The notes under the pieces: model-generated | What the model saw: the letters and a program-made list of their open reading frames with translations, nothing else | Told to the model about the DNA's origin: nothing | Database searches by the model: none | Assembly: GCA_003344405.1 (NCBI GenBank) | Contig: NOWV01000010.1 | Coordinates: 62,001-126,000, forward strand | Source of the DNA: Trichoplax sp. H2 | Taxonomy: Eukaryota | Length of the DNA stretch: 64,000 nt | Direction: 5' to 3' | Translations under genes and position numbers: made by a program | In this document: positions 1 to 64,000 of the stretch, one piece after another | Layout of the letters: every line of letters begins with the position of its first letter | Position numbering within the stretch: position 1 is the stretch's first letter

Positions 1-3000
1 TATATAGAGAGTGAGAAGTGAAATAAGTGAGTGACTGTAAATTATTGTAGAATATAGTATAGCTGTTAGCAAACAAGTATGTGAAACACCAGGAGCGGAA
101 AGGTTATAGTATTCAAATCTTATTAATTTTACGTAAACGTACTATTACTGTACTCATAAGTATAGCGCTTTCATGGAGCTGTCAATACAATGCCCGTAGC
201 TTGATTAAGGTAAACTGGTTGGCTTTACTGGAGTCAGTACCGTCAGCGAAGTGATGGGTATTTGAGCTAGTATCGTACATCTAATTGCTACAAGTCAAAT
301 GGTAGCTTGATGCCTTAATTGAAACTGATGTTGTAAGTCAAGTACTCGTACGTGTTAAATATATATTTACTTAATGCCTGTCATGAACTATAGCAGTGAC
401 CACAGTACGAGAGTTATAATTAGTACTGAATCGTAAGGGCAGACGAAATAAATTAAACTCTATTTACTGATTGCATCATTATCGAAAAAGATTTGTTAAT
501 AAAGGTAATACACAAATTATGGTCTTTGATTCGTATGCCTGAATACAGAGCGAGTTCAGCTCTTCTATTAAAACTTATAATCACTTTCTATTGCAGTTCA
601 GATATACGAATTATATTTAATAGCATTAGAATCAAATCAAAGCTATCTACTGATGTTAACTACAATCAAATCTATATTAGGAAGAGATTATATAATAATA
701 AAATTATCGACTAGAAAGTAATGCTAATATTAATTAATTGATATTTACAGTAGCAACTTAGTCTAGGGGTACATATAGATGATCGTGCAGTTTTCTGATG
801 AAAAATTTACAATCACTTGATAAATTTCTTAATATCAGATTTACTTTTGTAAATAGATGATTGCGAGTATACAATACTGTATACGTTACAGCTTCAAACA
901 AATATAGGCCTAGATGCATAAACAATACAGCAAACTTGCTCTCTAAATACTATGTTATCATGCTAAAGGGGTTAGCAAGTAGCCATATATCACAATATTT
1001 ATCTGAAGGCAAATTTATTAAGTATTAGTTGAACGTAAAGTAATTTATCGGTTATTGTCTATTTGACAGCCCTAAAATTGATGGAGTCTAAACGCCGAAA
1101 AATCAGGATAATTCGAAGATAAAATTTCGCTATTATGTAAAACGCGTTTCTTAATTGAATGAATTTCAGATGTTTTTTAATACCTGCATACAAATAGATC
1201 TCTGAAAGTTCGTTACCTAAGACTATATTTTATTATTTGCAAAATTTTTGTTTACTCAAATTTAATAATAAATATCGAAATCATATTGCATGTATTAGTA
1301 CTTTTATATATAATGTTCTATGAATAGTTTTGAAAAGAATCGCAATAAAGTAAGCTATTGAATAGGTCGTATGTAACATTATGTTACCTTTATAATTAGA
1401 TTTATTAATACCAATTTTATTTGAAAGTGTCTATTTCAAAAATTATGTTGGATTTGCTCCATATAATGTAACTTTAAAGTTCCTGAAAAGGTGTATACTC
1501 TACAAAATTCTTCTGAATATAAATGGTAAATTTTTAAAATGTTATTTATGAACTACCAGATAGGTACTAATAAAATATACAAACACTACGATCAGATTAA
1601 CCTTATAATCTATGTCAATTATTTATTAATAGTTCGTAACTGTTTTAGTTTATCAAGAAGCATTTATCTCATGATACTTAAGTTATTTTATTAATAAGAT
1701 GTAAAAATTATTGATAAGACCACATCAATGACTGAAATAATTAGTTAATTTTAAGACTTATCAATCAGCAACACTTTTAAATGATGCGTTATGATTTTGT
1801 GCGAACTTTTTCTAGACTTTGACATACCGTGAATTAATTCCTGAAATATGAGATTTTTGATAATTTATGGTTAAATTACCAACTCATTTCTGTTACGTTA
1901 AAGTTGTAAAGTTATCAGTGGATCTGATACGTTACATTGTACACTGCTACATGTATCGAATTTTTAGGTTAACACCCAATCATATAATGTTATCGATTTT
2001 CAGTTTGGTTTGATAGTTGAAATAGGGCACCTAGTGATCGTAGCATCTCTTCTACTAAGGTTGAGCTTTATTTCAATCAGTATGAATAGTCTACTTTTCA
2101 GCATTTTTTTGCTATTAATTTGTTGCGGAAGTTTTTCGACATGTAAATTCACTTACAACCCAAAGATTCGTTATGAAACCTGATATGAAATTCTATTGCA
2201 GAAATACTGTATATTATGCATTACATCAACTGGCTTGCAGTGGGGAAAAGAAACCAATCAAGTACTACATCATTTTGTTACTTTATGCAATCTTTAGATA
2301 ATGCAGTTAGTGATTCAGACTATGGATATTAATAAAAATATTCATTTATGGATAATTTTCTGAGATAATAGGTTGTAAAGGTTTGTAATAGGTTGCGATA
2401 TTTGAAGTGTATTACAAAAATTTTATTAGACACATTGTCCGGATTTGCAAGCGTTTTAGTGGCCCAAGGCGATGAGATTACTTCGAAGATAGCGTTATAA
2501 TAGTGTCTTAATTACTTTTAATATAGAAATTAAAAGTCCCCGGATTACTGTTAATTTGCACACTAATGCAATTTGTGGCAACATGCATTGTATGATAAAA
2601 CACTTGAAAAGGCAATAATTATCGCAATGCAAACTGATTCTTCATTTGAATTAACAATTTTAAATACTAATTTCCATATCATTAATATTCGAGCGCACTG
2701 TTTGAAGTATTTATGTTGATATACCTAATTTTTTTTCGCGATCGCAGCTAGATTCTATAGATGTAAGAACATGTTAGATGACGCGATTTTGGGAACTGCT
2801 TTATAGTAATTAGCTTAAAAGAATTTTGGATTTTTTTATTCCTGTCCAGTGCAGATACTGCCAATCATAGTAAAAAAGTAATGCACTACTTTAATTAAAA
2901 TCATATTAAGGAATATGGCTCTCATTCTCTTACGAATCCAACTATAAATTGCTGTTCTTATTACCTATTAAAATAAATTAAGGTTTTAATTTCTAATTTC

Positions 3001-5262
3001 TGATTTAGCTTTCCGAAGGTGTTTTTCAAAGTTTGCTTTTGTCGCCCGATAATTATATAATATACTTTAATCGTATTTTTAAAATAATCTATAGCACTTT
3101 GGTAAGCCAGTTCTGCAACTAGTAGAAGATTATTGCGAATGCCTTTGAATCGGCTGACCTACTACCGAACCTGAGGGAGCGACAAATTTATAGAGTGGCT
3201 ATTATCATCTGTATCTTCAAATGATTGATTGAAAAATGGGATATGTTTTGTAAGCTATCTATACACTTTTAGATTCCTGTTATTTGGGAAGAACAAACAT
3301 GCGATTTTTCGTTCTGTGAATTCTAAACTAGGATTAAGGCAATAGGAAATAGTTAATAGGGATAGATTTATTGAAGTACGGTAATCAGTTATTGTATAGA
3401 AATAGATATATGTACGACGAGTATAGTTTCCCAGCCATGGCAAGATATATTCAGTTTATAAGCTTCAAACTTAGCAAATGAAGCTAGCGCAACGGATGAT
3501 TAGTACCACAAATCGTTAATACCGGTACAATACAGATCACGCAGACAGTTATCGTTAAATAAGGAAGAGCAAATGCTAAAGATCGATTTATGTTCTGACT
3601 TTTACTTTTCATAACTACATCTACATTGCATTTTACATATCTTGCGAGATACAAAGATAGAACCTTTCAATAGGTCCAGCATGGGGATCTAAGTATTGTT
3701 TTAATTGATGTATTTAGCGTTATTTGGCGCCTTTTCTAAGGAGCAATCTCGACGATTTTAACTGCATCATGGGTAGGAGTTGAAATCTTGTATTTATTAC
3801 GTCAGCTTCTTTATAATACAAAGGTAAGTTCGCACTACAATTAATACAGGGTTTTCTCTACAAGTGCTGCTTATACATCACATATTACTGTACATTAACA
3901 CGGAAGTTGTAGCATACACGTAAAGCTGTATTCTAAGAAAGATACAACGTGTCGCTAGTTTACAGTTTCGTAGGACCATTTTTTATTCTGGTATTAATAA
4001 ATGTCGTAATGAAAGTATAGGTAAGAATCAAACGCCATAAATATAAGCACTTAAGCGATAAAGTACAAGCGTCAGCTCTTCCTAGTGCAGGGTTAGTTGC
4101 CATAGAAATTAATACTGTCATTCTTAATTAATTGTCCACTCTTATTCTGTGCGCGCAGATTACCCAAATAGTTGTTAGGGTACCTATTGTAATTAATTTT
4201 TTTCCCGTAAGATCGTTCTGGCACATTTTAATTGCTGATTGACAATTGAAAATGATTTTGTTCCGATTACTATATTGTTGCATGATACTAAAGTAATGAC
4301 ACATCCATTCATTGTAGTTCATTCACAGCAAAAGTAAAAAAATTTCATTGTTTGGAATGATGCCTTTGTTTATTATGGTTTAATGCATTCTTGAAATTAT
4401 CCGGTAGCATTTGTAAATGAATAGTTCTTCTTTTATGATGTTACGCTTTTGTATCGGGTTGAATATTAGACACGCTAATTTTCGACATCAATTCGCTTCA
4501 TAACTCGTAAGTTAATTAGTGTGTGTAGTAATGTTCATCTATCGTCTTAAGCACGATGCTCTGTAGCTTATTTTTTTAAATTAAAACCGATATTTACGTA
4601 TTTTAAACTTATTACTTTTTTGAATATACAGTACTTATTTTAAACCGTGATATATCGGTATTATTAACATTAAGAAAAAGTAATCTTAAATATCAAATGC
4701 AGCTATTATATTATTTTAGTGATGGATTCGTGGATGTCAAATTAAGTTAAGAGACCAAAATCGTATAGTTCTTGTACAAAATATTCTCAATCAGAGAATT
4801 AGTGAATCTTATCAGGCTTGATTCTTCCTCAGACAGGAGTAGGTTCTACGACGATATAAGAACATTTTGTAAGCGTAAGAATTCAAAATTTAGTAAGCCA
4901 CAAAGTATACGATGAATCTTTGTGTATGAAAAATTAATTGGGTATCATACCAAAAGAATGAGCATTGTAATCTGGTTATTGTAGTACTTATTAATTTTTT
5001 ATACATCTATATTATTTCATGAATTGATCGATCATCACATTAAACTCGACTAATTTTTAAATGTTTGACAAGATTAATTATAGCATAATCGATAATTAAT
5101 CATAATAAATAGATAAATATAAATTTTCCGATCGTCTTTATCGATTTTGAATTCATAACCACGTAGTGGTTGCTACATAATAAGTGACTAATTAATCAAT
5201 TGTTGTGGATATTTATTTGAATTCAGACTGGATTTGAACTTCATAACACTACAAATATGGAC

Positions 5263-8116
5263 TCATGTACCCTTGTAGGAACGATTAATGAAATTGTCTA
5301 TCGTTAGTTTTGTGAATAAAAATCGAAAATGAATATCAACTATAGCTGGATTACTGGAAATGTGAAAGTAGAATAATTCAACTAAAATAAGAAGACGCGA
5401 TACAATAAAATGAACGAAGGAAGTTTCAATCGAAAACATTGCTTTCATTCGAAAATACATTCTTACCTTCCTCCCTTTTTTTATGGTTGGATTTTCTCTT
5501 CATTACAAAAATAATGCCTGAAATTACGAGCATAACTAGCACGCAACTTAATCCAACGCTTATTCCAATGATAGATCCACCATCGATATTTGGCAGAGCA
5601 TTTGCAGTCGTTGATTTAGAGAAATCTGAAATTTTTAATGATATACGAGTATGAAGGCTTAAAAATTATATTTATAAAAATATTATTTAAGATCGAAGTA
5701 ATAACTCAATGCATTGAAGCGTACCGGTTGTAACCGCTAATGGATTAGTCATAGTAGGGATTGATGTTGTGGTTGAGATTCCATCGGTAAAAGGATAACT
5801 GACTACAGTCTCAGCACTAGAAGTGCTCTTTAAGGTTGTAGTCGATTCCGTTTTTGGTTCTAGCGTTGTTAGATTATTATGAATGCTTGTAGAGTTATTA
5901 CCTTGTTAAAATGTTTTAAAAATAAGTCATAGTTTCAGAGGCGATATTTTATCGATAAAAATAGCTTTAAAACATACTATTTTCAAATCTTATCGCTAAA
6001 TTGCTATAGAAATAGTTGCTAGTTTGGAGATATCTCCTAGCATTACTTGGTGTCTTATTTTCAATAGTTACGATTTCGTCTGTTCCGGGTGTTTGCGTAG
6101 TTTGCACGTAACTATCACTGGGTGTACTATCATCGCTAGAGTTGGATATAACATTATCGGTACTATCGCCAATTAAAGTCGATGAAGGTGTCGACGGCTC
6201 AGTTTTAGCTGAATTTTCACTTTGCCCAATAGAGACTGTAGCAGTTTCTTCTTCAATATCCGAAGTTGTAAAGCTATCAGTGTATAGCCACGTTGGAGAA
6301 CTAGTAGGTACTGATGATTCTACAGTATGAGTTTTCGTCGTTGAGGCAACTGTAGTAGGTATATGATTAGTTGTTGTAGTTTTGATAGGAGTTGTGATAG
6401 TTTTGATGGGAGTTGTGGTAGTTTCGATGGGAGTTGTGATGGGAGTTGTGATGGGAGTTGTGATAGTTTTGATAGGAGTTGTGATAGTTTTGATGGGAGT
6501 TGTGGTAGTTTCGATGGGAGTTGTGATGGGAGTTGTGATGGGAGTTGTGATAGTTTTGATAGGAGTTGCAGTAGTTTGGGTAGGAGTTGTGATAGTTTTG
6601 ATGGGAGTTGTGGTAGTTTTGATAGGAGTTACTGTAGTTTGGATAGGAGATGTCGAGAATGTTGTTGTACTTTTGGTGACAGTTAGCGCAATAACAGTGT
6701 CTGTTGGATTAGGACCGTAGTTTCCTATCATAAAAATGTGCAGTGATACGAAATATCAGAATTAATGTATACCCAAATATATTCCATCTTTCAACTCAAA
6801 TATTAAGGCAATATTAACTAAAATGATATTTACAATTCCGTATATGATCAGCAAGTTGTTATACCATGTACAACAACTGTAATTTTGCAGATACTTGAAA
6901 TCAATAATTTTAATTATGTACGTAATTTACAAAGGATGATGAGGACGTCAAACTAGGAAGCGTGAGATTTCATTTCATTACCGTACTCTTACCAGTTATA
7001 AACATAGTTCCTAAAGTCCCGCTATCACCAATTCGATTTCTAGCAGACAGAGAGCAGATGTATAGCGTATTCTTTCTAAGACCTTCCATCGTCAGTGATG
7101 TTTGATTTGTTTCTGTGTTAACAAGATGTTGCGAAAGACCTTGTGCCTTACATCTGATTATAAAATGTTGCCTGAAGCCGTTATCGTATCCCGGCTTCCA
7201 GGAAAAATAGACTGAGGAATTCGTAAGGTTCTCAGGCTTAAAAGAAGTAGGAGGCTCCGGTGGGCCTGAAAAAATTACATTACATTGAAGACTATCTATC
7301 GCATTGGTAAATCTACAAAGAATTTATCGTAATCTAATAGAGGTTATTGTTCTTGAAATGTAAAATTGATATCACACAGTAATTAGTTATATCACGACTG
7401 TGTTGCTACTAGTTCATAGGTGCTATTTCGCTAATCTGATTGAATTACACAAGTTAATTGTAATTGAGGGTTTAAATAGTGTGAATTTAGTACAGTTAAA
7501 ATAAATACAATAATCAATCTGCTTCGATATAGTTAATAGATGATAAGTTTTATAGGGAAAGTCGTAATTTAAAAGATTTTACATGCTGCTGTAGGAAAAA
7601 TTGTATTTTGTAACGACTCTCAATAATTACTAGAACTTTACTTTCTTTTTTGCATAAGCTCTATTTAAATTTGCTGTACTTACTCATAACAACGACTGTT
7701 GTAGTTATGACTTTTTCATGGTTTGGTTGATATGAGGCTGTCCATATATAGTTTCCGCCATCGCTGGTGACCAAATTCTTAATGGTTAATCCCAATGTTA
7801 CTTCTGTTGAAGTCTTGTTGTAGAAACTTTTCATACGATTTGATGGCTTAATTTCGCCAGTCATATATTCATTAAAAGGACCAATAATTAACATTAACCG
7901 TGGGAACGGGGACTTCTGAAGTGTCAGTGTCAGTAATTCTAAGTTTCTTCCTGAGTTATCGGTCTTTTTGGCTGTACATAATAAAATTATATCCTCATTT
8001 ATTCTTGCGTAAGTCTTGCCAGATGGCGTCGCTAAAATGGCTTCGGTTACTGGTAAGTTTAAAGCGGCGACATTAAAGAGTAGCAGCATATAGCAAAGCT
8101 TTAGCCACTTAGCCAT
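5263..8116 (-). CDS. Type I membrane protein: signal peptide, Ig domain, FN3 domain, Thr/Pro-rich mucin stalk, TM, short cytoplasmic tail (6 exons predicted)
   Basis: Exons 8116-7684 (MAKWLKLCYMLLLFNVAA signal; Ig with C..DGGNYIW), 7265-6993 (FN3: PPEPPTSF..SVYFSWKPGYDNGFRQHF..LRKNTLYICSLSARNRIGDS), 6724-6047 and 5901-5725 (S/T-rich), 5625-5467 (TM GSIIGISVGLSCVLVMLVISGIIFVM-KRK), last exon ..DNFINRSYKGT* ending 5263. All joins are phase-1 GT-AG. Confidence 0.85.
6368..6655 (-). repeat. Coding tandem repeat (21-nt TTTPIKT-type and 12-nt ITTP units) of the mucin stalk
   Basis: Repeating gggagttgtgat / gatagttttgat units; the 29-aa block TPIKTITTPITTPITTPIETTTTPIKTIT occurs twice in tandem. 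Confidence 0.95.
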
Positions 8117-10086
8117 AGGAATAAAGAGCGGCAATTGATTGCGGAGGCTAACATTGAAAAATGAAAGTTTTAATTTAAATTAATTTAATGACTGCCCTCG
8201 TGCGTTCAATATGGTTGGAAAAAGAATTAAAAGTCCTTTATTCCAAATGTCGTGAGGTACATATCAGTCAATCTGAATAAAGTATTATAACTTAAAATGA
8301 TTTGAAATAAAACGAAATTTTAGTAGGTTTTTAGTAGCTAAGTGACAAGTTGGTATACAAGGACTGTAAAATCGGTATGAAATAAATTATATTGAGCTAA
8401 AATGGCGTCTGAAACTTCTTTTAACCATCAGCATAAAGTATCGACTTCGTACGCTTAAAGGATTATTTTGCGGGGATGCAGCACAGTAACAGCTTGGTAT
8501 AATTGATACACTCGTATTATTTTTATCTTATTTACATTAGCTTCTTGATAACCAATAGAACGGATGACAGGTATTGTTTGCATAATGTATTCTTATCTGA
8601 TGACAACAATATTTGCAAAATAATTGCAACCATGACAATTGAAGTTATTTCATTTGTCATACTGAGTCCCGCTATCGCTTACAGTTTATTGGAAGCTCTT
8701 TATATGTAGATTTATAATTTCATTGTGAAATGTTTTGCGGAATAAAATTTGGCTAAGTTATCAATTAACGGGTGCAACGATTTCTTAAAAATTAATGCCT
8801 AAAATGTAATTTAAATGGGTTAAAGATGAATTTTAAATAATTATCTTTGCAAAATTCTGTTTCTTCCTTCGGTTGATTAGCTTTATATAACAAGTACTGT
8901 AAATTTAATTTTTAGGCATAAGTAGTAGTGCTTAATAATAATTATTCATGTGCAAATAAGCAATTTAATAATGTGCTTAGAGCATCGACAAAGCAACTTT
9001 TATTTTGGTATATAACAAATAGATTCACTGCTTTAATATTTTGGTGTTTAAATGTACCCGGCTTTAAAGATTTATTTTTTAAAGAGTACCGAGATAAGTC
9101 TATAAAAATCTTCTTGGATTTCATTCGAAAATTCTATCATGTCATTAAATTGCATATGTATACCTGTCTATTTTCTTCTTTCCGTTTCATTTCATAATCA
9201 CAGATAGATGCACTTGGCTAATATTATAAAATGCTTAGCTTGTATGCTAATTTACAGAATAACGTGATTATTTTTAATAATTTACTAGGCGAATAATAAC
9301 TTAAATTTACTCCGATTTGCTTCCAGAATGTTCTCATGGCTCCTTTTTTTAATTAACTTTACATCCTTACACCGCAGAAAAGCTACGGTAGTGATATCAT
9401 ACTGAAATTTTACCAAATCAGAAATTGTGATACTTTTGCTAAAATCGCTTAACAAAATAAATATTTCATAGCAAGTAATTGTCATTCTTATGATCGGAAC
9501 TATCATACTTTTAATTAATCGTTACGTATGTCTAACTGTACACGCCCAATTTTGGTTGTGCGTAAAAAGACGATTGACGGACATTTCACCATGACAAATA
9601 GTGATCTTTAATAGTACATAGCGATTATTATTCATTGTCATCTTGTCTAAAGCGATGGATGAAACTTGTAGCAAGGGAGCAGCCCTATACTACAATGAAT
9701 CATTATTATCGTGATTTATCTCATGGATAACATTTCGAAATCTAGGTCTCTAAATTACTCAATTAATTCAAGTAAGTTTTAATATATTTCGATCTAAGTC
9801 TACGATACTTACAATTGCGAAATGCTATTTGTTAGCGTACATGGAGTTCGATTCTAATTATATTTTATCGATTCTTACTACATAATTTCATATACATAGT
9901 ATTAAGATATTTCACAGTAAAAATATTTGGATCTCATATAGATAGTTCAAGCTTTATTAATAACAAGTTGTCATGCAGTGAACAGGTAAATTACGGTATG
10001 TTCTGATTATTATGGTCACCGGAATTTTATAGAAGAAAAATAGAGGTATAAAAATTGGTTGATTTTAATTGGCAATTGATAATAAT

Positions 10087-10568
10087 ACTGTAGTGAAGCT
10101 GTTAGATAAGCTCTTGTTATCAACTTGTTATGTAGAAGTGAATTAGACATAAGTTAAAAATGATACCAAAATCTAGGGTTGTTAACAATAATAATAGGTA
10201 TATATAAGTGATATTCGTGATAATTCAAGTATGTTGATTTCAGCTTCGTAGAATATTATACTAATCATATAATTTTATTCTGATGCTAAGTTCTGTACTG
10301 CGAGTGTTGAATTATATTTTTCGCAACTATCATGTCATAAACAAGTTAGATAACATATTTAAGCAGCTGCACTTTTCTGTCATCATTGTTGTTAGTCCTT
10401 CTTTTCTAAGATCTGCTGTTGCTGGAAATTTTCCTTGTTTGTCAGAGCTTGTTGTGCTGTTATGTACGTAGTGTCTCAATCGATAGAGAACAAGTAGTAA
10501 AATCTGCTATTCTAAAATTTCTTGTGTGAACTACACTTTCATTACAGTTAATAGACCAGGTTTTGTTA
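10087..10568 (-). repeat. Dispersed repeat copy A (inverted homolog of 30909-31953)
   Basis: Reverse complement aligns by eye with 30909-31292 and 31857-31953, e.g. aagctctgacaaacaaggaaaat vs aagctctgacagacaagaaaaat and gttgataacaagagcttatctaacagcttcactacagt vs gttgacaacaatagcttatttaacagtatcactacagt. Confidence 0.85.
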
Positions 10569-11787
10569 CAAATACATAAGTATATATAAGTAGATAAAAA
10601 TATACTGTATGTAATTGTAATTATGTAACAGCTTCACGTAGATGTACGTCTATAGTATACCAATTATAGAATGTTTTAAATCTTCTGAACGTAGAAAAGA
10701 GCTTGTTCTGGATTTCTTAATCATGGCAGGAGTAAGCAGGCTAACTTAGCGTTTGGCAGTCACCTCATTTTTTTATTTAACATTTTCTTAGGCCCTGTGT
10801 TAAGTTTTCTTGTTAGTGAACCGGAAATTATCAAGTTGCAGAGGCTATAAATGAATGTCGAGCAATATGAAAAAGAAATTTTTCAACAGTTACTATACTA
10901 TTGTATTGTACGTATAAGAGGATGTTCTATGAACCACCAGTGAAACGAGCTAAGCAGCTTGTAGTTTTTTGGCAAATCTTTCGAAACTGAGTGGTAAATT
11001 TGATCTAAGAGGATTGAACTCTGAATTAAACTTGTGAATAAAAAAAAATCATAAATGGATTTACAAAGGTTAAATCCGTATTTTTGCTTAAGAGACAGCA
11101 ATATAATAAAATATTCAGTTAAATCGAGTTCATATCTAATTGAGATACAATGATTCGCATTACGATAGCTTATTACGTCTGCTCTCACTGGCACTGTCAC
11201 AAAAGCTCAAGTTACTAGAGCATAAGCAGGGACTACTAAAGAGAAATTAGTAGTTCCTGGTCTAACCTTCGTTGCTCTCGGTTAAAAAAATTTATTATAA
11301 TAATTATTATTGGGATGCAAAATGCTGTGCCAATAGCAAATCAAAAAATTTGAACTCTCTACCCTTATGTTTGCATAATCGCATCAATAGTACATATGTA
11401 GTGTCTGGTCCTTCTAAAAATAATATAATGAAATAAATTAGATTTTTCTGCTACGAGAGCCAGCTTAATCAAAAGGGAACGGGTAATAAGAATTGAGTCT
11501 AAGATAGCACATCGTAACCTTAGCCCGTAGGTAGAGCTGCAGGCTACGCTCTACGTGTTTTAGTGATGATACAGTAGCAATATCAAGTTCAGCTCAATAC
11601 AGCAAAATGAAAAAAAAAGTGTTACGGTTAATAATAAAGTCTCCATGGCCTAACCATTATAATTTATATATATATTATAATTTATACTATGTTTTACTGC
11701 AATCAAGAAATTTAAATTTCAGAACATCATCATGGTGCTGAGCTGAGCGTAATTTTGTACGGTAAAATACAGTAGAGACCCCTAGAA

Positions 11788-12095
11788 TGTACTGTACTGT
11801 ACAGTACTGTACACTGTATGGTACAGCATGCATACCGAAAACATACTGTACAGCACAGTAATCACACTTGGTCCGTTGTAGAATGTGGAGTACAGTACCG
11901 TAATTATGGACATACTGTACTGTACAGTGTACAGTACAGTATGTATCGTTTATGGTGAACTGTACAGTACTGTACTGTACAGTAAAGTTACTGAATTGCT
12001 TTACTCTTTTTTTACTACAGTACAGTATGTTTTGTTACGGTACTAAAATTTCAGAAGGTTTGTACTGTACCGTAGTGTACAGTACTGTACAGTAC
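11788..12095. repeat. TACAG/CTGTA palindromic simple-repeat array upstream of SMIM7
   Basis: Dense tactgtacagta / tacagtac pentamer units. Confidence 0.9.
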
Positions 12096-12202
12096 GAGCA
12101 CTGAGTATTTACTGTTCAGCATTAACTTTTAAATTTTAGTTTAATTTCACTGATGCTTGCTTGAGAAAATTCTTGTTCTAATACAGTAGTAAATATTTCT
12201 TT

Positions 12203-13055
12203 ATGGCGTTGGTGTCAGATATCATAATTATAGGGTAATGCTTGTAAATTATTACTTACAATTAAATCTGTTAATACTCTGTAATTTCAAGTTTCAAACG
12301 TTTCGTACAGTATTTAATGTAGTCAACTTAGTATCGTTTAATGTGTTTTACTATCTGACAATATCGTGCTTGTTGATATTTTAAATACTGTGTACAGCAT
12401 ATATATTTATTAATTATGCTGCAGATGTTTGATTTTTGGTATTTAATATACTGTAGTAATTAGCTGCTCTATTACTTAAGATTATTATTCTTTCTTTTAA
12501 TTTTCCGAATGATAGGACGCTATTGATAAACGCAGGGGCTGTCCTGAACTATAGACTGTAAGACTTCTTTAATATTCATAGTTTTTTACTGAAAAAATGA
12601 TAGACACGACACGTCCTATAAATAATTATTATCCATGTACCGTTATTTATAAAAGATTTAATATTGTAATCTCTACACTACTACCACTGTATAGGTCACT
12701 TGTTGACATAGTAAGACACATAAAATCTTTACGGCGATGATACTTACGGTATCCATCAAGTCTGCTTAAACCCCTTTTATCTTAACTATCATTTGCGTAG
12801 AGATGGTGTAGCGGGTGCACATTACGAAAGTCAAGGAACTGTAGGTTTGTCGTAAAGTTTAGGAAGTGTTGCAACCAAATATCCTTTCACAGTTGTAAGG
12901 TTTGATGTTCGGTATCTGTGTATTACATTAATTAATTTTCCGTCTTTGTGCTGTTTTAAGGCGAAAAGATTAGAGAATTTCTACAGAGTTTGTGTTATTT
13001 TCGAATTTTCATCGGAATGTGGAATATTCTTGTAATACTTGGAATGATCATGTAG
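12203..13055 (+). CDS. SMIM7: Small integral membrane protein 7 (SMIM7/C19orf42 family); 3' end uncertain
   Basis: Spliced mini-exons [69 protein letters not shown].. match the SMIM7 signature GTLLxNAGAVLN and IREFLxSLxYFRIFI. Absent from the ORF track. It ends either at TAG 13053-13055 or in an unidentified last exon. Confidence 0.88.
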
Positions 13056-13961
13056 GTAGCTTTTCTCTGAGATAATTAATATTCGTGCTAATGTTTAATC
13101 ATGCAATGTTACATTATTAGATTTTTCAGTGCTTGAAGATCTTTGCAACAGGGTACGAGTATCATTGGTTATCTGATTCTGCGATTGAATTATCGGATGA
13201 AAATGTTTAGCTATGGTTAGCATGGTAAAATAGAATCGAACCCTACCAGTGGACTGGGCATGGATTATATGGCTGAATGCTTACAACATATTAGCCTGTA
13301 GTCAAGTAAATTAATGAATAAGCAGTTTAACATGTGTACGATATATACGAAAAACTTTATAGACGTTTCTTTAATGCGTAGTAGTATAGTTCAACGCAAA
13401 TAATGATCATTTGTATAGTTGATAATTGTTTATGTACAGAGCCATAATGTTAGGGTAAATCGTAATTATTTATTTTTATTATTTCTATCGCTTGGCAGTC
13501 TTATAATTGTATATCTGTTAAAATGGGCAAGATATGATCATACTTGTGCAAATTACTATCAGAATAATTAATTATAATAGAGATTTGGAAATTAGTTTAT
13601 GAGACTGTTTGAATATGTATGCATCAATAATAAACTGATTTCTTGCTGAGTATGAGGATGTGATATCAGTATTTTATTCTTTAGCTTGTATACAGTTTAT
13701 GTGATGACCATATAAATGCATGCAGGAGTATTAGACTTCGATTTTTTAACAAGTAATTTCAAATACTAATGAGTACCATAAGCGAATTTACCCTCCTCGA
13801 CCATTTATGTCTAAAATTTCTTAAAAATTCATTTAACTATTGTTTTGCCACTCTGAATTGTAGTAAGTAACAATGTTACAATCGGAAAGCTGAGTAATCC
13901 TTTCAAATTATATTTATTCACTATTTACAATATCCTATTAAAGAATCGTAGACATCATTCG

Positions 13962-16900
13962 TTATCTTGCACAAGGAAAAGGGTTCAAAAGGGATTTGCT
14001 CTCCTATTATGGAAAAAGATACGTCTTAGATAGGAATGTTGTATAAATAAATCTAAAGGTGGATTCCATTTGACTTATGCTATATATTTTATACATGAAT
14101 TAACCTTGCTAGCTTTAGGCTTGCAGAAAACATTCCAAAACCTGAGAGTTTCATCGCCAGCACCGGTCACAATAGATTCTCCTTCAGGTGAAACGGACTA
14201 ATAATGTATATAATCAATATGATAAGCAAACATGTTATCAATGGTGAACTAATTATTATTAATTGCACGAGACTTATTGACATATTGACATATTTTCGGT
14301 TTAAGGCATGATATGTTGACTAATTAATAATAGATCATACCAAGTAGAGGACGCGATATGTGTGCCCTGATAGTTCAGCTACTTTGGAGAGAGACGGGTA
14401 TTTCCAAATAACGATATGATTCTTAGAGTAGCCATGTGTACTTACCTGTAAAGCGAATTTACAGGTAGTTATATATGATTGCTGACAACTAATTACATTA
14501 GTTGCTATATAGTACATCATAAATTTTACTGCTTGAAATACTCACCAACTCGTTTGTATACTTTGACCAAGCTAAATTGCATACTTGCGAGCCGGTATCA
14601 ATGCAATTTATTGATTGGTTGGTCAAAATATTTCTAAATCTGATGCAACGATCAGCCGTTCCACCCCCCGAGGCTAAAAGACCATGCTTCAGATATTAAA
14701 AAAATTTCTGACTTAAAATTGTTATTACGAACCCAAATGTTATGGCAAATGTTAACTTTAAAAAGGTCTCGTTTTAAGGTAGTGTAGCCGAATTAATGAA
14801 TCATAAAAATTCGTTTTCCTAACTTGCGGACATACATAAATTTTCGCAAAATCTCATTGCAGAAGAGCATTTAAATTAGCAAAGACTTCAATATAGCTTG
14901 CAGTTAAAAATTCACGTACAGATGAACAACGAATGCTGATAGTTATATTTAGTAATGTAGACTCCTCGACATCCTGCTTATATCTCGAACCTGATGAGGT
15001 GACCATGCGATTGCTTTTACGGCAGCTTCATGGTCAGCGTACGTTTGGATAGGAGTCTCGGCAGACAAGTTCCATATAAATAGCTAACAGAAAATGTACT
15101 GATAATTATAATCGTATTCGTGATCGTAATATTTATTACATAAATTAAAATTTAAAACCTTATTATCATTTCCTCCAGACGCTAAATATTGTCGGTCAGA
15201 CGACCACTTTAAACCACAAACCTTCGAATAAGTGAGTTATCATTATTAGATTAACATTTAGGAAGACGGAATATTGCAAGAGATGGTGTTACTGCAAGAT
15301 GAAGTGTAGTACTGCACCTCCTGTTTATGAGCCCTTAATTTTCGTGTAATTGAACATGGCGTTCTAGATCAATCAAATAAAGTTGTAATGATTCTTGCTA
15401 GCGCTAATGCCATAAACACCTAGAGTAACCTCTTTAAAATTTGGATATTATTTATTGATATAGGAAATAAGTAGTAACCTCAGATCGCGCTGGAAGATAC
15501 ATTTATCCCGGCTACCGGAGTATAGCAAATCATTATTCCATGCGAGTGTGCCTGGAATATAAATTGAATCCCGAATTTTAGCCGAATCTATTTACAAATT
15601 CAACCAAAAGGCAATATAAATAGCATATATGCCATATTTTAGAGATCAACGGACCAACTCGTGCAGTATGGCCATCTAGAAGAGCAATAAGTCTGGAGAC
15701 AGTTACGTCCCATATATGAATGTAGCCTCGCTGAGTTCCTACGGCAATGTGATTGCCCTGTAAAGTAAAACCATGCGTGCTAGTTCAATTAGTTTAAATC
15801 ACTATTAAAAGAAATTAGTGTATACTTTTTCAGTCCAGGAAACAGACGTAACCGAATCTCCTTCACTTTGGAAATCACATAACTTAGTAACCTAAATGAA
15901 AAACATTTCATTGTAAATAACACCCCGTTAATCGAAACAATGTTTTGGGGTTAAATTCAGTTGAATTTTACATTAACAACATTAATAAAAATTGTAGAGT
16001 CGGTTACCTGCCCGTTATTTGCACTCCATAAATACACACACGTTCCGAGACCAACACTCAACACGTTTTGTGGCGACCAGTCAACTAAATTTAAATAGAA
16101 GTCATCCTGAAAGAGTAGAGGCGGAAAGTTATTGTTTGGTTTTTCCGGGTATCTTTAACTCAAAGTAACCTGCAAATCTGGTGCATCCAAAACTTTATAC
16201 GGTGCCTTCGGTATTTTTCTAGGTGGCTATATCCGTACCAAAAAAATGCAGCTTAACGACTCATTGTGAAATAGGATCATAGGCTAAACTATTGAGCGCT
16301 ATCGACCATGTAAAGATAATTTCGGTCTAACCTTAGTTGCTGAACACAGCAGACTTTGACTATATAGGTAGATAATGAGCAATACAACTTAAAATTTAAA
16401 CTTGAAGCATAAACGTAATAGGAATTGTACAGTACCTATCGATTCCCAGAGGCGACATTGCATAACCAGCAATAAGCTTTTTTGAGTCATCAAATAATTT
16501 TCTTTTAGCAGGGGATTGATACTATCATAAACAGGTTATCAGGTATGTCGCCATTATTAAATTAAAAGATTATCAAAATCTCATGTTGCCGTTAGATAAA
16601 GGTACTCACTTCGAAAAGGTTGCAACTGTTTTCTCTTAAAGTGCTGATCTCTCTCGGTGTTGTTTGCTTCGGTTAAGAGATGTTTTAATAACATATTAAA
16701 AAATAAGCCAAAGCAAACCTGCAAGTTCGCTAGTAAACCATGTTATGTCTTACCTCCGTTCTTGTTCCTAACACTTCATTCGCTATTACGCAATTGTACA
16801 TCTGATTTTCTTTACATTGAATATACGTTTAAGGAAATCCGTGAGTAGATACATGTGATTCAAGGTTTAGTGCATTAAATACGTTTCTGTTTACTATTCA

Positions 16901-17702
16901 AGAAGGCTGCCCTCGCAATAGTAACATTAAGCTTTGCTTAAGCCGAGTAAAGCGCAGAGTTACAAGAAACCACGGATCTCTAGGGACCCGTATAAAAAAC
17001 TGATATAGCATTTACATTCGCACGTTCTCTCAGGAATATTATATTATTTACGGACCGTAGTTATAAACATCATCAAAACCACAAACCTTTACTAGATTGC
17101 GCGTTGCCATCTGAGAATACTGTATTATTTCTTTTTTGGGATTCCTTTGACTGTATTTAGTTAGTAATGAAAATACCAAAGACAGATTGAAATTCCGTTA
17201 AAATTAAAATTATTTAAATTGGTAAATACACCAGTAATAGCTATGAAAAGCTGTTTATTGTTGAAGTGGATGAAGAAAGGTACAAGGTACAATTATACTG
17301 ATACTGCACATCGCATAGCATATTAAACAGACAGTGATTTCACCTGCAATAAATTAAATTTTCCGTTCCAGTCGGATGATGATCGATCAGGAATGAAGCT
17401 GGGTACCCATGGGAATCATGAGATGGTTAACAAGACAAGTTTGTTAGCATTTTTGTGAAATCTTAAGACGAAATATATATATTACAATGCATAGTATACC
17501 GATTACAACACTTTTCTTTGGAAGGCAGTGGTGACATCATCGTGTGCTCTGCTCCGACCTGAAAGGTTAATTAATCAGATAGAAGTCATTAGTAAAGATG
17601 TGCGCGTCAATGAAAATGGTAACTGAAGTTTTAGTCCAGGTTAGAGAATACCAAAGTAGAAGATGGACTATTCATCAAACGCTTATTGTAGTTGGTATTC
17701 AT
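13962..17702 (-). CDS. FZR1: Fizzy-related / Cdh1, APC/C WD40 co-activator (multi-exon)
   Basis: Start MNTNYNKRLM; RFIPDR C-box region; RKIPKAPYKVLDAPDLQ|DDFYLNLVDWSPQNVLSVGLGTCVYLWSA; ASGGGTADRCIRF; STHGYSKNHIVIWKYPSL; SPEGESIVTGAGDETLRFWNVF; last exon 14003-13962 ESKSLLNPFPCAR*. Confidence 0.95.
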
Positions 17703-19468
17703 GTCGACAGCCAGATAGCATATAATCTAGAAAAATTGAAAATCTTTTACGAATTTCATAGCGAAAATACTATATTATAATAAAGTTGCAGCAATTTCAC
17801 TGATATAACTGTCATAACAGATTTGAATTTGTGCTCTACAGGAAATCGGATTACTGGTTAAAAAGCAAACTGTAGGCTTATCTCATGTAATCTTCGATAA
17901 TTTTTATTACTGCTTTCCATGGGAGCGAGATTTGAAATTTGGACGAGAGTGTTCTGGCATTTGGTGATTATTGTCGAACGTTTGCGCGGGCACGGGCGCC
18001 ATAATTAGCACTAATGTCAGTCTCTGATACATACTATCGGACAGTACGTTAACTTTGTGGCTAGTTAATGGTGTTACATGCATTTTTATTTTAAAGTTAA
18101 AAGTATTGAAGAGTGAGTACGTCAGAGTTTAACAGTTCTTTTGAGTGGCATTAGAGTACTTGATGGTAGTTAAATCAATGAACAAGCAATTGTAAATACA
18201 AACGTATTATATAACCAGAAACAGGATAACGGGCTGATTCGTTGAGTAGTAATAATTTAAGATTATAATAGATATGTGGTGTTATAGTCGGATATGAAAA
18301 GATAATAGAATTCCGTACAGTATTTATACATCTTTTTAAGACATTAATCAATTTATTAAGTTCGATGAAGTTTCAGACAACAGTTTGTACATAATCTCAT
18401 CCGTTAATTGAGCATTATATCGAGTTAAGCTGACAGCGAGGGAATTACGAAGTGGGTCATGAAATTGCCTTGATCTAACTGCACGTATTGTTTTTAGGGG
18501 CTTGAAAGAAATCCTGATCTTCTCACAAAGTGATTTCGTTAAATATTTAATGCTTGGCCTTCACATTTGGAACTAGTACATTTGCAATATACTAAACACT
18601 GCACCGAATACCTACGATCGAAATTTTATAATTACGAGTGTACAACTGTAGTACCGTATAAGTCTTTGCAATTAATTGCGATTATAGTATAGCAATCTTT
18701 AGAAGGCTTATAATGCATAAATAAAGGAAAAGACATTACGAAATTTATTGTCCAATGAACACCATTGCAGAAAACTAAGCCAAGAATCTCAGGTTTTAAG
18801 TATTCATAGGTACAATTGAACAGGACTTATAAGGCTTTGATTAAGTTAAGAGTTCACCTGTAAAGCTGATATGGTAATTCATTACGAGTACAGTATGGAT
18901 ATTATTATTGTATTGGGGAATTTTATTATTCAAGATACGCATAAATGTTTAGTTTTGAAGGCTATCTACAGTTAGAATGGTATCTTACGCTAGCGACGTT
19001 TGGACCTTGAGAAATTTAAAAAGATGAACCCACACACTGATACAGAGTGTAACTCTGTATAGTGAAATCAAATTGATCCCACTACAACATTATTAATTAA
19101 AACATCAAGAACATACTGTGTGCACTATACGTGCAAAGCCGGTTGATTAAGTACAGTACCGTACTGAATTCAGCCGATTCATGTTAAAATAAAATATTTT
19201 AAATGCTATAAGACCGTTACTATAAAGCGCAGGATTTTAAAATAACTTAATTACCTCTACTTACGCGATGTAACCAGCGTAGACAGTGTACTTTCACAGT
19301 TTAGATGAATTGAGAAGCTGCCGAGAAATTCAATTAAACTACCCAAAGTCTGAAATAGTTTTTAATTCTGTATTTGCAGTTAAATAACAGTCAATCAAAA
19401 TTCCGCAGCTACCGCTCGGGTCTTAAAGCTTTTCAAATCTATTGCCGCGGATCTTTACTCCTCGCTAC

Positions 19469-20005
19469 AGTACCGCATACACTATAGTACAGTATACTGT
19501 ATAGTACAGTACAGTATATCGTGCCAATGTTGCCAACCTCTACTGTACCGTACTGTACGCTTCAAGATAACTTACTGTACAGTATTGTACTGTACAGTAT
19601 GCAGACGGCTGATCCTGATTTTTCTAAATTAACAGTACTGTACAGTACTGTACTGTACTGTATGTACTGTACAATAGTACATTGAATCTTATTATTGGTT
19701 ACTAAAGCTCTTCTTAGAAACAGCTATATAAGATCGTCAATGTTATTCAAAATAGTACTAGTAGTAGAAAACCGAGTCAGAAGATCCATACTAAGCAGTC
19801 ATTTTCGATATTGACGGTTTCGTTTGGTGAAAGAAGTCCGTCCGTCTACAGTATATTAGAGACCTTTACTAAATCTACAGTACTGTACGGTACTGTACAG
19901 TACAATATACTGTACATGTACAGTATACAGTATTGTACAGTACAGTACATTATGATAGTACTACGGTACAGTGTACAGTACAGTACAGTACAGTACAGTA
20001 TACCA
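19469..20005. repeat. TACAG/CTGTA arrays in the divergent FZR1 / receptor-PTP intergenic region
   Basis: Two blocks (~19469-19680 and ~19875-20005) of tacagtac repeats, followed by an AAT microsatellite at ~20010-20045. Confidence 0.9.
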
Positions 20006-20102
20006 TAGCAGTAATAATAAAGTAATAATAATAATAATAATAATTAATTATAATGTAATTTTATGCACGCACTATATCTTTATATCCTCCACTTCGGCGA
20101 AG

Positions 20103-23100
20103 ATGTCAAGGATTTTAAATATTGGCTTTGGTTTAGCCTTTATTGTAATCGTGTCCATTACAGGTTTGTTAATAATTATTATCGCTAATATGGCTGAGAT
20201 GGAATCGTAGACGTCTAGCTATTCATATTTCGGTGTGGATTTCATTTGATAAATAACCAGTTTAAACCGGCAAATGTGCAGGAGTGCAGGTGTTTTTTTT
20301 TAGCTATGACTGAACCTGCAAATGCTGAAGATATCGTCTTTTCAGTTTCTTAAAACTTACTTAATTAAAAATCCAGGCTAAAAGGCTTAGTCAACGTTCG
20401 AATATGCAACACTGGTGTTGATTAACACCGTAGCTCGGAGACGCTTATTACGACATTGAGTAATATGGTAGACGTAGTCGTTGATTAGTGGGATAAGACA
20501 TTTTGTTTTGATAGTTAATTGAACTTACGCATACTGTAAACGAATTTGCACATAATATTAGTATCAATAATAACGCCATATAGTGAAATGCAAGAAAAAG
20601 TCGTGGCTGTATTATTGACAATGAATATCGGTATACAGAATGAAACATTTTACGGGAAGTTGATCTAATTTTACTACCTATAGCTAATAACAGCCTGTAC
20701 ACGAGCCGTCCAGTAAATGAAGGATACAGCACTGTAGTAGCACTGTTCATGATTTCTGGACTTTAAACATTACAGTCTATTTATGCCTGTAGGCAAGTTA
20801 TTTTGTGCGCTTATACTCTTCGGATGATCGCCTATCGTCGTAAGCTACTAATTTTGAATCTCTGAACGCTGCACTTCTGCAAGTACGATCTTACTGTGCC
20901 GACAGATTCATGTTGATCCTTGTGCTGTACTAGTAGCTAGTTGTCAAATGACTATACCGATTAATTTTGATGATAGTTTTTCAATCTGCGGGCAAGCACT
21001 GTACCGTACCGGGGACAACGAGTGAAATACGTGGAGACGCGGAGTAGTGTTTGAGTAGATTATGTAGTTATGAATGACTGGATGAGTGGTCTGTACTGTA
21101 AGTAAGGTAGTACTGTACAGTATGTGCTCTTAATATAACTGCAAATGGAGTAGCGCCATAATTTACGTAATTTTACGTATCAAGTAAAGCACAATATTTA
21201 TCCATCCCCTACGACTTACTGCTGATAGGTTCAAGTCATTGACTACCAAAAAAGACCTTTTTCTAGCAGTCCTGGTTAATCCTGCTGTCCCACTGGTAAT
21301 TGTGGTGTAATTATTGTAAAGTAGATTCTTCTTATCCTGGACAAACTGCGAGCTATATTATACGTGTATGTTCCTTATATCAGCATTAACAGTAAATTAA
21401 TCATGAAGTTTTCTGTACTGTAGTATTCATACTAAAGTATAATGTAACGCTATCCTTCGCACAGTAGGCGACGGTGCTGCTTCTAGTTGATCCCAATATA
21501 TTTCATAACGTATGTTATATCGCACGGGGTTAGACCAGCGCTGGTGAATTGCTTTGCGTTGAATAATGTCGAAGAACGTTGATTTTCCCTTGATACTCTT
21601 TGAATTTATATGTTCTGTAGCTGCATCATATCTTCAATTAACCTAAATATAAATTTGCAGAACTGTATTAGTCCTTTTTTGCGCTTGGATGCAGCAGATA
21701 ATATTTCCGAAGTAAATAATACGCGATCTGGAAAATCAGTTATGATCTTACTGACAACTAATATCCCTTTTGGTTTTATTATAATTATTCATCAGGACAT
21801 TGTACAAGAGGTCTCTCTTTGTATTGTTCTTATCGCCTGCCGATGGGCTTTGATGAGGATGACTTTTACTCTATTAGATGCTGGACTAACAATGATAATA
21901 CAAAGTTTACTTGGTCTAGAGTTTCATCTCGTGTATCGCCTTTTCATGTCAGCACGGATCAGTATCAGATACAGAATAAGTCCGGTGAATCAACATTAAT
22001 CTTGCCGTGGAATTCTCTAAACGATTTTTATCGTTACGCTGGTGTATATGAATGCCAAGCAACAAGCACAGCCAGTAATTCTCCCCAAAGGAAGACTTTA
22101 TGGGTTGGAGTTACTCATTCTGCATGTAAGGGTATATTTAATTTCGACCTTTTAATTAATGCATTAACGATTTCAGTTGTGATATATTTAGATCTTAGAA
22201 GCCGTTAACACCTCTGTTTTTAATTATTTATTTAGCTCCTGTACAGCCATCAATTATTTCACAAGTTGGCTATGTTCGCGATACCTTAGTGTTAACCACG
22301 TTATCGAATAATGTCGTAACTTGTAATTATATATGGTACCACAACGGCTCACGTTATACCCGATGTGACAATGCTTGCAACTGTAGTTTTGATAGCTTGA
22401 GATTACAAGATGCCGGAGTTTATGAAGTGATTTATCCGGCATCTGACAAATCTAATATTACTGGTGCTTTTATGACATTAACTGTTTTAGGTAAGTTACG
22501 CGTACAGTACATCGGAAATATATACCTTGGAATCTCTGCTCTTCTGGTATTAGTTTATTTTATTCTTTACAGAGAAAAAATGTAGCCAAAATCAAAACTG
22601 CCTCAACGGAGCCATCTGCATGACAGACAATAGTTGCGGTTGCCTTCCAGGCTTCAATGGTACTTCGTGCCAGACAGGTTAACTGTAAATCTACAAATGT
22701 CATTCATTCTGTTATCACATGGTTAAATTGCAACTAGATACGCTTAAAGCTTATCATTAAAGGACAATCTCTATTATTATTAGCTTGCAGTCTTCCGTTT
22801 CGTTGTGGGCCTGCATGCCAATTTGCTTGTCAGCCAGAAAGTGTGTACTGCAGTTCCGATATGTATGGGTGTATGTGTCCATCTGGAGTAACTGGCATTA
22901 GCTGTAAAACTGGTAGGTTTGAGGTTTTTTGAAACTGCCTGTAGAGAAACAGGCGGTATTAAATAAATTATGTAATACTCATTTCCTGTCGTAAGAATGA
23001 AGGTTATATTTTAATATTAGATTCGTGTCCTGCTGACAACTATGGACCAAATTGTCAACTGAAATGTAATGGGTGTAATAATCATGGAAGCTGTCAGTCA

Positions 23101-26100
23101 AAGACGGGTTGTTTGTGCCAGTCTGGATACTCTGGAATCTACTGTGAAGAAGGTTATTATTATTTTCTGTGTTAATAAAAAAATTACTGCTGCGAAGACT
23201 GTTTCTTCGATTTCTAAATCCTAATTAATTTAAACAGTTGCAGGCGGTTCCGTAGTTGTTATAATTGGTGTCGTTGTCGCAATTATTGCTGCTGTTAGTT
23301 TAGGAGTGATTGCTTACATTTGGTACAGGTATCAAACGTAGTAGATTACAATACTGAAATTGTTTATCAACTGTTTCCAGAAACCAAATTAATGCTAATT
23401 TATTTTGCAGCCGTCGCCGCGCTAGAGCTTTAGCTAATATCAAATCACCAGATCCTGTCGTCATTGTTGATGCATCTGGTGATAATCCATCGTCCTTAGA
23501 TACTAATTTAATCCGGTCACGATTAGGACAGTATAAATACGTAGTATCCAAAGGTAACTGTTACACGGAGAAAAGTTGCATAATTTGGTCGATACGGCTT
23601 ACAGTAATACCTCTATGTCGCTTGTACATTTTAGCGCAAAAGGCATCATTGGTTCAAAATATTAAGATCCCGACTAAACCTATAATTGTTAAGGACCTGC
23701 TTGATCGTATTAACGCTTTGAAGGAAGATTCGGCTCTTGCTTTAAAGGAATTTGAGGTGAGTAAATTTGGAACGGTTGCTTTGATATAAAGTGGCATGAC
23801 TGCATTCATTCTCCTTGCTCCTATAGTCCATCCCTCCTTGTAAAGAGACCCATGCTATTGCAGACATGAAAGGGAACGCGAAAAAGAATCGTTCTCAAAG
23901 TGTTATTAGTTGTACGTTTATTAATTATATAATATACAGTAAACGTCCAATTTTTTATTTACGATATCGGTGATCCTATTCATCAGATTAAATGATTTAT
24001 TTCCTAGATGATCATTCAATCGTCACAATCGGCGATGGAGGAGTCAATTCGTATATTAATGCTTCTCATGTTCATGTTAGTAAAGATTCCTTATAATGAT
24101 TCATAGTAGGGAACAGAAAGCTTTTTCTAATGCTTTACTGATTTAACAGGGATACATGAAACCTAATGGTTACATAGTAACTCAAGGTAATTGCAATTTA
24201 TCCTGGCCGCTAAAATTAAATTGCATATATGGCTTGAAGATAATTTCGAGTTATTAATCAGTTAATCGTAAAGATGTGTAGATTGTTAGATAATATTTCC
24301 CAGGATTAGCTAAATTTAGAACTGGCTATGAAATTAGGTCCTCTAAAGTCAACATGCAATGATTTCTGGACCATGGTTTGGGAAAAGGAAACCTGTGCAA
24401 TAGTGATGCTCACAGAGTTATCTGAGAAGGACGAGGTTAATTATTCAAAAGGATTTGATTCTTAGGTTTATAAATTTAGGCCAAATTTGCCTTACGTGTA
24501 CCTGTTAAATTTTTTCAGCAATTATGTTACAAGTACTGGCCAGAAGAAAAGGATACTTATGGTAATGTATGTGTCACTCTAGAGAACGTAAGCAAGAGGA
24601 GCTGTTATACAGTCAGAACTTTTCATTTGCAAAAGGTAGTGTATAACCTTTAATACTGTTACGTGACATAAACTTTCTCTAAATTAGTATTTGCTCCAAA
24701 ACTATGCAGGTTGGAGAAGTAGAAAAGCAAGAAGTGAAACAGTTTCACTTCACTGCTTGGCCCCACGGTGGTATACCTGAATCCAGTACAGGGCTTTTTA
24801 GATTTAGGTCACTGGTACATGCTTTTAACCCCTCCGATGCTGGTCCTATCGTTATTCATAGCAGGTATGGCATATTACCTATACGCCTTTTGATCTTATC
24901 TTAAGAATGGTGATTTTCATTTATAGTGAAGGAAGTAGTCGTTGTGCTATGTTTGTTGCACTCGATATCAATCTTGACCGCGCCCGCAAGCAAGGTGATA
25001 TTGATGTTTTAGAAAACGTTGGTTTGATGTCGCATCATCGAAAAAACATTTTAGTCCGTGTTGTAAGTGACGTTGTTCTTCATAGATAGCTTTGTCTGAA
25101 CACCACCATGATCATTTGTATTTAAGGCCAGTAAGAATTTTTGTTTCTGTATTGATCTTTCATTTCAGAATGAATACTTATTTGTATACGAAGCAATACT
25201 TGATGCTCTAATACGAGGCAATACGCAAATGTCGCTTAAGAATTTGCAAACCTTCGTAAGCCGGGCAGATACATCCGAATCGGGCTCCAAAAACAATCCT
25301 TATACCATCATGTTTCAGGTAACATACTAAATGAATTAGATTAGTATCGAGATTGCTATTAGTATATGCGAAATCAGCCGATGAATATTTAAGCTACGTT
25401 TCGTTTTGGTAAAGTGCTTACGATGTCAGGAGGGAGAACATGATGATTTCGCTGGAGCTTCGTTATCTGCAAATGAAAACAAAAATCGTTTTCCTGATAT
25501 CTTAGCTAGTAAAGTCCTTAAGTCTAATATTCTAAAATAGGCAGTTTTCATTTATATTTATCGTTGTATGAAAGTGTATCAGCGTTAATAATTATATATT
25601 TTATGACTCAGGGGATAAATATAGGGTTAAACTTTCAAGCAGTGACAGCTCAGACTATATAAATGCTGTATTTATTGACGTAAGTTTTGTGATGATGCTG
25701 TACTATGCAACATTTATTATGCTGCTAGTTGATGTGATGTAATATTAGCAAAACACTTATTACAGAGTTACTTAAGAGCAAGAGAATTTATTGTCACCCA
25801 ATATCCACTACCGAATACTATAAATGATTTTTGGAAATTAATCATGGAACAGAACGTTGCGTGTGTTGTTACCTTGGGATCATTTAGTAATCATCCGGTA
25901 AACTTATTTGATTTATGTTTTATTGAAAATACATGTAGATAGCTAATCATTTTTATAACATTGGTGCTTCTATAGCCTTATTGGTGGCCTTCTAATAAGA
26001 AGCACGACGTATACGATAACATTAAGGTTGAGATTTTGGAAGTAGCGACGGTAGATGACCTAACTATAAGACAATTAAAGGCAACAGAGAAGGTTTAGTA

Positions 26101-26751
26101 ATTCCATTTACCAGTGATTCGATTTATTCATGCGTTTATTCATTACGATGTTATCTGATTATCTTTTCTTAGAATCATTCTAAAACTAATATAATGAGCC
26201 AATTTCAACTCAGTGGTTGGGAAGATGAGGATAAAGCGCCAGCCCAAGCTTCTACGATTATTAATTTAGTAAATCGTGTGCAAGAATGTATAAAAACAGT
26301 TCGCGAACCAGGACCTATTGTTGTTCAATGCCTGTACGTTAATATTACAAGCACAATACATTTTTACATTAATTTGATGTTGAGCTATAGGTAATGCTGT
26401 CTTAGTTTCATTTTATTGTTTATAATTATAATTCGCGTATGTCATTAACAGTAATGGCAGAGGACAAAGTGGAACTTTCTGCACGATTTACTCTGCGTTG
26501 AATACGGCGATTGAAGAAAAGGCTGTTGATATTTATTCTGATGTCCTTTCAATGAGAGTAGCTAGACGAGGATTAGTTCAGTCAGAAGTAAGAACTTATG
26601 CTGCGTCTTTTGAAGAGCTGATTTATCAGCCGAACTATTTTCAGTTGCTGATAAATTTCCATTTTGAAATGAATTAAATTTATTTTAGGAGCAGTTACGA
26701 TTCTGTTTTGAAGTTGTCGTGAAATACACTCAAGATACTGGATTGCTGTAG
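20103..26751 (+). CDS. Receptor-type protein tyrosine phosphatase-like protein: signal peptide, 2 Ig, 3 EGF (Tie-like), TM, tandem PTP D1-D2 (both degenerate)
   Basis: Exon 1 20103-20163 (signal [21 protein letters not shown]); Ig exons ([20 protein letters not shown]); three Cys-rich EGF exons ~22573-23151; [29 protein letters not shown] motifs: [38 protein letters not shown]2 [36 protein letters not shown]. Stop TAG 26749-26751. Confidence 0.92.
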
Positions 26752-27594
26752 CGCGTTTAGGATAATAATGAAGTTTTTGATTTTATGAATAACCAGCTAT
26801 AATAGTTAAGATAACCATATCGTGTTTTATCAGTAAAATCGTCACAGAAAACATTTTTAAGTGCTGCTGCTTACGCTTAATTATTTCGTGCAAAAATTCT
26901 TGTGCAGCATATGTGTTATATAGGTAATGTCAAAGGCAGGTGTTTCGGTTAGGTTTATATATCTTCGGCGGATAACGCATCGTCCGGCGATTACGAAAAT
27001 TTAATTGGTGTTTTACTGTAGCACAGCTCTTTGCTCTTTTTTGAGTTTATTTGTGACCTACATGTATTGTGTATCACTATAATACATAGAAGAATAACTT
27101 TACTTATATCGTCGTAAGTTGAAATGTTAGCGGAAATACAGGAACAGAATTGTTTCTATATATCTCATACAATGACATTAATCTCGATGATAGTACATAA
27201 ATTTTAAATTAAGATCCAATATAAGGATTAAATATAGTAATTGATTAATTAAAATTGATGCTATGGATTGAAAACAGTCAGATAAGCCCATGCCGTTCAA
27301 GTTTATAAGTTATATTTTTTATTTCGTACTTAAAATGCCAATATCTAAAGATAAATTAATGTTGTAATTTCATATTGCCTAGTTATGCAAATATATTACA
27401 AATTCACTTATATTATCTGAATAAGTTGTGGTGTTTTTAATATACTAAATGATCATAATTATTAGCATTTTTCTATTGTCTGTAAAAATTAATTGTACTA
27501 TACAATCTATATGTATGCAACCGTTTTATTTTTGGTCAATTTTTAAAGTTAATTTTTGGTAATTGAATCAACGATTTTTCGTGAACTTCGGAAA

Positions 27595-28944
27595 TTATTG
27601 TTTTCTCCATGCGATATCCATGTACCGAGTTATTTCTGTGTTTTGTCGTGGATGATGAATGCGTTTGTCTTTGGAATGTATCTGAAGCAATGATTTAATG
27701 TCAGGTTAATAAAGGCTGCCATATTATATCGCAGTATCTATCTGCATTGACAAACTAAAATAATATTACCAGAGGTTCGGTGTACCATCCTATTTCTTGA
27801 GCTTCAGTTTGTGGTTCCATGTATTTATGGCTGGGTGTATCATGCGAATGCTTCACTTTTTCGAGAAAATTTGCTATATTGTGTAGTTAACGCAGTAGAA
27901 TAAAGATTTATGATTCATATGATATACGGTACAGTTTGATGGCTTAATTGGTAATTGTTATGGAAAATAAAGCTTATATGTAATAGTTAAAAATCTGAAA
28001 GTTGTAGATTTACTTTACGCTTTAAAATTATGCAACACAGACGCTAACTGGAATCATCACAAATACTTTACATTTGTCATGAACATCGAGTCTACTTAAA
28101 GTGCCATCCTTTCAAATTTTATCGAACAGCTTTCAGTGGGAATAGAATTACTGAATTAGGTCTTAAGTACTGTAACATCAACATTGAAAATAAAATTATA
28201 TATTGCGTTATTAACTTATTATGTGTTTATGACTTTACTCCGACAGCACGAAAACTAGTGCCTTAGTTGCATTTTGTGTTTGTCTATGCTTACATACAAT
28301 GCATAGTCCTGTACATATACATATAGATTTCTGCAATACATTTTGCACTATCCATTGCATTGGTTACATTCTACTGTTTAGTTATATATGTTATATATTT
28401 TAAAAATAAATCCCAACTTCTGCATTACATTTTAAAACTCAAAGTGTAATTTGAGCTAACTCATAAGTAGGACGAATCTATAAAAACATAACAGTCACTT
28501 ACAGTCTGTATTGCTATCGTTGAAGTCTTCATTTTCATTGACTTTGCTCGTTAGTGTATAAACTATATTAGGATTAAAATGGTGACGTTAGGATTTAATT
28601 ATAATATTGCTTCTACCTTGGAGTGTTATATGGCTTTAAAAAAAATATCGGGAAGCGACGATAATATGATTGTCTATATTATACTCTTGTGATAGAAATA
28701 CAGAGATGCTTTTCACTAATAAATAAATCGTATTGTAAACAGTTTTTCCGTAATAAGATCAACCATGATTTATTGCCTTACGTTTGTTATAAGGGTTTAC
28801 ATTAAAGGTAGTATAGATCCTTTGCTGGCGTTGCTCTTTTTTGATAGTTTCGCAAAGGATATCATTCTGATGAACGAAGTTCAGTGGTTCCGTGTCTATC
28901 TGTTTCTTCTTGTTAACCGTTGTCCGATTCTTAGTGTCAGCCAT
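27595..28944 (-). CDS. CFAP144: Cilia- and flagella-associated protein 144 (FAM183 family), 4 exons
   Basis: Exon 1 28944-28782 ..FVHQNDILCETIKKEQRQQRIYTTFNVNPYNK; later exons LYTLTSK.., PSHKYMEPQTEAQEIGWYTEPL, IHSKDKRIHHPRQNTEITRYMDIAWRKQ*. These match FAM183 motifs VHQNxIL, P..KY..PQTE.QEIGW and EITxY. Confidence 0.9.
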
Positions 28945-28950
28945 GATCTC

Positions 28951-28964
28951 GTTCCTATAGTAAC
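28951..28964. promoter_or_regulatory. RFX X-box motif
   Basis: GTTCCT-AT-AGTAAC fits the X-box consensus GTYNCY-AT-RGNAAC and lies 7-20 bp upstream of the CFAP144 ATG. Confidence 0.7.
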
Positions 28965-28967
28965 GAT

Positions 28968-29240
28968 GTACTGTGCAGTAAGCAATATTTATATATTACA
29001 GAGTATACGTACAGTATAGTACAGTACATTCATTAGGACTCCACCGGCTAAAGTATTGAGATTGCGTAGTTATCTTACCCTGCATAGAGTCTGATCAGAG
29101 GTAAATCCCGTACATTTACTGCATTTACAGAGTGAAACTAATGCTGATGTTTCTTTACATACGAGCATGAAGAATTATATTATCATACAGTGTAATAAAT
29201 AAAGCACCACAATATAGTAATATAGTACTGTACAGTAGTA
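28968..29240. repeat. Short TACAG/CTGTA clusters in the CFAP144 / GNAT-PARP divergent promoter
   Basis: gtacagtatagtacagtac (~29009-29027) and agtactgtacagta (~29224-29237); weaker than the other arrays. Confidence 0.6.
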
Positions 29241-29497
29241 TATTTAGTATATTTTGTGCGAAGTATCCCAAGCGAGATATTTCATTAGTCATTTTATTAA
29301 TAGTTGAAAAGTTCAGTGTAGCGTCTTTGTCAGTCAAATTAGGATGTTGTAAGCGAATAACCTGTTAGTAGTGATACATTAACACAGTGAGTAAGTAACT
29401 ATAATTAATAGAAAAAAATAATACTAAACTAAGTGTTAGATACTGTATGCGTGCATCTGGCTTTCATTTGAGCTCCTTCATGTAATAACCTTGTAGG

Positions 29498-32400
29498 ATG
29501 GCTTCCAGCTGGCACCACAGTAAGAATACAGAAATTGGGATTATAGAGGAGTTACCAAAACGAACATTTCGAAAGATTTCTGGCGACAGGTCGAGCAATT
29601 TTGAAACATCTGGAATTGTTGTTGATTTTAGAAAATTGCTTGTGAGTGAAAGAAGGATCATTGACTCGGTAAGAGAGGATTTGAGATCAAACTATCAAAA
29701 GACTGGATTTAATGCATCCGTGTATATATATATATATGTCTGCATTTATGCTGCAAATATTGGTAATTGTGACGGCTTGCATGTTGTTATTGACAGTCAA
29801 AAAGCAATGAATTTTATTGTAATGGTAGGAGGTGAAAATTAAAATTATAGTTACAGAGGCAATGAAGAAAATTTGAAGTTGTTACTGCCCAATTAATATG
29901 CATTAATTGCTAGGGTTTAGTTGGTAGAGAACTCGCTACCGCAGATAAATAAATATAAACTTATTATTGTGCACGTATGCTTTAATTAAGTACCGAAGAT
30001 ATACGTTCAACTATGCTGTTAATTTATATTAAAGGAAAATGAATATATTAACTAGCTGCTTGGTGTTATGCTTACTACAGTATATATTATTACATTAATA
30101 CGTATTTGAACGTGATGGACGTCGAACTTTCACATTTCAATCAATCGGATGGATGTTGACTTTTGGTGCTTGATTTATTATAAAGGCGTATTAATGATTT
30201 CAGATTTCAAATCGGGATCTCTTACATGCCATCGTTGGACTTTACGATATATGCCTGCCGGATGTCACTCCAGAGGTTATATACGATTGCGTGTGCGCAA
30301 GATTTTCCAAAACGGTTATTCTTTTGCGGGACATAAATGGTAAGAAATGTGATTTAGTAACATTTAATATGTTTAGATATCTATGTAATAGTATTATTTT
30401 TATATGATCAGTGTATTCGTAATTATTCATTGAAGTATTCTATACAAAAATCATTTTGTATAAATTTGGCATTACAAATTATATAGTAATACCAGTAATA
30501 CACTGGTGGAATACCGCTAGTAATCGGCAATCGCTTACCGAGATATTGAAAGAAAAGTTATGACGCTTTTGAGGCTAAAGGATACTTATATCGTACTTAC
30601 GCTTTGATTGACATTTCTGTGTTACTTTCGAGTTTAAGTTATATATTATTATTGCATCAAATAGGTATATTAGATACTTCTGCAATATTCTGATTCGATA
30701 CAGTGTCATGTAGCTAGTAATAATAGTTATGACGTTGTGTTCTTTAGAACTTCATGATTTCAATACAGTAGGTGGGGTAGCGAAGTTGGAGTTTGTAACA
30801 TTGAAAAATCGGGTAGTCGATTTGGTATTGATTACAAAAGAATTTGATGAATTCTAACTGTTTAAATAATGTTCCGAGCTATAGCAGTTCGATACGGCTC
30901 AGTCGGTTTAACAAAGCCTGTTCTGCTAACTGTAATTAGCATATAGATTACATAAATAATTTTATAATAGCAGATATTATTACTGATTCTCTAACGATTA
31001 AGATACTACGTAATAGTACAAGCTCTGACAGACAAGAAAAATCTTCTTACAACCACAGATCTCAGAAAAGAGGGACTAAGAACTATAATAATAGAATAAC
31101 GTTGCTGCTTAAATACGTTATTCAACTTGCTTATAATATAAAAGTTATAAACAACATCTCTAAACACTTACAGAACTTAGCTTGAGAGCAAAATTCTGTG
31201 ATTATTGTTATATTCTACGACGCAGAAATCAATATAGTTAAATAATAATTGCTATAAACATTGCTTGTACGGTTTACACCTATTATTGTTAACTGTCTAA
31301 TAAATGCGTCTCACAATAACTATCTTAGTCAAATGGTATTTTCTAAAAGGCTTTTATTGCAAGGTTTTAGGAATAGTGGAGCAATAATTAATTACTACAA
31401 GAACCTAGTCCAAATCTAAACTATTCTGAGCTCAAAGCGAAGTGAAGTCTCTTCTCTTCCGTGAGCTCATCTCTGCGGTTATTATAAACATTTCGTTAAA
31501 TCCATTTATGACAAATTGATTAATTTACAATCAGACATGAGTCATCAAACAAAATACTTTTCTGTAATAGTAAGTCATTATTTTCCACAATCTGAATCAT
31601 TCTACTTAAGATGTCACTACTCTCCTATTAACGTCTAGGCCCTTTCTCCGCATAGCATCTTAACAACTATAGTGTTTCTAGCCATATAAATCTTGTATCA
31701 TAATTAGTCAACTGGCTACTATTAGTCATCAACAATTTCTAATATAGTAGTTAGCAATCGTTTAATATTAGCTTCGCGATGATATCTATTCAAAGTAACC
31801 TAGCTATATCAAATATAGCTATCCGTATAATCGAATATGGCTGCATCACTACACTGTCTTAGATTTTATGATTATTTTTAAGTTATATCTAATTTACTTG
31901 TACAGTACATAGTACGTTGACAACAATAGCTTATTTAACAGTATCACTACAGTCGGTTGCAAATGTCTTGGATGTTTATCCAGTACTTTAAAATTTAGAA
32001 GATGCAATCATTATTACGACTGCACAATGAAATTTTTTGTACAGTATATAGCCTGCGGAGAAGAGTGGGACCTTTGTCTGTATTGGTTAAATACTAGTAG
32101 ATTGGTGTGGGAGACTTTAATTACTTTATTCATTTCATGCATGAATACATGCTGTACGACAATATTTTCTTGTTATATAATTTAAAATCTCTATGATAGG
32201 TTTATCACGAAATGAGATTATTAGCATGTATAAGTAGCTTCTATAGTATAATCTGATTACAATATTAACTGATTCTGTTGGACTATTGAACAATAGTAAT
32301 ACATCTTCACTTAAGTTTAAAATTTATAGTATTTAAGTTTATAGATTAAATATATTCGCCTAAATGTAATCGCAGATATATATTATCACTTATTAGTGAT

Positions 32401-35400
32401 TCATCGGTCATTATCTTATTTTCGAGAATGCTATCGCGTACCCTAGTTTTTAGAATGTGTTCTTAGCAGCATTAGCTTAGTTCAGTTCAATAACAATAAA
32501 GATTTAGTCCAATATTCTAGCTTTATCGGATTCGTCTGAAAATTTCTGGCTAATCTTCCTTGTTACAAAGTAGAAGTATTTCGAAACTGTAACAGGATTG
32601 CAAAATTCCCATTCTTAGAGCCGTCTCATTTTTTTATACTAGATATCAAAGGATCAATGATAGTAAATGAGCAAAAGGAGCAAAATGACTGTGATGTGGA
32701 TGATGGAGGCTCTACCAAGTCTGTTGATCAAGGTGAAATATGTTGTATCTATCTGTAATTGGCATGCATTGTGTTCATATTGTGCATGGGAAATCTCATT
32801 TTATGCATTGTGTACAAATAGTTTTGTGTCGCTAGAGGTGGCTATGTAGTAGATATCAAGTTGGTTATCTTATATAATAACTAGTTGCTTTGCATTCCTT
32901 ATACCGTATCCAGCAGTTTGTGGAGTTGCAAACCCTGAAACGCCGATAATGAAATTAAGAATATGATAAAACACGCATTTACAGATTAAGACTCTAGTAA
33001 ATCCTTACTTGAAAATTCTTTTAAAATTTAGTATTTAGAGGCGAACAGAGAAGTATCTTTACGGGAATTTATAGCGATTCAGAAGAAAGCGTATTGGCTT
33101 CGTCGGCGGATAGGTCTGTTGATTGGTATTCCTGTATAAAAGAACATCTACATCATCAATTACATATTCGTCAACTTTAGTAGTTAAATGCTAAATGTCG
33201 GAAGAGGCTTCAGCCTAATGGAGATTACGAAAGATTAAATACAATGGATAATCACTTTTCTATATTAAAGCTTAAATCTGTGTGATTATAATTCCTTAAG
33301 CATTTATTTAAGGATATAAAGCTAGAGTTTGCAAATAAGTCTTAATGATGTGCGTACGCATAATTTTATACATACCGTACAGTGTACGAGTTCACTTGCG
33401 GAAATGATATCAGATATTTTTTGGGCTTATAGCAGTGAAAGCGATAACTCTGAAGAGGAGAATTATAGTGCTGGAATTGATGACTTTATAGAGGCCGCCC
33501 GTGAACGTCGTAGAATGATTGCGGATTCTACAGGTAGTAATAGATAGGCTTAAATTAGTACCGATAACAGTTGGCTTACCTGAATGAAAAGTAGGATAAT
33601 TTAATGATTGTCTGTTAATATTATAAGGATTGGTAGATCTCGTAGTGCGGTAGACGAGAGATGTGTAGTTTTGTTAGCGATTGATCCTTAGTATTAGAGT
33701 CGCATTGTAGGCTAATGGCAGCGAGGACAAGCATTTCAGCAGGCTCATAGTAGCTTGGTTTGTCGTTACAAATTTCGATTTACAACAGTGTCAAATTGGT
33801 CCTGTCTTGGTGATTAATTTAATTTGAACTGGTTGTAGGCCTGTACTAATTCTATATAATCAATCTGATTGAAAACATTGATAAATTTGTTGAGTAGATG
33901 TGGATATAAAATGGAATGATTGATTAATTTATGCCATTAGAAATTGATAGACAAGATGTAGGAGTTGTCGGTCTCACTGAAAACTTGACATCATATTGTA
34001 CTTGGTACGACGGATTCTATGTTAATAGGGGGAGTATTGTCTACGAAGTTGATTGGTCCTGAATGCTTGTTAGTAGGATGTGCTACATTTGAAAGGGCTT
34101 ACAGGTATGGTAACAATTGAACGATTTGTACTGTGCAATATTGCTTCATAGCTGTTGAGGTAATCTGCTCAAAGCTACTAGTTGATTAATTATTGCGGCA
34201 TACGCGGACAATTTGCACTAACAATTTGTGTATTAAGACATTTATCTGGAGATTATTTATTCGAGAGCACCTAATTTAAAAAACGGAGGCATTAGTGATA
34301 AAGTAAATCGAAAGTAAGAACCTTATTCATTTCTTTACAGTTTAAATTAATAACATGAAGTCTTGTAATACTGCACGTTTTGTATATTGTATTTTTAGGA
34401 GTGTAATGCTAATTGCGATAGTTACTTTATTTACAGTTGACGGCTTGTGAGAGGGAAATTTCAGTAAAAATCTATAACTTGCAAATGGTTGGAAGTATCT
34501 TATTTAACCATTGGTCTATTGATACGCTAGTTTTACTTATAATTAGCTTGATTTTATATCGCTTCGCTAATAAAAGTATTATATTAAACATTTCAACTTT
34601 TTCGTAATATTTATGACAATAAGCAATGTTTAATGCCATAGTGTGATAAATATGCTCCTGTTATATATACAGTATAATTATTATTTACAACAAGTACTAA
34701 TCACGAAACGATTTCGAGTAAAATTGAATTTAATTACTGATTTTGGTTAACCAAATTTCTACAACGGGAAATTATCGTTTCAAGAATAAGTACCATTCTA
34801 ACTCTATTGATATAGCTTCTTATATATCTAGTTTGTTTACGACACCCAAAATAATTGAGAAGAAATAGCTGAATCAATCATTTACCCATTAGACTTAGTA
34901 TTAAAATGAATGAATCTCTACGATTACTATAGCTTCCTACGAAACTGAGATTGGTAAACTTATGGTATTGGCAACATGACAATACTTGTACTAGCTGTCA
35001 TTAATAATTTATAAATGACTCAAAACTGTTGACGAGGGCATGCATTATGTTATTATACACCGCTCGTGCATGATGTTGTGGATTGCATTTGGTTACGTGA
35101 TAATATAATATTTGATAAGATTAAAGTACAAAATAGCCTGCGATTAGTACCGTTCACAGCAACCTGGACCAGTTTAAATTTCAAAATTTTAGCGTAAATG
35201 CACTTCTCATAGCTTTGCAAGGTAATGCTGTTCTTTGGGTCATGAAATATACTTGAAATTGTTACAAAGGAATGCTAAATTATCAAGCGTGTTAATGATG
35301 TTATTACCTACGAGCTTAGTTTCATTTTTTAATGTAGACGAGGAAATGAGAGAGTTGGACAGATTAGTTTGCTGGCTGTGAGAAATAGATATAGGCGATG

Positions 35401-38400
35401 CCATATTGGAAAGTATCTGCTGGAGGTAATTTTTATATGCAATTCTTTACGCCAGCATTGTCATGTTATATGCGAGCGAGATGTATATGCAACTTTTTTA
35501 TTGCCTTGAGATCGTTTGTGAAAGAGAGTAAGTATGACCATAATAGAGTGTAGGTCAAGTCAAATGGCTGAATAGAATTAGAAATGTTGCTAGCTATATT
35601 TAATTTTTATTCGATTTAAAATATAAGAGTTACTTGGATGTAAGTTTTATTTAATATCCCAGTTGAACTGTCGATGAAGATGTACATGCGTGATATTGCA
35701 GTAGAGTATTTGCTTACCAATAGAATATTCCAATGAGTTTACGATTAAGTTTTCATTTGACTGTCTTGAGGAATTATTATTGCAAAGTAAATTAATTTTT
35801 TATGTTATATGATTATTTTGTGTATTTTTCTTGTAATTTATCGGTGAAATTGTTTTAATTGATAGATAATTATGAATGTGAATATAATGGGGGAATACGA
35901 TGCGATCGCAGCGTACGTAGATGACGGTGCCAAAGATTTCTTTTTAAATAATGGATTCACCGATGATGTCTTGCTAAACAGCCGGTACAAGTATGTGCGA
36001 ATGCAGTGCAGTTTAAGAGATCCATATGTATAATACTTTGAGACGTTTAATTATTTAAGACCTTTAGTATGTAGAATCATCAAGCTCGATATTTTTCAAA
36101 CTATACATAATATAATTAATGAATTATTGGCCAACCTCTTTGCTCGTAGTTGTTTAGTTTTTGGAAAAGGTTGCTTTTTACAGGTTAAGGCTTATGAGTA
36201 TATGTCCATGAGGCTTTATTTTGAGTGCAGTAGTAACATAATTAATTACTGTACTTATATACTGTAAGTGAAGTCTCTTGATCAAGTGGATACAAAATTA
36301 ACTCAGTGTTCAAGTGGTGGTAGTTGTGTTAAAAATTTAATCCTTTTGGAAGTACTGTACTTTATGAAAAATGTACATTGTAGTAAAGTTAGATTTATAG
36401 ATTTCTATTGACATGGACTTCTTTTGAAATTTTGGTTTGTTACCGTCTGTATCACTAAAGGACAGTCAATTTATTGTGATAGCATACTGTACTTTTAAAT
36501 TAAATTATTATTATAACTCTTTCTTTACCTTATTAGGAAGTATATCAATCACTGGATTAACAGTACATTGATGTGCTACTTGCCAATGGTTTCAGGTAGA
36601 GGAATAGCTAGATTGACAGTAAACAGCAGTGTAGGCGTAAAAATTTACATTGAACAGCAACATAGGTTTTAAAAATGACATCAATACGAAAGAATTAATT
36701 ACTTTAAAGTAGAACAATGTAATGCATACCCTGTATTGTCGCAACGTTCATTGTAGGTGTTTTACCGTTCGATAACAATTTGTATTTGACTGAACGCTTT
36801 AGCTGTTAATATAAACAACGCCGGTAGTCTTGATGAAATTGTTGAAGAATGTGAAAAATGGTGAGTTAGAAAAAGGATTATAGTATTGATAGAACGTGTT
36901 GATTTAGTGTTGAAATTGTAGTTGTAATTCGATGTAATACTGGATATATAAAAAACGGGTATACCGATTTTAGGAGACAGAAAAGTCTCGAGGCTTATCA
37001 AATGCAAGCTGGCTGCATGTTCAAGATGGTACATGAAAACCATCAGCTTAGGAAAACGGTCGATAAATTGAAGATTCTTTCTCTGTGTTTATTGTATATA
37101 TAAATTCTTGTAATCAAATGCATCATAATAATAATAATAATAATAATAATGTGCCATTTGTCTTGGAAATAACCGTTATGCTATGAAATAGGTAAAAGAG
37201 CAGACTGAGTTGATCAAAGATTTGGAAGATCGCTTAAGTAGAAAACAGCAGCAATTGGAATATATTGGTATTACTTACTATAGACTAGTACTGCATCAAT
37301 ATGGAATAGTGGAGCAGGAATTAACTTCAATGTTGTGATTTGAAATGTAGAAAAAGAATTTACTAGGTATCGTCAGAAAGTTGCAGTAGGTAAATGCACA
37401 TGTTTGGTTTGGTAGTTATCATTGCTCGTAATACGTTTTATTTGAATTCGGTTGGATGTGTCAATAGAAAGTTGACATGGTGGTAAGAAATGAAATTTAT
37501 TATGATGTATTTCTGTTGCCAGATTCTAGAGAGTTGTCAAGAATGACTGAAGATGTAGAAAGGCTACATTTGAGTTATAATAGATCACAAAGTATGACTG
37601 ATTAGTTTTGGGTGTTGATGGAAATATTAATATAATAATAGGTAATTATAGAAATTTGTAGCTGTCCATTGAAGTAAGGAAATTTTTTGTTGATATGGTT
37701 TCGCAGATTTTGTTGGGAAGTTTGGTTGTAGAGATGAAATTCTGAAAGAATTACGGTATCCAGTTGAGGAATTTGTAAAGTGTATGGAACAATGTATGCA
37801 ATCTGGTAGCAGCGTTGAAGTACAAGAAATCTATCAGGTTAAATATGGATTATTATTTTTCTATTAAACGACGAGATTTCCATCGCCTCTTTTATATAGA
37901 GAATATGTGATTGTTGTTTTCTACTACGGTGGGGCAGGAAATAGACTATAAATGGTAGTTGTTATTATTATTATGATTATTTAGTCCTAGAAGATGTCAA
38001 CTGCTAGTATTATTATATTATTATTATTTAAGAATAGCATTGACATAGTAGGGTATGTGCTTGGTTTATAGGTTTCTGAGAATACTAAATCAAAAATTCA
38101 AAATAATTTTGATTCTTGCGTGAACTCTTTTGGAGATAATGCTTCTGTGCTAACGTTGTATTATTGTGGAGGTAAAAGCGGCTTAAAGGGAATATTAGAA
38201 AATGGTTTTACTACAGAAGGTAAAAGCTATGTAGTAGGACACGATAAGACAATCGTGCATACCGTTAGTGTAGTTAGCTTAAGGTAATAATTGATGCTGT
38301 GCTTTTAAAACAATTAGGTTGTCCAGTACGGTACAATAGAGAATTATGAGCTAACTTAGTTAGTCCTAGTTGATGTCATTGCTACCCAATTGTATTTTAT

Positions 38401-39749
38401 TTATTTACTTACAATACTGTAATCAAAGATTGTCAACGTGTAGCAATAGGATTAACTGATTTTATTATGGAGTATTTATTGATGGATATAATCAGTTGTA
38501 CTTGATACAAATGCGGTAGTGCAGTACTGGAGAGTATGATCGTAGTAGTAGTTTATTATGATTTCATTTGGAGTGCAATATTCGTTTAGGTGAGGGATAA
38601 GGAATAGCGTAAAAAGTGGGATATTGACAGGGTGATTTCTACTTGTAGTAGTGTGTATTTTTAGAGTATTGATGATGATAATATGATAATAATTATAATA
38701 ATTTATTGCTGTGATTCATTCATTCATTCAATTATTGTTATGGACGTATGGTAAAAATACGAACGTGAAAGAATTTGTAAGAGATATTTTTGGGCAAGGG
38801 TTGTATTTTTCAAAATACGCAACACAAGCGATTTATTTCAGCAAGGTAATGAAGTCAATGTACTGTACTTTTTGTTTATTTATGATGTGGAAGTGTTGCA
38901 GTAGGTAGGTTTGTAATGGATAAGTAGGAAAGTTAACGTCAGTATAAATTACGTAAGATATAGTAATAATAATATAGGAGTAGTAGTACAGTACAGTAGA
39001 GAAATGATAATGCTGTCTATCATTGTTATGATGATTAGTGAAACGTATACAGTCGATGTACTGTACAGTATTTCATAATATGCATAATAGAGCAATAAAG
39101 AGAATAATTTATGTTGCGAATTTTTATTGTAGCCAGATGAGGTTTTGATTGCAAGAGTGGCTCTTGGTCGAGTAGAGTCGGTTGTGAGAAGTGATGAAAA
39201 CTGGTACAATTGTGCTTGTGTTTTTGTAGCATTCTATGTTGATTGATGATTGTGTTTGTTCATTCGACGTTGTATCTTTGCTTGTGTTAGTTGCACACCA
39301 CCGGAAGGTTTTGATTCTATCTTGGTAAGGAGGAGCTAGTGTGTATGATTATAATTCATTAGTGATGTTAAGTTTCGTGTCTTTTGTGTTGGTATGGGTA
39401 GAAAATATATTTATTTATGAATTAAGAAAGTACTAATATAGACTTTGCTGTATGGCTAGTGATAATTGATGTTATGGCTTGTGTATGTGTCAATGATGTG
39501 AATTGATATTTTATGGCAGACTAAAGGAAGACATTCTATAACTTATCAAAGAGATCCACTGTATAAGCATGAATATATTCTATTTCGTCCTGAGCAGGTA
39601 CTATCATACTCAATCACATCAAGGTAGTCGATTGCGTAGATACTGTATAATGACAGGAGATTCACTAAGTAGGTTGATTGGAATTTGGTCTATAGGCGAT
39701 GCCTATCTGTGCTGTGAAGTACGTGATTAAAACAAGAAGCGGCCCTTAG
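29498..39749 (+). CDS. Multidomain protein: MATH-like N-terminus (tentative), acidic linker, GCN5/PCAF-like GNAT domain, coiled coil, PARP-type ADP-ribosyltransferase domain
   Basis: Spliced: ..CATFERAYR|RGNERVGQISLLAVRNRYRRCHIGKYLLE|IIMN..YDAIAAYVDDGAKDFFLNNGFTDDVLLNSRYK|KYINHWINSTLMCYLP (GNAT); coiled-coil exons ~36800-37570; ART: LTLYYCGG..GILENGF, DIFGQGLYFSKYATQAIYFS, VLIARVALG, PPEGFDSI, KHEYILFRPEQ|AMPICAVKY..* (TAG 39747-39749). Phases are consistent from ~34078 to the end; exon joins from 30340 to 34000 are uncertain. Confidence 0.75.
30909..31953 (+). repeat. Dispersed repeat copy B (intronic), with ~560 bp extra sequence (31293-31856) relative to copy A
   Basis: By-eye alignment to the reverse complement of 10087-10568. 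Confidence 0.8.
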
Positions 39750-40455
39750 AGTATGCTACTACACTAGCTGAACATGGTAGAAAGATTTGGAAAAGAGAGA
39801 TTTTCGATTTAGTGAAGATTGGGAAATTAGTATGTGTATGTCTAGTTTTATGCTATTGAAATTATAGTGTCAATTGTCCTTACTGATAGGTGATTGATAT
39901 CATTGGAGGTAGATATTACGGTTAGTGTGAGTTGTCGCGCATCACGATTTTGGAGAATTTAAAGTGTCAATTAATAAATTAACGAAATCAACAGAATCCT
40001 GTACAGTGGAGTTGTTATGAAGTAAGAGTACTAAGTGTGAAATATGTATTTTTTGTATTAAGCATACGTACCGCTGCCATGTGTAGAAATATGTAGTGGA
40101 AAAAATCAGTATGGGTAAAATGTGGTAGCGAGGTGAAATTGATATACAGTACTGTATTGTAGGATTATAAGGGGAAGGGAACTGTAGAGTGAATCCCTCC
40201 TGTAGATATTAACTTTATAATCTTCTTACCTATGGAAAATTTGGTAATTTGCGATACTCTGGAAACGTAATTGTTACTTTTTAATTAGTGCACAGTATGG
40301 TTCTATTTTATAAGTATCGGATACTTTTTGAGTACTGCAAAGCGGATATAATGTACAGTAGGTCTTTTCTTTTTGAAAGCACATGGCAGCCGCCGCGTGT
40401 TGCGTGTTTTTTACGCGTCGTCAACGCATGTTTTCATAAGCAATACTGCTTTGAA

Positions 40456-40622
40456 GTACAGTACAGTGTACAGTACAGTGTACAGTACACGAGGACTTGT
40501 AAAGTACTGTACAGTACAGTATAACAATGTTACAGTACGGTACAGAGCAGCTCTGTATTGGCAGGTACTGTACTGTACTGTACTGTACGAATACTTACCA
40601 AGTTACAGTACTTAGTACTGTA
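40456..40622. repeat. TACAG/CTGTA array upstream of U6
   Basis: gtacagtacagtgtacagtacagtgtacag.. and gtactgtactgtactgtactgtac. Confidence 0.9.
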
Positions 40623-40682
40623 AAAAATGCAAATAAGCACATATTAAAGCGCCTATAATAGAAGTAAAAGATTCTTAAGTTA

Positions 40683-40694
40683 CATATATATTAA
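40683..40694 (+). promoter_or_regulatory. TATA box of the U6 Pol III type-3 promoter
   Basis: catatatattaa about 30 bp upstream of the predicted +1 G at 40715. Confidence 0.6.
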
Positions 40695-40714
40695 TACGTG
40701 AACTTTAACCTAAC

Positions 40715-40736
40715 GTATTACCTTGTGTAATACATT

Positions 40737-40771
<35 letters not shown>

Positions 40772-54599: not shown

Positions 54600-55832
54600 C
54601 TACCACGTTCTGTTAGCCAGGACAGTATCTTTAAGACATCTTAGGCAACGAGCCGACTTGCTCTTTAATGAAACAGCTAGTATAATAGAATTCTTATTGC
54701 TCGACCTGAATATTTCTTCAATCAGCTGTCTAGCTAAGACCACATACGTAGGCTAAAGCAGGTATAAAAATACAGTAGATTGGTACCAGCTGAGAAGGCT
54801 AATATCGTATGCGAAATCTTATCAAACAGTGCTTAACTATTTTCTGATTATATATAACATATATATAAATTATACAGTAGGCTGATAATGCTACGCTTAT
54901 TCATTCCTCCGTATCCTATCAATCTCACCTCTTCTATCCCAAATAAAACTTTACAAGTATACACATTAAGTGTATTATTATTACTATTATTATTATTATC
55001 TACGCAACTAGCACCAATACCATGAGAATGTCCAACAGCTTCCGCTTTTATCTAGAGGTAAATAAAAAATTTACACAGTCCTTCTTTAAAATTACATTAA
55101 CAAATTGTGAAATTACCGCTGGCTGTGAAGCAATGCCTTTAAAAAAATTGCCTCCACTTTTAGAAAGATTAGATAATTACAATCGTGCAGTATCTCAACT
55201 ATAAATCAATACAAGCCGCCATCTTACGGGGGCTTCTAAGAATTTTCTCTTAAAATTCTCTGATATAGTACACTTTGCATGAAGCTTTCTGATATTGTGT
55301 ATGGGTGAATACAAAGCACAGATCAGCAGCAACATGCAATGCTAGTGACAACAACACATCTGAAGATTCAGATAGCACAGGGCAGTAATAAATTTTTTCG
55401 TGTAAGGAGATTCTTACCATTGTACCAATTCTTCCGTACTGTGTTACATAGATGAAGATCTGGTTTCCAAAATTGGAGCATACGATCGCTGTTGGTGTAC
55501 CATCCACATTGACAAACGACTAAATACAATCATATAATCCTTATTATAATTATTTATCCACATCGGAGTAATCATTTACAGCCATATTATAACTACAGTA
55601 AATGCGTTATAAGAATATTGATAATTAATTTACAGTTAGTTTGGTCTGTGTTTAAGGTATTAAAGCAATCAATAATAATTAATACATAAACACATGTATA
55701 ATATTATAAACACGGAATAGACCCATACTCACAACTATAGCATCTACGAGAGCAGGACTAATGAATTAATTAATTAAAAAGGATACAGCAGTGAAAATAG
55801 TCCCTCACCTTTTTCGACTGTACCGTCACCAT
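54600..55832 (-). CDS. PSMG3: Proteasome assembly chaperone 3 (PAC3)
   Basis: MVTVQSKK|SFVNVDGTPTAIVCSNFGNQIFIYVTQYGRIGTM..VYTCKVLFGIEE|PTYVVLARQL..SIILAVSLK..NRTW*. One internal junction (55418 to ~55050) is unresolved. Confidence 0.9.
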
Positions 55833-55999
55833 CGCCCTGCTTGCCAAATACTGTATATAGAAATCCCCAACTGTAAAATACCCTTGATGTCGTTCACAAC
55901 TTGCTTGCATCAACGTTTAGCGCATTTAAGAATGTACAGTACATATTATACTGTATTTCATTCAGCAGCAAGAATGATTCCGTGTGATACAACTTGGGT

Positions 56000-56345
56000 T
56001 ACCGTACTGTACTGTACGTAGCTTCAACTTACTGTGTACTGTACACTGTACAGTACCGTAAATCATGTTTACCACTCGTGATAGTTTATTGATGACAGCG
56101 TACTGTACTCAGTACACTGCACAGTATAGTAATTTCACTACTGTAATAAGATTCTTGTCCACTTGTACAGTACTGTACAGTACAACACAGTACAGTACAG
56201 TACAGTCGTGTGTGCACTACAGACTGTGCAGTACAGTACAGTATAGTGTACTGTACTGTACAATGTACTGTACTGTACAGTACTAATCTTTGACTATCCC
56301 TCCTACAGAACAGTATAAATTACAGGTTCTCTTTACTGTGTACTG
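56000..56345. repeat. TACAG/CTGTA array in the divergent PSMG3 / TMEM38 promoter
   Basis: Dense tactgtacagta units between two head-to-head ATGs (55832 and 56380). Confidence 0.9.
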
Positions 56346-56379
56346 AACTTTACTGTTCTGAACGTAATTTCACACAAAC

Positions 56380-59085
56380 ATGGATGGTGAGGTTCATTCG
56401 TAAGTATCGTATAATTGACTGAACAAATTTAGCTTCAAGATCGCTAAATGGCAGCGCGACGTTTTAGAGTAATCTGTTTATTCATTGTCTTATTATTTAT
56501 TACTAGTCATTAATTAATAAAGTGTGCACTGCTGTACGTATGTAGCGTGCATAGAAGACTTTAGAGTACACTGACTTATTATATTAGACTTACTACTTTT
56601 TAAATAAACATTTTCATTGATTTGTTCCGTCATTCATGGTAGGTTATATACAACGGCTCTAAACGAATTTGCGCGAATTCCTATCTTTCCTTATTTGCAG
56701 CTCTGTCATATGGTACTTTGCGCGATGAAACTAAGAAAAGAGCAAGGTTAGTTATATAGCATTAATTAAATAAATAAATTGTGCAACAGTTGGTCACACC
56801 CGTTCGTGCTTTGATGAAAGAAATTTACGGCGTGTTCACGTTAAATTAATTAATTATTGATCGATATCCACCAATTTAGTATTATACTGTACTCGTATTT
56901 CGTATAACATATTGTTACGGCGAGTGCGAAATAATGATATACTGCATACGTACGTAGACAAAATCCCTTACGGTGTATTGAAAAGTTTCCATATAAATAA
57001 AATTGAAAAACAAATGTAGCTTAATTAAACTGACGTATAAATACTCGCATTACTTGCACATACTGTGGTCAAATACCGAACTGTATTACTGTAATGTACT
57101 GTATTGTACAATAGCGTACGTTGGTTATTATTTGAAGTATATTTTATATACTGTATATATAGTATCACGAGCTGGAAATGATTCCAGTATTGATTTATTC
57201 TGTCTCTGAGGTTCGGCATAAGTCATCGACTATTAAATATAGAATAGCATAATAAAGGAATTTTATTCGCACGGTATGGTATACGGTTTAAGCTAGTACA
57301 ACAATAGCAATTAACTTAATAATATTAAAGGACTACGTACTGTACATTGTACAGTACACATAGATTATACATAACATATATAACATTCTATAGCTATCTG
57401 TCAGCTTAATTAATTAAATTAGCTTCAAGAAAATTTACAGTACAGGACTGTGCTATAAAACAGGCATAAATTTATAATGAATTGATTGTTATTTTCGATC
57501 TAATGTAGTGTATGTATGCCGATAATAATTGCCAAATTTACATTAAATTACAGAAATTATGCAGATAACCCGAACGTTTCCGTTGGCTTCCTTTGTATCA
57601 TTCTATTTTACTACAGTTTCTGGTACAATTTTGGCTAACTTTTTCACCGGTAACCGTATCTTCCAACCGTTAGAAAGTAGTGACAAACTCCTGATGGCGC
57701 TCTTGATATGGTATTACTGTTGCTCTAAAATAATTAGTTTGCCTCTCACTTAATTAAGCCACATAATATTATTAGTTAATATGCGGACAAAAAATTTTAT
57801 ATAAGATAGGGTAGGATTGTTATTGCCATATTACTTGCACAAGTTTATAGGACTACGTAGCTTTAACTAGTAGGGATAATGCAAAGAGCACGACATCCGT
57901 TCTTATGGCTAATATACTCCTACGTGTAGTTTATATGAACTCAATAGCTCGCACTTTTAGTAATGTACTACAGTTAACAAATGAAATATTCTTTGCTCAT
58001 TGCGCAGTATTGTCGCTAACTTATAAGACTTAAGTAAAAGCAAAATTTACCTGAGATAATTGGATCACATCCAATCTTATTGCGACCTAAAAATAGTTTT
58101 ACTTTTCAGGTACTTGTTTTTTTGGGGACCTGCTGATAAAGTCATGTCAGTAGCGAGCTGGAAGCCTGTAAAGGTAGTAATATCGTTAATGGTTTACATA
58201 TTTTTATACCAGTGACATTAACTCTTCAAATACTTCTAGGATGAACGCTTGTTTTACCTAAATAAGACATTAGCTAGATACCATAAATTCTTTACTCTTA
58301 GATCATTATTACATCAATGAAAATGATGAAAACTGCTAAGGATGTACTAATTGGCTCAAAGTTGGGGTATACTGCAAACCCATCATCTATCATAGCAACG
58401 GTTTTACCTGCGGTCAGCAAAAGCTGCGGAGGCTCTATGTTTGGTCCCATACACAGAATGTTACGTGGTTCCTCTAAAATCGAAGATTATAAGCATGAAT
58501 TGCTAAAGCCATCATTGTAGGAAGTCTACAGTAGCATCGTTAACAATCTCTGATTAAAATCGACGCCAAATATTTATGTTTTCTATATACGAGTGCATAG
58601 TTGCGCACACCGGGTGAATTACGTGATTTTACTAGTGACATTATTTTCGGAGATTTCGACAATAGAAAATCTATTTCTATATTGATATGCTAGTCTATTC
58701 TATATTTCTGAAGACATGTACATGTACTGTAGACATTATCAGATTATACTTTTTATACGGCCTTGCTGCATCGTTGCTAAACAGCTTTCTTTAACTTATT
58801 GTTCCGACTAATTTTGGGTTCCTTTTTTATATTGATAATATTAGGAATTTAAGGATTGCCGTTATAACTAGCATCCTTTACCACTATCAATTTCAAAGAG
58901 TGATTGACGTCACGAAAGAAACAATTTTACTTGGATCGGCCATAATATTTGTAGCTTTCGGAATTCTATCAGTGATTATGGAAAATTCTATCAACCCATT
59001 TGCTTCTATTGAGAAACTTATATATAACATATTGATGATTGGTTCAAGTCAGGAAGATAAAGAAAAGAGAACAAAGCAGGATTAA
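56380..59085 (+). CDS. TMEM38: Trimeric intracellular cation channel (TRIC/TMEM38 family), divergent
   Basis: FARIPIFPYLQLCH; RTFPLASFVS..SGTILANFFTG; LIW|YLFFWGPAD..KPVK|IIITSMK; KSCGG..RMLRG..ELLKPS; NPFASIE. This is the TRIC motif order (FP.F, P.ASW, WYL.F..P, PVK, KG.GG, L.RG, EIL..S, .PF). Confidence 0.85.
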
Positions 59086-60663
59086 AACTACATTTTACGT
59101 AGTCAATTTTAATGCTATTAGAGCTTAAAGTAATGTTTCCCAAACTTACAATCATGCCTTTCGTATTCGCACGTAAAATGCCAATAATTTAAGAGCGCGA
59201 TCCGCATTAAAATCGGCGTAAGGTTTTATGAAGCATTCATTGGCATCAAAGCTATCGGCAACTGGATCATGCAATCCATAACTAAAACCTTTTAATTTTT
59301 TATTTATTTTTATCGTATATCTATGTTACATGATTGTAATTGTAATTAAAAGGGAAGAATTTAAATGTGCGTTTTAGTGCCTTTCCTCAGATCTTACTTT
59401 GCAATAGTATGTTATGCGAAGTACCTTTCAGCTAACACTGTCGTACCATAGTCAGCAATTCATTTTAACTAACCAAATATTAGATAACGTGCTAGCAGCA
59501 TTATAGCTCACAAGCGCTTCATGGCGCAACCACAAAGCCATCTGTCCAACTCGTAATCAAGGTGACGTTACTTTAACGTTGGAAAAGAAGCACCTATTGT
59601 AATGTACAGTATAGATCTGGATACCTCTTTAACTGCATTGCGAATAATGAGCTACAGTATATCTATCCTAAATTATATATGGTAAAAATCAATGATAATA
59701 ATTACGCGATGACACTGATAATTATAACAAACCATTCAGCTTTTATCATAAGAGTGTAACTATTTTTGTTCTACATCGTAATGTATCCTTCGAAATTATT
59801 TTATAGAGCACAACTACGTTCCTCACCAAATATAGTATAACGTAAATACGTAAATAAAATAAATTACGTTTTAGTTTTTGCCTTCACAATCTCATGTACA
59901 TATTCAGAAGCAAAGCATACCTCATATTATGCACGTTGGCAAGTAATAAGAATTCTGAAATCATGAAATATCAAGCTTTGCACTGATACAGTTGCTTACG
60001 CCGTTATGAATACCTCTTATTTCCTGCTGTATATGCTCAGGCAAAAGATTTCTCTCCAAATACAAAAACTTTGCAAAACTGGTTTGTAGCAAGGTTGCAG
60101 CAGCTGTAAGAATAACAGTGACTACTAACAATAGTAACCATTTCTGAATAGACTGTATGTTGTGGCTTTATTGCCTTCACAATGTTATTTCCTTTATTAC
60201 GACTGTTAACTAAACAATCGATTACTAATCAAGAGCCATTCCTTCTCATAAAGCAAAATCAAACTAATCCCATCTAGTATGATAGCGTAACCATAAGCAA
60301 TATCACCTAAGTAAAGTCCTATATAGACTATTCATAATACTAACTGTACAAACAGTAGTCAAATTGCATAATACATCTTGAAAAATTAATTTTACCAGAA
60401 AGAATTCTTGGACATAGAACATGCTATGAATCATTCATTTAATACTCCACAAGCACAGAAGAAATAAATTTCTAGCATTATATACAGCATGATTTTATAT
60501 GCAGCAAAATATTAAAACTAGTAGACGCCGTGGCTGATTGTTTAAAAAGGATTTGCCTCCTATTAATTAAGATGATACAGAGGTGATCCCAGAACACATT
60601 TTATTGTTAAAATGTATAATACTTATGGGGCTCTATTATACAGCTAGGCTCTAATCATAGCTA

Positions 60664-62381
60664 TTAACGTTTCTGCAATCTTCTTCTCTTGCCCGGACGT
60701 TTATTACCGGCCTGATTGATTTTCATGCAAGCATATACGTATATAAAAACACAAACAAGGATAAAAAAATCAATTAACTGTAAGAAACTTCTACCACTAA
60801 ATATGGTCGTTTGCTGCTATCAATATAATTTTCCTTACACTACTGCGCTTCTTTCGAGGTTTACCATGAATCCCAGAGTCAAAAAATGACGTATTCGCGC
60901 TTGCACTAGTATTTTTTTTTATATTCTTTTTCTTTCTACCATACCCATATTTCATATCTTTCCTTCCCTTATTTGACAAACGCGGAGACCTGTATGCAGT
61001 ACGTTCTCAATCAGTTAATTTACAAACATGCCGTGCAATACCATTGTAAAGTAAGATATTTATATTTAAATAAAAGTACCTAGATTTATTTACGTAGTTA
61101 TCTACCGATTTCTGCGTTTTCATCTCAACTAAATTCGCACCTAACAGAATATGGACATAATACCGTATATTATGATTATGAATATAATATTTTAAGTATA
61201 ATAGGTAAATCATATACTGTATCACTGCGCGTATATAGAAGAAAAGAATCACCTTTATTTAGTTTCCCATTGGATTTTCCCGATTGGAGATTTTTTCTGT
61301 TAGATATTACCTCTTTTTCTACCTAAATGAGCGATTTAAGAGTAACGCACTTAAGACTACTGCATCTATAGTTATAATTAATCGCACTCCAACTATGTCC
61401 ATCCATACTACATATTTTAGTATGCCATATATCACATAGGGCCATGCAAACAAACCTTTTTCCCAAATTTTTTAATGAACTGGATTCTTTTCGCTTTTTC
61501 AAAAGATTTAATATTTTCTTGTTTTTCCAATAACTTACGGCGTATCTAAGAGCCCATAATATGTATATTCAGAGAAATTAAATTTACCTTAAAATGATAA
61601 AATCTCTTTTACATTAAAATAGTGAATTAATTGAGAAATGCAAGCTTAGATTTTAGTATACTGTCGTGTGATTACATTACACACTACATACTGTACTGCA
61701 CAGTAGCTACCCAATTTTACATCAGGTTTTCCCTTTATGAATACGATATATTACACGATCATACAACTAACAGACCTTCTGCATATGAATATCAGACTTT
61801 ACCATCTCCGCAAAATAGTCAGCTGGACGCTTTGTTATAACATTTTCCGAATGCAGTTTGGGGAGAGCTTCAATCACAGCTTTCTGAGCTTGCCTATAAC
61901 TGCAGATAAATAACAGTACTAACACTCTACTATGGGACTGTCTCCACACAATTATTCCTACTTTAAATAACATAAATTCTAATAAAACTTCTTACAATGA
62001 CGCTTCCCTCTGGAAATCATCATGAATTCTAGCTACATTATCATCACTAAAAGTTTTATCCACAGCTACTTCCTTTGTAGCATGCAATAGATCCTGAGCT
62101 AAGCAGTAACTTAGAGTTACATCAATCCTTTCCAACCAATTAACACCATCGAAAATATCGGAGAGTCTCCGACGCAAGCCTTCCTACGTTTCCGTAAATA
62201 AAATAGCAATCGAAAAATTATACGAACAGTACAAGTACAGCATAACTTTCGTAGATTATACATGATATACTCCATGTATATGATCCACTTTCACATCATT
62301 ACACAGATGTTCCACTACCAAAAGTTAGAAATTACTGACCGTATCGTTATGCTGTGTTCGATGTTCCGCAGCAACATCCAT
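60664..62381 (-). CDS. EBNA1BP2: rRNA-processing protein EBP2
   Basis: WLERIDVT, DDFQREASF|YRQAQKAV, KRPADYFAEMVKSDIHMQK, KKFGKKV, KDMKYGYGRKKK, C-terminal KRPGKRRRLQKR*. Confidence 0.94.
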
Positions 62382-62567
62382 TTTAAGACTGTTACGTGGC
62401 TAACGCTCTAGATTGGTCTTGTACAAACTACATATATATATGTACTGTATACAGTATATATATCTATATACATGAACTATCACCGGCGAACAGCAAGCAC
62501 TGACTAAGCCCAGTATAATCCAGTAAAGAACTGTACTATAGTTTTACTTTTATCAAAAAATATAAAT

Positions 62568-62782
62568 TTTGTACTTGTACTTGTACTGTACAGTACAGTT
62601 CTGTAGTGTACAGTACTGTATTTTATTTTGAAATTTTACACATGGTTTTACTGTACAGTACTGTACTGTACCAGGACTGTACTGTACTGTACAGTACTAC
62701 TGTATGGACTTGTAAAGACTACCGTGGTATTTACTGTAGAAGTCCCTGACTGTACACTGTACAGTACACTACAGTACAGTAA
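62568..62782. repeat. TACAG/CTGTA array in the divergent EBP2 / WDR36 promoter
   Basis: tactgtacagtacag units between head-to-head ATGs 62381 and 63168. Confidence 0.9.
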
Positions 62783-63167
62783 AACCATGTGTAAAATTAC
62801 GACTGTACCTACGAGCCTGACACGCAAACCGTCGCTTTACTGAATAATTAGTTGTACAGTACGCTACTGTACACTATAGTTCAGCACCATGGCATGGGCT
62901 ACGGTACTGTGCTGTTTACTTTGCTTTACCAACACCGGTACACTGAGTGTAACAGGGGTAACTTCCAAAATACTGTAGGGCCTATGGACATGGACCTCAA
63001 GATCTCGAGGCCCTTGCACTGTAAGGAAAAAGAGTGATACGCAAAGTACTCAAGCTCCTTTTCTGCACAGGAGGCTGCTGCAGGATGCTGCTGCATATTA
63101 TTAGCTAACAGCATTCAATTCTGATAGTTAGTTGTATCTATTTGCCGCGTCTGTTGGATATGTTGTT

Positions 63168-64000
63168 ATGGCTCTATCCAATACTTGCAGCAATCTTTAT
63201 TCATATTATCGAGCTATAGGATGTATCTGTAACCATGTACCCTATACGATTCAAATTAAAGGTGGTGAACATTTTGTCATTACCTCGATTGGGAAAACGT
63301 TTCACGTATATAATGTGAGATTTTAGTTTTACGACGTACAGCTATATTCTTTAATGAGCTTTACTTTTTATGTATCAACCCATTACACTGCTATATTGTA
63401 CAATTCTTCAAAATAATACCTTTTATTTCGTTACTATTTTGAACTAATTGCAACTGCGAAGTCTTCAAAACTGAAGCTATTATTTGAAGGTACGGTAGAC
63501 TAGCCTTAATGAGATACTGTACAGCGCTGTAATAAAGGAGCGGAAGGAATTTTACTGATATCTTTTTTATATAAATAACTACAGAACCGATCATATCCTC
63601 CATCTCGTCGAATGACAACTTTTAATACTTGTATTTCATTTCAGGACCGCAGCTTCCTAGCGATATCGAATGTCTTACAGTTAACCCTGACCTAATTTTT
63701 GTTGCCTGCTCTAAAGAGATCTTCTCTTTTCATCGCACAGAAAAAGTAATTGCATGCTGACCTTTTTTGCTAGCTCCTTATTCGCATAATTCTCTACTTG
63801 TGCGAGCCGTTCAGATTTTATCGAATGTATCTCTATTCTATGCTCATCAATTAATGATTGTTCTTACTATTTCGCCAGCGCAATTCCTTTATTGGCCACT
63901 TAGGAAGGATTCATTCCCTTGTTACATTCGGAGAATTTCTATTATCAATTGATGAGAGGAGCAACGTTAAAATTTGGTTTATCGAAACTGCAGGTTAATT
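63168..64000 (+). CDS. WDR36: WD repeat protein 36 / Utp21 (5' partial, runs off the window)
   Basis: SNLYSYYRAIGCICNHVPY..HFVITSIGKTFHVYN|SSKLKLLF..GPQLPSDIECL.. matches the Utp21/WDR36 N-terminus (F..FRALG..SN.IP, VTT.VG..FH.Y). Confidence 0.88.

Follow-up and report, generated by a model that had tools for sequence, protein, structure and literature searches.

The fine structure of repeat arrays in front of Trichoplax genes suggests transposon scars accumulated in open promoter DNA

The window, by which we mean the whole 64,000-nt stretch of Trichoplax DNA analysed here, contains a U6 snRNA gene, a series of protein-coding genes and dense clusters of the pentamer TACAG or its complement CTGTA (Table 1). 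A sequence-only reading of this DNA had followed one apparently orphan cluster, array 1, to the gene SMIM7. A spliced gene does begin 108 bp downstream, with introns at 12233-12515 and 12557-12801 in contigs of run X12, presumed to be RNA; it has no Pfam match, and its identity as SMIM7 is presumed from that first label. The same reading proposed a non-coding first exon for FZR1. Contigs end at 19264 and 19357, a weak hint of a probable exon there; the joint is not among the matches listed. RNA-library contigs of the RPTP transcript carry some 79 nt 5' of 21793, consistent with a first exon at about 20084-20163. Predictions from a self-trained exon finder were set aside, as many in this window fell on the wrong strand.

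Table 1. Arrays, MITE features and neighbouring genes in the window. Heptamers are TA-CWG-TA.
Feature	Position	Strand	Description
Ig-FN3 gene	ATG 8116		Pfam fn3
Array 1	11788..12095		20 heptamers; 5' of ATG 12203
Small spliced gene	12203..13056	+	ATG 12203; two introns
FZR1/CDC20-family gene	14078..19357	-	Pfam CDC20/Fizzy; candidate non-coding first exon
Array 2	19469..20005		31 heptamers in two clusters around MITE copy; between FZR1 and RPTP
Partial MITE copy	19597..19846	+	In array 2; dispersed family of ~380 bp; inverted ends bear GGACGGACAGAC; invaded by pentamer units
Unit stack inside MITE	19633..19668	+	36 bp, inserted at TA; missing from family consensus
Receptor tyrosine phosphatase gene (RPTP)	20084..27681	+	Pfam Y_phosphatase; ATG 20103
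FAM183/CFAP144	ATG 28944	-	Pfam FAM183
Weak cluster	28968..29240		4 heptamers; between FAM183/CFAP144 (-) and GNAT-PARP-like gene (+)
GNAT-PARP-like gene	ATG 29498	+	PARP match faint, E 0.11
Array 4	40456..40622		13 heptamers; 93 bp upstream of U6; ATGCAAAT octamer comes after array
U6 snRNA	40715..40822	+	RF00026, 97 bits
Array 5	47200..47426		28 heptamers; 109 bp before OGFOD1 ATG
OGFOD1	ATG 47535		Pfam 2OG-FeII/Ofd1
PSMG3-like gene	ATG 55832 or 55910	-	PAC3 match faint, E 0.2
Array 6	56000..56345		18 heptamers; between PSMG3-like gene (-) and TMEM38/TRIC (+)
TMEM38	ATG 56380	+	Pfam TRIC
EBP2	ATG 62381	-	Pfam Ebp2
Array 7	62568..62782, tail to ~62977		16 heptamers; between EBP2 (-) and WDR36 (+)
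WDR36	ATG 63168	+	Pfam WDR36

TACAG and CTGTA occur at 60-123 per kb in six of the seven named arrays, at 26 per kb in 28968-29240 and at 5.0 per kb in the rest of the window. The best 300-bp counts are 17-31 in the six and 7 in 28968-29240; across 100 order-1 and 100 order-3 Markov simulations, the maximum 300-bp counts were 6 and 10. Six of the seven arrays are thus beyond chance, and 28968-29240, inside the order-3 range, is not. Contig depth at the arrays is meaningless because cross-mapping swamps them. Each of the six strong arrays lies no more than about 190 bp from a start codon or from U6, ending roughly 35-190 bp before the start. The claim that every large array sits 5' of a gene or between head-to-head genes holds for these six; 28968-29240, not beyond chance, lies between FAM183/CFAP144 and the GNAT-PARP-like gene. 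The Ig-FN3 gene was said to have no array nearby, and none lies near its ATG.

What is the repeating unit? It had been taken to be the palindrome TACTGTACAGTA; this is only one of four two-unit words, present in 21, 12, 20 and 18 copies, and the unit is TA plus CAG or TA plus CTG. Each array is a string of TA(CAG or CTG)TA units, oriented nearly at random, and not an ordinary microsatellite. Over 67 arrays the CAG share fits 50:50 without overdispersion (chi2 72.5, df 67), and in these arrays no left-right polarity of CAG and CTG units was found; nor did the arrays show a fixed orientation or higher-order spacing. Neighbouring units share their orientation 270 times and switch it 195 times, a significant excess of like neighbours (58%, p 6e-4), and the longest same-orientation runs reach nine units. 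On the sense strand of Sm/Lsm upstream regions there are 101 CAG and 66 CTG units. Other single-base variants of the unit are rare.

Perfect palindromes of 12-22 bp do exist, and array 1 folds at -72 kcal/mol against -64 +/- 3 in re-oriented controls. Such features could be read as a selected capacity for cruciform or hairpin extrusion, a role the sequence-only reading had entertained. Yet when units are re-oriented at random, 55-96% of trials give a palindrome at least as long as the longest real one, and this is so for all seven arrays; apart from array 1, none folds clearly better than its controls. We regard this function as scarcely credible.

The arrays are not peculiar to this window. 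We counted 33 within 600 kb; a 22-mer of the ACAGT repeat occurs 706 times, its reversed control never; and 1796 heptamers in 664 kb extrapolate to about 250,000 genome-wide. A 1.9-fold enrichment of the heptamer extends beyond arrays and to the flanks of GPCR genes, but their coding sequence shows none. Of three proteins taken from this genome, two are identical to Trichoplax entries. These arrays are the published (ACAGT)n gene-proximal microsatellite of Trichoplax, whose association with promoters was already known. In the available text of Wang 2010 (PMC2871265), ACAGT makes up 78% of pentanucleotide repeats in Trichoplax adhaerens; 54% sit at most 1 kb, and 85% at most 5 kb, upstream of a gene, with enrichment near translation genes. 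A factor-binding site was proposed, and no active transposon was found. That text describes a one-strand perfect repeat with no random control, whereas we describe a two-orientation, TA-anchored chain and compare GPCRs, snRNA genes, tRNA genes and random windows. The Sm/Lsm versus GPCR controls and the arrays beside U1, U2, U6 and tRNA genes are new here.

Half of the Sm/Lsm matches (7/14) have an array upstream and none (0/14) has one downstream, against 11% of random windows; for GPCR matches the counts are 0/30 on either side (upstream comparison, Fisher p 9e-5). For tRNA genes they are 10/30 upstream and 10/30 downstream. Arrays cluster immediately upstream of snRNA genes and of Pol II genes with broad expression, and they surround tRNA genes; both their position at 5' ends and their bias to housekeeping-type genes are borne out beyond the window. 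An annotation-free orientation test, counting splice-donor words within 1.5 kb of the 33 arrays in 600 kb, gave no support to an outward bias (141 outward, 137 inward; random mean 0.50); five-letter words are probably too noisy for this purpose.

Do the arrays form a selected promoter or insulator element, with a putative placozoan protein binding the units and selection gathering them at housekeeping promoters? The Sm/Lsm bias and the short distance to starts speak for it, as does a Micro-C-trained model: in the available text on the Chimaera Hi-C model (PMC12817080, 2026), repeating ACAGT predicts T. adhaerens chromatin maps, with insulation at gene starts. That result is correlational and in silico, and the same text proposes neither an origin nor a protein; for the placozoan loop or insulation signal no architectural protein is named in the passages available, and no protein is known to bind the units. 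Moreover, the arrays lack fixed orientation, polarity and higher-order spacing, and half of the Sm/Lsm matches have no array within 1.5 kb. The presence of arrays on both sides of tRNA genes is as consistent with accumulation in accessible DNA as with a dedicated promoter code. We consider a selected element rather unlikely as the explanation; it is compatible with the origin in transposon footprints proposed below, but on this view function would explain position.

How are units gained? The MITE family of array 2 provides a reporter. We aligned 41 copies pairwise with a 297-bp core consensus and read them by hand, having dropped L189, which is identical to L190; an automated insertion classifier gave many off-diagonal false matches and was abandoned for this hand reading. 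Five-base insertions account for 17 of 102, against 5, 8 and 5 of 3, 4 and 6 bp, and none of 50 deletions is of 5 bp. Six of the 17, read manually, convert TA to TA-CWG-TA; the other 11 are not exact footprints. Tandem duplication is excluded for four of the six, two being of tandem type, and four longer insertions hold further units. In all, four five-base and four longer cases were read as gains at a TA that had been empty and had no template beside it, and one de novo unit (copy L184) has no heptamer within its 150-bp flanks. The arrays lengthen in 5-bp steps at TA dinucleotides already present, including TA sites with no neighbouring copy.

These gains bear on slippage. An ordinary (ACAGT)n microsatellite that slips and survives at promoters would account for the 58% of like neighbours, the nine-unit runs and the two tandem-type gains. 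It is very improbable, and as the sole cause largely refuted, given the non-tandem gains, the lack of overdispersion among arrays and the 42% of orientation switches where other single-base variants are rare; homogeneous tandem growth is not what we observed.

Most MITE copies lie near arrays (25/36, against 7% of random positions), and one might see in the arrays what is left of the ends of Mutator elements, which have been linked to placozoan promoter hubs. Kim et al. 2025 (PMC12221973), in the text available, place a GP1 promoter-hub motif in 'Mutator' TIRs; housekeeping promoters (the same gene class) and a transposon link are shared with our arrays, and a MITE with an ACGG-type end lies inside array 2. 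We at first equated the pentamer with the Kim 2025 motif but gave this up, since the available part of PMC12817080 lists ACGG and ACAGT separately and ties only ACGG to a transposon. Judged through that description of ACGG, the 'Mutator' loop motif probably differs from the pentamer and corresponds to the array-2 MITE end. That end bears GGACGGACAGAC and not the pentamer, and only one of the seven window arrays has this motif. We found neither the pentamer in a shared TIR nor a regular 9-bp target duplication: one of eight two-ended MITE copies has a duplication of 7-9 bp. BLAST matches between arrays are due to the pentamer or to the array-2 MITE. Descent of the arrays from Mutator ends is therefore highly unlikely.

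We put about even chances on the arrays being stacked Tc1-type excision footprints built up in accessible DNA. On this view a Tc1-type transposon that targets TA and ends in CAG...CTG would insert and duplicate TA; its excision and repair would leave three terminal bases, adding one unit. Every scar would supply a fresh TA target, so scars would stack where chromatin remains open, with slippage perhaps contributing some runs. The arrays would then record promoter accessibility, and any co-option as insulator or factor-binding DNA would be secondary. This origin is suggested by the near-random order, the MITE gains, the spacer classes, the heptamers beyond arrays and relics of the Tc1 class. 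In the arrays CAG stands in one or the other orientation (CAG or CTG) between duplicated TA dinucleotides, as such a footprint requires. The eight measured Sleeping Beauty footprints, in the text available (bioRxiv 10.1101/659086; PMC6943129), are CAG/CTG, none, C/G, CA/TG and CG. The heptamers TACAGTA and TACTGTA are identical in the two systems, and the same six minor footprints occur here as spacers. For Sleeping Beauty they are known as single scars left by an engineered transposon. In Trichoplax they come in stacks of tens, a causal element is missing, and there is the further class CAGTG/CACTG.

Between canonical units the spacers are CAG/CTG (564), none (66), C/G (44), CA/TG (27) and CG (9); CAGTG/CACTG, the second commonest, occurs 73 times, with CAGTG exceeding CTGTG 73:7. 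Among spacers of 0-2 nt, 146 of 179 match Sleeping Beauty classes, although deletions explain much of this match and only the excess of CA/TG over AG/CT (27 to 8) separates footprints from deletion.

Could repair build the arrays with no transposon at all? Polymerase-theta-type joining or template switching might mend breaks in open promoter DNA by priming on TA, using either strand of a nearby array as template for one unit, and rejoining at TA. This would account for the random orientation, the anchoring at TA, the growth in 5-bp steps and the missing active element. Two 5-bp differences at existing units (21110 and 21413, contigs of runs X1 and X4) and GGAC-N five-base expansions in one MITE copy (L195) are also in its favour, and local templating keeps a place because most MITE copies lie near arrays. 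But such repair predicts neither a Sleeping Beauty-like spacer spectrum nor the 73:7 bias, single heptamers are enriched far from arrays, the L184 unit has none nearby, and a seed is still required. We judge it unlikely.

Excision footprints face difficulties as well. Some 250,000 heptamers would demand a very large number of events, CAGTG/CACTG falls outside the eight Sleeping Beauty footprints, and slippage or deletion can also yield empty and C/G spacers. The 11 inexact five-base insertions, the excess of like-oriented neighbours and the surplus of CAG over CTG upstream of Sm/Lsm matches count against them too. There are four Tc1-class relics: L165, a DD34E gene whose frame holds an internal stop; L206, which has decayed; and two ORFs with a DNA-binding domain only. 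None of the four has matching or recognisable ends, and L165 is single-copy at its 3' end. A search of 1.05 Mb for elements bounded by TA-CAG...CTG-TA and bearing long inverted repeats yielded only two array-derived pairs and no such element, and three pogo-type DDE_1 loci and an IS630/Tc1-like ORF had no clear ends.

In the literature searched, mostly non-subscription journals, we did not find a footprint origin proposed for the ACAGT repeat. If true, it would mean that transposon activity can leave a genome-wide regulatory mark with no surviving transposon sequence, and that, in an early-branching animal, the long-term accessibility of chromatin could be read from array size, using sequence alone. 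More tentatively, some 10^5 Tc1-type excisions may have paved housekeeping, snRNA and tRNA promoters, the scars then being co-opted as the insulation or promoter-hub signal of the Hi-C models. Telling the ACAGT arrays apart from the MITE end of ACGG type also indicates which of the two co-located motifs is the one to examine as loop or insulation signal in placozoans.

CpG islands are a compositional mark of housekeeping and bidirectional promoters, and the arrays had been called their analogue. The likeness is confined to position at promoters. In composition and origin they differ: the window is not depleted of CpG (observed/expected 0.97), and the arrays, formed by unit gain, are CpG-poor (0.14-0.80).

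The TACAG/CTGTA arrays are real, and they have already been published as a promoter-associated repeat. In its accessible text, Wang et al. 2010 (PMC2871265) describes ACAGT as the dominant Trichoplax microsatellite, with 54% lying no more than 1 kb upstream of a gene and an enrichment around translation genes, and suggests that factors bind it. Of three proteins encoded in the genome studied here, two are identical to Trichoplax entries. The accessible part of a 2026 Hi-C model (Chimaera, PMC12817080) reports repeating ACAGT and ACGG motifs recovered in T. adhaerens. To this we add a housekeeping-versus-GPCR control, a dispersed element (MITE) serving as reporter of unit gain, a spacer spectrum and the separation of ACAGT from the motif of Kim et al. 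2025, which is probably of ACGG type. We found no published statement of a footprint origin for the repeat in the literature searched.

Across the window (G+C 33%; CpG o/e 0.97, that is, without CpG depletion), word density reaches 60-123 per kb in six strong peaks and 26 per kb in a cluster at 28968-29240, against 5.0 per kb in the rest of the window. The sequence-only reading had listed all seven as arrays, this cluster being marked as weak. The six strong ones, with top counts of 17-31 words per 300 bp, exceed the maxima of 100 order-1 and 100 order-3 Markov simulations (6 and 10); the weak cluster, with 7, is indistinguishable from chance under the order-3 model. The claim that arrays lie 5' of genes holds: for each strong array, the distance to the nearest ATG, or to U6, is about 190 bp or less. 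Most of the gene labels are backed by Pfam, those of PSMG3 and PARP faintly. Contigs from two RNA-type runs bear out the splicing of the small gene that follows the first array, labelled SMIM7, a name that stays unconfirmed, and put the 5' end of RPTP roughly 80 bp from the second array; for the suggested non-coding FZR1 exon at about 19264-19357 they give a hint only. Just left of the fifth array lies a degenerate tandem duplication (46015-46780; about 370 bp, 86% identical) with no Rfam match, and the few ORFs tried in 41200-46000 gave no Pfam match.

Coordinates of features in the window and in loci (L numbers) of the same genome
Feature	Location	Strand	Remarks
Strong arrays	window 11788-12095, 19469-20005, 40456-40622, 47200-47426, 56000-56345, 62568-62782
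U6	window 40715-40822		snRNA gene
MITE copies	window 19597-19846; L082, L096, L100, L149, L170-L205
DD34E Tc1 transposase gene	L165:1375-2520	-	apparent intron, one internal stop; 3' end single-copy
Tc1 DNA-binding-region-only ORFs, intact	L208:1841-2209, L207:1739-2281	-	L208 ORF has T. adhaerens cluster member
IS630/Tc1-like ORF, intact, 358 aa	L166:895-1971		identical in two Trichoplax entries

Are arrays tied to particular genes elsewhere in the genome? We required at least six TA-CWG-TA heptamers in 300 bp, no more than 1.5 kb from a match, which 11% of random windows contain. Arrays lie upstream of 7 of 14 Sm/Lsm matches and downstream of none, versus 0/30 on either side of class A GPCR matches (the 30 best out of 147). 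For these as for the other genes, a start lying over 1.5 kb away from the exon matched escapes the count. The 5' position and a preference for housekeeping-type genes hold beyond the window. For tRNA matches (the 30 best out of 50, three of them from a single tandem cluster) the figures are 10/30 upstream and 10/30 downstream. Upstream of U2 there are 15 heptamers in 361 bp, and upstream of U1 there are 10 in 623 bp. The octamer ATGCAAAT, which may serve as the snRNA distal element, lies upstream of U6 (40627-40634) and three times upstream of U2 (L209). Splice-site orientation around 33 arrays gave no signal (141 versus 137). Outside arrays the heptamer is 1.9-fold enriched; it is enriched in GPCR flanks too, with no enrichment in GPCR coding sequence. 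From sequence, the earlier reading proposed a promoter or regulatory function; that the arrays are a selected factor-binding or insulator element strikes us as rather unlikely.

In structure the arrays are chains of TA(CAG or CTG)TA. Adjacent units share orientation in 270 cases and switch in 195, and the CAG share over 67 arrays is a coin toss, without polarity. Palindromes arise because the chains mix CAG and CTG units in this way. Their length does not exceed that in randomly re-oriented controls, and selection for cruciforms is very improbable.

The heptamers TACAGTA and TACTGTA are also the main Sleeping Beauty footprints; the accessible reports list TACATA, TATGTA, TACGTA, TACTA, TAGTA and TATA as rarer ones (PMC6943129; bioRxiv 10.1101/659086). 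Between canonical units the commonest spacers are CAG/CTG (564), CAGTG/CACTG (73), none (66), C/G (44), CA/TG (27) and CCG/CGG (25), followed by A/T (14), CAA/TTG (13), CTA/TAG (12), CAC/GTG (11), CG (9) and AG/CT (8). Although 146 of 179 spacers of 0-2 nt fall within the Sleeping Beauty set, solely the excess of CA/TG over AG/CT (27:8) clearly tells footprints from simple deletion. The CAGTG class is commoner than its mirror CTGTG (73 versus 7), which would fit a fragment of an element's left end joined to one of its right end; it is absent from the measured Sleeping Beauty footprint classes.

A spacer inside the second array is a partial copy of the MITE, an element some 380 bp in length whose termini are CATG-like and whose long inverted ends include GGACGGACAGAC. 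Scoring 40 of 307 candidates gave 44 matches. Copies lie in array-rich DNA in 25 of 36 cases versus 7% for random positions, and one of eight two-ended copies has a 7-9 bp target duplication. By the Chimaera paper's statement, the motif in the inverted ends probably corresponds to the ACGG-type 'Mutator' motif that Kim et al. 2025 describe. In the accessible text ACGG alone, not ACAGT, is assigned to that transposon (PMC12817080), which makes decay of Mutator ends a highly doubtful source of the arrays.

Alignment of 41 copies with a 297-bp core consensus shows 102 insertions and 50 deletions; a length of 5 bp is found in 17 of the insertions and in none of the deletions. As the copies are top BLAST matches, heavily invaded ones are under-sampled. 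On hand reading, six of the 17 are TA to TA-CWG-TA gains, two of them also tandem duplications and four not (one requires a prior C-to-T change). Four other insertions carry further units: the 36-bp one in the window, two of 10 bp and one of 6 bp. Units are thus gained at unoccupied TA sites within older unique sequence, something slippage cannot do; pure slippage is therefore scarcely credible. Three copies (L193, L194, L195) contain, internally or at their ends, tandem expansions of the five-base word GGAC-N, a second repeat with 5-bp periodicity.

We give about even weight to the view that the arrays stem from many rounds in which a transposon enters accessible DNA at a TA and then excises, each scar adding a new TA target, plus some slippage. 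Placozoans reproduce asexually, and somatic scars passed on through fission would aid accumulation. TA-primed templated repair without a transposon is, in our judgement, unlikely; not every one of the alternatives excludes the others.

What speaks most against a footprint origin is the lack of a cognate element, together with the number of events required. No element with CAG...CTG ends occurs in the 1.05 Mb of genome scanned. Transposase-like genes comprise a DD34E Tc1 gene, a decayed copy, two DNA-binding-domain-only ORFs that are candidate domesticated proteins, an IS630/Tc1-like ORF whose first catalytic aspartate appears to be replaced, and three DDE_1 genes; CAG...CTG ends were found on none of the Tc1, IS630/Tc1-like or DDE_1 genes.

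Three tandem tRNA genes (L136-L138; G000:C352:19404-21362) have spacers with very large arrays, as many as 31 heptamers per 300 bp; these spacers differ among themselves by units of 5 and 10 bp. In the first RPTP intron, sequencing runs X1 and X4 show five-base differences at existing units (window 21110 and 21413); units are therefore polymorphic. Outside arrays, in 664 kb of the genome, enrichment is 5.8-fold for TACGCGTA and about 2.5-2.8-fold for TACGCATA and TACGAGTA, and one MITE copy (L200) gained TA-CGCG-TA at a TA. Another TA-targeting family may have left these as scars, or they may represent a factor motif.

Follow-up and report, generated by a model that had tools for sequence, protein, structure and literature searches.

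Placozoans are among the simplest animals, and Tie2 is a vertebrate blood-vessel receptor whose second immunoglobulin domain (Ig2) binds angiopoietin. MEGF10, SCARF and Draper carry a long run of eight-cysteine EGF repeats and have no Tie-type Ig pair, while the ectodomain of the receptor tyrosine phosphatase (RPTP) PTPRU is MAM-Ig-FN3. In Tie kinases, Ig3 and a trio of FN3 repeats precede the membrane (PMC8294587), and the invertebrate members SpTie1/2 of sea urchin are already known (PMC12113024). Human PTPRU, of the R2B family, is a receptor with two pseudophosphatase domains; an active first PTP domain (D1) requires the CX5R cysteine, the WPD aspartate, the KNRY tyrosine and the Q-loop glutamine (PMC7320164).

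Gene structure and transcripts

The Tie-head PTP gene of the placozoan Trichoplax sp. H2 occupies positions 20103-26751 on the plus strand of the window, the 64,000-nucleotide stretch of contig NOWV01000010.1 analyzed here. It consists of 24 exons encoding 994 residues, in the order signal peptide, Ig-Ig-EGF-EGF-EGF, transmembrane (TM) helix and two PTP domains. The peptides quoted in the original prediction were all found in place on the plus strand. The reading frame is intact over 994 codons, all 23 introns are GT-AG, and each of the five head exons (Ig1, Ig2, EGF1, EGF2, EGF3) is phase 1-1, in line with the phase-1 exons originally proposed. Exon 1 (20103-20163, plus strand) contains the start codon and signal peptide, with a hydrophobic N-terminus and a phase-1 donor, and falls outside the span first described. 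It presumably joins exon 2: contig 7 of run X8 begins 55 letters upstream of exon 2 and depth in the exon-1 bin amounts to 55 letters, the joint itself being absent from the 15 joints listed.

Transcript evidence comes from four runs (X8, X9, X13 and X14) of four studies; X8 is recorded as RNA, and the other three are guessed to be RNA, though they are spliced. A single spliced contig covers Ig1 through the final exon in X8, X9 and X14, and X13 has two contigs. Head and tail are joined within one spliced contig in three of the four runs, and a single spliced transcript runs from the head through the TM helix to the tandem PTP domains. The exon for the single TM helix (23238-23328, plus strand; hydropathy peak 3.1) has both flanking joints in 4/4 runs and is followed by a basic stop-transfer segment and juxtamembrane linker (23411-23553, plus strand), placed by the gene model and spliced contigs. 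Because the EGF3 exon is spliced directly to the TM exon in all four runs, the third Ig domain and FN3 repeats are truly absent, as had been claimed.

The public record P0001 (TRIADDRAFT_57823 of Trichoplax adhaerens; XP_002113914, UniProt B3S1N2) is the same gene, with one substitution across the aligned residues. Its public model is missing the first 36 residues, including the signal peptide, and departs from the new model at two splice sites, where RNA joints back the new model. Databases label it an uncharacterised protein or tyrosine phosphatase. At an E cut-off of 1e-5, Pfam finds PF00102 only, and the Tie head is therefore invisible to routine annotation. A literature search returned no description of a Tie-head PTP of this kind.

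The Tie-type head

Ig1 (21796-22125, plus strand) has a weak I-set match (E 0.007) and is placed by the Tie-head HMM and by superposition on Tie2 (model range 1-301); by itself it scores 12.1 bits versus 10.5 for generic Ig. Ig2 (22236-22490, plus strand) lacks a Pfam match and is identified by a Tie-Ig2 HMM, on which it ranks first among all open frames scanned (38.5 vs 25.3). EGF1 (22573-22677, plus strand; PF00008, E 5e-5) has six cysteines, and alignments show that it lacks the initial cysteine pair found in Tie EGF1. EGF2 (22784-22912, plus strand), also without a Pfam match, aligns through its Tie-type YC..D.YGC.C signature; it has lost one Tie cysteine and gained another, and by itself reaches no more than 19.2 bits on a Tie-EGF2 HMM. 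EGF3 (23021-23152, plus strand) matches PF07974 (E 2e-5) and aligns to Tie2.

A PDB sequence search with the head ranks Tie2 first (E 2e-15), with SCARF1 next (E 0.008). With placozoan rows kept out of the Tie-head HMM, the protein scores 130 bits and covers nodes 32-337 of 342, whereas MEGF-type arrays peak at 102 bits, over the EGF part only. Scored with an HMM restricted to Ig1-Ig2, the protein reaches 51.5 bits; the top generic Ig protein has 36.6, and no shuffle among the 487 reported out of 500 exceeds 10.3. These results support homology to the Tie head, with a likeness beyond chance, and bear out both the Tie/Tek-like Ig-Ig-EGFx3 ectodomain of the original prediction and its preference for Tie over MEGF/SCARF EGF repeats. 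Word-indexed protein searches with the head, too insensitive at 25% identity, matched P0001 alone (1/20 and 1/458 candidates). Five other proteins (P0016, P0038, P0056, P0060 and P0075) were matched over Ig2-EGF coordinates; they score at most about 100 bits on the Tie-head HMM, mostly at EGF nodes, and are excluded from the Tie-head count.

The predicted head gives Foldseek TM scores of 0.71-0.76 for three Tie2 rows and at most 0.24 for the other listed rows, the outcome that the original prediction anticipated. By VIA, Tie2 is again the top match, at Z 22.9 with an rmsd of 2.7 across 256 residues, the runner-up having Z 10.4. The match by fold is not fully independent, because AlphaFold had seen Tie2 structures and its input alignment included Tie-like rows. 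Structural alignments with Tie2 give 21-24% identity. The Atlas's own model reaches a TM score of just 0.42 to a Tie-1 cluster. Predicted models strongly suggest that the head folds as a compact Tie2-like unit seated, stalkless, directly on the membrane. The head tree is mostly unresolved (3/24 branches starred) and gives neither the root nor the direction of shuffling.

The phosphatase tail and Tie heads on other tails

The phosphatase tail of the original prediction stands as a PTP fold; the loss of its catalytic motifs had been missed. D1 (exons 9-17; 23635-25318) and D2 (exons 18-24 and the stop codon; 25415-26751), both on the plus strand and matched by PF00102, are predicted from the motif table to be inactive. 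D1 reads KNRS for KNRY (codon 23893-23895), with loss of the tyrosine, and WPH for WPD (24764-24766); Ser replaces the catalytic Cys (24860-24862), the P-loop contains Glu, and the Q-loop Gln is absent. Cys, WPD Asp, KNRY Tyr and Q-loop Gln are thus all altered, and the P-loop Arg alone is kept. The genome, the separate record P0001 and all four runs agree on the Cys-to-Ser change, and the runs list no other letter at the D1 motif codons. D2 has a QCLNG-type P-loop that keeps its Cys, with Gln for Arg (26465-26467), and a WED loop in place of WPD. In the motif table, the other aligned D1 domains retain Cys and WPD in 19/19 cases, as do all five other D1 exons found in the same placozoan genome. 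The tail is very probably without phosphatase activity, and is predicted to be a receptor double pseudophosphatase.

The placozoan tail is placed, as a long branch, on the LAR/PTPRE side in a PTP tree of just 18 rows, from which CD45, PTPRG and PTP69D are missing and the single-domain Glandiceps protein was excluded along with two near-duplicates. Its D2 P-loop resembles R2B (PTPRK/M/T/U). In PDB searches the LAR family tops the list for the tandem, and R2B does so for the domains taken singly.

The pairing of a Tie head with a phosphatase is not unique to this gene, a point that the original prediction missed. Tie-head RPTPs with an active-looking D1 are present in echinoderms, amphioxus and a scorpion. 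The proteins found are XP_022101762 (Acanthaster), XP_038066639 (Patiria), XP_071950746 (Antedon), XP_071810992 (Apostichopus), XP_035698254 and XP_019645297 (Branchiostoma), XP_067124638 (Centruroides) and XP_077981809 (Glandiceps), annotated merely as PTP kappa/T/mu/delta/U/F-like. An AU test rejects the placing of every bilaterian Tie-head PTP tail in a single clade (p-AU 5.5e-5), a group that was named after tree inspection. For their possible orthology to the placozoan gene, p-AU is 0.044 on a long branch.

At a threshold of at least 200 bits, the Tie-head HMM has 56 matches: 13 with kinase, 7 with PTP, 1 with 7TM and 35 with no recognised tail. Amphioxus-type heads are 83% identical between kinase and PTP tails and 73% identical between kinase and adhesion-GPCR tails, the Tie head of amphioxus also occurring on an adhesion GPCR. 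The near-identity of amphioxus-type ectodomains on kinase or phosphatase tails supports shuffling. In the same placozoan genome, a second Tie head (G000:C2, about 177750-176300, minus strand) appears, by colinear exons, to belong to an adhesion GPCR gene with GAIN and 7TM exons.

A genome search with the EGF2 exon yielded no third Tie head, nor did searches with scorpion, GPCR and Tie2-like heads; the latter three missed the window's own head as well. A PF00147 search of the genome gave no match, nor did its control, and carries no weight. The proposed search for a Tie-like kinase covered 32 stretches beside hits from the 149 PF07714 matches, part of the kinome only, and found no Tie-headed kinase; over these and five stretches beside other PTP genes, the best EGF score was 7.1 bits vs 17-22 for this gene's EGF exons. 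The kinase/phosphatase swap of the original prediction is therefore shown for amphioxus-type proteins, not placozoans.

Interpretation and comparison with known receptors

We consider it probable that the gene encodes a functional, non-catalytic type I receptor with a Tie-type head and a scaffold or decoy tail. The head would bind a partner other than angiopoietin, whether on the cell surface, in the matrix or secreted, and would probably do so in cis or between closely apposed cells. By analogy with human PTPRU, the dead D1-D2 tail may hold substrates or partners of the animal's active RPTPs; the D1 P-loop Glu and lost KNRY Tyr count against direct phosphotyrosine trapping. The head itself may be a phase-1 exon cassette repeatedly joined to kinase, PTP and adhesion-GPCR tails.

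A less likely reading is that the head is the receptor for a secreted fibrinogen-domain (FReD) protein such as an intelectin-like lectin, with Tie-FReD pairing ancestral and the gene helping to sense microbes or serving as a sink for ligand. Secreted intelectin-like FReD genes number up to 31 in placozoans (PMC6321704), and the angiopoietin FReD is the part that contacts Tie2 Ig2, where it is bound by the strand Phe161-Glu169 (PMC8294587). In the amphioxus model P0136, one chain combines a Tie head with a fibrinogen C domain and an adhesion-GPCR tail, although this may be a fused gene model. However, placozoan FReDs are intelectins without coiled coils for clustering (PMC6321704), and alignment shows no conserved equivalent of Phe161-Glu169 in this Ig2, where the segment is shorter than and unlike that of the Tie2-like rows, or in the other invertebrate heads aligned. 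Because the strand is unconserved and the placozoan fibrinogen-domain proteins are intelectin-like, angiopoietin binding by this head is not supported. The original claim of an angiopoietin-receptor module older than vessels thus holds for Tie-head homology in a non-bilaterian and is not supported for angiopoietin binding.

It is unlikely that the gene is a decaying, now functionless duplicate of a formerly active Tie-head RPTP. Long branches (2.19 for the tail, 1.98 for the head), the erosion of all four D1 motifs and the lack of a stalk would fit decay, but the intact codons and introns, splicing in every run, and coding differences between runs that are silent or conservative in 4/5 cases oppose it. 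So do exon fragments P0002 and P0003, which keep the cysteines and core motifs and whose 69% and 74% identity suggests a probable ortholog in another placozoan; a metagenome scan found no such ortholog among 138 pattern matches.

An active RPTP opposing a Tie-like kinase with a shared ligand would suit the amphioxus-type kinase/PTP pairs (ectodomains 65-85% identical) and the retained D1 Arg and D2 Cys, but it is very improbable given the Ser at the nucleophile position of D1, a D2 without Arg and WPD, and the finding of no Tie-headed kinase beside 32 kinase hits. Equally improbable is a convergent likeness, two generic Ig exons beside three MEGF/SCARF-type EGF exons: a laminin-EGF array (P0004) has the top raw score outside placozoans, at 98.8 bits vs 91.9 for the first Tie head, Ig1 and EGF2 singly do not stand out from generic repeats and the head tree has few starred branches, but all five domains match continuously and in order, the Ig-only score exceeds generic Ig proteins, the predicted unit superposes whole on Tie2, language-model features give top rank to a cluster containing Ig_Tie2_1 members (0.95 vs 0.79), and the genome holds the second, better conserved head (186 bits).

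A Tie2-type head on a very probably dead phosphatase and, by colinear exons, before an adhesion GPCR indicates an old, swappable module not private to Tie kinases. We tentatively propose that it predates the placozoan-bilaterian split on phosphatase-type and adhesion-GPCR receptors, with Tie kinases arising later by exon shuffling. Heads on opposing invertebrate tails (kinase, active or dead phosphatase, 7TM) would then form a paired-receptor system, and fibrinogen-domain lectins could be ancestral ligands turned into angiopoietins in vertebrates. The Tie2 ligand-binding fold is extended beyond deuterostome Tie kinases to a vessel-less animal and to phosphatase and adhesion-GPCR tails. The origin of angiopoietin-Tie signalling becomes testable, namely which of the tails is oldest and what partner the head had before angiopoietins. 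Also emerging is a group of Tie-headed RPTPs, apparently without a name, that is spread over echinoderms, hemichordates, amphioxus and a scorpion and missed by standard domain annotation, together with a receptor that is predicted to be a double pseudophosphatase and probably arose independently.

The placozoan head has the same Ig1-Ig2-EGF1-3 order as the Tie2/TEK ligand-binding region (PDB 2GY5, 4K0V, 9LV4), and shares its Ig2 end motif, EGF2 signature and predicted fold. Unlike Tie2, it has a six-cysteine EGF1 and no conserved angiopoietin-binding strand, and unlike Tie kinases, a comparison set that includes SpTie1/2, the protein lacks Ig3, FN3 and kinase domains and carries PF00102 twice. 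Having an Ig pair followed by three EGF units, the head also differs from MEGF10/SCARF/Draper arrays.

Bilaterian Tie-head RPTPs share the Tie-type head, one TM helix and PTP tail, and most have a CxxG-type D2 P-loop like that of the placozoan tail. They have FN3, Ig or TSP stalks, whereas the placozoan protein is stalkless, and D1 is intact in 7/8, the Glandiceps model being a single D2-like domain. As in tandem-domain RPTPs generally, a signal peptide, one TM helix, D1 and D2 are present. PTPRU and the placozoan tail are alike in having inactive D1 and D2 domains (predicted in the placozoan) and altered KNRY and WPD motifs. PTPRU retains its Cys, whereas the placozoan D1 has the Cys itself replaced, and the PTPRU ectodomain differs from the Tie-type head; catalytic loss in the placozoan tail appears to be independent of that in PTPRU.

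Gene structure and transcript

Read in three frames over window positions 20090-26990, the receptor gene occupies 20103-26751 on the plus strand with 24 exons, 23 GT-AG introns, and a single 994-residue open frame. The encoded protein consists of a signal peptide, Ig1, Ig2, EGF1-3, a transmembrane helix, and the phosphatase (PTP) domains D1 and D2, in that order. A search with the Ig1 exon recovered P0001, the Trichoplax adhaerens protein TRIADDRAFT_57823 (XP_002113914, B3S1N2) of the same gene, which is missing the N-terminal 36 residues, contains two splice differences and one substitution, and otherwise equals the gene model. Each of the five head exons begins and ends in phase 1, as originally predicted.

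Expression was assessed over 19800-27200 with contigs from four runs, one from each of four studies; X8 is recorded as RNA, and X9, X13, and X14 are guessed to be RNA. The 15 splice joints listed, out of 23, agree with the model in all four runs, including those from EGF3 to the transmembrane exon and on to the PTP exons. The expectation that the helix directly follows EGF3, with the third Ig and FN3 repeats absent, was thus borne out, and no hidden Ig3 or FN3 exon is present. Head and tail form one transcript, because contigs run from Ig1 to the last exon (a single contig in X8, X9, and X14; two in X13). Five coding differences among the runs (three silent, one Glu to Asp, one Ser to Pro) leave the catalytic motifs untouched. 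The very end of the protein (window 26734-26748) carries a DxxLL motif that may be chance; we take it to resemble an endosomal sorting signal.

Elsewhere in the window, a minus-strand gene at 5430-8120 contains, with domains assigned by eye, a signal peptide, Ig-like and FN3 domains, a long Thr/Ser-rich repetitive stalk, and a transmembrane helix. WD40 exons at about 14300-17300 (minus strand), presumably fizzy-related/Cdh1, are oriented divergently from the receptor gene. Further exons presumably belong to an acetyltransferase-domain gene (about 33300-39000, plus), an OGFOD1-like oxygenase (about 49000-51600, plus), a PSMG3-like chaperone (about 55000-55500, minus), EBP2 (about 61500-62200, minus), and WDR36 (about 63100-64000, plus). 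A dispersed low-complexity repeat of short TACTGTACAG-like units lies at 19470-20010, in intergenic stretches such as 11690-12030, 40290-40600, and 47160-47460, and in loose read ends.

Tie-type identity of the head

The ectodomain was originally described as Tie/Tek-like; the alternative is a set of generic MEGF/laminin EGF repeats and unrelated Ig domains with no preference for Tie. Among PDB sequences (17 matches to E 1), three Tie2 chains match at E 2e-15 to 4e-15, against E 0.008 for SCARF1, the next. A protein search over 1.84 billion representatives gave 212 matches at E 0.001, of which 150 were listed. A 342-node head HMM built from 36 of those listed, without placozoan rows and with mild circularity from seeds picked by query likeness, gives the studied protein 130 bits (nodes 32-337), whereas MEGF-type arrays score no more than 102 bits, on EGF nodes only. 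An HMM of Ig1-Ig2 only gives 51.5 bits; the top score among 12 other Ig-bearing proteins is 36.6, and the shuffles listed (487 of 500) do not exceed 10.3.

The AlphaFold model of P0001 residues 1-301 (44 rows, pLDDT 81.6, pTM 0.81) matches Tie2 in Foldseek at TM 0.71-0.76, with other rows listed at 0.24 or below, although AlphaFold knows Tie2, which weighs against the independence of this match. Among 48,161 chains, the same head model finds Tie2 at Z 22.9 (rmsd 2.7 over 256 residues), followed by a single Ig at Z 10.4. The top rank in the ESM Atlas is an echinoderm-rich cluster with Ig_Tie2_1 in 12% of members (0.95; next 0.79). In favor of generic repeats, the best non-placozoan raw score among the matches listed belongs to the laminin-EGF array P0004, neither EGF2 (19.2 bits) nor Ig1 (12.1) by itself exceeds generic repeats, and the ESM Atlas's own model reaches only TM 0.42. 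The case for a Tie-type head is nevertheless strong and rests on the five domains jointly, and the alternative of generic repeats with no preference for Tie is not borne out. The original observation is real and confirmed: the gene is a Tie head joined to a predicted receptor pseudophosphatase and is not a Tie family member.

Tie heads on other tails

Of the 150 matches listed (212 in total), 56 reach at least 200 bits with the head HMM; they comprise 13 with kinase, 7 with PTP, and 1 with secretin-type 7TM tails, plus 35 without a recognized tail, many of them fragments; P0123 pairs a partial Tie head with a PTP tail. The pairing is therefore not unique to the studied gene. Among 30 proteins looked up (3 without a name), PTP tails occur in Acanthaster, Patiria, Antedon, Apostichopus, Glandiceps, two Branchiostoma species, and the scorpion Centruroides, and kinase tails in Diadema, Anneissia, Saccoglossus, and Branchiostoma. 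B. lanceolatum has a 7TM and fibrinogen C protein, while Strigamia, Ciona, and hagfish heads have no recognized tail; no cnidarian, sponge, or ctenophore is named among the 30. P0136 (CAH1242711, Branchiostoma lanceolatum) combines two GPS-7TM units with a Tie head, Ig domains, and a fibrinogen C domain; it is either a single chain uniting the receptor head with an angiopoietin-type ligand domain or a fused gene model. In P0031 (XP_077981809, Glandiceps talaboti), the Tie head and FN3 stalk are joined to one PTP domain only, which is D2-like and has an HCLNG P-loop; the protein is possibly another catalytically odd Tie-head receptor. Tie heads also duplicate within chains, as whole or partial heads stand in tandem in P0005, P0006, P0054, P0067, P0082, P0111, and P0146; P0005 and P0006 also carry PAN domains.

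The heads of kinase P0043 and PTP P0083 are sisters (100/100) with 83% identity, and the two proteins share another 830 ectodomain residues at 65%. The heads of kinase P0042 and GPCR P0136 are likewise sisters (100/97; 73% identity), and kinase P0052 and PTP P0123 share 540 residues at 70%. P0042, P0043, and P0052 are presumed to be amphioxus-type because they resemble Branchiostoma proteins with names; P0009, P0055, and P0143 are likewise presumed to be from vertebrates. Each of these three pairs sets ectodomain stretches of 65-85% identity on different tails (kinase, phosphatase, or adhesion GPCR), a pattern that resembles recent tail swapping or paired receptors. A single clade of all bilaterian Tie-head PTP tails, a group named after the tree was seen, is rejected (p-AU 5.5e-5); therefore, the Tie head joined PTP tails at least twice. 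The placozoan tail has a long branch and is placed apart from the six R2B-side tails, although it may still belong with them (p-AU 0.044, 18 rows). The predicted shuffling between kinase and phosphatase tails thus stands for amphioxus-type proteins with near-identical heads, but searches of limited reach found no Tie-headed kinase in the placozoan genome.

A second Tie-type head with receptor exons lies outside the window, at about 171100-177790 of G000:C2 (minus strand; L027:295-1786, L026:5100-10000), some 90 kb from the studied gene on the same contig. The head HMM gives its exons (Ig1, Ig2-EGF1, EGF2, EGF3) 186 bits, and they are better conserved than the studied head; in PDB, Tie2 shares the top rank with WIF1 (E 2e-7). 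Next on the same strand come Ig3, a Ser/Thr stalk, and exons with matches to HRM, GAIN, GPS (E 2e-11), and 7tm_2 (E 5e-4), and by this colinearity the locus is probably a Tie-headed adhesion GPCR. Identity between the two placozoan heads is only 24%, which suggests old duplication or fast change.

Sea urchin SpTie1/2 is already described (PMC12113024, which cites Stevens 2010). A full-text literature search covering few subscription journals yielded no account of Tie-type heads in placozoans, on RPTPs, or on adhesion GPCRs. Byrum (2006) reportedly surveyed sea urchin phosphatases, and Chen, Dixon and Manning (2017) reportedly described a phosphatome; both works may mention such receptors. D'Aniello (2008) reportedly covers amphioxus kinases.

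Phosphatase tail, ligand, and proposed function

PMC7320164 gives four PTP motifs: CX5R, WPD, KNRY, and the Q loop. In the alignment, D1 instead reads HSSEGSSR, WPH, and KNRS and lacks the Q-loop Gln, and D2 reads QCLNGRGQSG and WED. The Ser codon at the D1 catalytic Cys position (24860-24862) is the same in P0001, with no other letter listed in the four runs. Cys and WPD are kept in all 19 other D1 domains aligned and in 5/5 other D1 exons found in the same genome. The D1-D2 tail is attached as first proposed, but its motif loss had gone unremarked, and these substitutions strongly predict a catalytically dead tandem.

The fibrinogen domain of angiopoietins contacts Ig2 of Tie2, where Phe161-Glu169 mediates binding (PMC8294587). 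In the alignment, the corresponding stretch of the placozoan protein is shorter and dissimilar, and it is unconserved across the invertebrate heads aligned. Placozoan fibrinogen-domain proteins, up to 31, are described in PMC6321704 as intelectin-like and without coiled coils, and the paper does not mention angiopoietin. Of the proposed angiopoietin-binding module older than blood vessels, the fold does predate vessels, but angiopoietin binding is unsupported.

The stalkless head may instead bind a non-angiopoietin partner at the membrane, while the dead tandem tail would scaffold or sequester substrates of active RPTPs. This joint reading is the most likely one and moderately probable, with the ligand and decoy role proposed by analogy. 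The model for the studied tail is PTPRU, for which such a scaffolding or sequestering role toward the substrates of active RPTPs has been demonstrated.

Follow-up and report, generated by a model that had tools for sequence, protein, structure and literature searches.

What becomes of a receptor protein tyrosine phosphatase (PTP) when both of its phosphatase domains appear incapable of catalysis, and can such a receptor still be a working gene? These questions are raised by a locus on the forward strand of Trichoplax sp. H2 contig NOWV01000010.1, within a window (the whole stretch of DNA analysed) of 64,000 nucleotides, for which the original prediction had proposed that both PTP domains are pseudophosphatases. 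In this study, the motifs cited for D1 and D2 were all found in place, both by reading of the sequence and by HMMER alignment to PTP-sigma D1D2, and by sequence both domains lack some of the residues needed for classical PTP catalysis. We propose, with a probability of roughly 0.7, that the locus encodes a double pseudophosphatase receptor of LAR-type/cnidarian ancestry which would act as a non-catalytic scaffold or decoy.

Gene structure and expression

The receptor is the T. adhaerens type-I membrane protein TRIADDRAFT_57823 (P0001), and the region originally singled out encodes its cytoplasmic half. When the D1 exon was searched against longer proteins, P0001 was the sole match, with 100% identity over 24710-24862, and a search against proteins of similar length returned no ortholog candidate. 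From its N-terminus, the receptor has a probable signal peptide, modules of Ig-like and EGF-like type, a single membrane span, and tandem PTP domains D1 and D2, all encoded on the forward strand. A probable first coding exon at 20103-20163 contains a Met and a hydrophobic signal peptide; its donor CAG/GT at 20163 fits the acceptor 21795/21796 in phase, and one RNA contig (X10) carries 55 nt 5' of 21793, which matches the depth of 3.9 in bin 20071-20537 (55 x 33.1 / 467). The joint 20163/21796 is not among the RNA joints listed, and this exon is a putative one. The public gene model, with its annotated Met at 21843, probably lacks it.

The Ig-like modules of the ectodomain are encoded by two exons seen as RNA contig pieces (21796-22125 and 22236-22490); their I-set match is weak (E 0.0055, below the cut-off and from profile position 27 only), and AF2 confidence is low in this part. 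EGF-like Cys-rich repeats follow, one per exon (22573-22677, 22784-22912 and 23021-23152), with GT..AG joints in three or four of the four RNA runs; the EGF_2 match is also weak and below the cut-off (E 0.0041), and the Cys spacing was read from the translation. A Pfam profile search of P0001 gave no fn3 or MAM match. RNA joints define the transmembrane exon (23238-23328) and the juxtamembrane exons (23411-23553 and 23635-23756), and the membrane span is seen as a hydrophobic stretch in the sequence and, in the AF2 model, as a long helix (307-340).

D1 is spread over eight exons placed by RNA joints and motifs (23827-23911, 24008-24075, 24150-24186, 24338-24435, 24519-24635, 24710-24864, 24927-25062 and 25169-25318), and D2 over seven placed by RNA joints, contig coordinates and frame (25415-25508, 25612-25679, 25766-25897, 25976-26092, 26173-26333, 26452-26587 and 26689-26751), with the stop codon at 26749-26751. 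The four D2 exons between listed joints were assigned because no other GT/AG combination both leaves the frame open and yields the 722 nt that the contig coordinates demand, and the D2 part of this RNA-supported model is identical to P0001. The 3' untranslated region spans 26752-27681, the last position reached by the X12 and X8 contigs. Two splice errors were found within D1 of the public gene model.

Spliced RNA contigs support the gene model in four runs from four studies under three organism labels, with one long spliced contig each in X10, X12 and X8 and shorter pieces in X18. At least 15 GT..AG joints are present among those listed from these contigs, in which rare isoforms are lost. All seven internal joints of D1 are GT..AG in X10, X12 and X8, two of them (24864/24927 and 25062/25169) also in X18. 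The junction across the D1 P-loop, 24864/24927, for which a check in RNA had been suggested, is thus a GT..AG joint in all four runs, as is the corresponding D2 junction, 26333/26452, the contigs reaching 138 and 136 nt, respectively, on the shorter side; the joint 26587/26689 was also recovered in all four. No alternative letters are listed at the catalytic codons among the RNA contigs, and neither strand of 20001-28000 contains another exon that would supply an intact P-loop pattern. Between the annotated Met and the stop codon the frame stays open for 958 codons, over 23 exons whose splice sites are all canonical, in a genome of ~33% G+C. The gene is expressed and spliced as modelled, hence it is no dead pseudogene, as had been guessed from the intact frame and splice sites.

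Active site of D1

D1 retains the fold motifs DFW, TQGP, IVMLT, YWP and QFHF, and its departures are found mostly in the active site. In KNRS (23884-23895), Ser replaces the Tyr of the pTyr-loop; in WPHGG (24758-24772), His replaces the general-acid Asp; and Leu takes the place of the Lys preceding the YWP motif. The P-loop (24854-24945) is interrupted by a 62-nt intron (24865-24926) and reads I-H-S at 24854-24862, a Ser codon split as AG/T between 24863-24864 and 24927, and EGSSRC at 24928-24945. Ser (AGC, 24860-24862) thus stands in place of the catalytic Cys, followed by Glu, Ser and Ser for Ala, Val/Ile and Gly, and in the Q-loop (VRVNEY) the two Gln have given way to Val (25054-25056) and Glu (25172-25174).

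The extent of this loss is evident against 133 two-domain relatives, the set left after 17 of the best 150 representatives were dropped. Their D1 domains conserve Cys in 133, Asp in 127, the P-loop Ala in 121, the second Gly in 128, Gln262 in 120 and Gln266 in 132, and the pTyr-loop position is Tyr or Phe in 123. Trichoplax D1 deviates at Cys, Asp, Ala, second Gly and both Gln, and among these catalytic positions compared, Arg alone is kept. Of the 49 columns with conservation of 90% or more, it has lost 14 (median 1, next-highest 11). The strict pattern HCxxGxxR, absent from this protein, is present in 148 of the 150 representatives and in all 119 other matches listed by a word-indexed search with residues 385-955.

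It might be supposed that D1 is a natural phosphotyrosine reader or substrate trap, binding pTyr through the retained Arg and the backbone without hydrolysis and protecting its clients. The P-loop Arg, the central Gly and the His preceding the nucleophile position are indeed retained, the fold is confidently predicted by AF2, and Cys-to-Ser and Asp mutants of active PTPs serve as traps. However, in an engineered trap a single residue is changed and the remaining pocket is kept, whereas here many pocket residues have changed simultaneously: besides Cys to Ser, the pTyr-loop Tyr and both Q-loop Gln are lost, the second Gly is Ser, Lys is Leu, and Glu at the P-loop Ala position puts a negative charge into the phosphate cradle. 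Because of these replacements, the pTyr-trapping part of the earlier suggestion of a decoy, scaffold or pTyr-trapping receptor is the weaker option, and PTPRU is described as showing that a degenerate D1 can bind clients without pTyr binding (PMC7320164). We regard a phosphotyrosine-reading D1 as unlikely, and the stronger proposal, in which D1 is a naturally evolved trap and the Ig/EGF receptor a membrane-anchored phosphotyrosine reader, as slightly less likely still; if it were true, the receptor would protect or localise proteins in their phosphorylated form, in an animal that has neither nerves nor muscles.

Active site of D2

D2 carries WEDED (26218-26232), in which Glu replaces the WPD Pro (WED) and, by HMMER alignment, the loop is one residue longer. 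Its P-loop (26323-26473), interrupted by an intron at 26334-26451, reads V-Q-C at 26323-26331, a Leu codon at 26332-26333 plus 26452, and NGRGQSG at 26453-26473, so that the Cys is retained (26329-26331), with Gln (26465-26467) for the P-loop Arg and Gln (26326-26328) for the His. The start of this loop, QC.NG, is held in common with Nematostella relatives, and 33 of 35 columns at least 80% conserved are kept. The P-loop Arg is missing from D2 in 50 of the 133 relatives, while none of the 133 lacks the D1 Cys; on these counts the state of D2 is ordinary and the loss in D1 is the exception. This fits the general rule, given in PMC7320164, that D2 domains of receptor PTPs are inactive. Trichoplax D2, with Cys kept and Arg lost, appears typical of the D2 domains of ordinary receptor PTPs and is plausibly a docking surface; in those receptors, the D1 that D2 serves is active and part of the same polypeptide, whereas the Trichoplax receptor would have no active D1 to serve.

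Some residual or altered catalysis might be sought in D2, for instance through its Cys and an Arg lying two positions earlier in the loop, or D2 might be a redox sensor. D2 still has its Cys and the two Q-loop Gln, and the column aligned with the general acid holds an Asp. No other D2 among the 134 has Arg where the loop normally carries Val/Ile, and for PTPRU and the PTPRA D2 a redox-sensing role of PTP domains with impaired catalysis is discussed in PMC7320164. On the other hand, the Cys-X5-Arg spacing is broken, the His before Cys and the Pro of the lengthened WPD loop are both replaced, and Arg loss, as seen in the 50 relatives, is the usual mark of an inactive D2, so that we hold catalysis of this kind to be highly improbable.

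Cys and P-loop Arg occur together in neither domain, D1 having Arg without Cys and D2 Cys without Arg. Neither domain therefore presents the full set of Cys/Arg loop, general acid and Q-loop Gln by which an active classical PTP (EC 3.1.3.48) is recognised, and we infer from these residues that neither would be able to dephosphorylate phosphotyrosine. A kept fold, replaced essential residues and an expressed, intact gene are what define a pseudophosphatase and are all found here, the inactivity itself being deduced. One public source names the protein 'protein-tyrosine-phosphatase'; this enzyme name is probably wrong for the receptor.

Relationships and selective constraint

The match to Pfam Y_phosphatase (PF00102) covers two stretches and scores 382.2 bits against a cut-off of 20.9 (E 1.2e-114), thus it is not due to chance. 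In the concatenated FastTree tree, the protein falls within a 40-member clade (support 0.986) together with LAR-type and cnidarian receptors, and all seven of its nearest cnidarian relatives have an intact HCxxGxxR in D1. The best D1-D2 matches are the LAR-type (R2A) receptors PTPRF, PTPRS and PTPRD (3sr9, E 1.4e-95). The AF2 model of P0001 has pLDDT mostly at or above 90 over D1-D2 and superposes on PTP-sigma and LAR D1D2 (2fh7 and 1lar) with TM 0.89-0.90 and rmsd 2.6-2.8 A, although it contains the two D1 splice errors and is driven by the alignment of active relatives, and is thus uninformative on pocket competence. LAR-type/cnidarian 'S-like' ancestry of D1-D2 is suggested with moderate support, from one quick tree with a long branch. 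LAR-type and cnidarian 'S-like' receptors, 31-34% identical to the Trichoplax protein, differ from it in having an active-type D1 (HCSAGVGR, WPD) and an ectodomain of Ig and fn3 modules. Membership of R2A is not assigned: D1-D2 groups with LAR-type receptors, but EGF-like repeats are found in place of fn3. The degeneration of D1 would have arisen in the placozoan lineage, after its split from the cnidarian relatives with intact D1 P-loops. A D2-only tree placed D2 beside that of amphioxus P0184 (support 0.887), a grouping which was not kept in the concatenated tree and was taken as long-branch attraction.

No ortholog was found among the matches listed by the word-indexed search (residues 385-955), whose 119 non-self matches are 26-35% identical, nor in the best 150 representatives by exhaustive HMMER (27-37% identical), the latter being weak evidence since the query itself is absent from them. 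A metagenome scan gave four loci of 30-49% identity from other animals, and literature searches turned up nothing on the protein or on pseudophosphatases of placozoans.

A gene that is still transcribed and open while constraint on it has relaxed, its function is no longer maintained and its loss is under way would accord with the lack of an ortholog in protein, representative and metagenome searches and with long terminal branches: that of D1 measures 1.23, the highest value among 134 D1 domains (median 0.38), and that of D1 and D2 together is likewise the longest of 134. Of four coding variants, two are nonsynonymous (I317T and E579D), and pN/pS is ~0.27, from four sites only (binomial p 0.20). 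Against such decay stand 958 open codons over 23 canonically spliced exons in this genome, a spliced transcript assembled from four studies, and losses concentrated in the D1 active site while the fold motifs and nearly all conserved D2 columns are kept. Moreover, variants number four in 2877 coding nt and five in 930 nt of 3' untranslated region (Fisher p 0.044), a coding density about a quarter of that in the untranslated region. Ongoing loss therefore seems very unlikely to us, while a very long D1 branch is what relaxed constraint would likewise produce, and it counts to that extent against the double pseudophosphatase reading.

Comparison with receptors lacking catalysis

For the double pseudophosphatase receptor that we favour, signalling would be non-catalytic, with the ectodomain binding a ligand or an adjacent cell and D1-D2 serving as a docking scaffold, or as a decoy holding clients of active phosphatases, as in human PTPRU. 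Decoy or scaffold is our best functional guess by analogy with PTPRU, and to this extent the corresponding part of the original prediction is favoured. In PMC7320164, PTPRU is described as the one human receptor PTP with a pair of pseudophosphatase domains, and as a decoy to which substrates of its active paralogue bind. The likeness lies in a tandem D1-D2, both putatively inactive, with D1 still recognisable, and in a proposed role as scaffold or decoy for clients of active relatives. PTPRU, however, is described there as keeping the catalytic Cys and HCX5R and as being dead through loop rearrangements, whereas in Trichoplax D1 the Cys, Asp and both Gln are replaced. PTPRU belongs to R2B, with an ectodomain of MAM, Ig and fn3 modules, and the Trichoplax protein, with its Ig-like and EGF-like ectodomain, to the LAR-type/cnidarian clade, which points to an independent origin and a resemblance in function only. 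Recruitment by a pseudophosphatase domain is also known from the PTPRK D2, which, according to PMC9640194, recruits Afadin.

A D1 without Cys, Arg or Asp combined with a degenerate D2 was found in seven predicted receptors among the 133 relatives, namely Branchiostoma P0184, Hydractinia P0256, Antedon P0162, Haliotis P0182, Diadema P0191, Opisthorchis P0225 and the PTPRU-like Conger P0216. They resemble the Trichoplax protein in that both domains appear degenerate by sequence, which suggests that this state arises repeatedly, but all seven keep the D1 Cys. Of these, only Hydractinia P0256, whose P-loop is intact, groups with the Trichoplax protein in the concatenated tree, and the support for this is poor (0.446). 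IA-2/PTPRN is known as a receptor-like PTP made inactive by two changes, an acidic residue in place of the P-loop Ala and loss of the WPD Asp, both of which are shared by Trichoplax D1; IA-2/PTPRN differs in having a single PTP domain, a retained Cys and a different luminal domain, and is a dense-core-vesicle protein.

If our reading is right, a PTPRU-like state was reached independently and more drastically, with the D1 nucleophile replaced, in one of the earliest-branching animal lineages, and together with the seven scattered predicted cases in other phyla this would suggest a recurrent origin of catalysis-free receptor PTPs. The animal would also be a simple setting in which to study the role of a D1-D2 module that is unable to dephosphorylate. 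An active Tie-like kinase or PTP had been put forward as a partner, and the window contains no kinase or second PTP motif on either strand to bear this out. The element that might be called Tie-like is the Ig-like/EGF-like ectodomain of the receptor itself.

Active-site residues of the two phosphatase domains

In the first cytoplasmic PTP domain (D1) of the receptor, the window sequence and its HMMER alignment to PTP-sigma D1D2 gave KNRS, WPHGG and the P-loop I-H-S|S-E-G-S-S-R-C, with V-R-V-N-E-Y at the place of the Q-loop, while the second domain (D2) carries KNRF, WEDED, V-Q-C-L|N-G-R-G-Q-S-G and an intact Q-loop. All motifs quoted in the original prediction were present, and in neither domain do the Cys and Arg of the catalytic loop occur together. 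No alternative exon with the pattern [H/Q]-C-x-x-G-x-x-[R/K/Q] was found in 20001-28000 on either strand.

Relatives were drawn from the 150 best-matching representatives in an exhaustive HMMER search (27-37% identity); the 133 with exactly two near-complete PTP domains were kept and 17 dropped. The catalytic Cys of D1, present in 133/133 relatives, is Ser in Trichoplax; likewise the general-acid Asp (127/133) is His, the P-loop Ala (121/133) Glu, the second P-loop Gly (128/133) Ser, Gln262 (120/133) Val and Gln266 (132/133) Glu, and the pTyr-loop position, Tyr in 99 and Phe in 24 of the 133, is Ser. The P-loop Arg (131/133) is kept. Altogether, of 49 columns with conservation of 90% or more, Trichoplax D1 has lost 14, against a median of 1 and a next-highest count of 11. 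At three of the 14 the alignment has a gap, within DHSRVxL, where by eye Val is kept and Arg and Leu are both Ile. Most of the others map to the P-loop, the WPD loop, the Q-loop and the Lys preceding YWP. The fold motifs DFW, TQGP, IVMLT, YWP and QFHF are retained.

D2 retains 33 of the 35 columns conserved in at least 80% of D2 domains, and its P-loop Arg is also missing in 50/133 relatives, six of which have Gln there. Since Arg loss is common in the D2 of relatives, whereas the D1 Cys is invariant, D2 is ordinary and D1 exceptional; the proposal that both domains are pseudophosphatases holds in that, by sequence, residues needed for catalysis are missing from both, but the state of D2 is nothing unusual.

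The strict HCxxGxxR motif occurs in 148 of the 150 representatives and in 119/119 hits of a separate homology search, and nowhere in the Trichoplax protein; the two exceptions are P0253, a relative with L-C-x5-R, and the amphioxus protein P0184, without Arg in both domains. Under a looser rule (Cys, Arg or Asp missing in D1, and likewise in D2), seven of the 133 relatives are dead in both domains (from amphioxus, a hydroid, a crinoid, abalone, a sea urchin, a fluke, and a PTPRU-like eel protein), and all seven retain the D1 Cys. D1 of the Hydractinia relative P0256 also has WPH, yet with an intact HCSAGVGR loop, and the PTPRU-like Conger protein P0216 has WPE and a divergent pTyr loop.

Ancestry and divergence

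The best solved matches by HMMER were D1D2 tandems, namely PTP-sigma (E 1.4e-95), LAR (1e-92) and RPTP-alpha (1.2e-87). In a FastTree LG phylogeny of the concatenated domains, the Trichoplax protein falls within a 40-member clade with LAR-type sequences (support 0.986), where it adjoins receptors of Hydra, Hydractinia, Dendronephthya and Nematostella with poor support (0.446). HCxxGxxR is intact in D1 of all seven neighbouring cnidarian relatives, six of which also have WPD, thus D1 appears to have degenerated in the placozoan line specifically. Among 134 sequences, Trichoplax has the longest terminal branch in the tree of D1 alone (1.23; median 0.38) and in that of the concatenate (1.29), and ranks 14th for D2.

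Transcripts, reading frame and constraint

The gene is spliced and lies on the + strand of the window (G+C ~33%). Its exon at 24710-24862 is 100% identical to the public protein model P0001, recorded as 'uncharacterized protein TRIADDRAFT_57823 [Trichoplax adhaerens]' (955 aa) and named 'protein-tyrosine-phosphatase' in one source. In this protein Pfam recognised two Y_phosphatase stretches (382 bits, cut-off 20.9; E 1.2e-114) and, weakly, an EGF-like repeat. Contigs of four sequencing runs, from four studies with three coded organism labels, were placed on 14000-28000; X10 is recorded as RNA, and X12, X8 and X18 were guessed to be RNA, their contigs skipping introns. X10, X12 and X8 each gave a single long contig, spliced and of 3796, 3369 and 3965 nt, respectively, with 5' limits at ~21793 (X10) and 21819 (X8) and 3' limits at 27565 or 27681; for X12, the pieces listed start at 22782, and X18 contributed shorter pieces.

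Fifteen GT..AG joints were found among those listed (50 further joints lie outside this set). Both P-loop junctions, 24864|24927 and 26333|26452, occur in all four runs, which bears out the predicted D1 junction, and the remaining listed D1 joints occur in three, 25062|25169 being present in X18 too. No variant letters fall in the catalytic codons among those listed for the contigs. Four D2 exons outside the listed joints were placed by the single GT/AG combination that fits 722 nt from the contig coordinates and an open frame. The resulting model has 23 exons and 958 open codons, from the annotated Met at 21843 to the stop at 26749-26751, and with its canonical splice sites and spliced contigs agrees with the intact frame originally described.

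Protein and metagenome searches found no ortholog, the best 150 representatives being at most 37% identical; the query, P0001, was itself absent from the hits of the exhaustive representative search despite being a member of the 90% collection. Of the four variants that the RNA contigs carry in 2877 coding nt, D400D and V924V are synonymous and I317T and E579D nonsynonymous, and the 3'UTR has five variants in 930 nt (Fisher p 0.044 against coding); pN/pS is ~0.27, from only four sites (binomial p 0.20). D1 is more changed than in any of the 133 relatives, yet the frame is open, the splice sites canonical, the fold motifs kept and D2 normally conserved, a pattern that a pseudoenzyme probably fits better than a decaying gene.

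Corrections to the public model and its probable 5' end

The RNA-supported model differs from P0001 in three places: one substitution (I456V); an acceptor wrongly set at 24480 (in the region 24436-24518), which adds 13 residues and lies at 24519 by the RNA contigs; and a donor wrongly set near 24599 (region 24600-24635), which drops 16 residues and lies at 24635 by the same contigs. The 16 restored residues include the conserved Y-x-x-R-x-F beta-strand of PTP domains.

The true start is probably upstream of the annotated Met. From the acceptor 21795|21796 onward the frame stays open, the I-set profile match of the first Ig-like module begins only at position 27, and the X10 contig has 55 additional nt 5' of 21793. 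A candidate at 20103-20163 on the + strand has a Met, a hydrophobic stretch, a CAG|GT donor and an in-phase join to 21796, and the depth of 3.9 in bin 20071-20537 equals 55 x 33.1 / 467; splice-site and phase fit and this calculation suggest that it is probably the missing first coding exon with a signal peptide, putatively joined to 21796.

Predicted structure and possible function

AlphaFold2 was run on P0001 rather than on the RNA-corrected model, with a 50-row alignment. Most of D1-D2 reached pLDDT of at least 90, except residues 513-528 (<50; covering the 13 spurious residues) and 552-555 (beside the dropped stretch), and the ectodomain was poorly predicted (<50 over residues 1-193). Against PTP-sigma and LAR D1D2 the target-normalised TM was 0.89-0.90 (rmsd 2.6-2.8 A, ~585 columns), thus the predicted model shows the PTP fold and tandem arrangement preserved; it is not reliable on pocket competence.

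The receptor-like protein is expressed and has two PTP folds, from whose residues we infer that phosphatase activity is absent. It would act by binding rather than catalysis: the ectodomain would serve for ligand binding or adhesion, and D1-D2 as a scaffold for docking or as a decoy. This follows PTPRU, which binds substrates of its active paralogue without dependence on pTyr (PMC7320164). Of the decoy, scaffold or pTyr-trapping receptor originally envisaged, the PTPRU analogy favours the first two; a D1 trap, to which the Cys-to-Ser replacement might point, is less probable, given that many positions of the pocket are altered together, among them the Glu within the P-loop. A redox-sensing or otherwise altered role for the retained D2 Cys is an unlikely alternative. 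The suggested partnership with a kinase or PTP gained no support from the surroundings of the gene, since neither a kinase nor another PTP motif was detected on either strand of the window.

Pseudophosphatases are a known class, as are inactive D2 domains, and one receptor with two pseudophosphatase domains, PTPRU, has been described; our literature search, supplements aside, found nothing relevant on the TRIADDRAFT_57823 protein or a Trichoplax pseudophosphatase. The Trichoplax receptor is notable for its replaced D1 nucleophile, independent origin and host lineage.

Other features of the window

A low-complexity repeat at 19400-20050 and 11687-12034 reads in several frames as TVQYS-like strings; the RNA contigs have very high summed depth there, along with numerous chimeric joints and loose ends. 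On the minus strand lie a CDC20/Fizzy-type WD40 gene at ~14300-16150 (PF24807, E 5.6e-18 for one of its exons), contig-covered in the four-run comparison, and at ~5967-8179 a further receptor-like gene, which combines an fn3 domain (E 3e-9) and an Ig-like stretch with a mucin-like repeat rich in Thr and Pro; this repeat is a 21-nt unit in ~13 copies at 6369-6653.

Follow-up and report, generated by a model that had tools for sequence, protein, structure and literature searches.

The window analysed here is a stretch of 64,000 nucleotides from Trichoplax sp. H2 (contig NOWV01000010.1, positions 62,001 to 126,000 of the forward strand), and all positions below refer to it. Positions 29498-39749 of its + strand are one protein-coding gene of 21 exons (Table 1), whose product joins an acetyltransferase (GNAT) fold through a long helix to a PARP-like domain. 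The exons were assembled by script into a single chain, in which 20/20 introns are of the GT-AG type. The coding sequence of 1815 nt, from the ATG at 29498 to the stop codon that ends at 39749, is open throughout and yields 604 aa plus stop. When the donor of exon 11 is placed at 37058 instead of 37028, 10 residues are added, which closes a gap of 10 residues in the alignment with all relatives. The longer exon 11 matched the coral protein P0004 in an ungapped BLASTP comparison (16 of 26 residues identical, E 4e-9). We put the protein at about 604 aa, a length that the longer exon 11 would raise to 614 aa; for the annotation of Trichoplax, a full-length product of 604-614 aa is what the window supports.

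Table 1. Exons of the GNAT-PARP gene in window positions, with the protein features that they encode
Feature	Positions	Strand	Content
Exon 1	29498..29668	+	ATG; N-terminal strands of the acetyltransferase fold; AF2 (P0001) strands 16-42
Exon 2	30204..30339	+	Conserved block LLHAIVGLYDICLPDVTPEVIY...; helices alpha1-alpha2 and next strand, GCN5-type fold
Exon 3	32643..32732	+	Start of acidic low-confidence insert splitting the fold; pLDDT <50 at residues 122-133 (AF2, P0001)
Exon 4	33032..33113	+	Insert with near-invariant F..(V/I)(F/Y)SD.E motif
Exon 5	33433..33533	+	Ser/Asp/Glu run, then conserved helix FIEAARERRR leading back into the fold (AF2 helix 175-191)
Exon 6	34029..34104	+	Strand with invariant Glu; IGPE here, GIE in relatives
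Exon 7	35338..35425	+	Strand beta4, Gln at GCN5 catalytic-Glu position; motif A RRCHIG versus RxxGxG in relatives
Exon 8	35866..35990	+	Motif B region, AYVDDGAKDFFLNNGF
Exon 9	36537..36595	+	Last strand of the fold, WINSTLMCYLP; aligns to GCN5 segment ...GGTLMECY
Exon 10	36803..36860	+	Linker, then start of long helix
Exon 11	36974..37058	+	Long helix; end at 37028 in public models
Exon 12	37192..37267	+	Long helix
Exon 13	37351..37389	+	Long helix
Exon 14	37523..37591	+	Helix end and low-confidence linker; pLDDT <50 at 401-417 (AF2, P0001)
Exon 15	37707..37837	+	First helices of PARP-like domain
Exon 16	38072..38219	+	PARP-like strand LYYCGG; Cys where PARPs have His
Exon 17	38772..38845	+	FGQGLYFS, triad Tyr; Ala for nicotinamide Ser, Phe for stacking Tyr
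Exon 18	39133..39203	+	PARP-like strands, LIARVALG
Exon 19	39291..39324	+	GFDSI motif
Exon 20	39520..39597	+	KHEYILF, conserved Glu
Exon 21	39696..39749	+	Final strand and stop codon

Two public gene models, P0001 of Trichoplax sp. H2 and P0002 of T. adhaerens, were placed on the window by tblastn. The 21-exon chain reproduces 507 of the 523 residues of P0001 and 444 of the 454 residues of P0002. Both models are incomplete, P0001 lacking the C-terminus and P0002 the N-terminus, and their shared part takes in GNAT, helix and the first of the PARP exons. P0001 runs past the end of exon 16, where a GT donor at 38220 opens intron 16, and reaches a stop at 38284.

A preliminary description of this DNA had proposed that phase-consistent exons link a GNAT, by way of a coiled coil, to a PARP catalytic domain, and the open 21-exon chain confirms one gene in which a long helix connects the GNAT with a PARP-type fold. 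The motifs that it quoted are all present on the + strand, in open frames and where it had put them: VGQISLLAV..RRCHIG lies in exon 7, AYVDDGAKDFFLNNGFT in exon 8, YINHWINSTLMC in exon 9, FGQGLYFS in exon 17, LIARVALG in exon 18, GFDSI in exon 19 and HEYILF in exon 20. Pfam scans of single exons, for which the 10 pieces are too short, returned one weak GNAT match (E 0.0057), one PARP match (E 0.11), chance-level matches to unrelated families for two pieces and nothing for the other six. The sampled-word shares in 20 sequencing runs, 3 of them recorded as RNA, were 0.20-0.41, a measure that says nothing on expression or splicing.

The acetyltransferase half and the long helix

According to the structure models, the GNAT half is a complete GCN5/PCAF-type fold, interrupted between its two halves by an insert, acidic and disordered, that is some 55 residues long. 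When the AF2 model of P0001 (mean pLDDT 78.7, and above 90 in the exon 1 region from about residue 20) was searched with Foldseek, the top matches listed were all GCN5/PCAF (E 4.9e-8, TM to target 0.82-0.84), compared to 9e-5 and a TM of 0.50 for Naa50. The alignments to GCN5/PCAF include the exon 2 block; the family profile aligned this block to residues 14-60 of Tetrahymena GCN5, weakly when it was taken alone. In searches of the PDB with the family profile, the GNAT part matched Tetrahymena GCN5 (5e-7), KAT2A (1e-6) and PCAF (4e-6). In addition, a profile built from the PARP-less members ranked GCN5 first, at 3.4e-6 and in two stretches. The resemblance to GCN5 seen in the preliminary description is thus upheld by both profile and Foldseek searches, but that description had missed that the N-terminal exons form the first half of the fold. 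The AF2 model of P0002 folds the GNAT poorly (pLDDT 35-60), because P0002 lacks this N-terminal half, and the model of P0001 resolved the matter.

The family shares with GCN5/PCAF (KAT2A/KAT2B) the motif A RxxGxG, the motif B ADN.A..FF...GF and the GCN5-specific C-terminal strand ...TLM.CY, and the N-terminal helices align too. It differs in the acidic insert that splits the fold, in having Gln or His for the catalytic Glu, and in its partner domains: neither a bromodomain nor PCAF_N was matched by Pfam on P0001 or P0002, and the long helix and the PARP-like domain are found instead. Residue positions were taken from a HMMER alignment to GCN5 and counted over 61 aligned family sequences (non-gap where a smaller total is given). 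In motif A, Arg is present in 58/61, the first Gly in 51/61 and the second Gly in 61/61. Trichoplax also departs from GCN5 here, His replacing the first Gly in its RRCHIG, and the binding of acetyl-CoA is accordingly predicted with less certainty for Trichoplax than for its relatives. The position of the GCN5 general-base Glu in beta4 is occupied by Gln in 23, His in 23 and Glu in 2 of 60 sequences, Trichoplax having Gln. With this Glu gone, the GNAT might not be an enzyme either. On the other hand, the Glu on the strand before beta4 (IGPE or GIE) is invariant (60/60) and could be an alternative base. Within the insert, residues S147 and D148 are conserved in at least 90% of the 61 sequences.

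All named members of the family are annotated as uncharacterised, and glucosamine-phosphate N-acetyltransferase is the name given to some UniRef entries. That identity was rejected, as GNA1 structures reached 0.008 versus 3.4e-6 for GCN5.

Between the GNAT and the PARP-like domain, AF2 predicts one helix some 84 residues long, which is probably a coiled-coil stalk. We use the label coiled coil for one reason, namely that a long single helix appears in the two AF2 models (P0001 and P0002). A homodimer prediction with two copies of P0002 residues 165-454 scored 0.09 against a mark of 0.32, which speaks neither for nor against pairing of the helices.

The PARP-like domain

The Pfam PARP profile (PF00644) matched P0002 with an E value of 6.6e-10 and 39.3 bits, above the cut-off of 26.7 and well beyond anything expected by chance. 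The PARP part of the P0002 AF2 model has a pLDDT of 84-95. In Foldseek it matched tankyrase, PARP4 and ZAP at about 2e-9 to 3e-9, with a probability of 1.00 for these three and for PARP1-3. The family profile against the PDB gave PARP4 (6e-11), tankyrase (2e-8) and ZAP (2e-8). As modelled, the C-terminal domain is a PARP fold, the nearest relatives of which are PARP4, tankyrase and ZAP.

Like PARP4 (the vault PARP) and tankyrase, the family has G.G.YFS, the triad Tyr, the Glu in (Q/H)EY and the closing strand Q..P...(I/L).Y. In contrast to these proteins, the His of the H-Y-E triad is replaced by Cys, the nicotinamide Ser by Ala and the stacking Tyr by Phe; moreover, BRCT, VIT, vWA, ankyrin and SAM domains were not flagged by Pfam on P0001 or P0002. 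The register of these residues was derived from HMMER alignments to tankyrase and PARP4, and the counts are non-gap counts among 61 aligned sequences. At the position of the triad His, where LYyCG of the family sits under MLFHG of tankyrase, Cys is found in 45/51 and His in 0/51; Pigoraptor, Cyanophora and one further member have Gly or Ala. The residue that follows is Gly in 50/54. The triad Tyr is kept in 44/47 and the third triad residue is Glu in 44/48 (KHEY in Trichoplax). The nicotinamide-Ser position, which matches a Ser in both tankyrase (SSKSNQY) and PARP4 in the alignment, is Ala in 45/48, and the stacking-Tyr position is Phe in 41/47.

In canonical PARPs the triad His contacts the adenosine ribose of NAD+ and the Ser anchors the nicotinamide amide, both side chains being important for NAD+ binding. 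Judged from the alignment, the PARP-like pocket (Cys, Gly, Tyr, Ala, Phe, Glu) is under clear constraint and has lost the two polar side chains that anchor NAD+. The kept Glu and pocket residues would fit an active catalytic domain and a binding module equally well. A PARP fold without the NAD-binding His is also known from the pseudo-PARPs ZAP/PARP13 and TASOR; the triad of ZAP is Y-Y-V and TASOR has no triad. The family differs from both in the strong conservation of the Glu and the remaining pocket, and in its partner domains.

Distribution of the family

The fusion is not peculiar to the Trichoplax genome, and the architecture search revealed a widespread family across eukaryotes, with records from sponges, placozoans, cnidarians, lophotrochozoans, deuterostomes, holozoan protists and a glaucophyte. 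GNAT, helix and PARP-like domain occur together in corals, molluscs, a brachiopod, hemichordates, echinoderms, amphioxus, tunicates, sharks, coelacanth and amphibians. Pigoraptor and Cyanophora have the same arrangement, and the architecture therefore predates animals. Full-length relatives match down to an E value of 3.5e-74. Both Pfam domains were found in 30 of the 42 non-Trichoplax matches, and 9 more were flagged as PARP-only, of which 8 cover 85-96% of the query. Four members lie on short, intron-free contigs: P0003 (596 aa/2262 nt), P0028 (637 aa/2508 nt), P0019 (424 aa/1706 nt) and P0058 (588 aa/1905 nt). These contigs leave no room for introns and are therefore most simply transcripts that bear both domains.

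It is extremely improbable that an adjacent GNAT gene and PARP gene have been falsely joined through phase-compatible exons: although the single transcript in Trichoplax rests on gene models and relatives, and P0001 ends before the PARP core without a PARP Pfam match, P0002 unites both domains, the stop of P0001 is a read-through into intron 16, the helix exons that link the domains are conserved, and both domains are found together in relatives of many phyla, including the transcript-like contigs.

On average, pairwise identity reaches 0.52 and 0.50 in the two GNAT halves, 0.41 in the PARP-like domain and 0.36 in the helix. Models of bowfin, lamprey, spider, horseshoe crab and tick are PARP-less, ending 19-113 residues past the helix match; such forms may partly be truncated models or isoforms. 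A missing Pfam PARP match alone is weak evidence, because P0024 and P0064 align clearly over the PARP domain, yet are unflagged by Pfam. Among the named members examined (the 42 matches and 30 of 220 clusters) we found none from a mammal, bird, reptile, insect or nematode, which may explain why the family has been overlooked. A further word-index search with the family profile added no taxa. In the literature searched there was neither a characterised PARP of this architecture, in agreement with the preliminary description, nor a paper on the GNAT-PARP family; supplements of PARP surveys may list the protein. The family is old and uncharacterised, unnamed but already present in public protein sets.

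Candidate functions

Few protein-modifying enzymes have been studied as much as PARPs and GCN5-type acetyltransferases, and this family unites both folds. Neither domain is canonical, and therefore the function of the protein cannot be read from its domains; the "dual writer" of the preliminary description, which would couple acetyl-CoA and NAD+, is unproven, given the residues found at the His, Ser and GCN5 Glu positions. In the reading that we favour, to which we assign a probability of about one half, the protein is an acetyl-CoA-dependent acyltransferase with a divergent PARP-like module that has a ligand-binding or regulatory role. The GNAT half would bind acetyl-CoA, given that motif A persists throughout the family, and would transfer an acyl group in a reaction that proceeds without the GCN5 general base, Gln or His being present there. 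The PARP-like half would most likely serve the acetyltransferase as a ligand-binding, regulatory or targeting module rather than as a standard NAD+-consuming PARP, since its pocket is constrained and the NAD+-anchoring side chains are lost. GNAT and helix appear to be the functional core, as several lineages retain only those.

The protein may instead be a true dual enzyme, in which the GNAT acetylates a substrate and the PARP-like domain actively mono-ADP-ribosylates by means of an unusual Cys-Tyr-Glu triad (Gly or Ala for Cys in the protists), although we consider this somewhat unlikely. The complete absence of the triad His and the exchange of the nicotinamide Ser for Ala speak against it, as do the missing GCN5 general base and the lineages that lack the PARP-like domain and retain the other parts. 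In its favour, the Glu, the Tyr and the Gly after the Cys are retained, and the fixed Cys points to a pocket that works, not one in decay. Likewise, PARP4, to which the domain is closest in sequence among solved structures, is enzymatically active, and conservation is higher in the PARP-like domain than in the helix. A dual enzyme of this kind would write two marks from one protein, or couple the use of acetyl-CoA and NAD+.

A rather unlikely proposal is that the domain represents an unrecognised, pre-metazoan PARP clade, the pocket of which has been remodelled and not lost, and that, in place of NAD+, it binds or uses NADP+, CoA, acetyl-CoA or an ADP-ribose derivative. With a small residue where canonical PARPs have His, the pocket could accommodate a phosphate on the adenosine ribose. 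If this were true, tethering to a GCN5-type acyltransferase would directly couple two central metabolites, either by acylation of an ADP-ribose-type ligand or by dinucleotide gating of acetylation.

That catalysis has been lost in both folds, leaving a scaffold or reader comparable to the pseudo-PARP domains of ZAP or TASOR, seems quite improbable to us. The canonical catalytic residues are indeed absent in both domains, the motif A of Trichoplax is degenerate, and the inactive PARP-like domain of ZAP is among the best matches (2e-8 by profile; 3.4e-9 and a TM of 0.72 by Foldseek). However, most members keep motif A, the invariant Glu before beta4 is a possible alternative base, and many GNATs function without a Glu at the GCN5 position. 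The PARP-like pocket is also highly conserved, unlike a decaying site.

The conserved Cys-Tyr-Glu pocket offers a natural experiment on the capabilities of a PARP fold without the NAD-binding histidine. Regarding the biological context, a zebrafish namesake, si:dkeyp-50b9.1, stands beside meiosis genes in a gene list of one preprint, in which all but one of the genes are up-regulated in testis (bioRxiv 10.1101/650218). As far as this listing goes, it hints at a germ-line chromatin role that was possibly lost in amniotes.

Gene structure and public models

At a GC content of about 0.29-0.37 the window is rich in AT; it contains 20 N characters. Between 29.5 and 39.8 kb, its + strand has many short open frames that together contain every peptide quoted in the preliminary description of this DNA. 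A one-exon search found P0001 (523 aa; 100% identity over the query), annotated in Trichoplax sp. H2 as "hypothetical protein TrispH2_001370", and P0002 (454 aa, PARP precomputed), annotated in Trichoplax adhaerens as "expressed hypothetical protein"; these matches identify the window as placozoan DNA. Both were mapped onto the window with tblastn, and a script tried GT/GC donors and AG acceptors around every junction. Only one exon chain was obtained, in which all 20 introns are GT-AG and a frame of 1815 nt is open from ATG to stop. The spliced protein agrees with P0001 at 507/523 residues and with P0002 at 444/454.

Both public models are incomplete. P0001 lacks the PARP core and a PARP Pfam match because it runs on into intron 16 and ends there, and P0002, whose start falls within intron 4 of the window gene, is therefore missing the N-terminal half of that gene's acetyltransferase fold. 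Both use an exon-11 donor at 37028, which leaves a gap of 10 residues in the helix relative to all 21 non-Trichoplax sequences. An alternative GT at 37058 restores exactly 10 residues, and the longer exon aligns with a coral protein without a gap (16/26 identical, E 4e-9). We think that the longer exon 11 is the true form, or at least an isoform.

Positions of features in the window (nucleotides) and in P0001 (residues)
Feature	Position	Strand	Description
GNAT-PARP gene	29498-39749	+	21 exons, ATG to stop
Exon 4	33032-33113	+	encodes F..(V/I)(F/Y)SD.E
Exon 11, longer form	36974-37058	+	donor 37058
Microsatellite	37125-37150		(ATA)n, 8.7 copies, within intron 11
Exon 16	38072-38219	+
Intron 16 sequence in P0001	38220-38284	+	P0001 terminates at 38284
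Thr/Pro-rich frame	5967-8179	-	long open frame, tandem units (TTTPIKTI...), mucin-like
Immunoglobulin-like frames	21604-23789	+	several, 128-148 aa, e.g. GVYECQA, DAGVYEV
Low-complexity DNA	40352-40650	both	rich in GTACAGTACAGT units (TRF row 40456-40489); YSTVQ-type frames
Similar frame	11687-12034
P0001, first segment	16-118		strands and helices (AlphaFold2)
P0001, acidic insert	~119-174		low confidence (AlphaFold2)
P0001, F..(V/I)(F/Y)SD.E	~140-150		within acidic insert
P0001, second segment	175-304		remainder of GNAT fold (AlphaFold2)
P0001, helix	319-402		single helix (AlphaFold2)

Folds, conserved residues and predicted function

The PARP-type assignment made from the sequence alone holds. 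Pfam PARP matches P0002 above its cut-off (E 6.6e-10; 39.3 bits, cut-off 26.7), and a profile of 23 family members searched against PDB sequences matched PARP4 (6e-11), tankyrase (2e-8) and ZAP (2e-8), as well as PARP3, PARP10 and PARP1. The PARP part of P0002 was modelled by AlphaFold2 at pLDDT 84-95, and its Foldseek matches to tankyrase, PARP4, ZAP and PARP1-3 ranged from about 2e-9 to 3e-8.

For the GNAT part, three Pfam families fell slightly below their cut-offs on P0002. The 23-member profile found Tetrahymena GCN5 (5e-7), KAT2A (1e-6), PCAF (4e-6) and yeast Gcn5 (7.5e-4). P0001 was modelled with 61 sequences (mean pLDDT 78.7), and the top Foldseek matches listed, with E 4.9e-8 to 6e-6 and TM to target 0.72-0.84, all belonged to GCN5/PCAF; Naa50 came next (9e-5, TM 0.50). 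As the GCN5/PCAF alignments are 252-330 columns long, they span the acidic insert. A profile from PARP-less members only also ranked GCN5 first (3.4e-6), aligned in two stretches, of which the first, pairing the conserved N-terminal block with GCN5 residues 14-60, is weak by itself. The resemblance to GCN5 recognised earlier is thus borne out, and the two-stretch and insert-spanning alignments show that the N-terminal exons, previously unexplained, encode the opening half of this GCN5-type fold. Within the otherwise disordered insert, F..(V/I)(F/Y)SD.E is near-invariant in 61 sequences and may serve for docking or phosphorylation. Mean pairwise identity was 0.52 and 0.50 in the GNAT halves, 0.41 in the PARP-like domain and 0.36 in the helix, through which dimerisation is plausible but unsupported.

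Residues were counted in 61 sequences, each denominator being those counted at that position, with registers set by aligning the profile, with HMMER, to GCN5 and to tankyrase and PARP4. In GNAT motif A, the Arg is kept in 58/61, the first Gly in 51/61 (His in both Trichoplax proteins) and the second Gly in 61/61. GCN5 uses a Glu as general base; this position holds Gln in 23, His in 23 and Glu in 2 of 60, and a Glu one strand earlier (GIE) is present in 60/60. The family GNAT appears to retain the cofactor motif without the GCN5 base. The PARP His and Ser have roles in NAD+ binding. Of 51 sequences, Cys occupies the His position in 45, Ser in 2, Ala, Gly, Thr and Met in 1 each, and His in none. 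A separate comparison showed Gly at this position in both Pigoraptor and Cyanophora, and Ala in an unnamed member. The following Gly is kept in 50/54, the triad Tyr in 44/47 and the triad Glu in 44/48. Ala lies under the tankyrase/PARP4 Ser in 45/48 and Phe under the stacking Tyr in 41/47. The pocket is conserved yet non-canonical, and the triad variant appears to be new.

We favour, at a probability of about one half, a protein whose GNAT part would act as an acetyl-CoA-dependent acyltransferase and whose PARP-like part would serve as a ligand-binding or regulatory module. Ranked second, and rather unlikely, is an enzyme active in both parts, with an ADP-ribosyltransferase of Cys-Tyr-Glu type. 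The function proposed in the preliminary description, a "dual writer" or metabolite-sensing scaffold, exceeds the evidence. Less likely again is a scaffold of two pseudoenzymes.

A probable single transcript in an old family

Strong but indirect evidence from P0002 and relatives points to one transcript joining both parts. P0002 holds them in one model, and among its 42 non-Trichoplax matches 30 carry GNAT and PARP Pfam domains, 9 were flagged PARP-only (8 of these cover 85-96% of the P0002 query), 2 GNAT-only and 1 had no flag. Four relatives, P0003 (596 aa, contig 2262 nt), P0019 (424 aa, 1706 nt) and P0058 (588 aa, 1905 nt), all with both Pfam domains, and P0028 (637 aa, 2508 nt), come from contigs that barely exceed the coding length; as the Trichoplax gene has 21 exons, these would be spliced transcripts. 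That separate GNAT and PARP genes were wrongly fused in the model is very unlikely.

An HMMER search of 1.84 billion representatives yielded no more than 220 clusters with E of 0.001 or lower. Taxon names, which cover the 42 matches and 30 further clusters, include stony corals, many molluscs, Lingula, flukes, tapeworms, hemichordates, starfish, sea urchins, one crinoid, amphioxus, tunicates, lampreys, sharks, chimaera, bowfin, coelacanth, caecilian, salamanders, one frog, spider, horseshoe crabs, tick, the sponge Sycon, and the non-animals Pigoraptor and Cyanophora; one Atlas cluster is labelled mostly Rotifera. Both domains were found in Pigoraptor (P0087) and Cyanophora (P0066), so that the fusion would be older than animals, provided these records are not contaminants. 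The family is ancient and uncharacterised, combines its folds in a new way, and is not peculiar to this window.

Bowfin, lamprey, spider, horseshoe crab and tick models end 19-113 residues past the helix match, which leaves too little sequence for a PARP domain, and sponge and flatworm matches are confined to the GNAT-helix part. The PARP-like module therefore appears dispensable in several lineages. Mammals, birds, reptiles, insects and nematodes were not among the named members; as the names cover part of the 220 clusters, loss in these groups is a hypothesis. The amphioxus record P0084 (1199 aa, named TNKS2) joins a family-related PARP-like C-terminus to a reverse-transcriptase domain and is probably a chimeric gene model.

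Literature and neighbouring sequences

No paper describing a GNAT-PARP protein emerged from a full-text literature search, in line with the earlier remark that no characterised animal PARP of this architecture was known. Term searches for "acetyltransferase" and "GNAT" found neither in two surveys of the PARP family (PMC2964712, PMC4245714; main text); a 2026 fungal PARP preprint likewise had neither term, its sole "GNAT" string being Gnathostomata, and in the searched text of a human PARP domain re-annotation (PMC10450202) acetyltransferase was named only for an expression tag. In PMC4245714, duplications of PARP4 homologues are stated for frog, sea urchin and Trichoplax. All three groups contain the family, for which PARP4 is the closest relative of solved structure, and we infer that this "duplicate" may be the GNAT-PARP protein. 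The shark orthologue carries the name of zebrafish si:dkeyp-50b9.1, a putative orthologue, which stands in a male-group gene list beside sycp3, hormad1 and dmc1; all but one gene of that list were also higher in testis than in ovary (bioRxiv 10.1101/650218).

Elsewhere in the window, the Thr/Pro-rich frame is adjoined by frames resembling fibronectin-III or immunoglobulin-type exons, together probably a cell-surface protein gene, and the immunoglobulin-like frames probably belong to another multi-exon surface-receptor gene. The low-complexity DNA lies directly downstream of the GNAT-PARP gene and may be a dispersed simple repeat, since a similar frame recurs at the other position tabulated.
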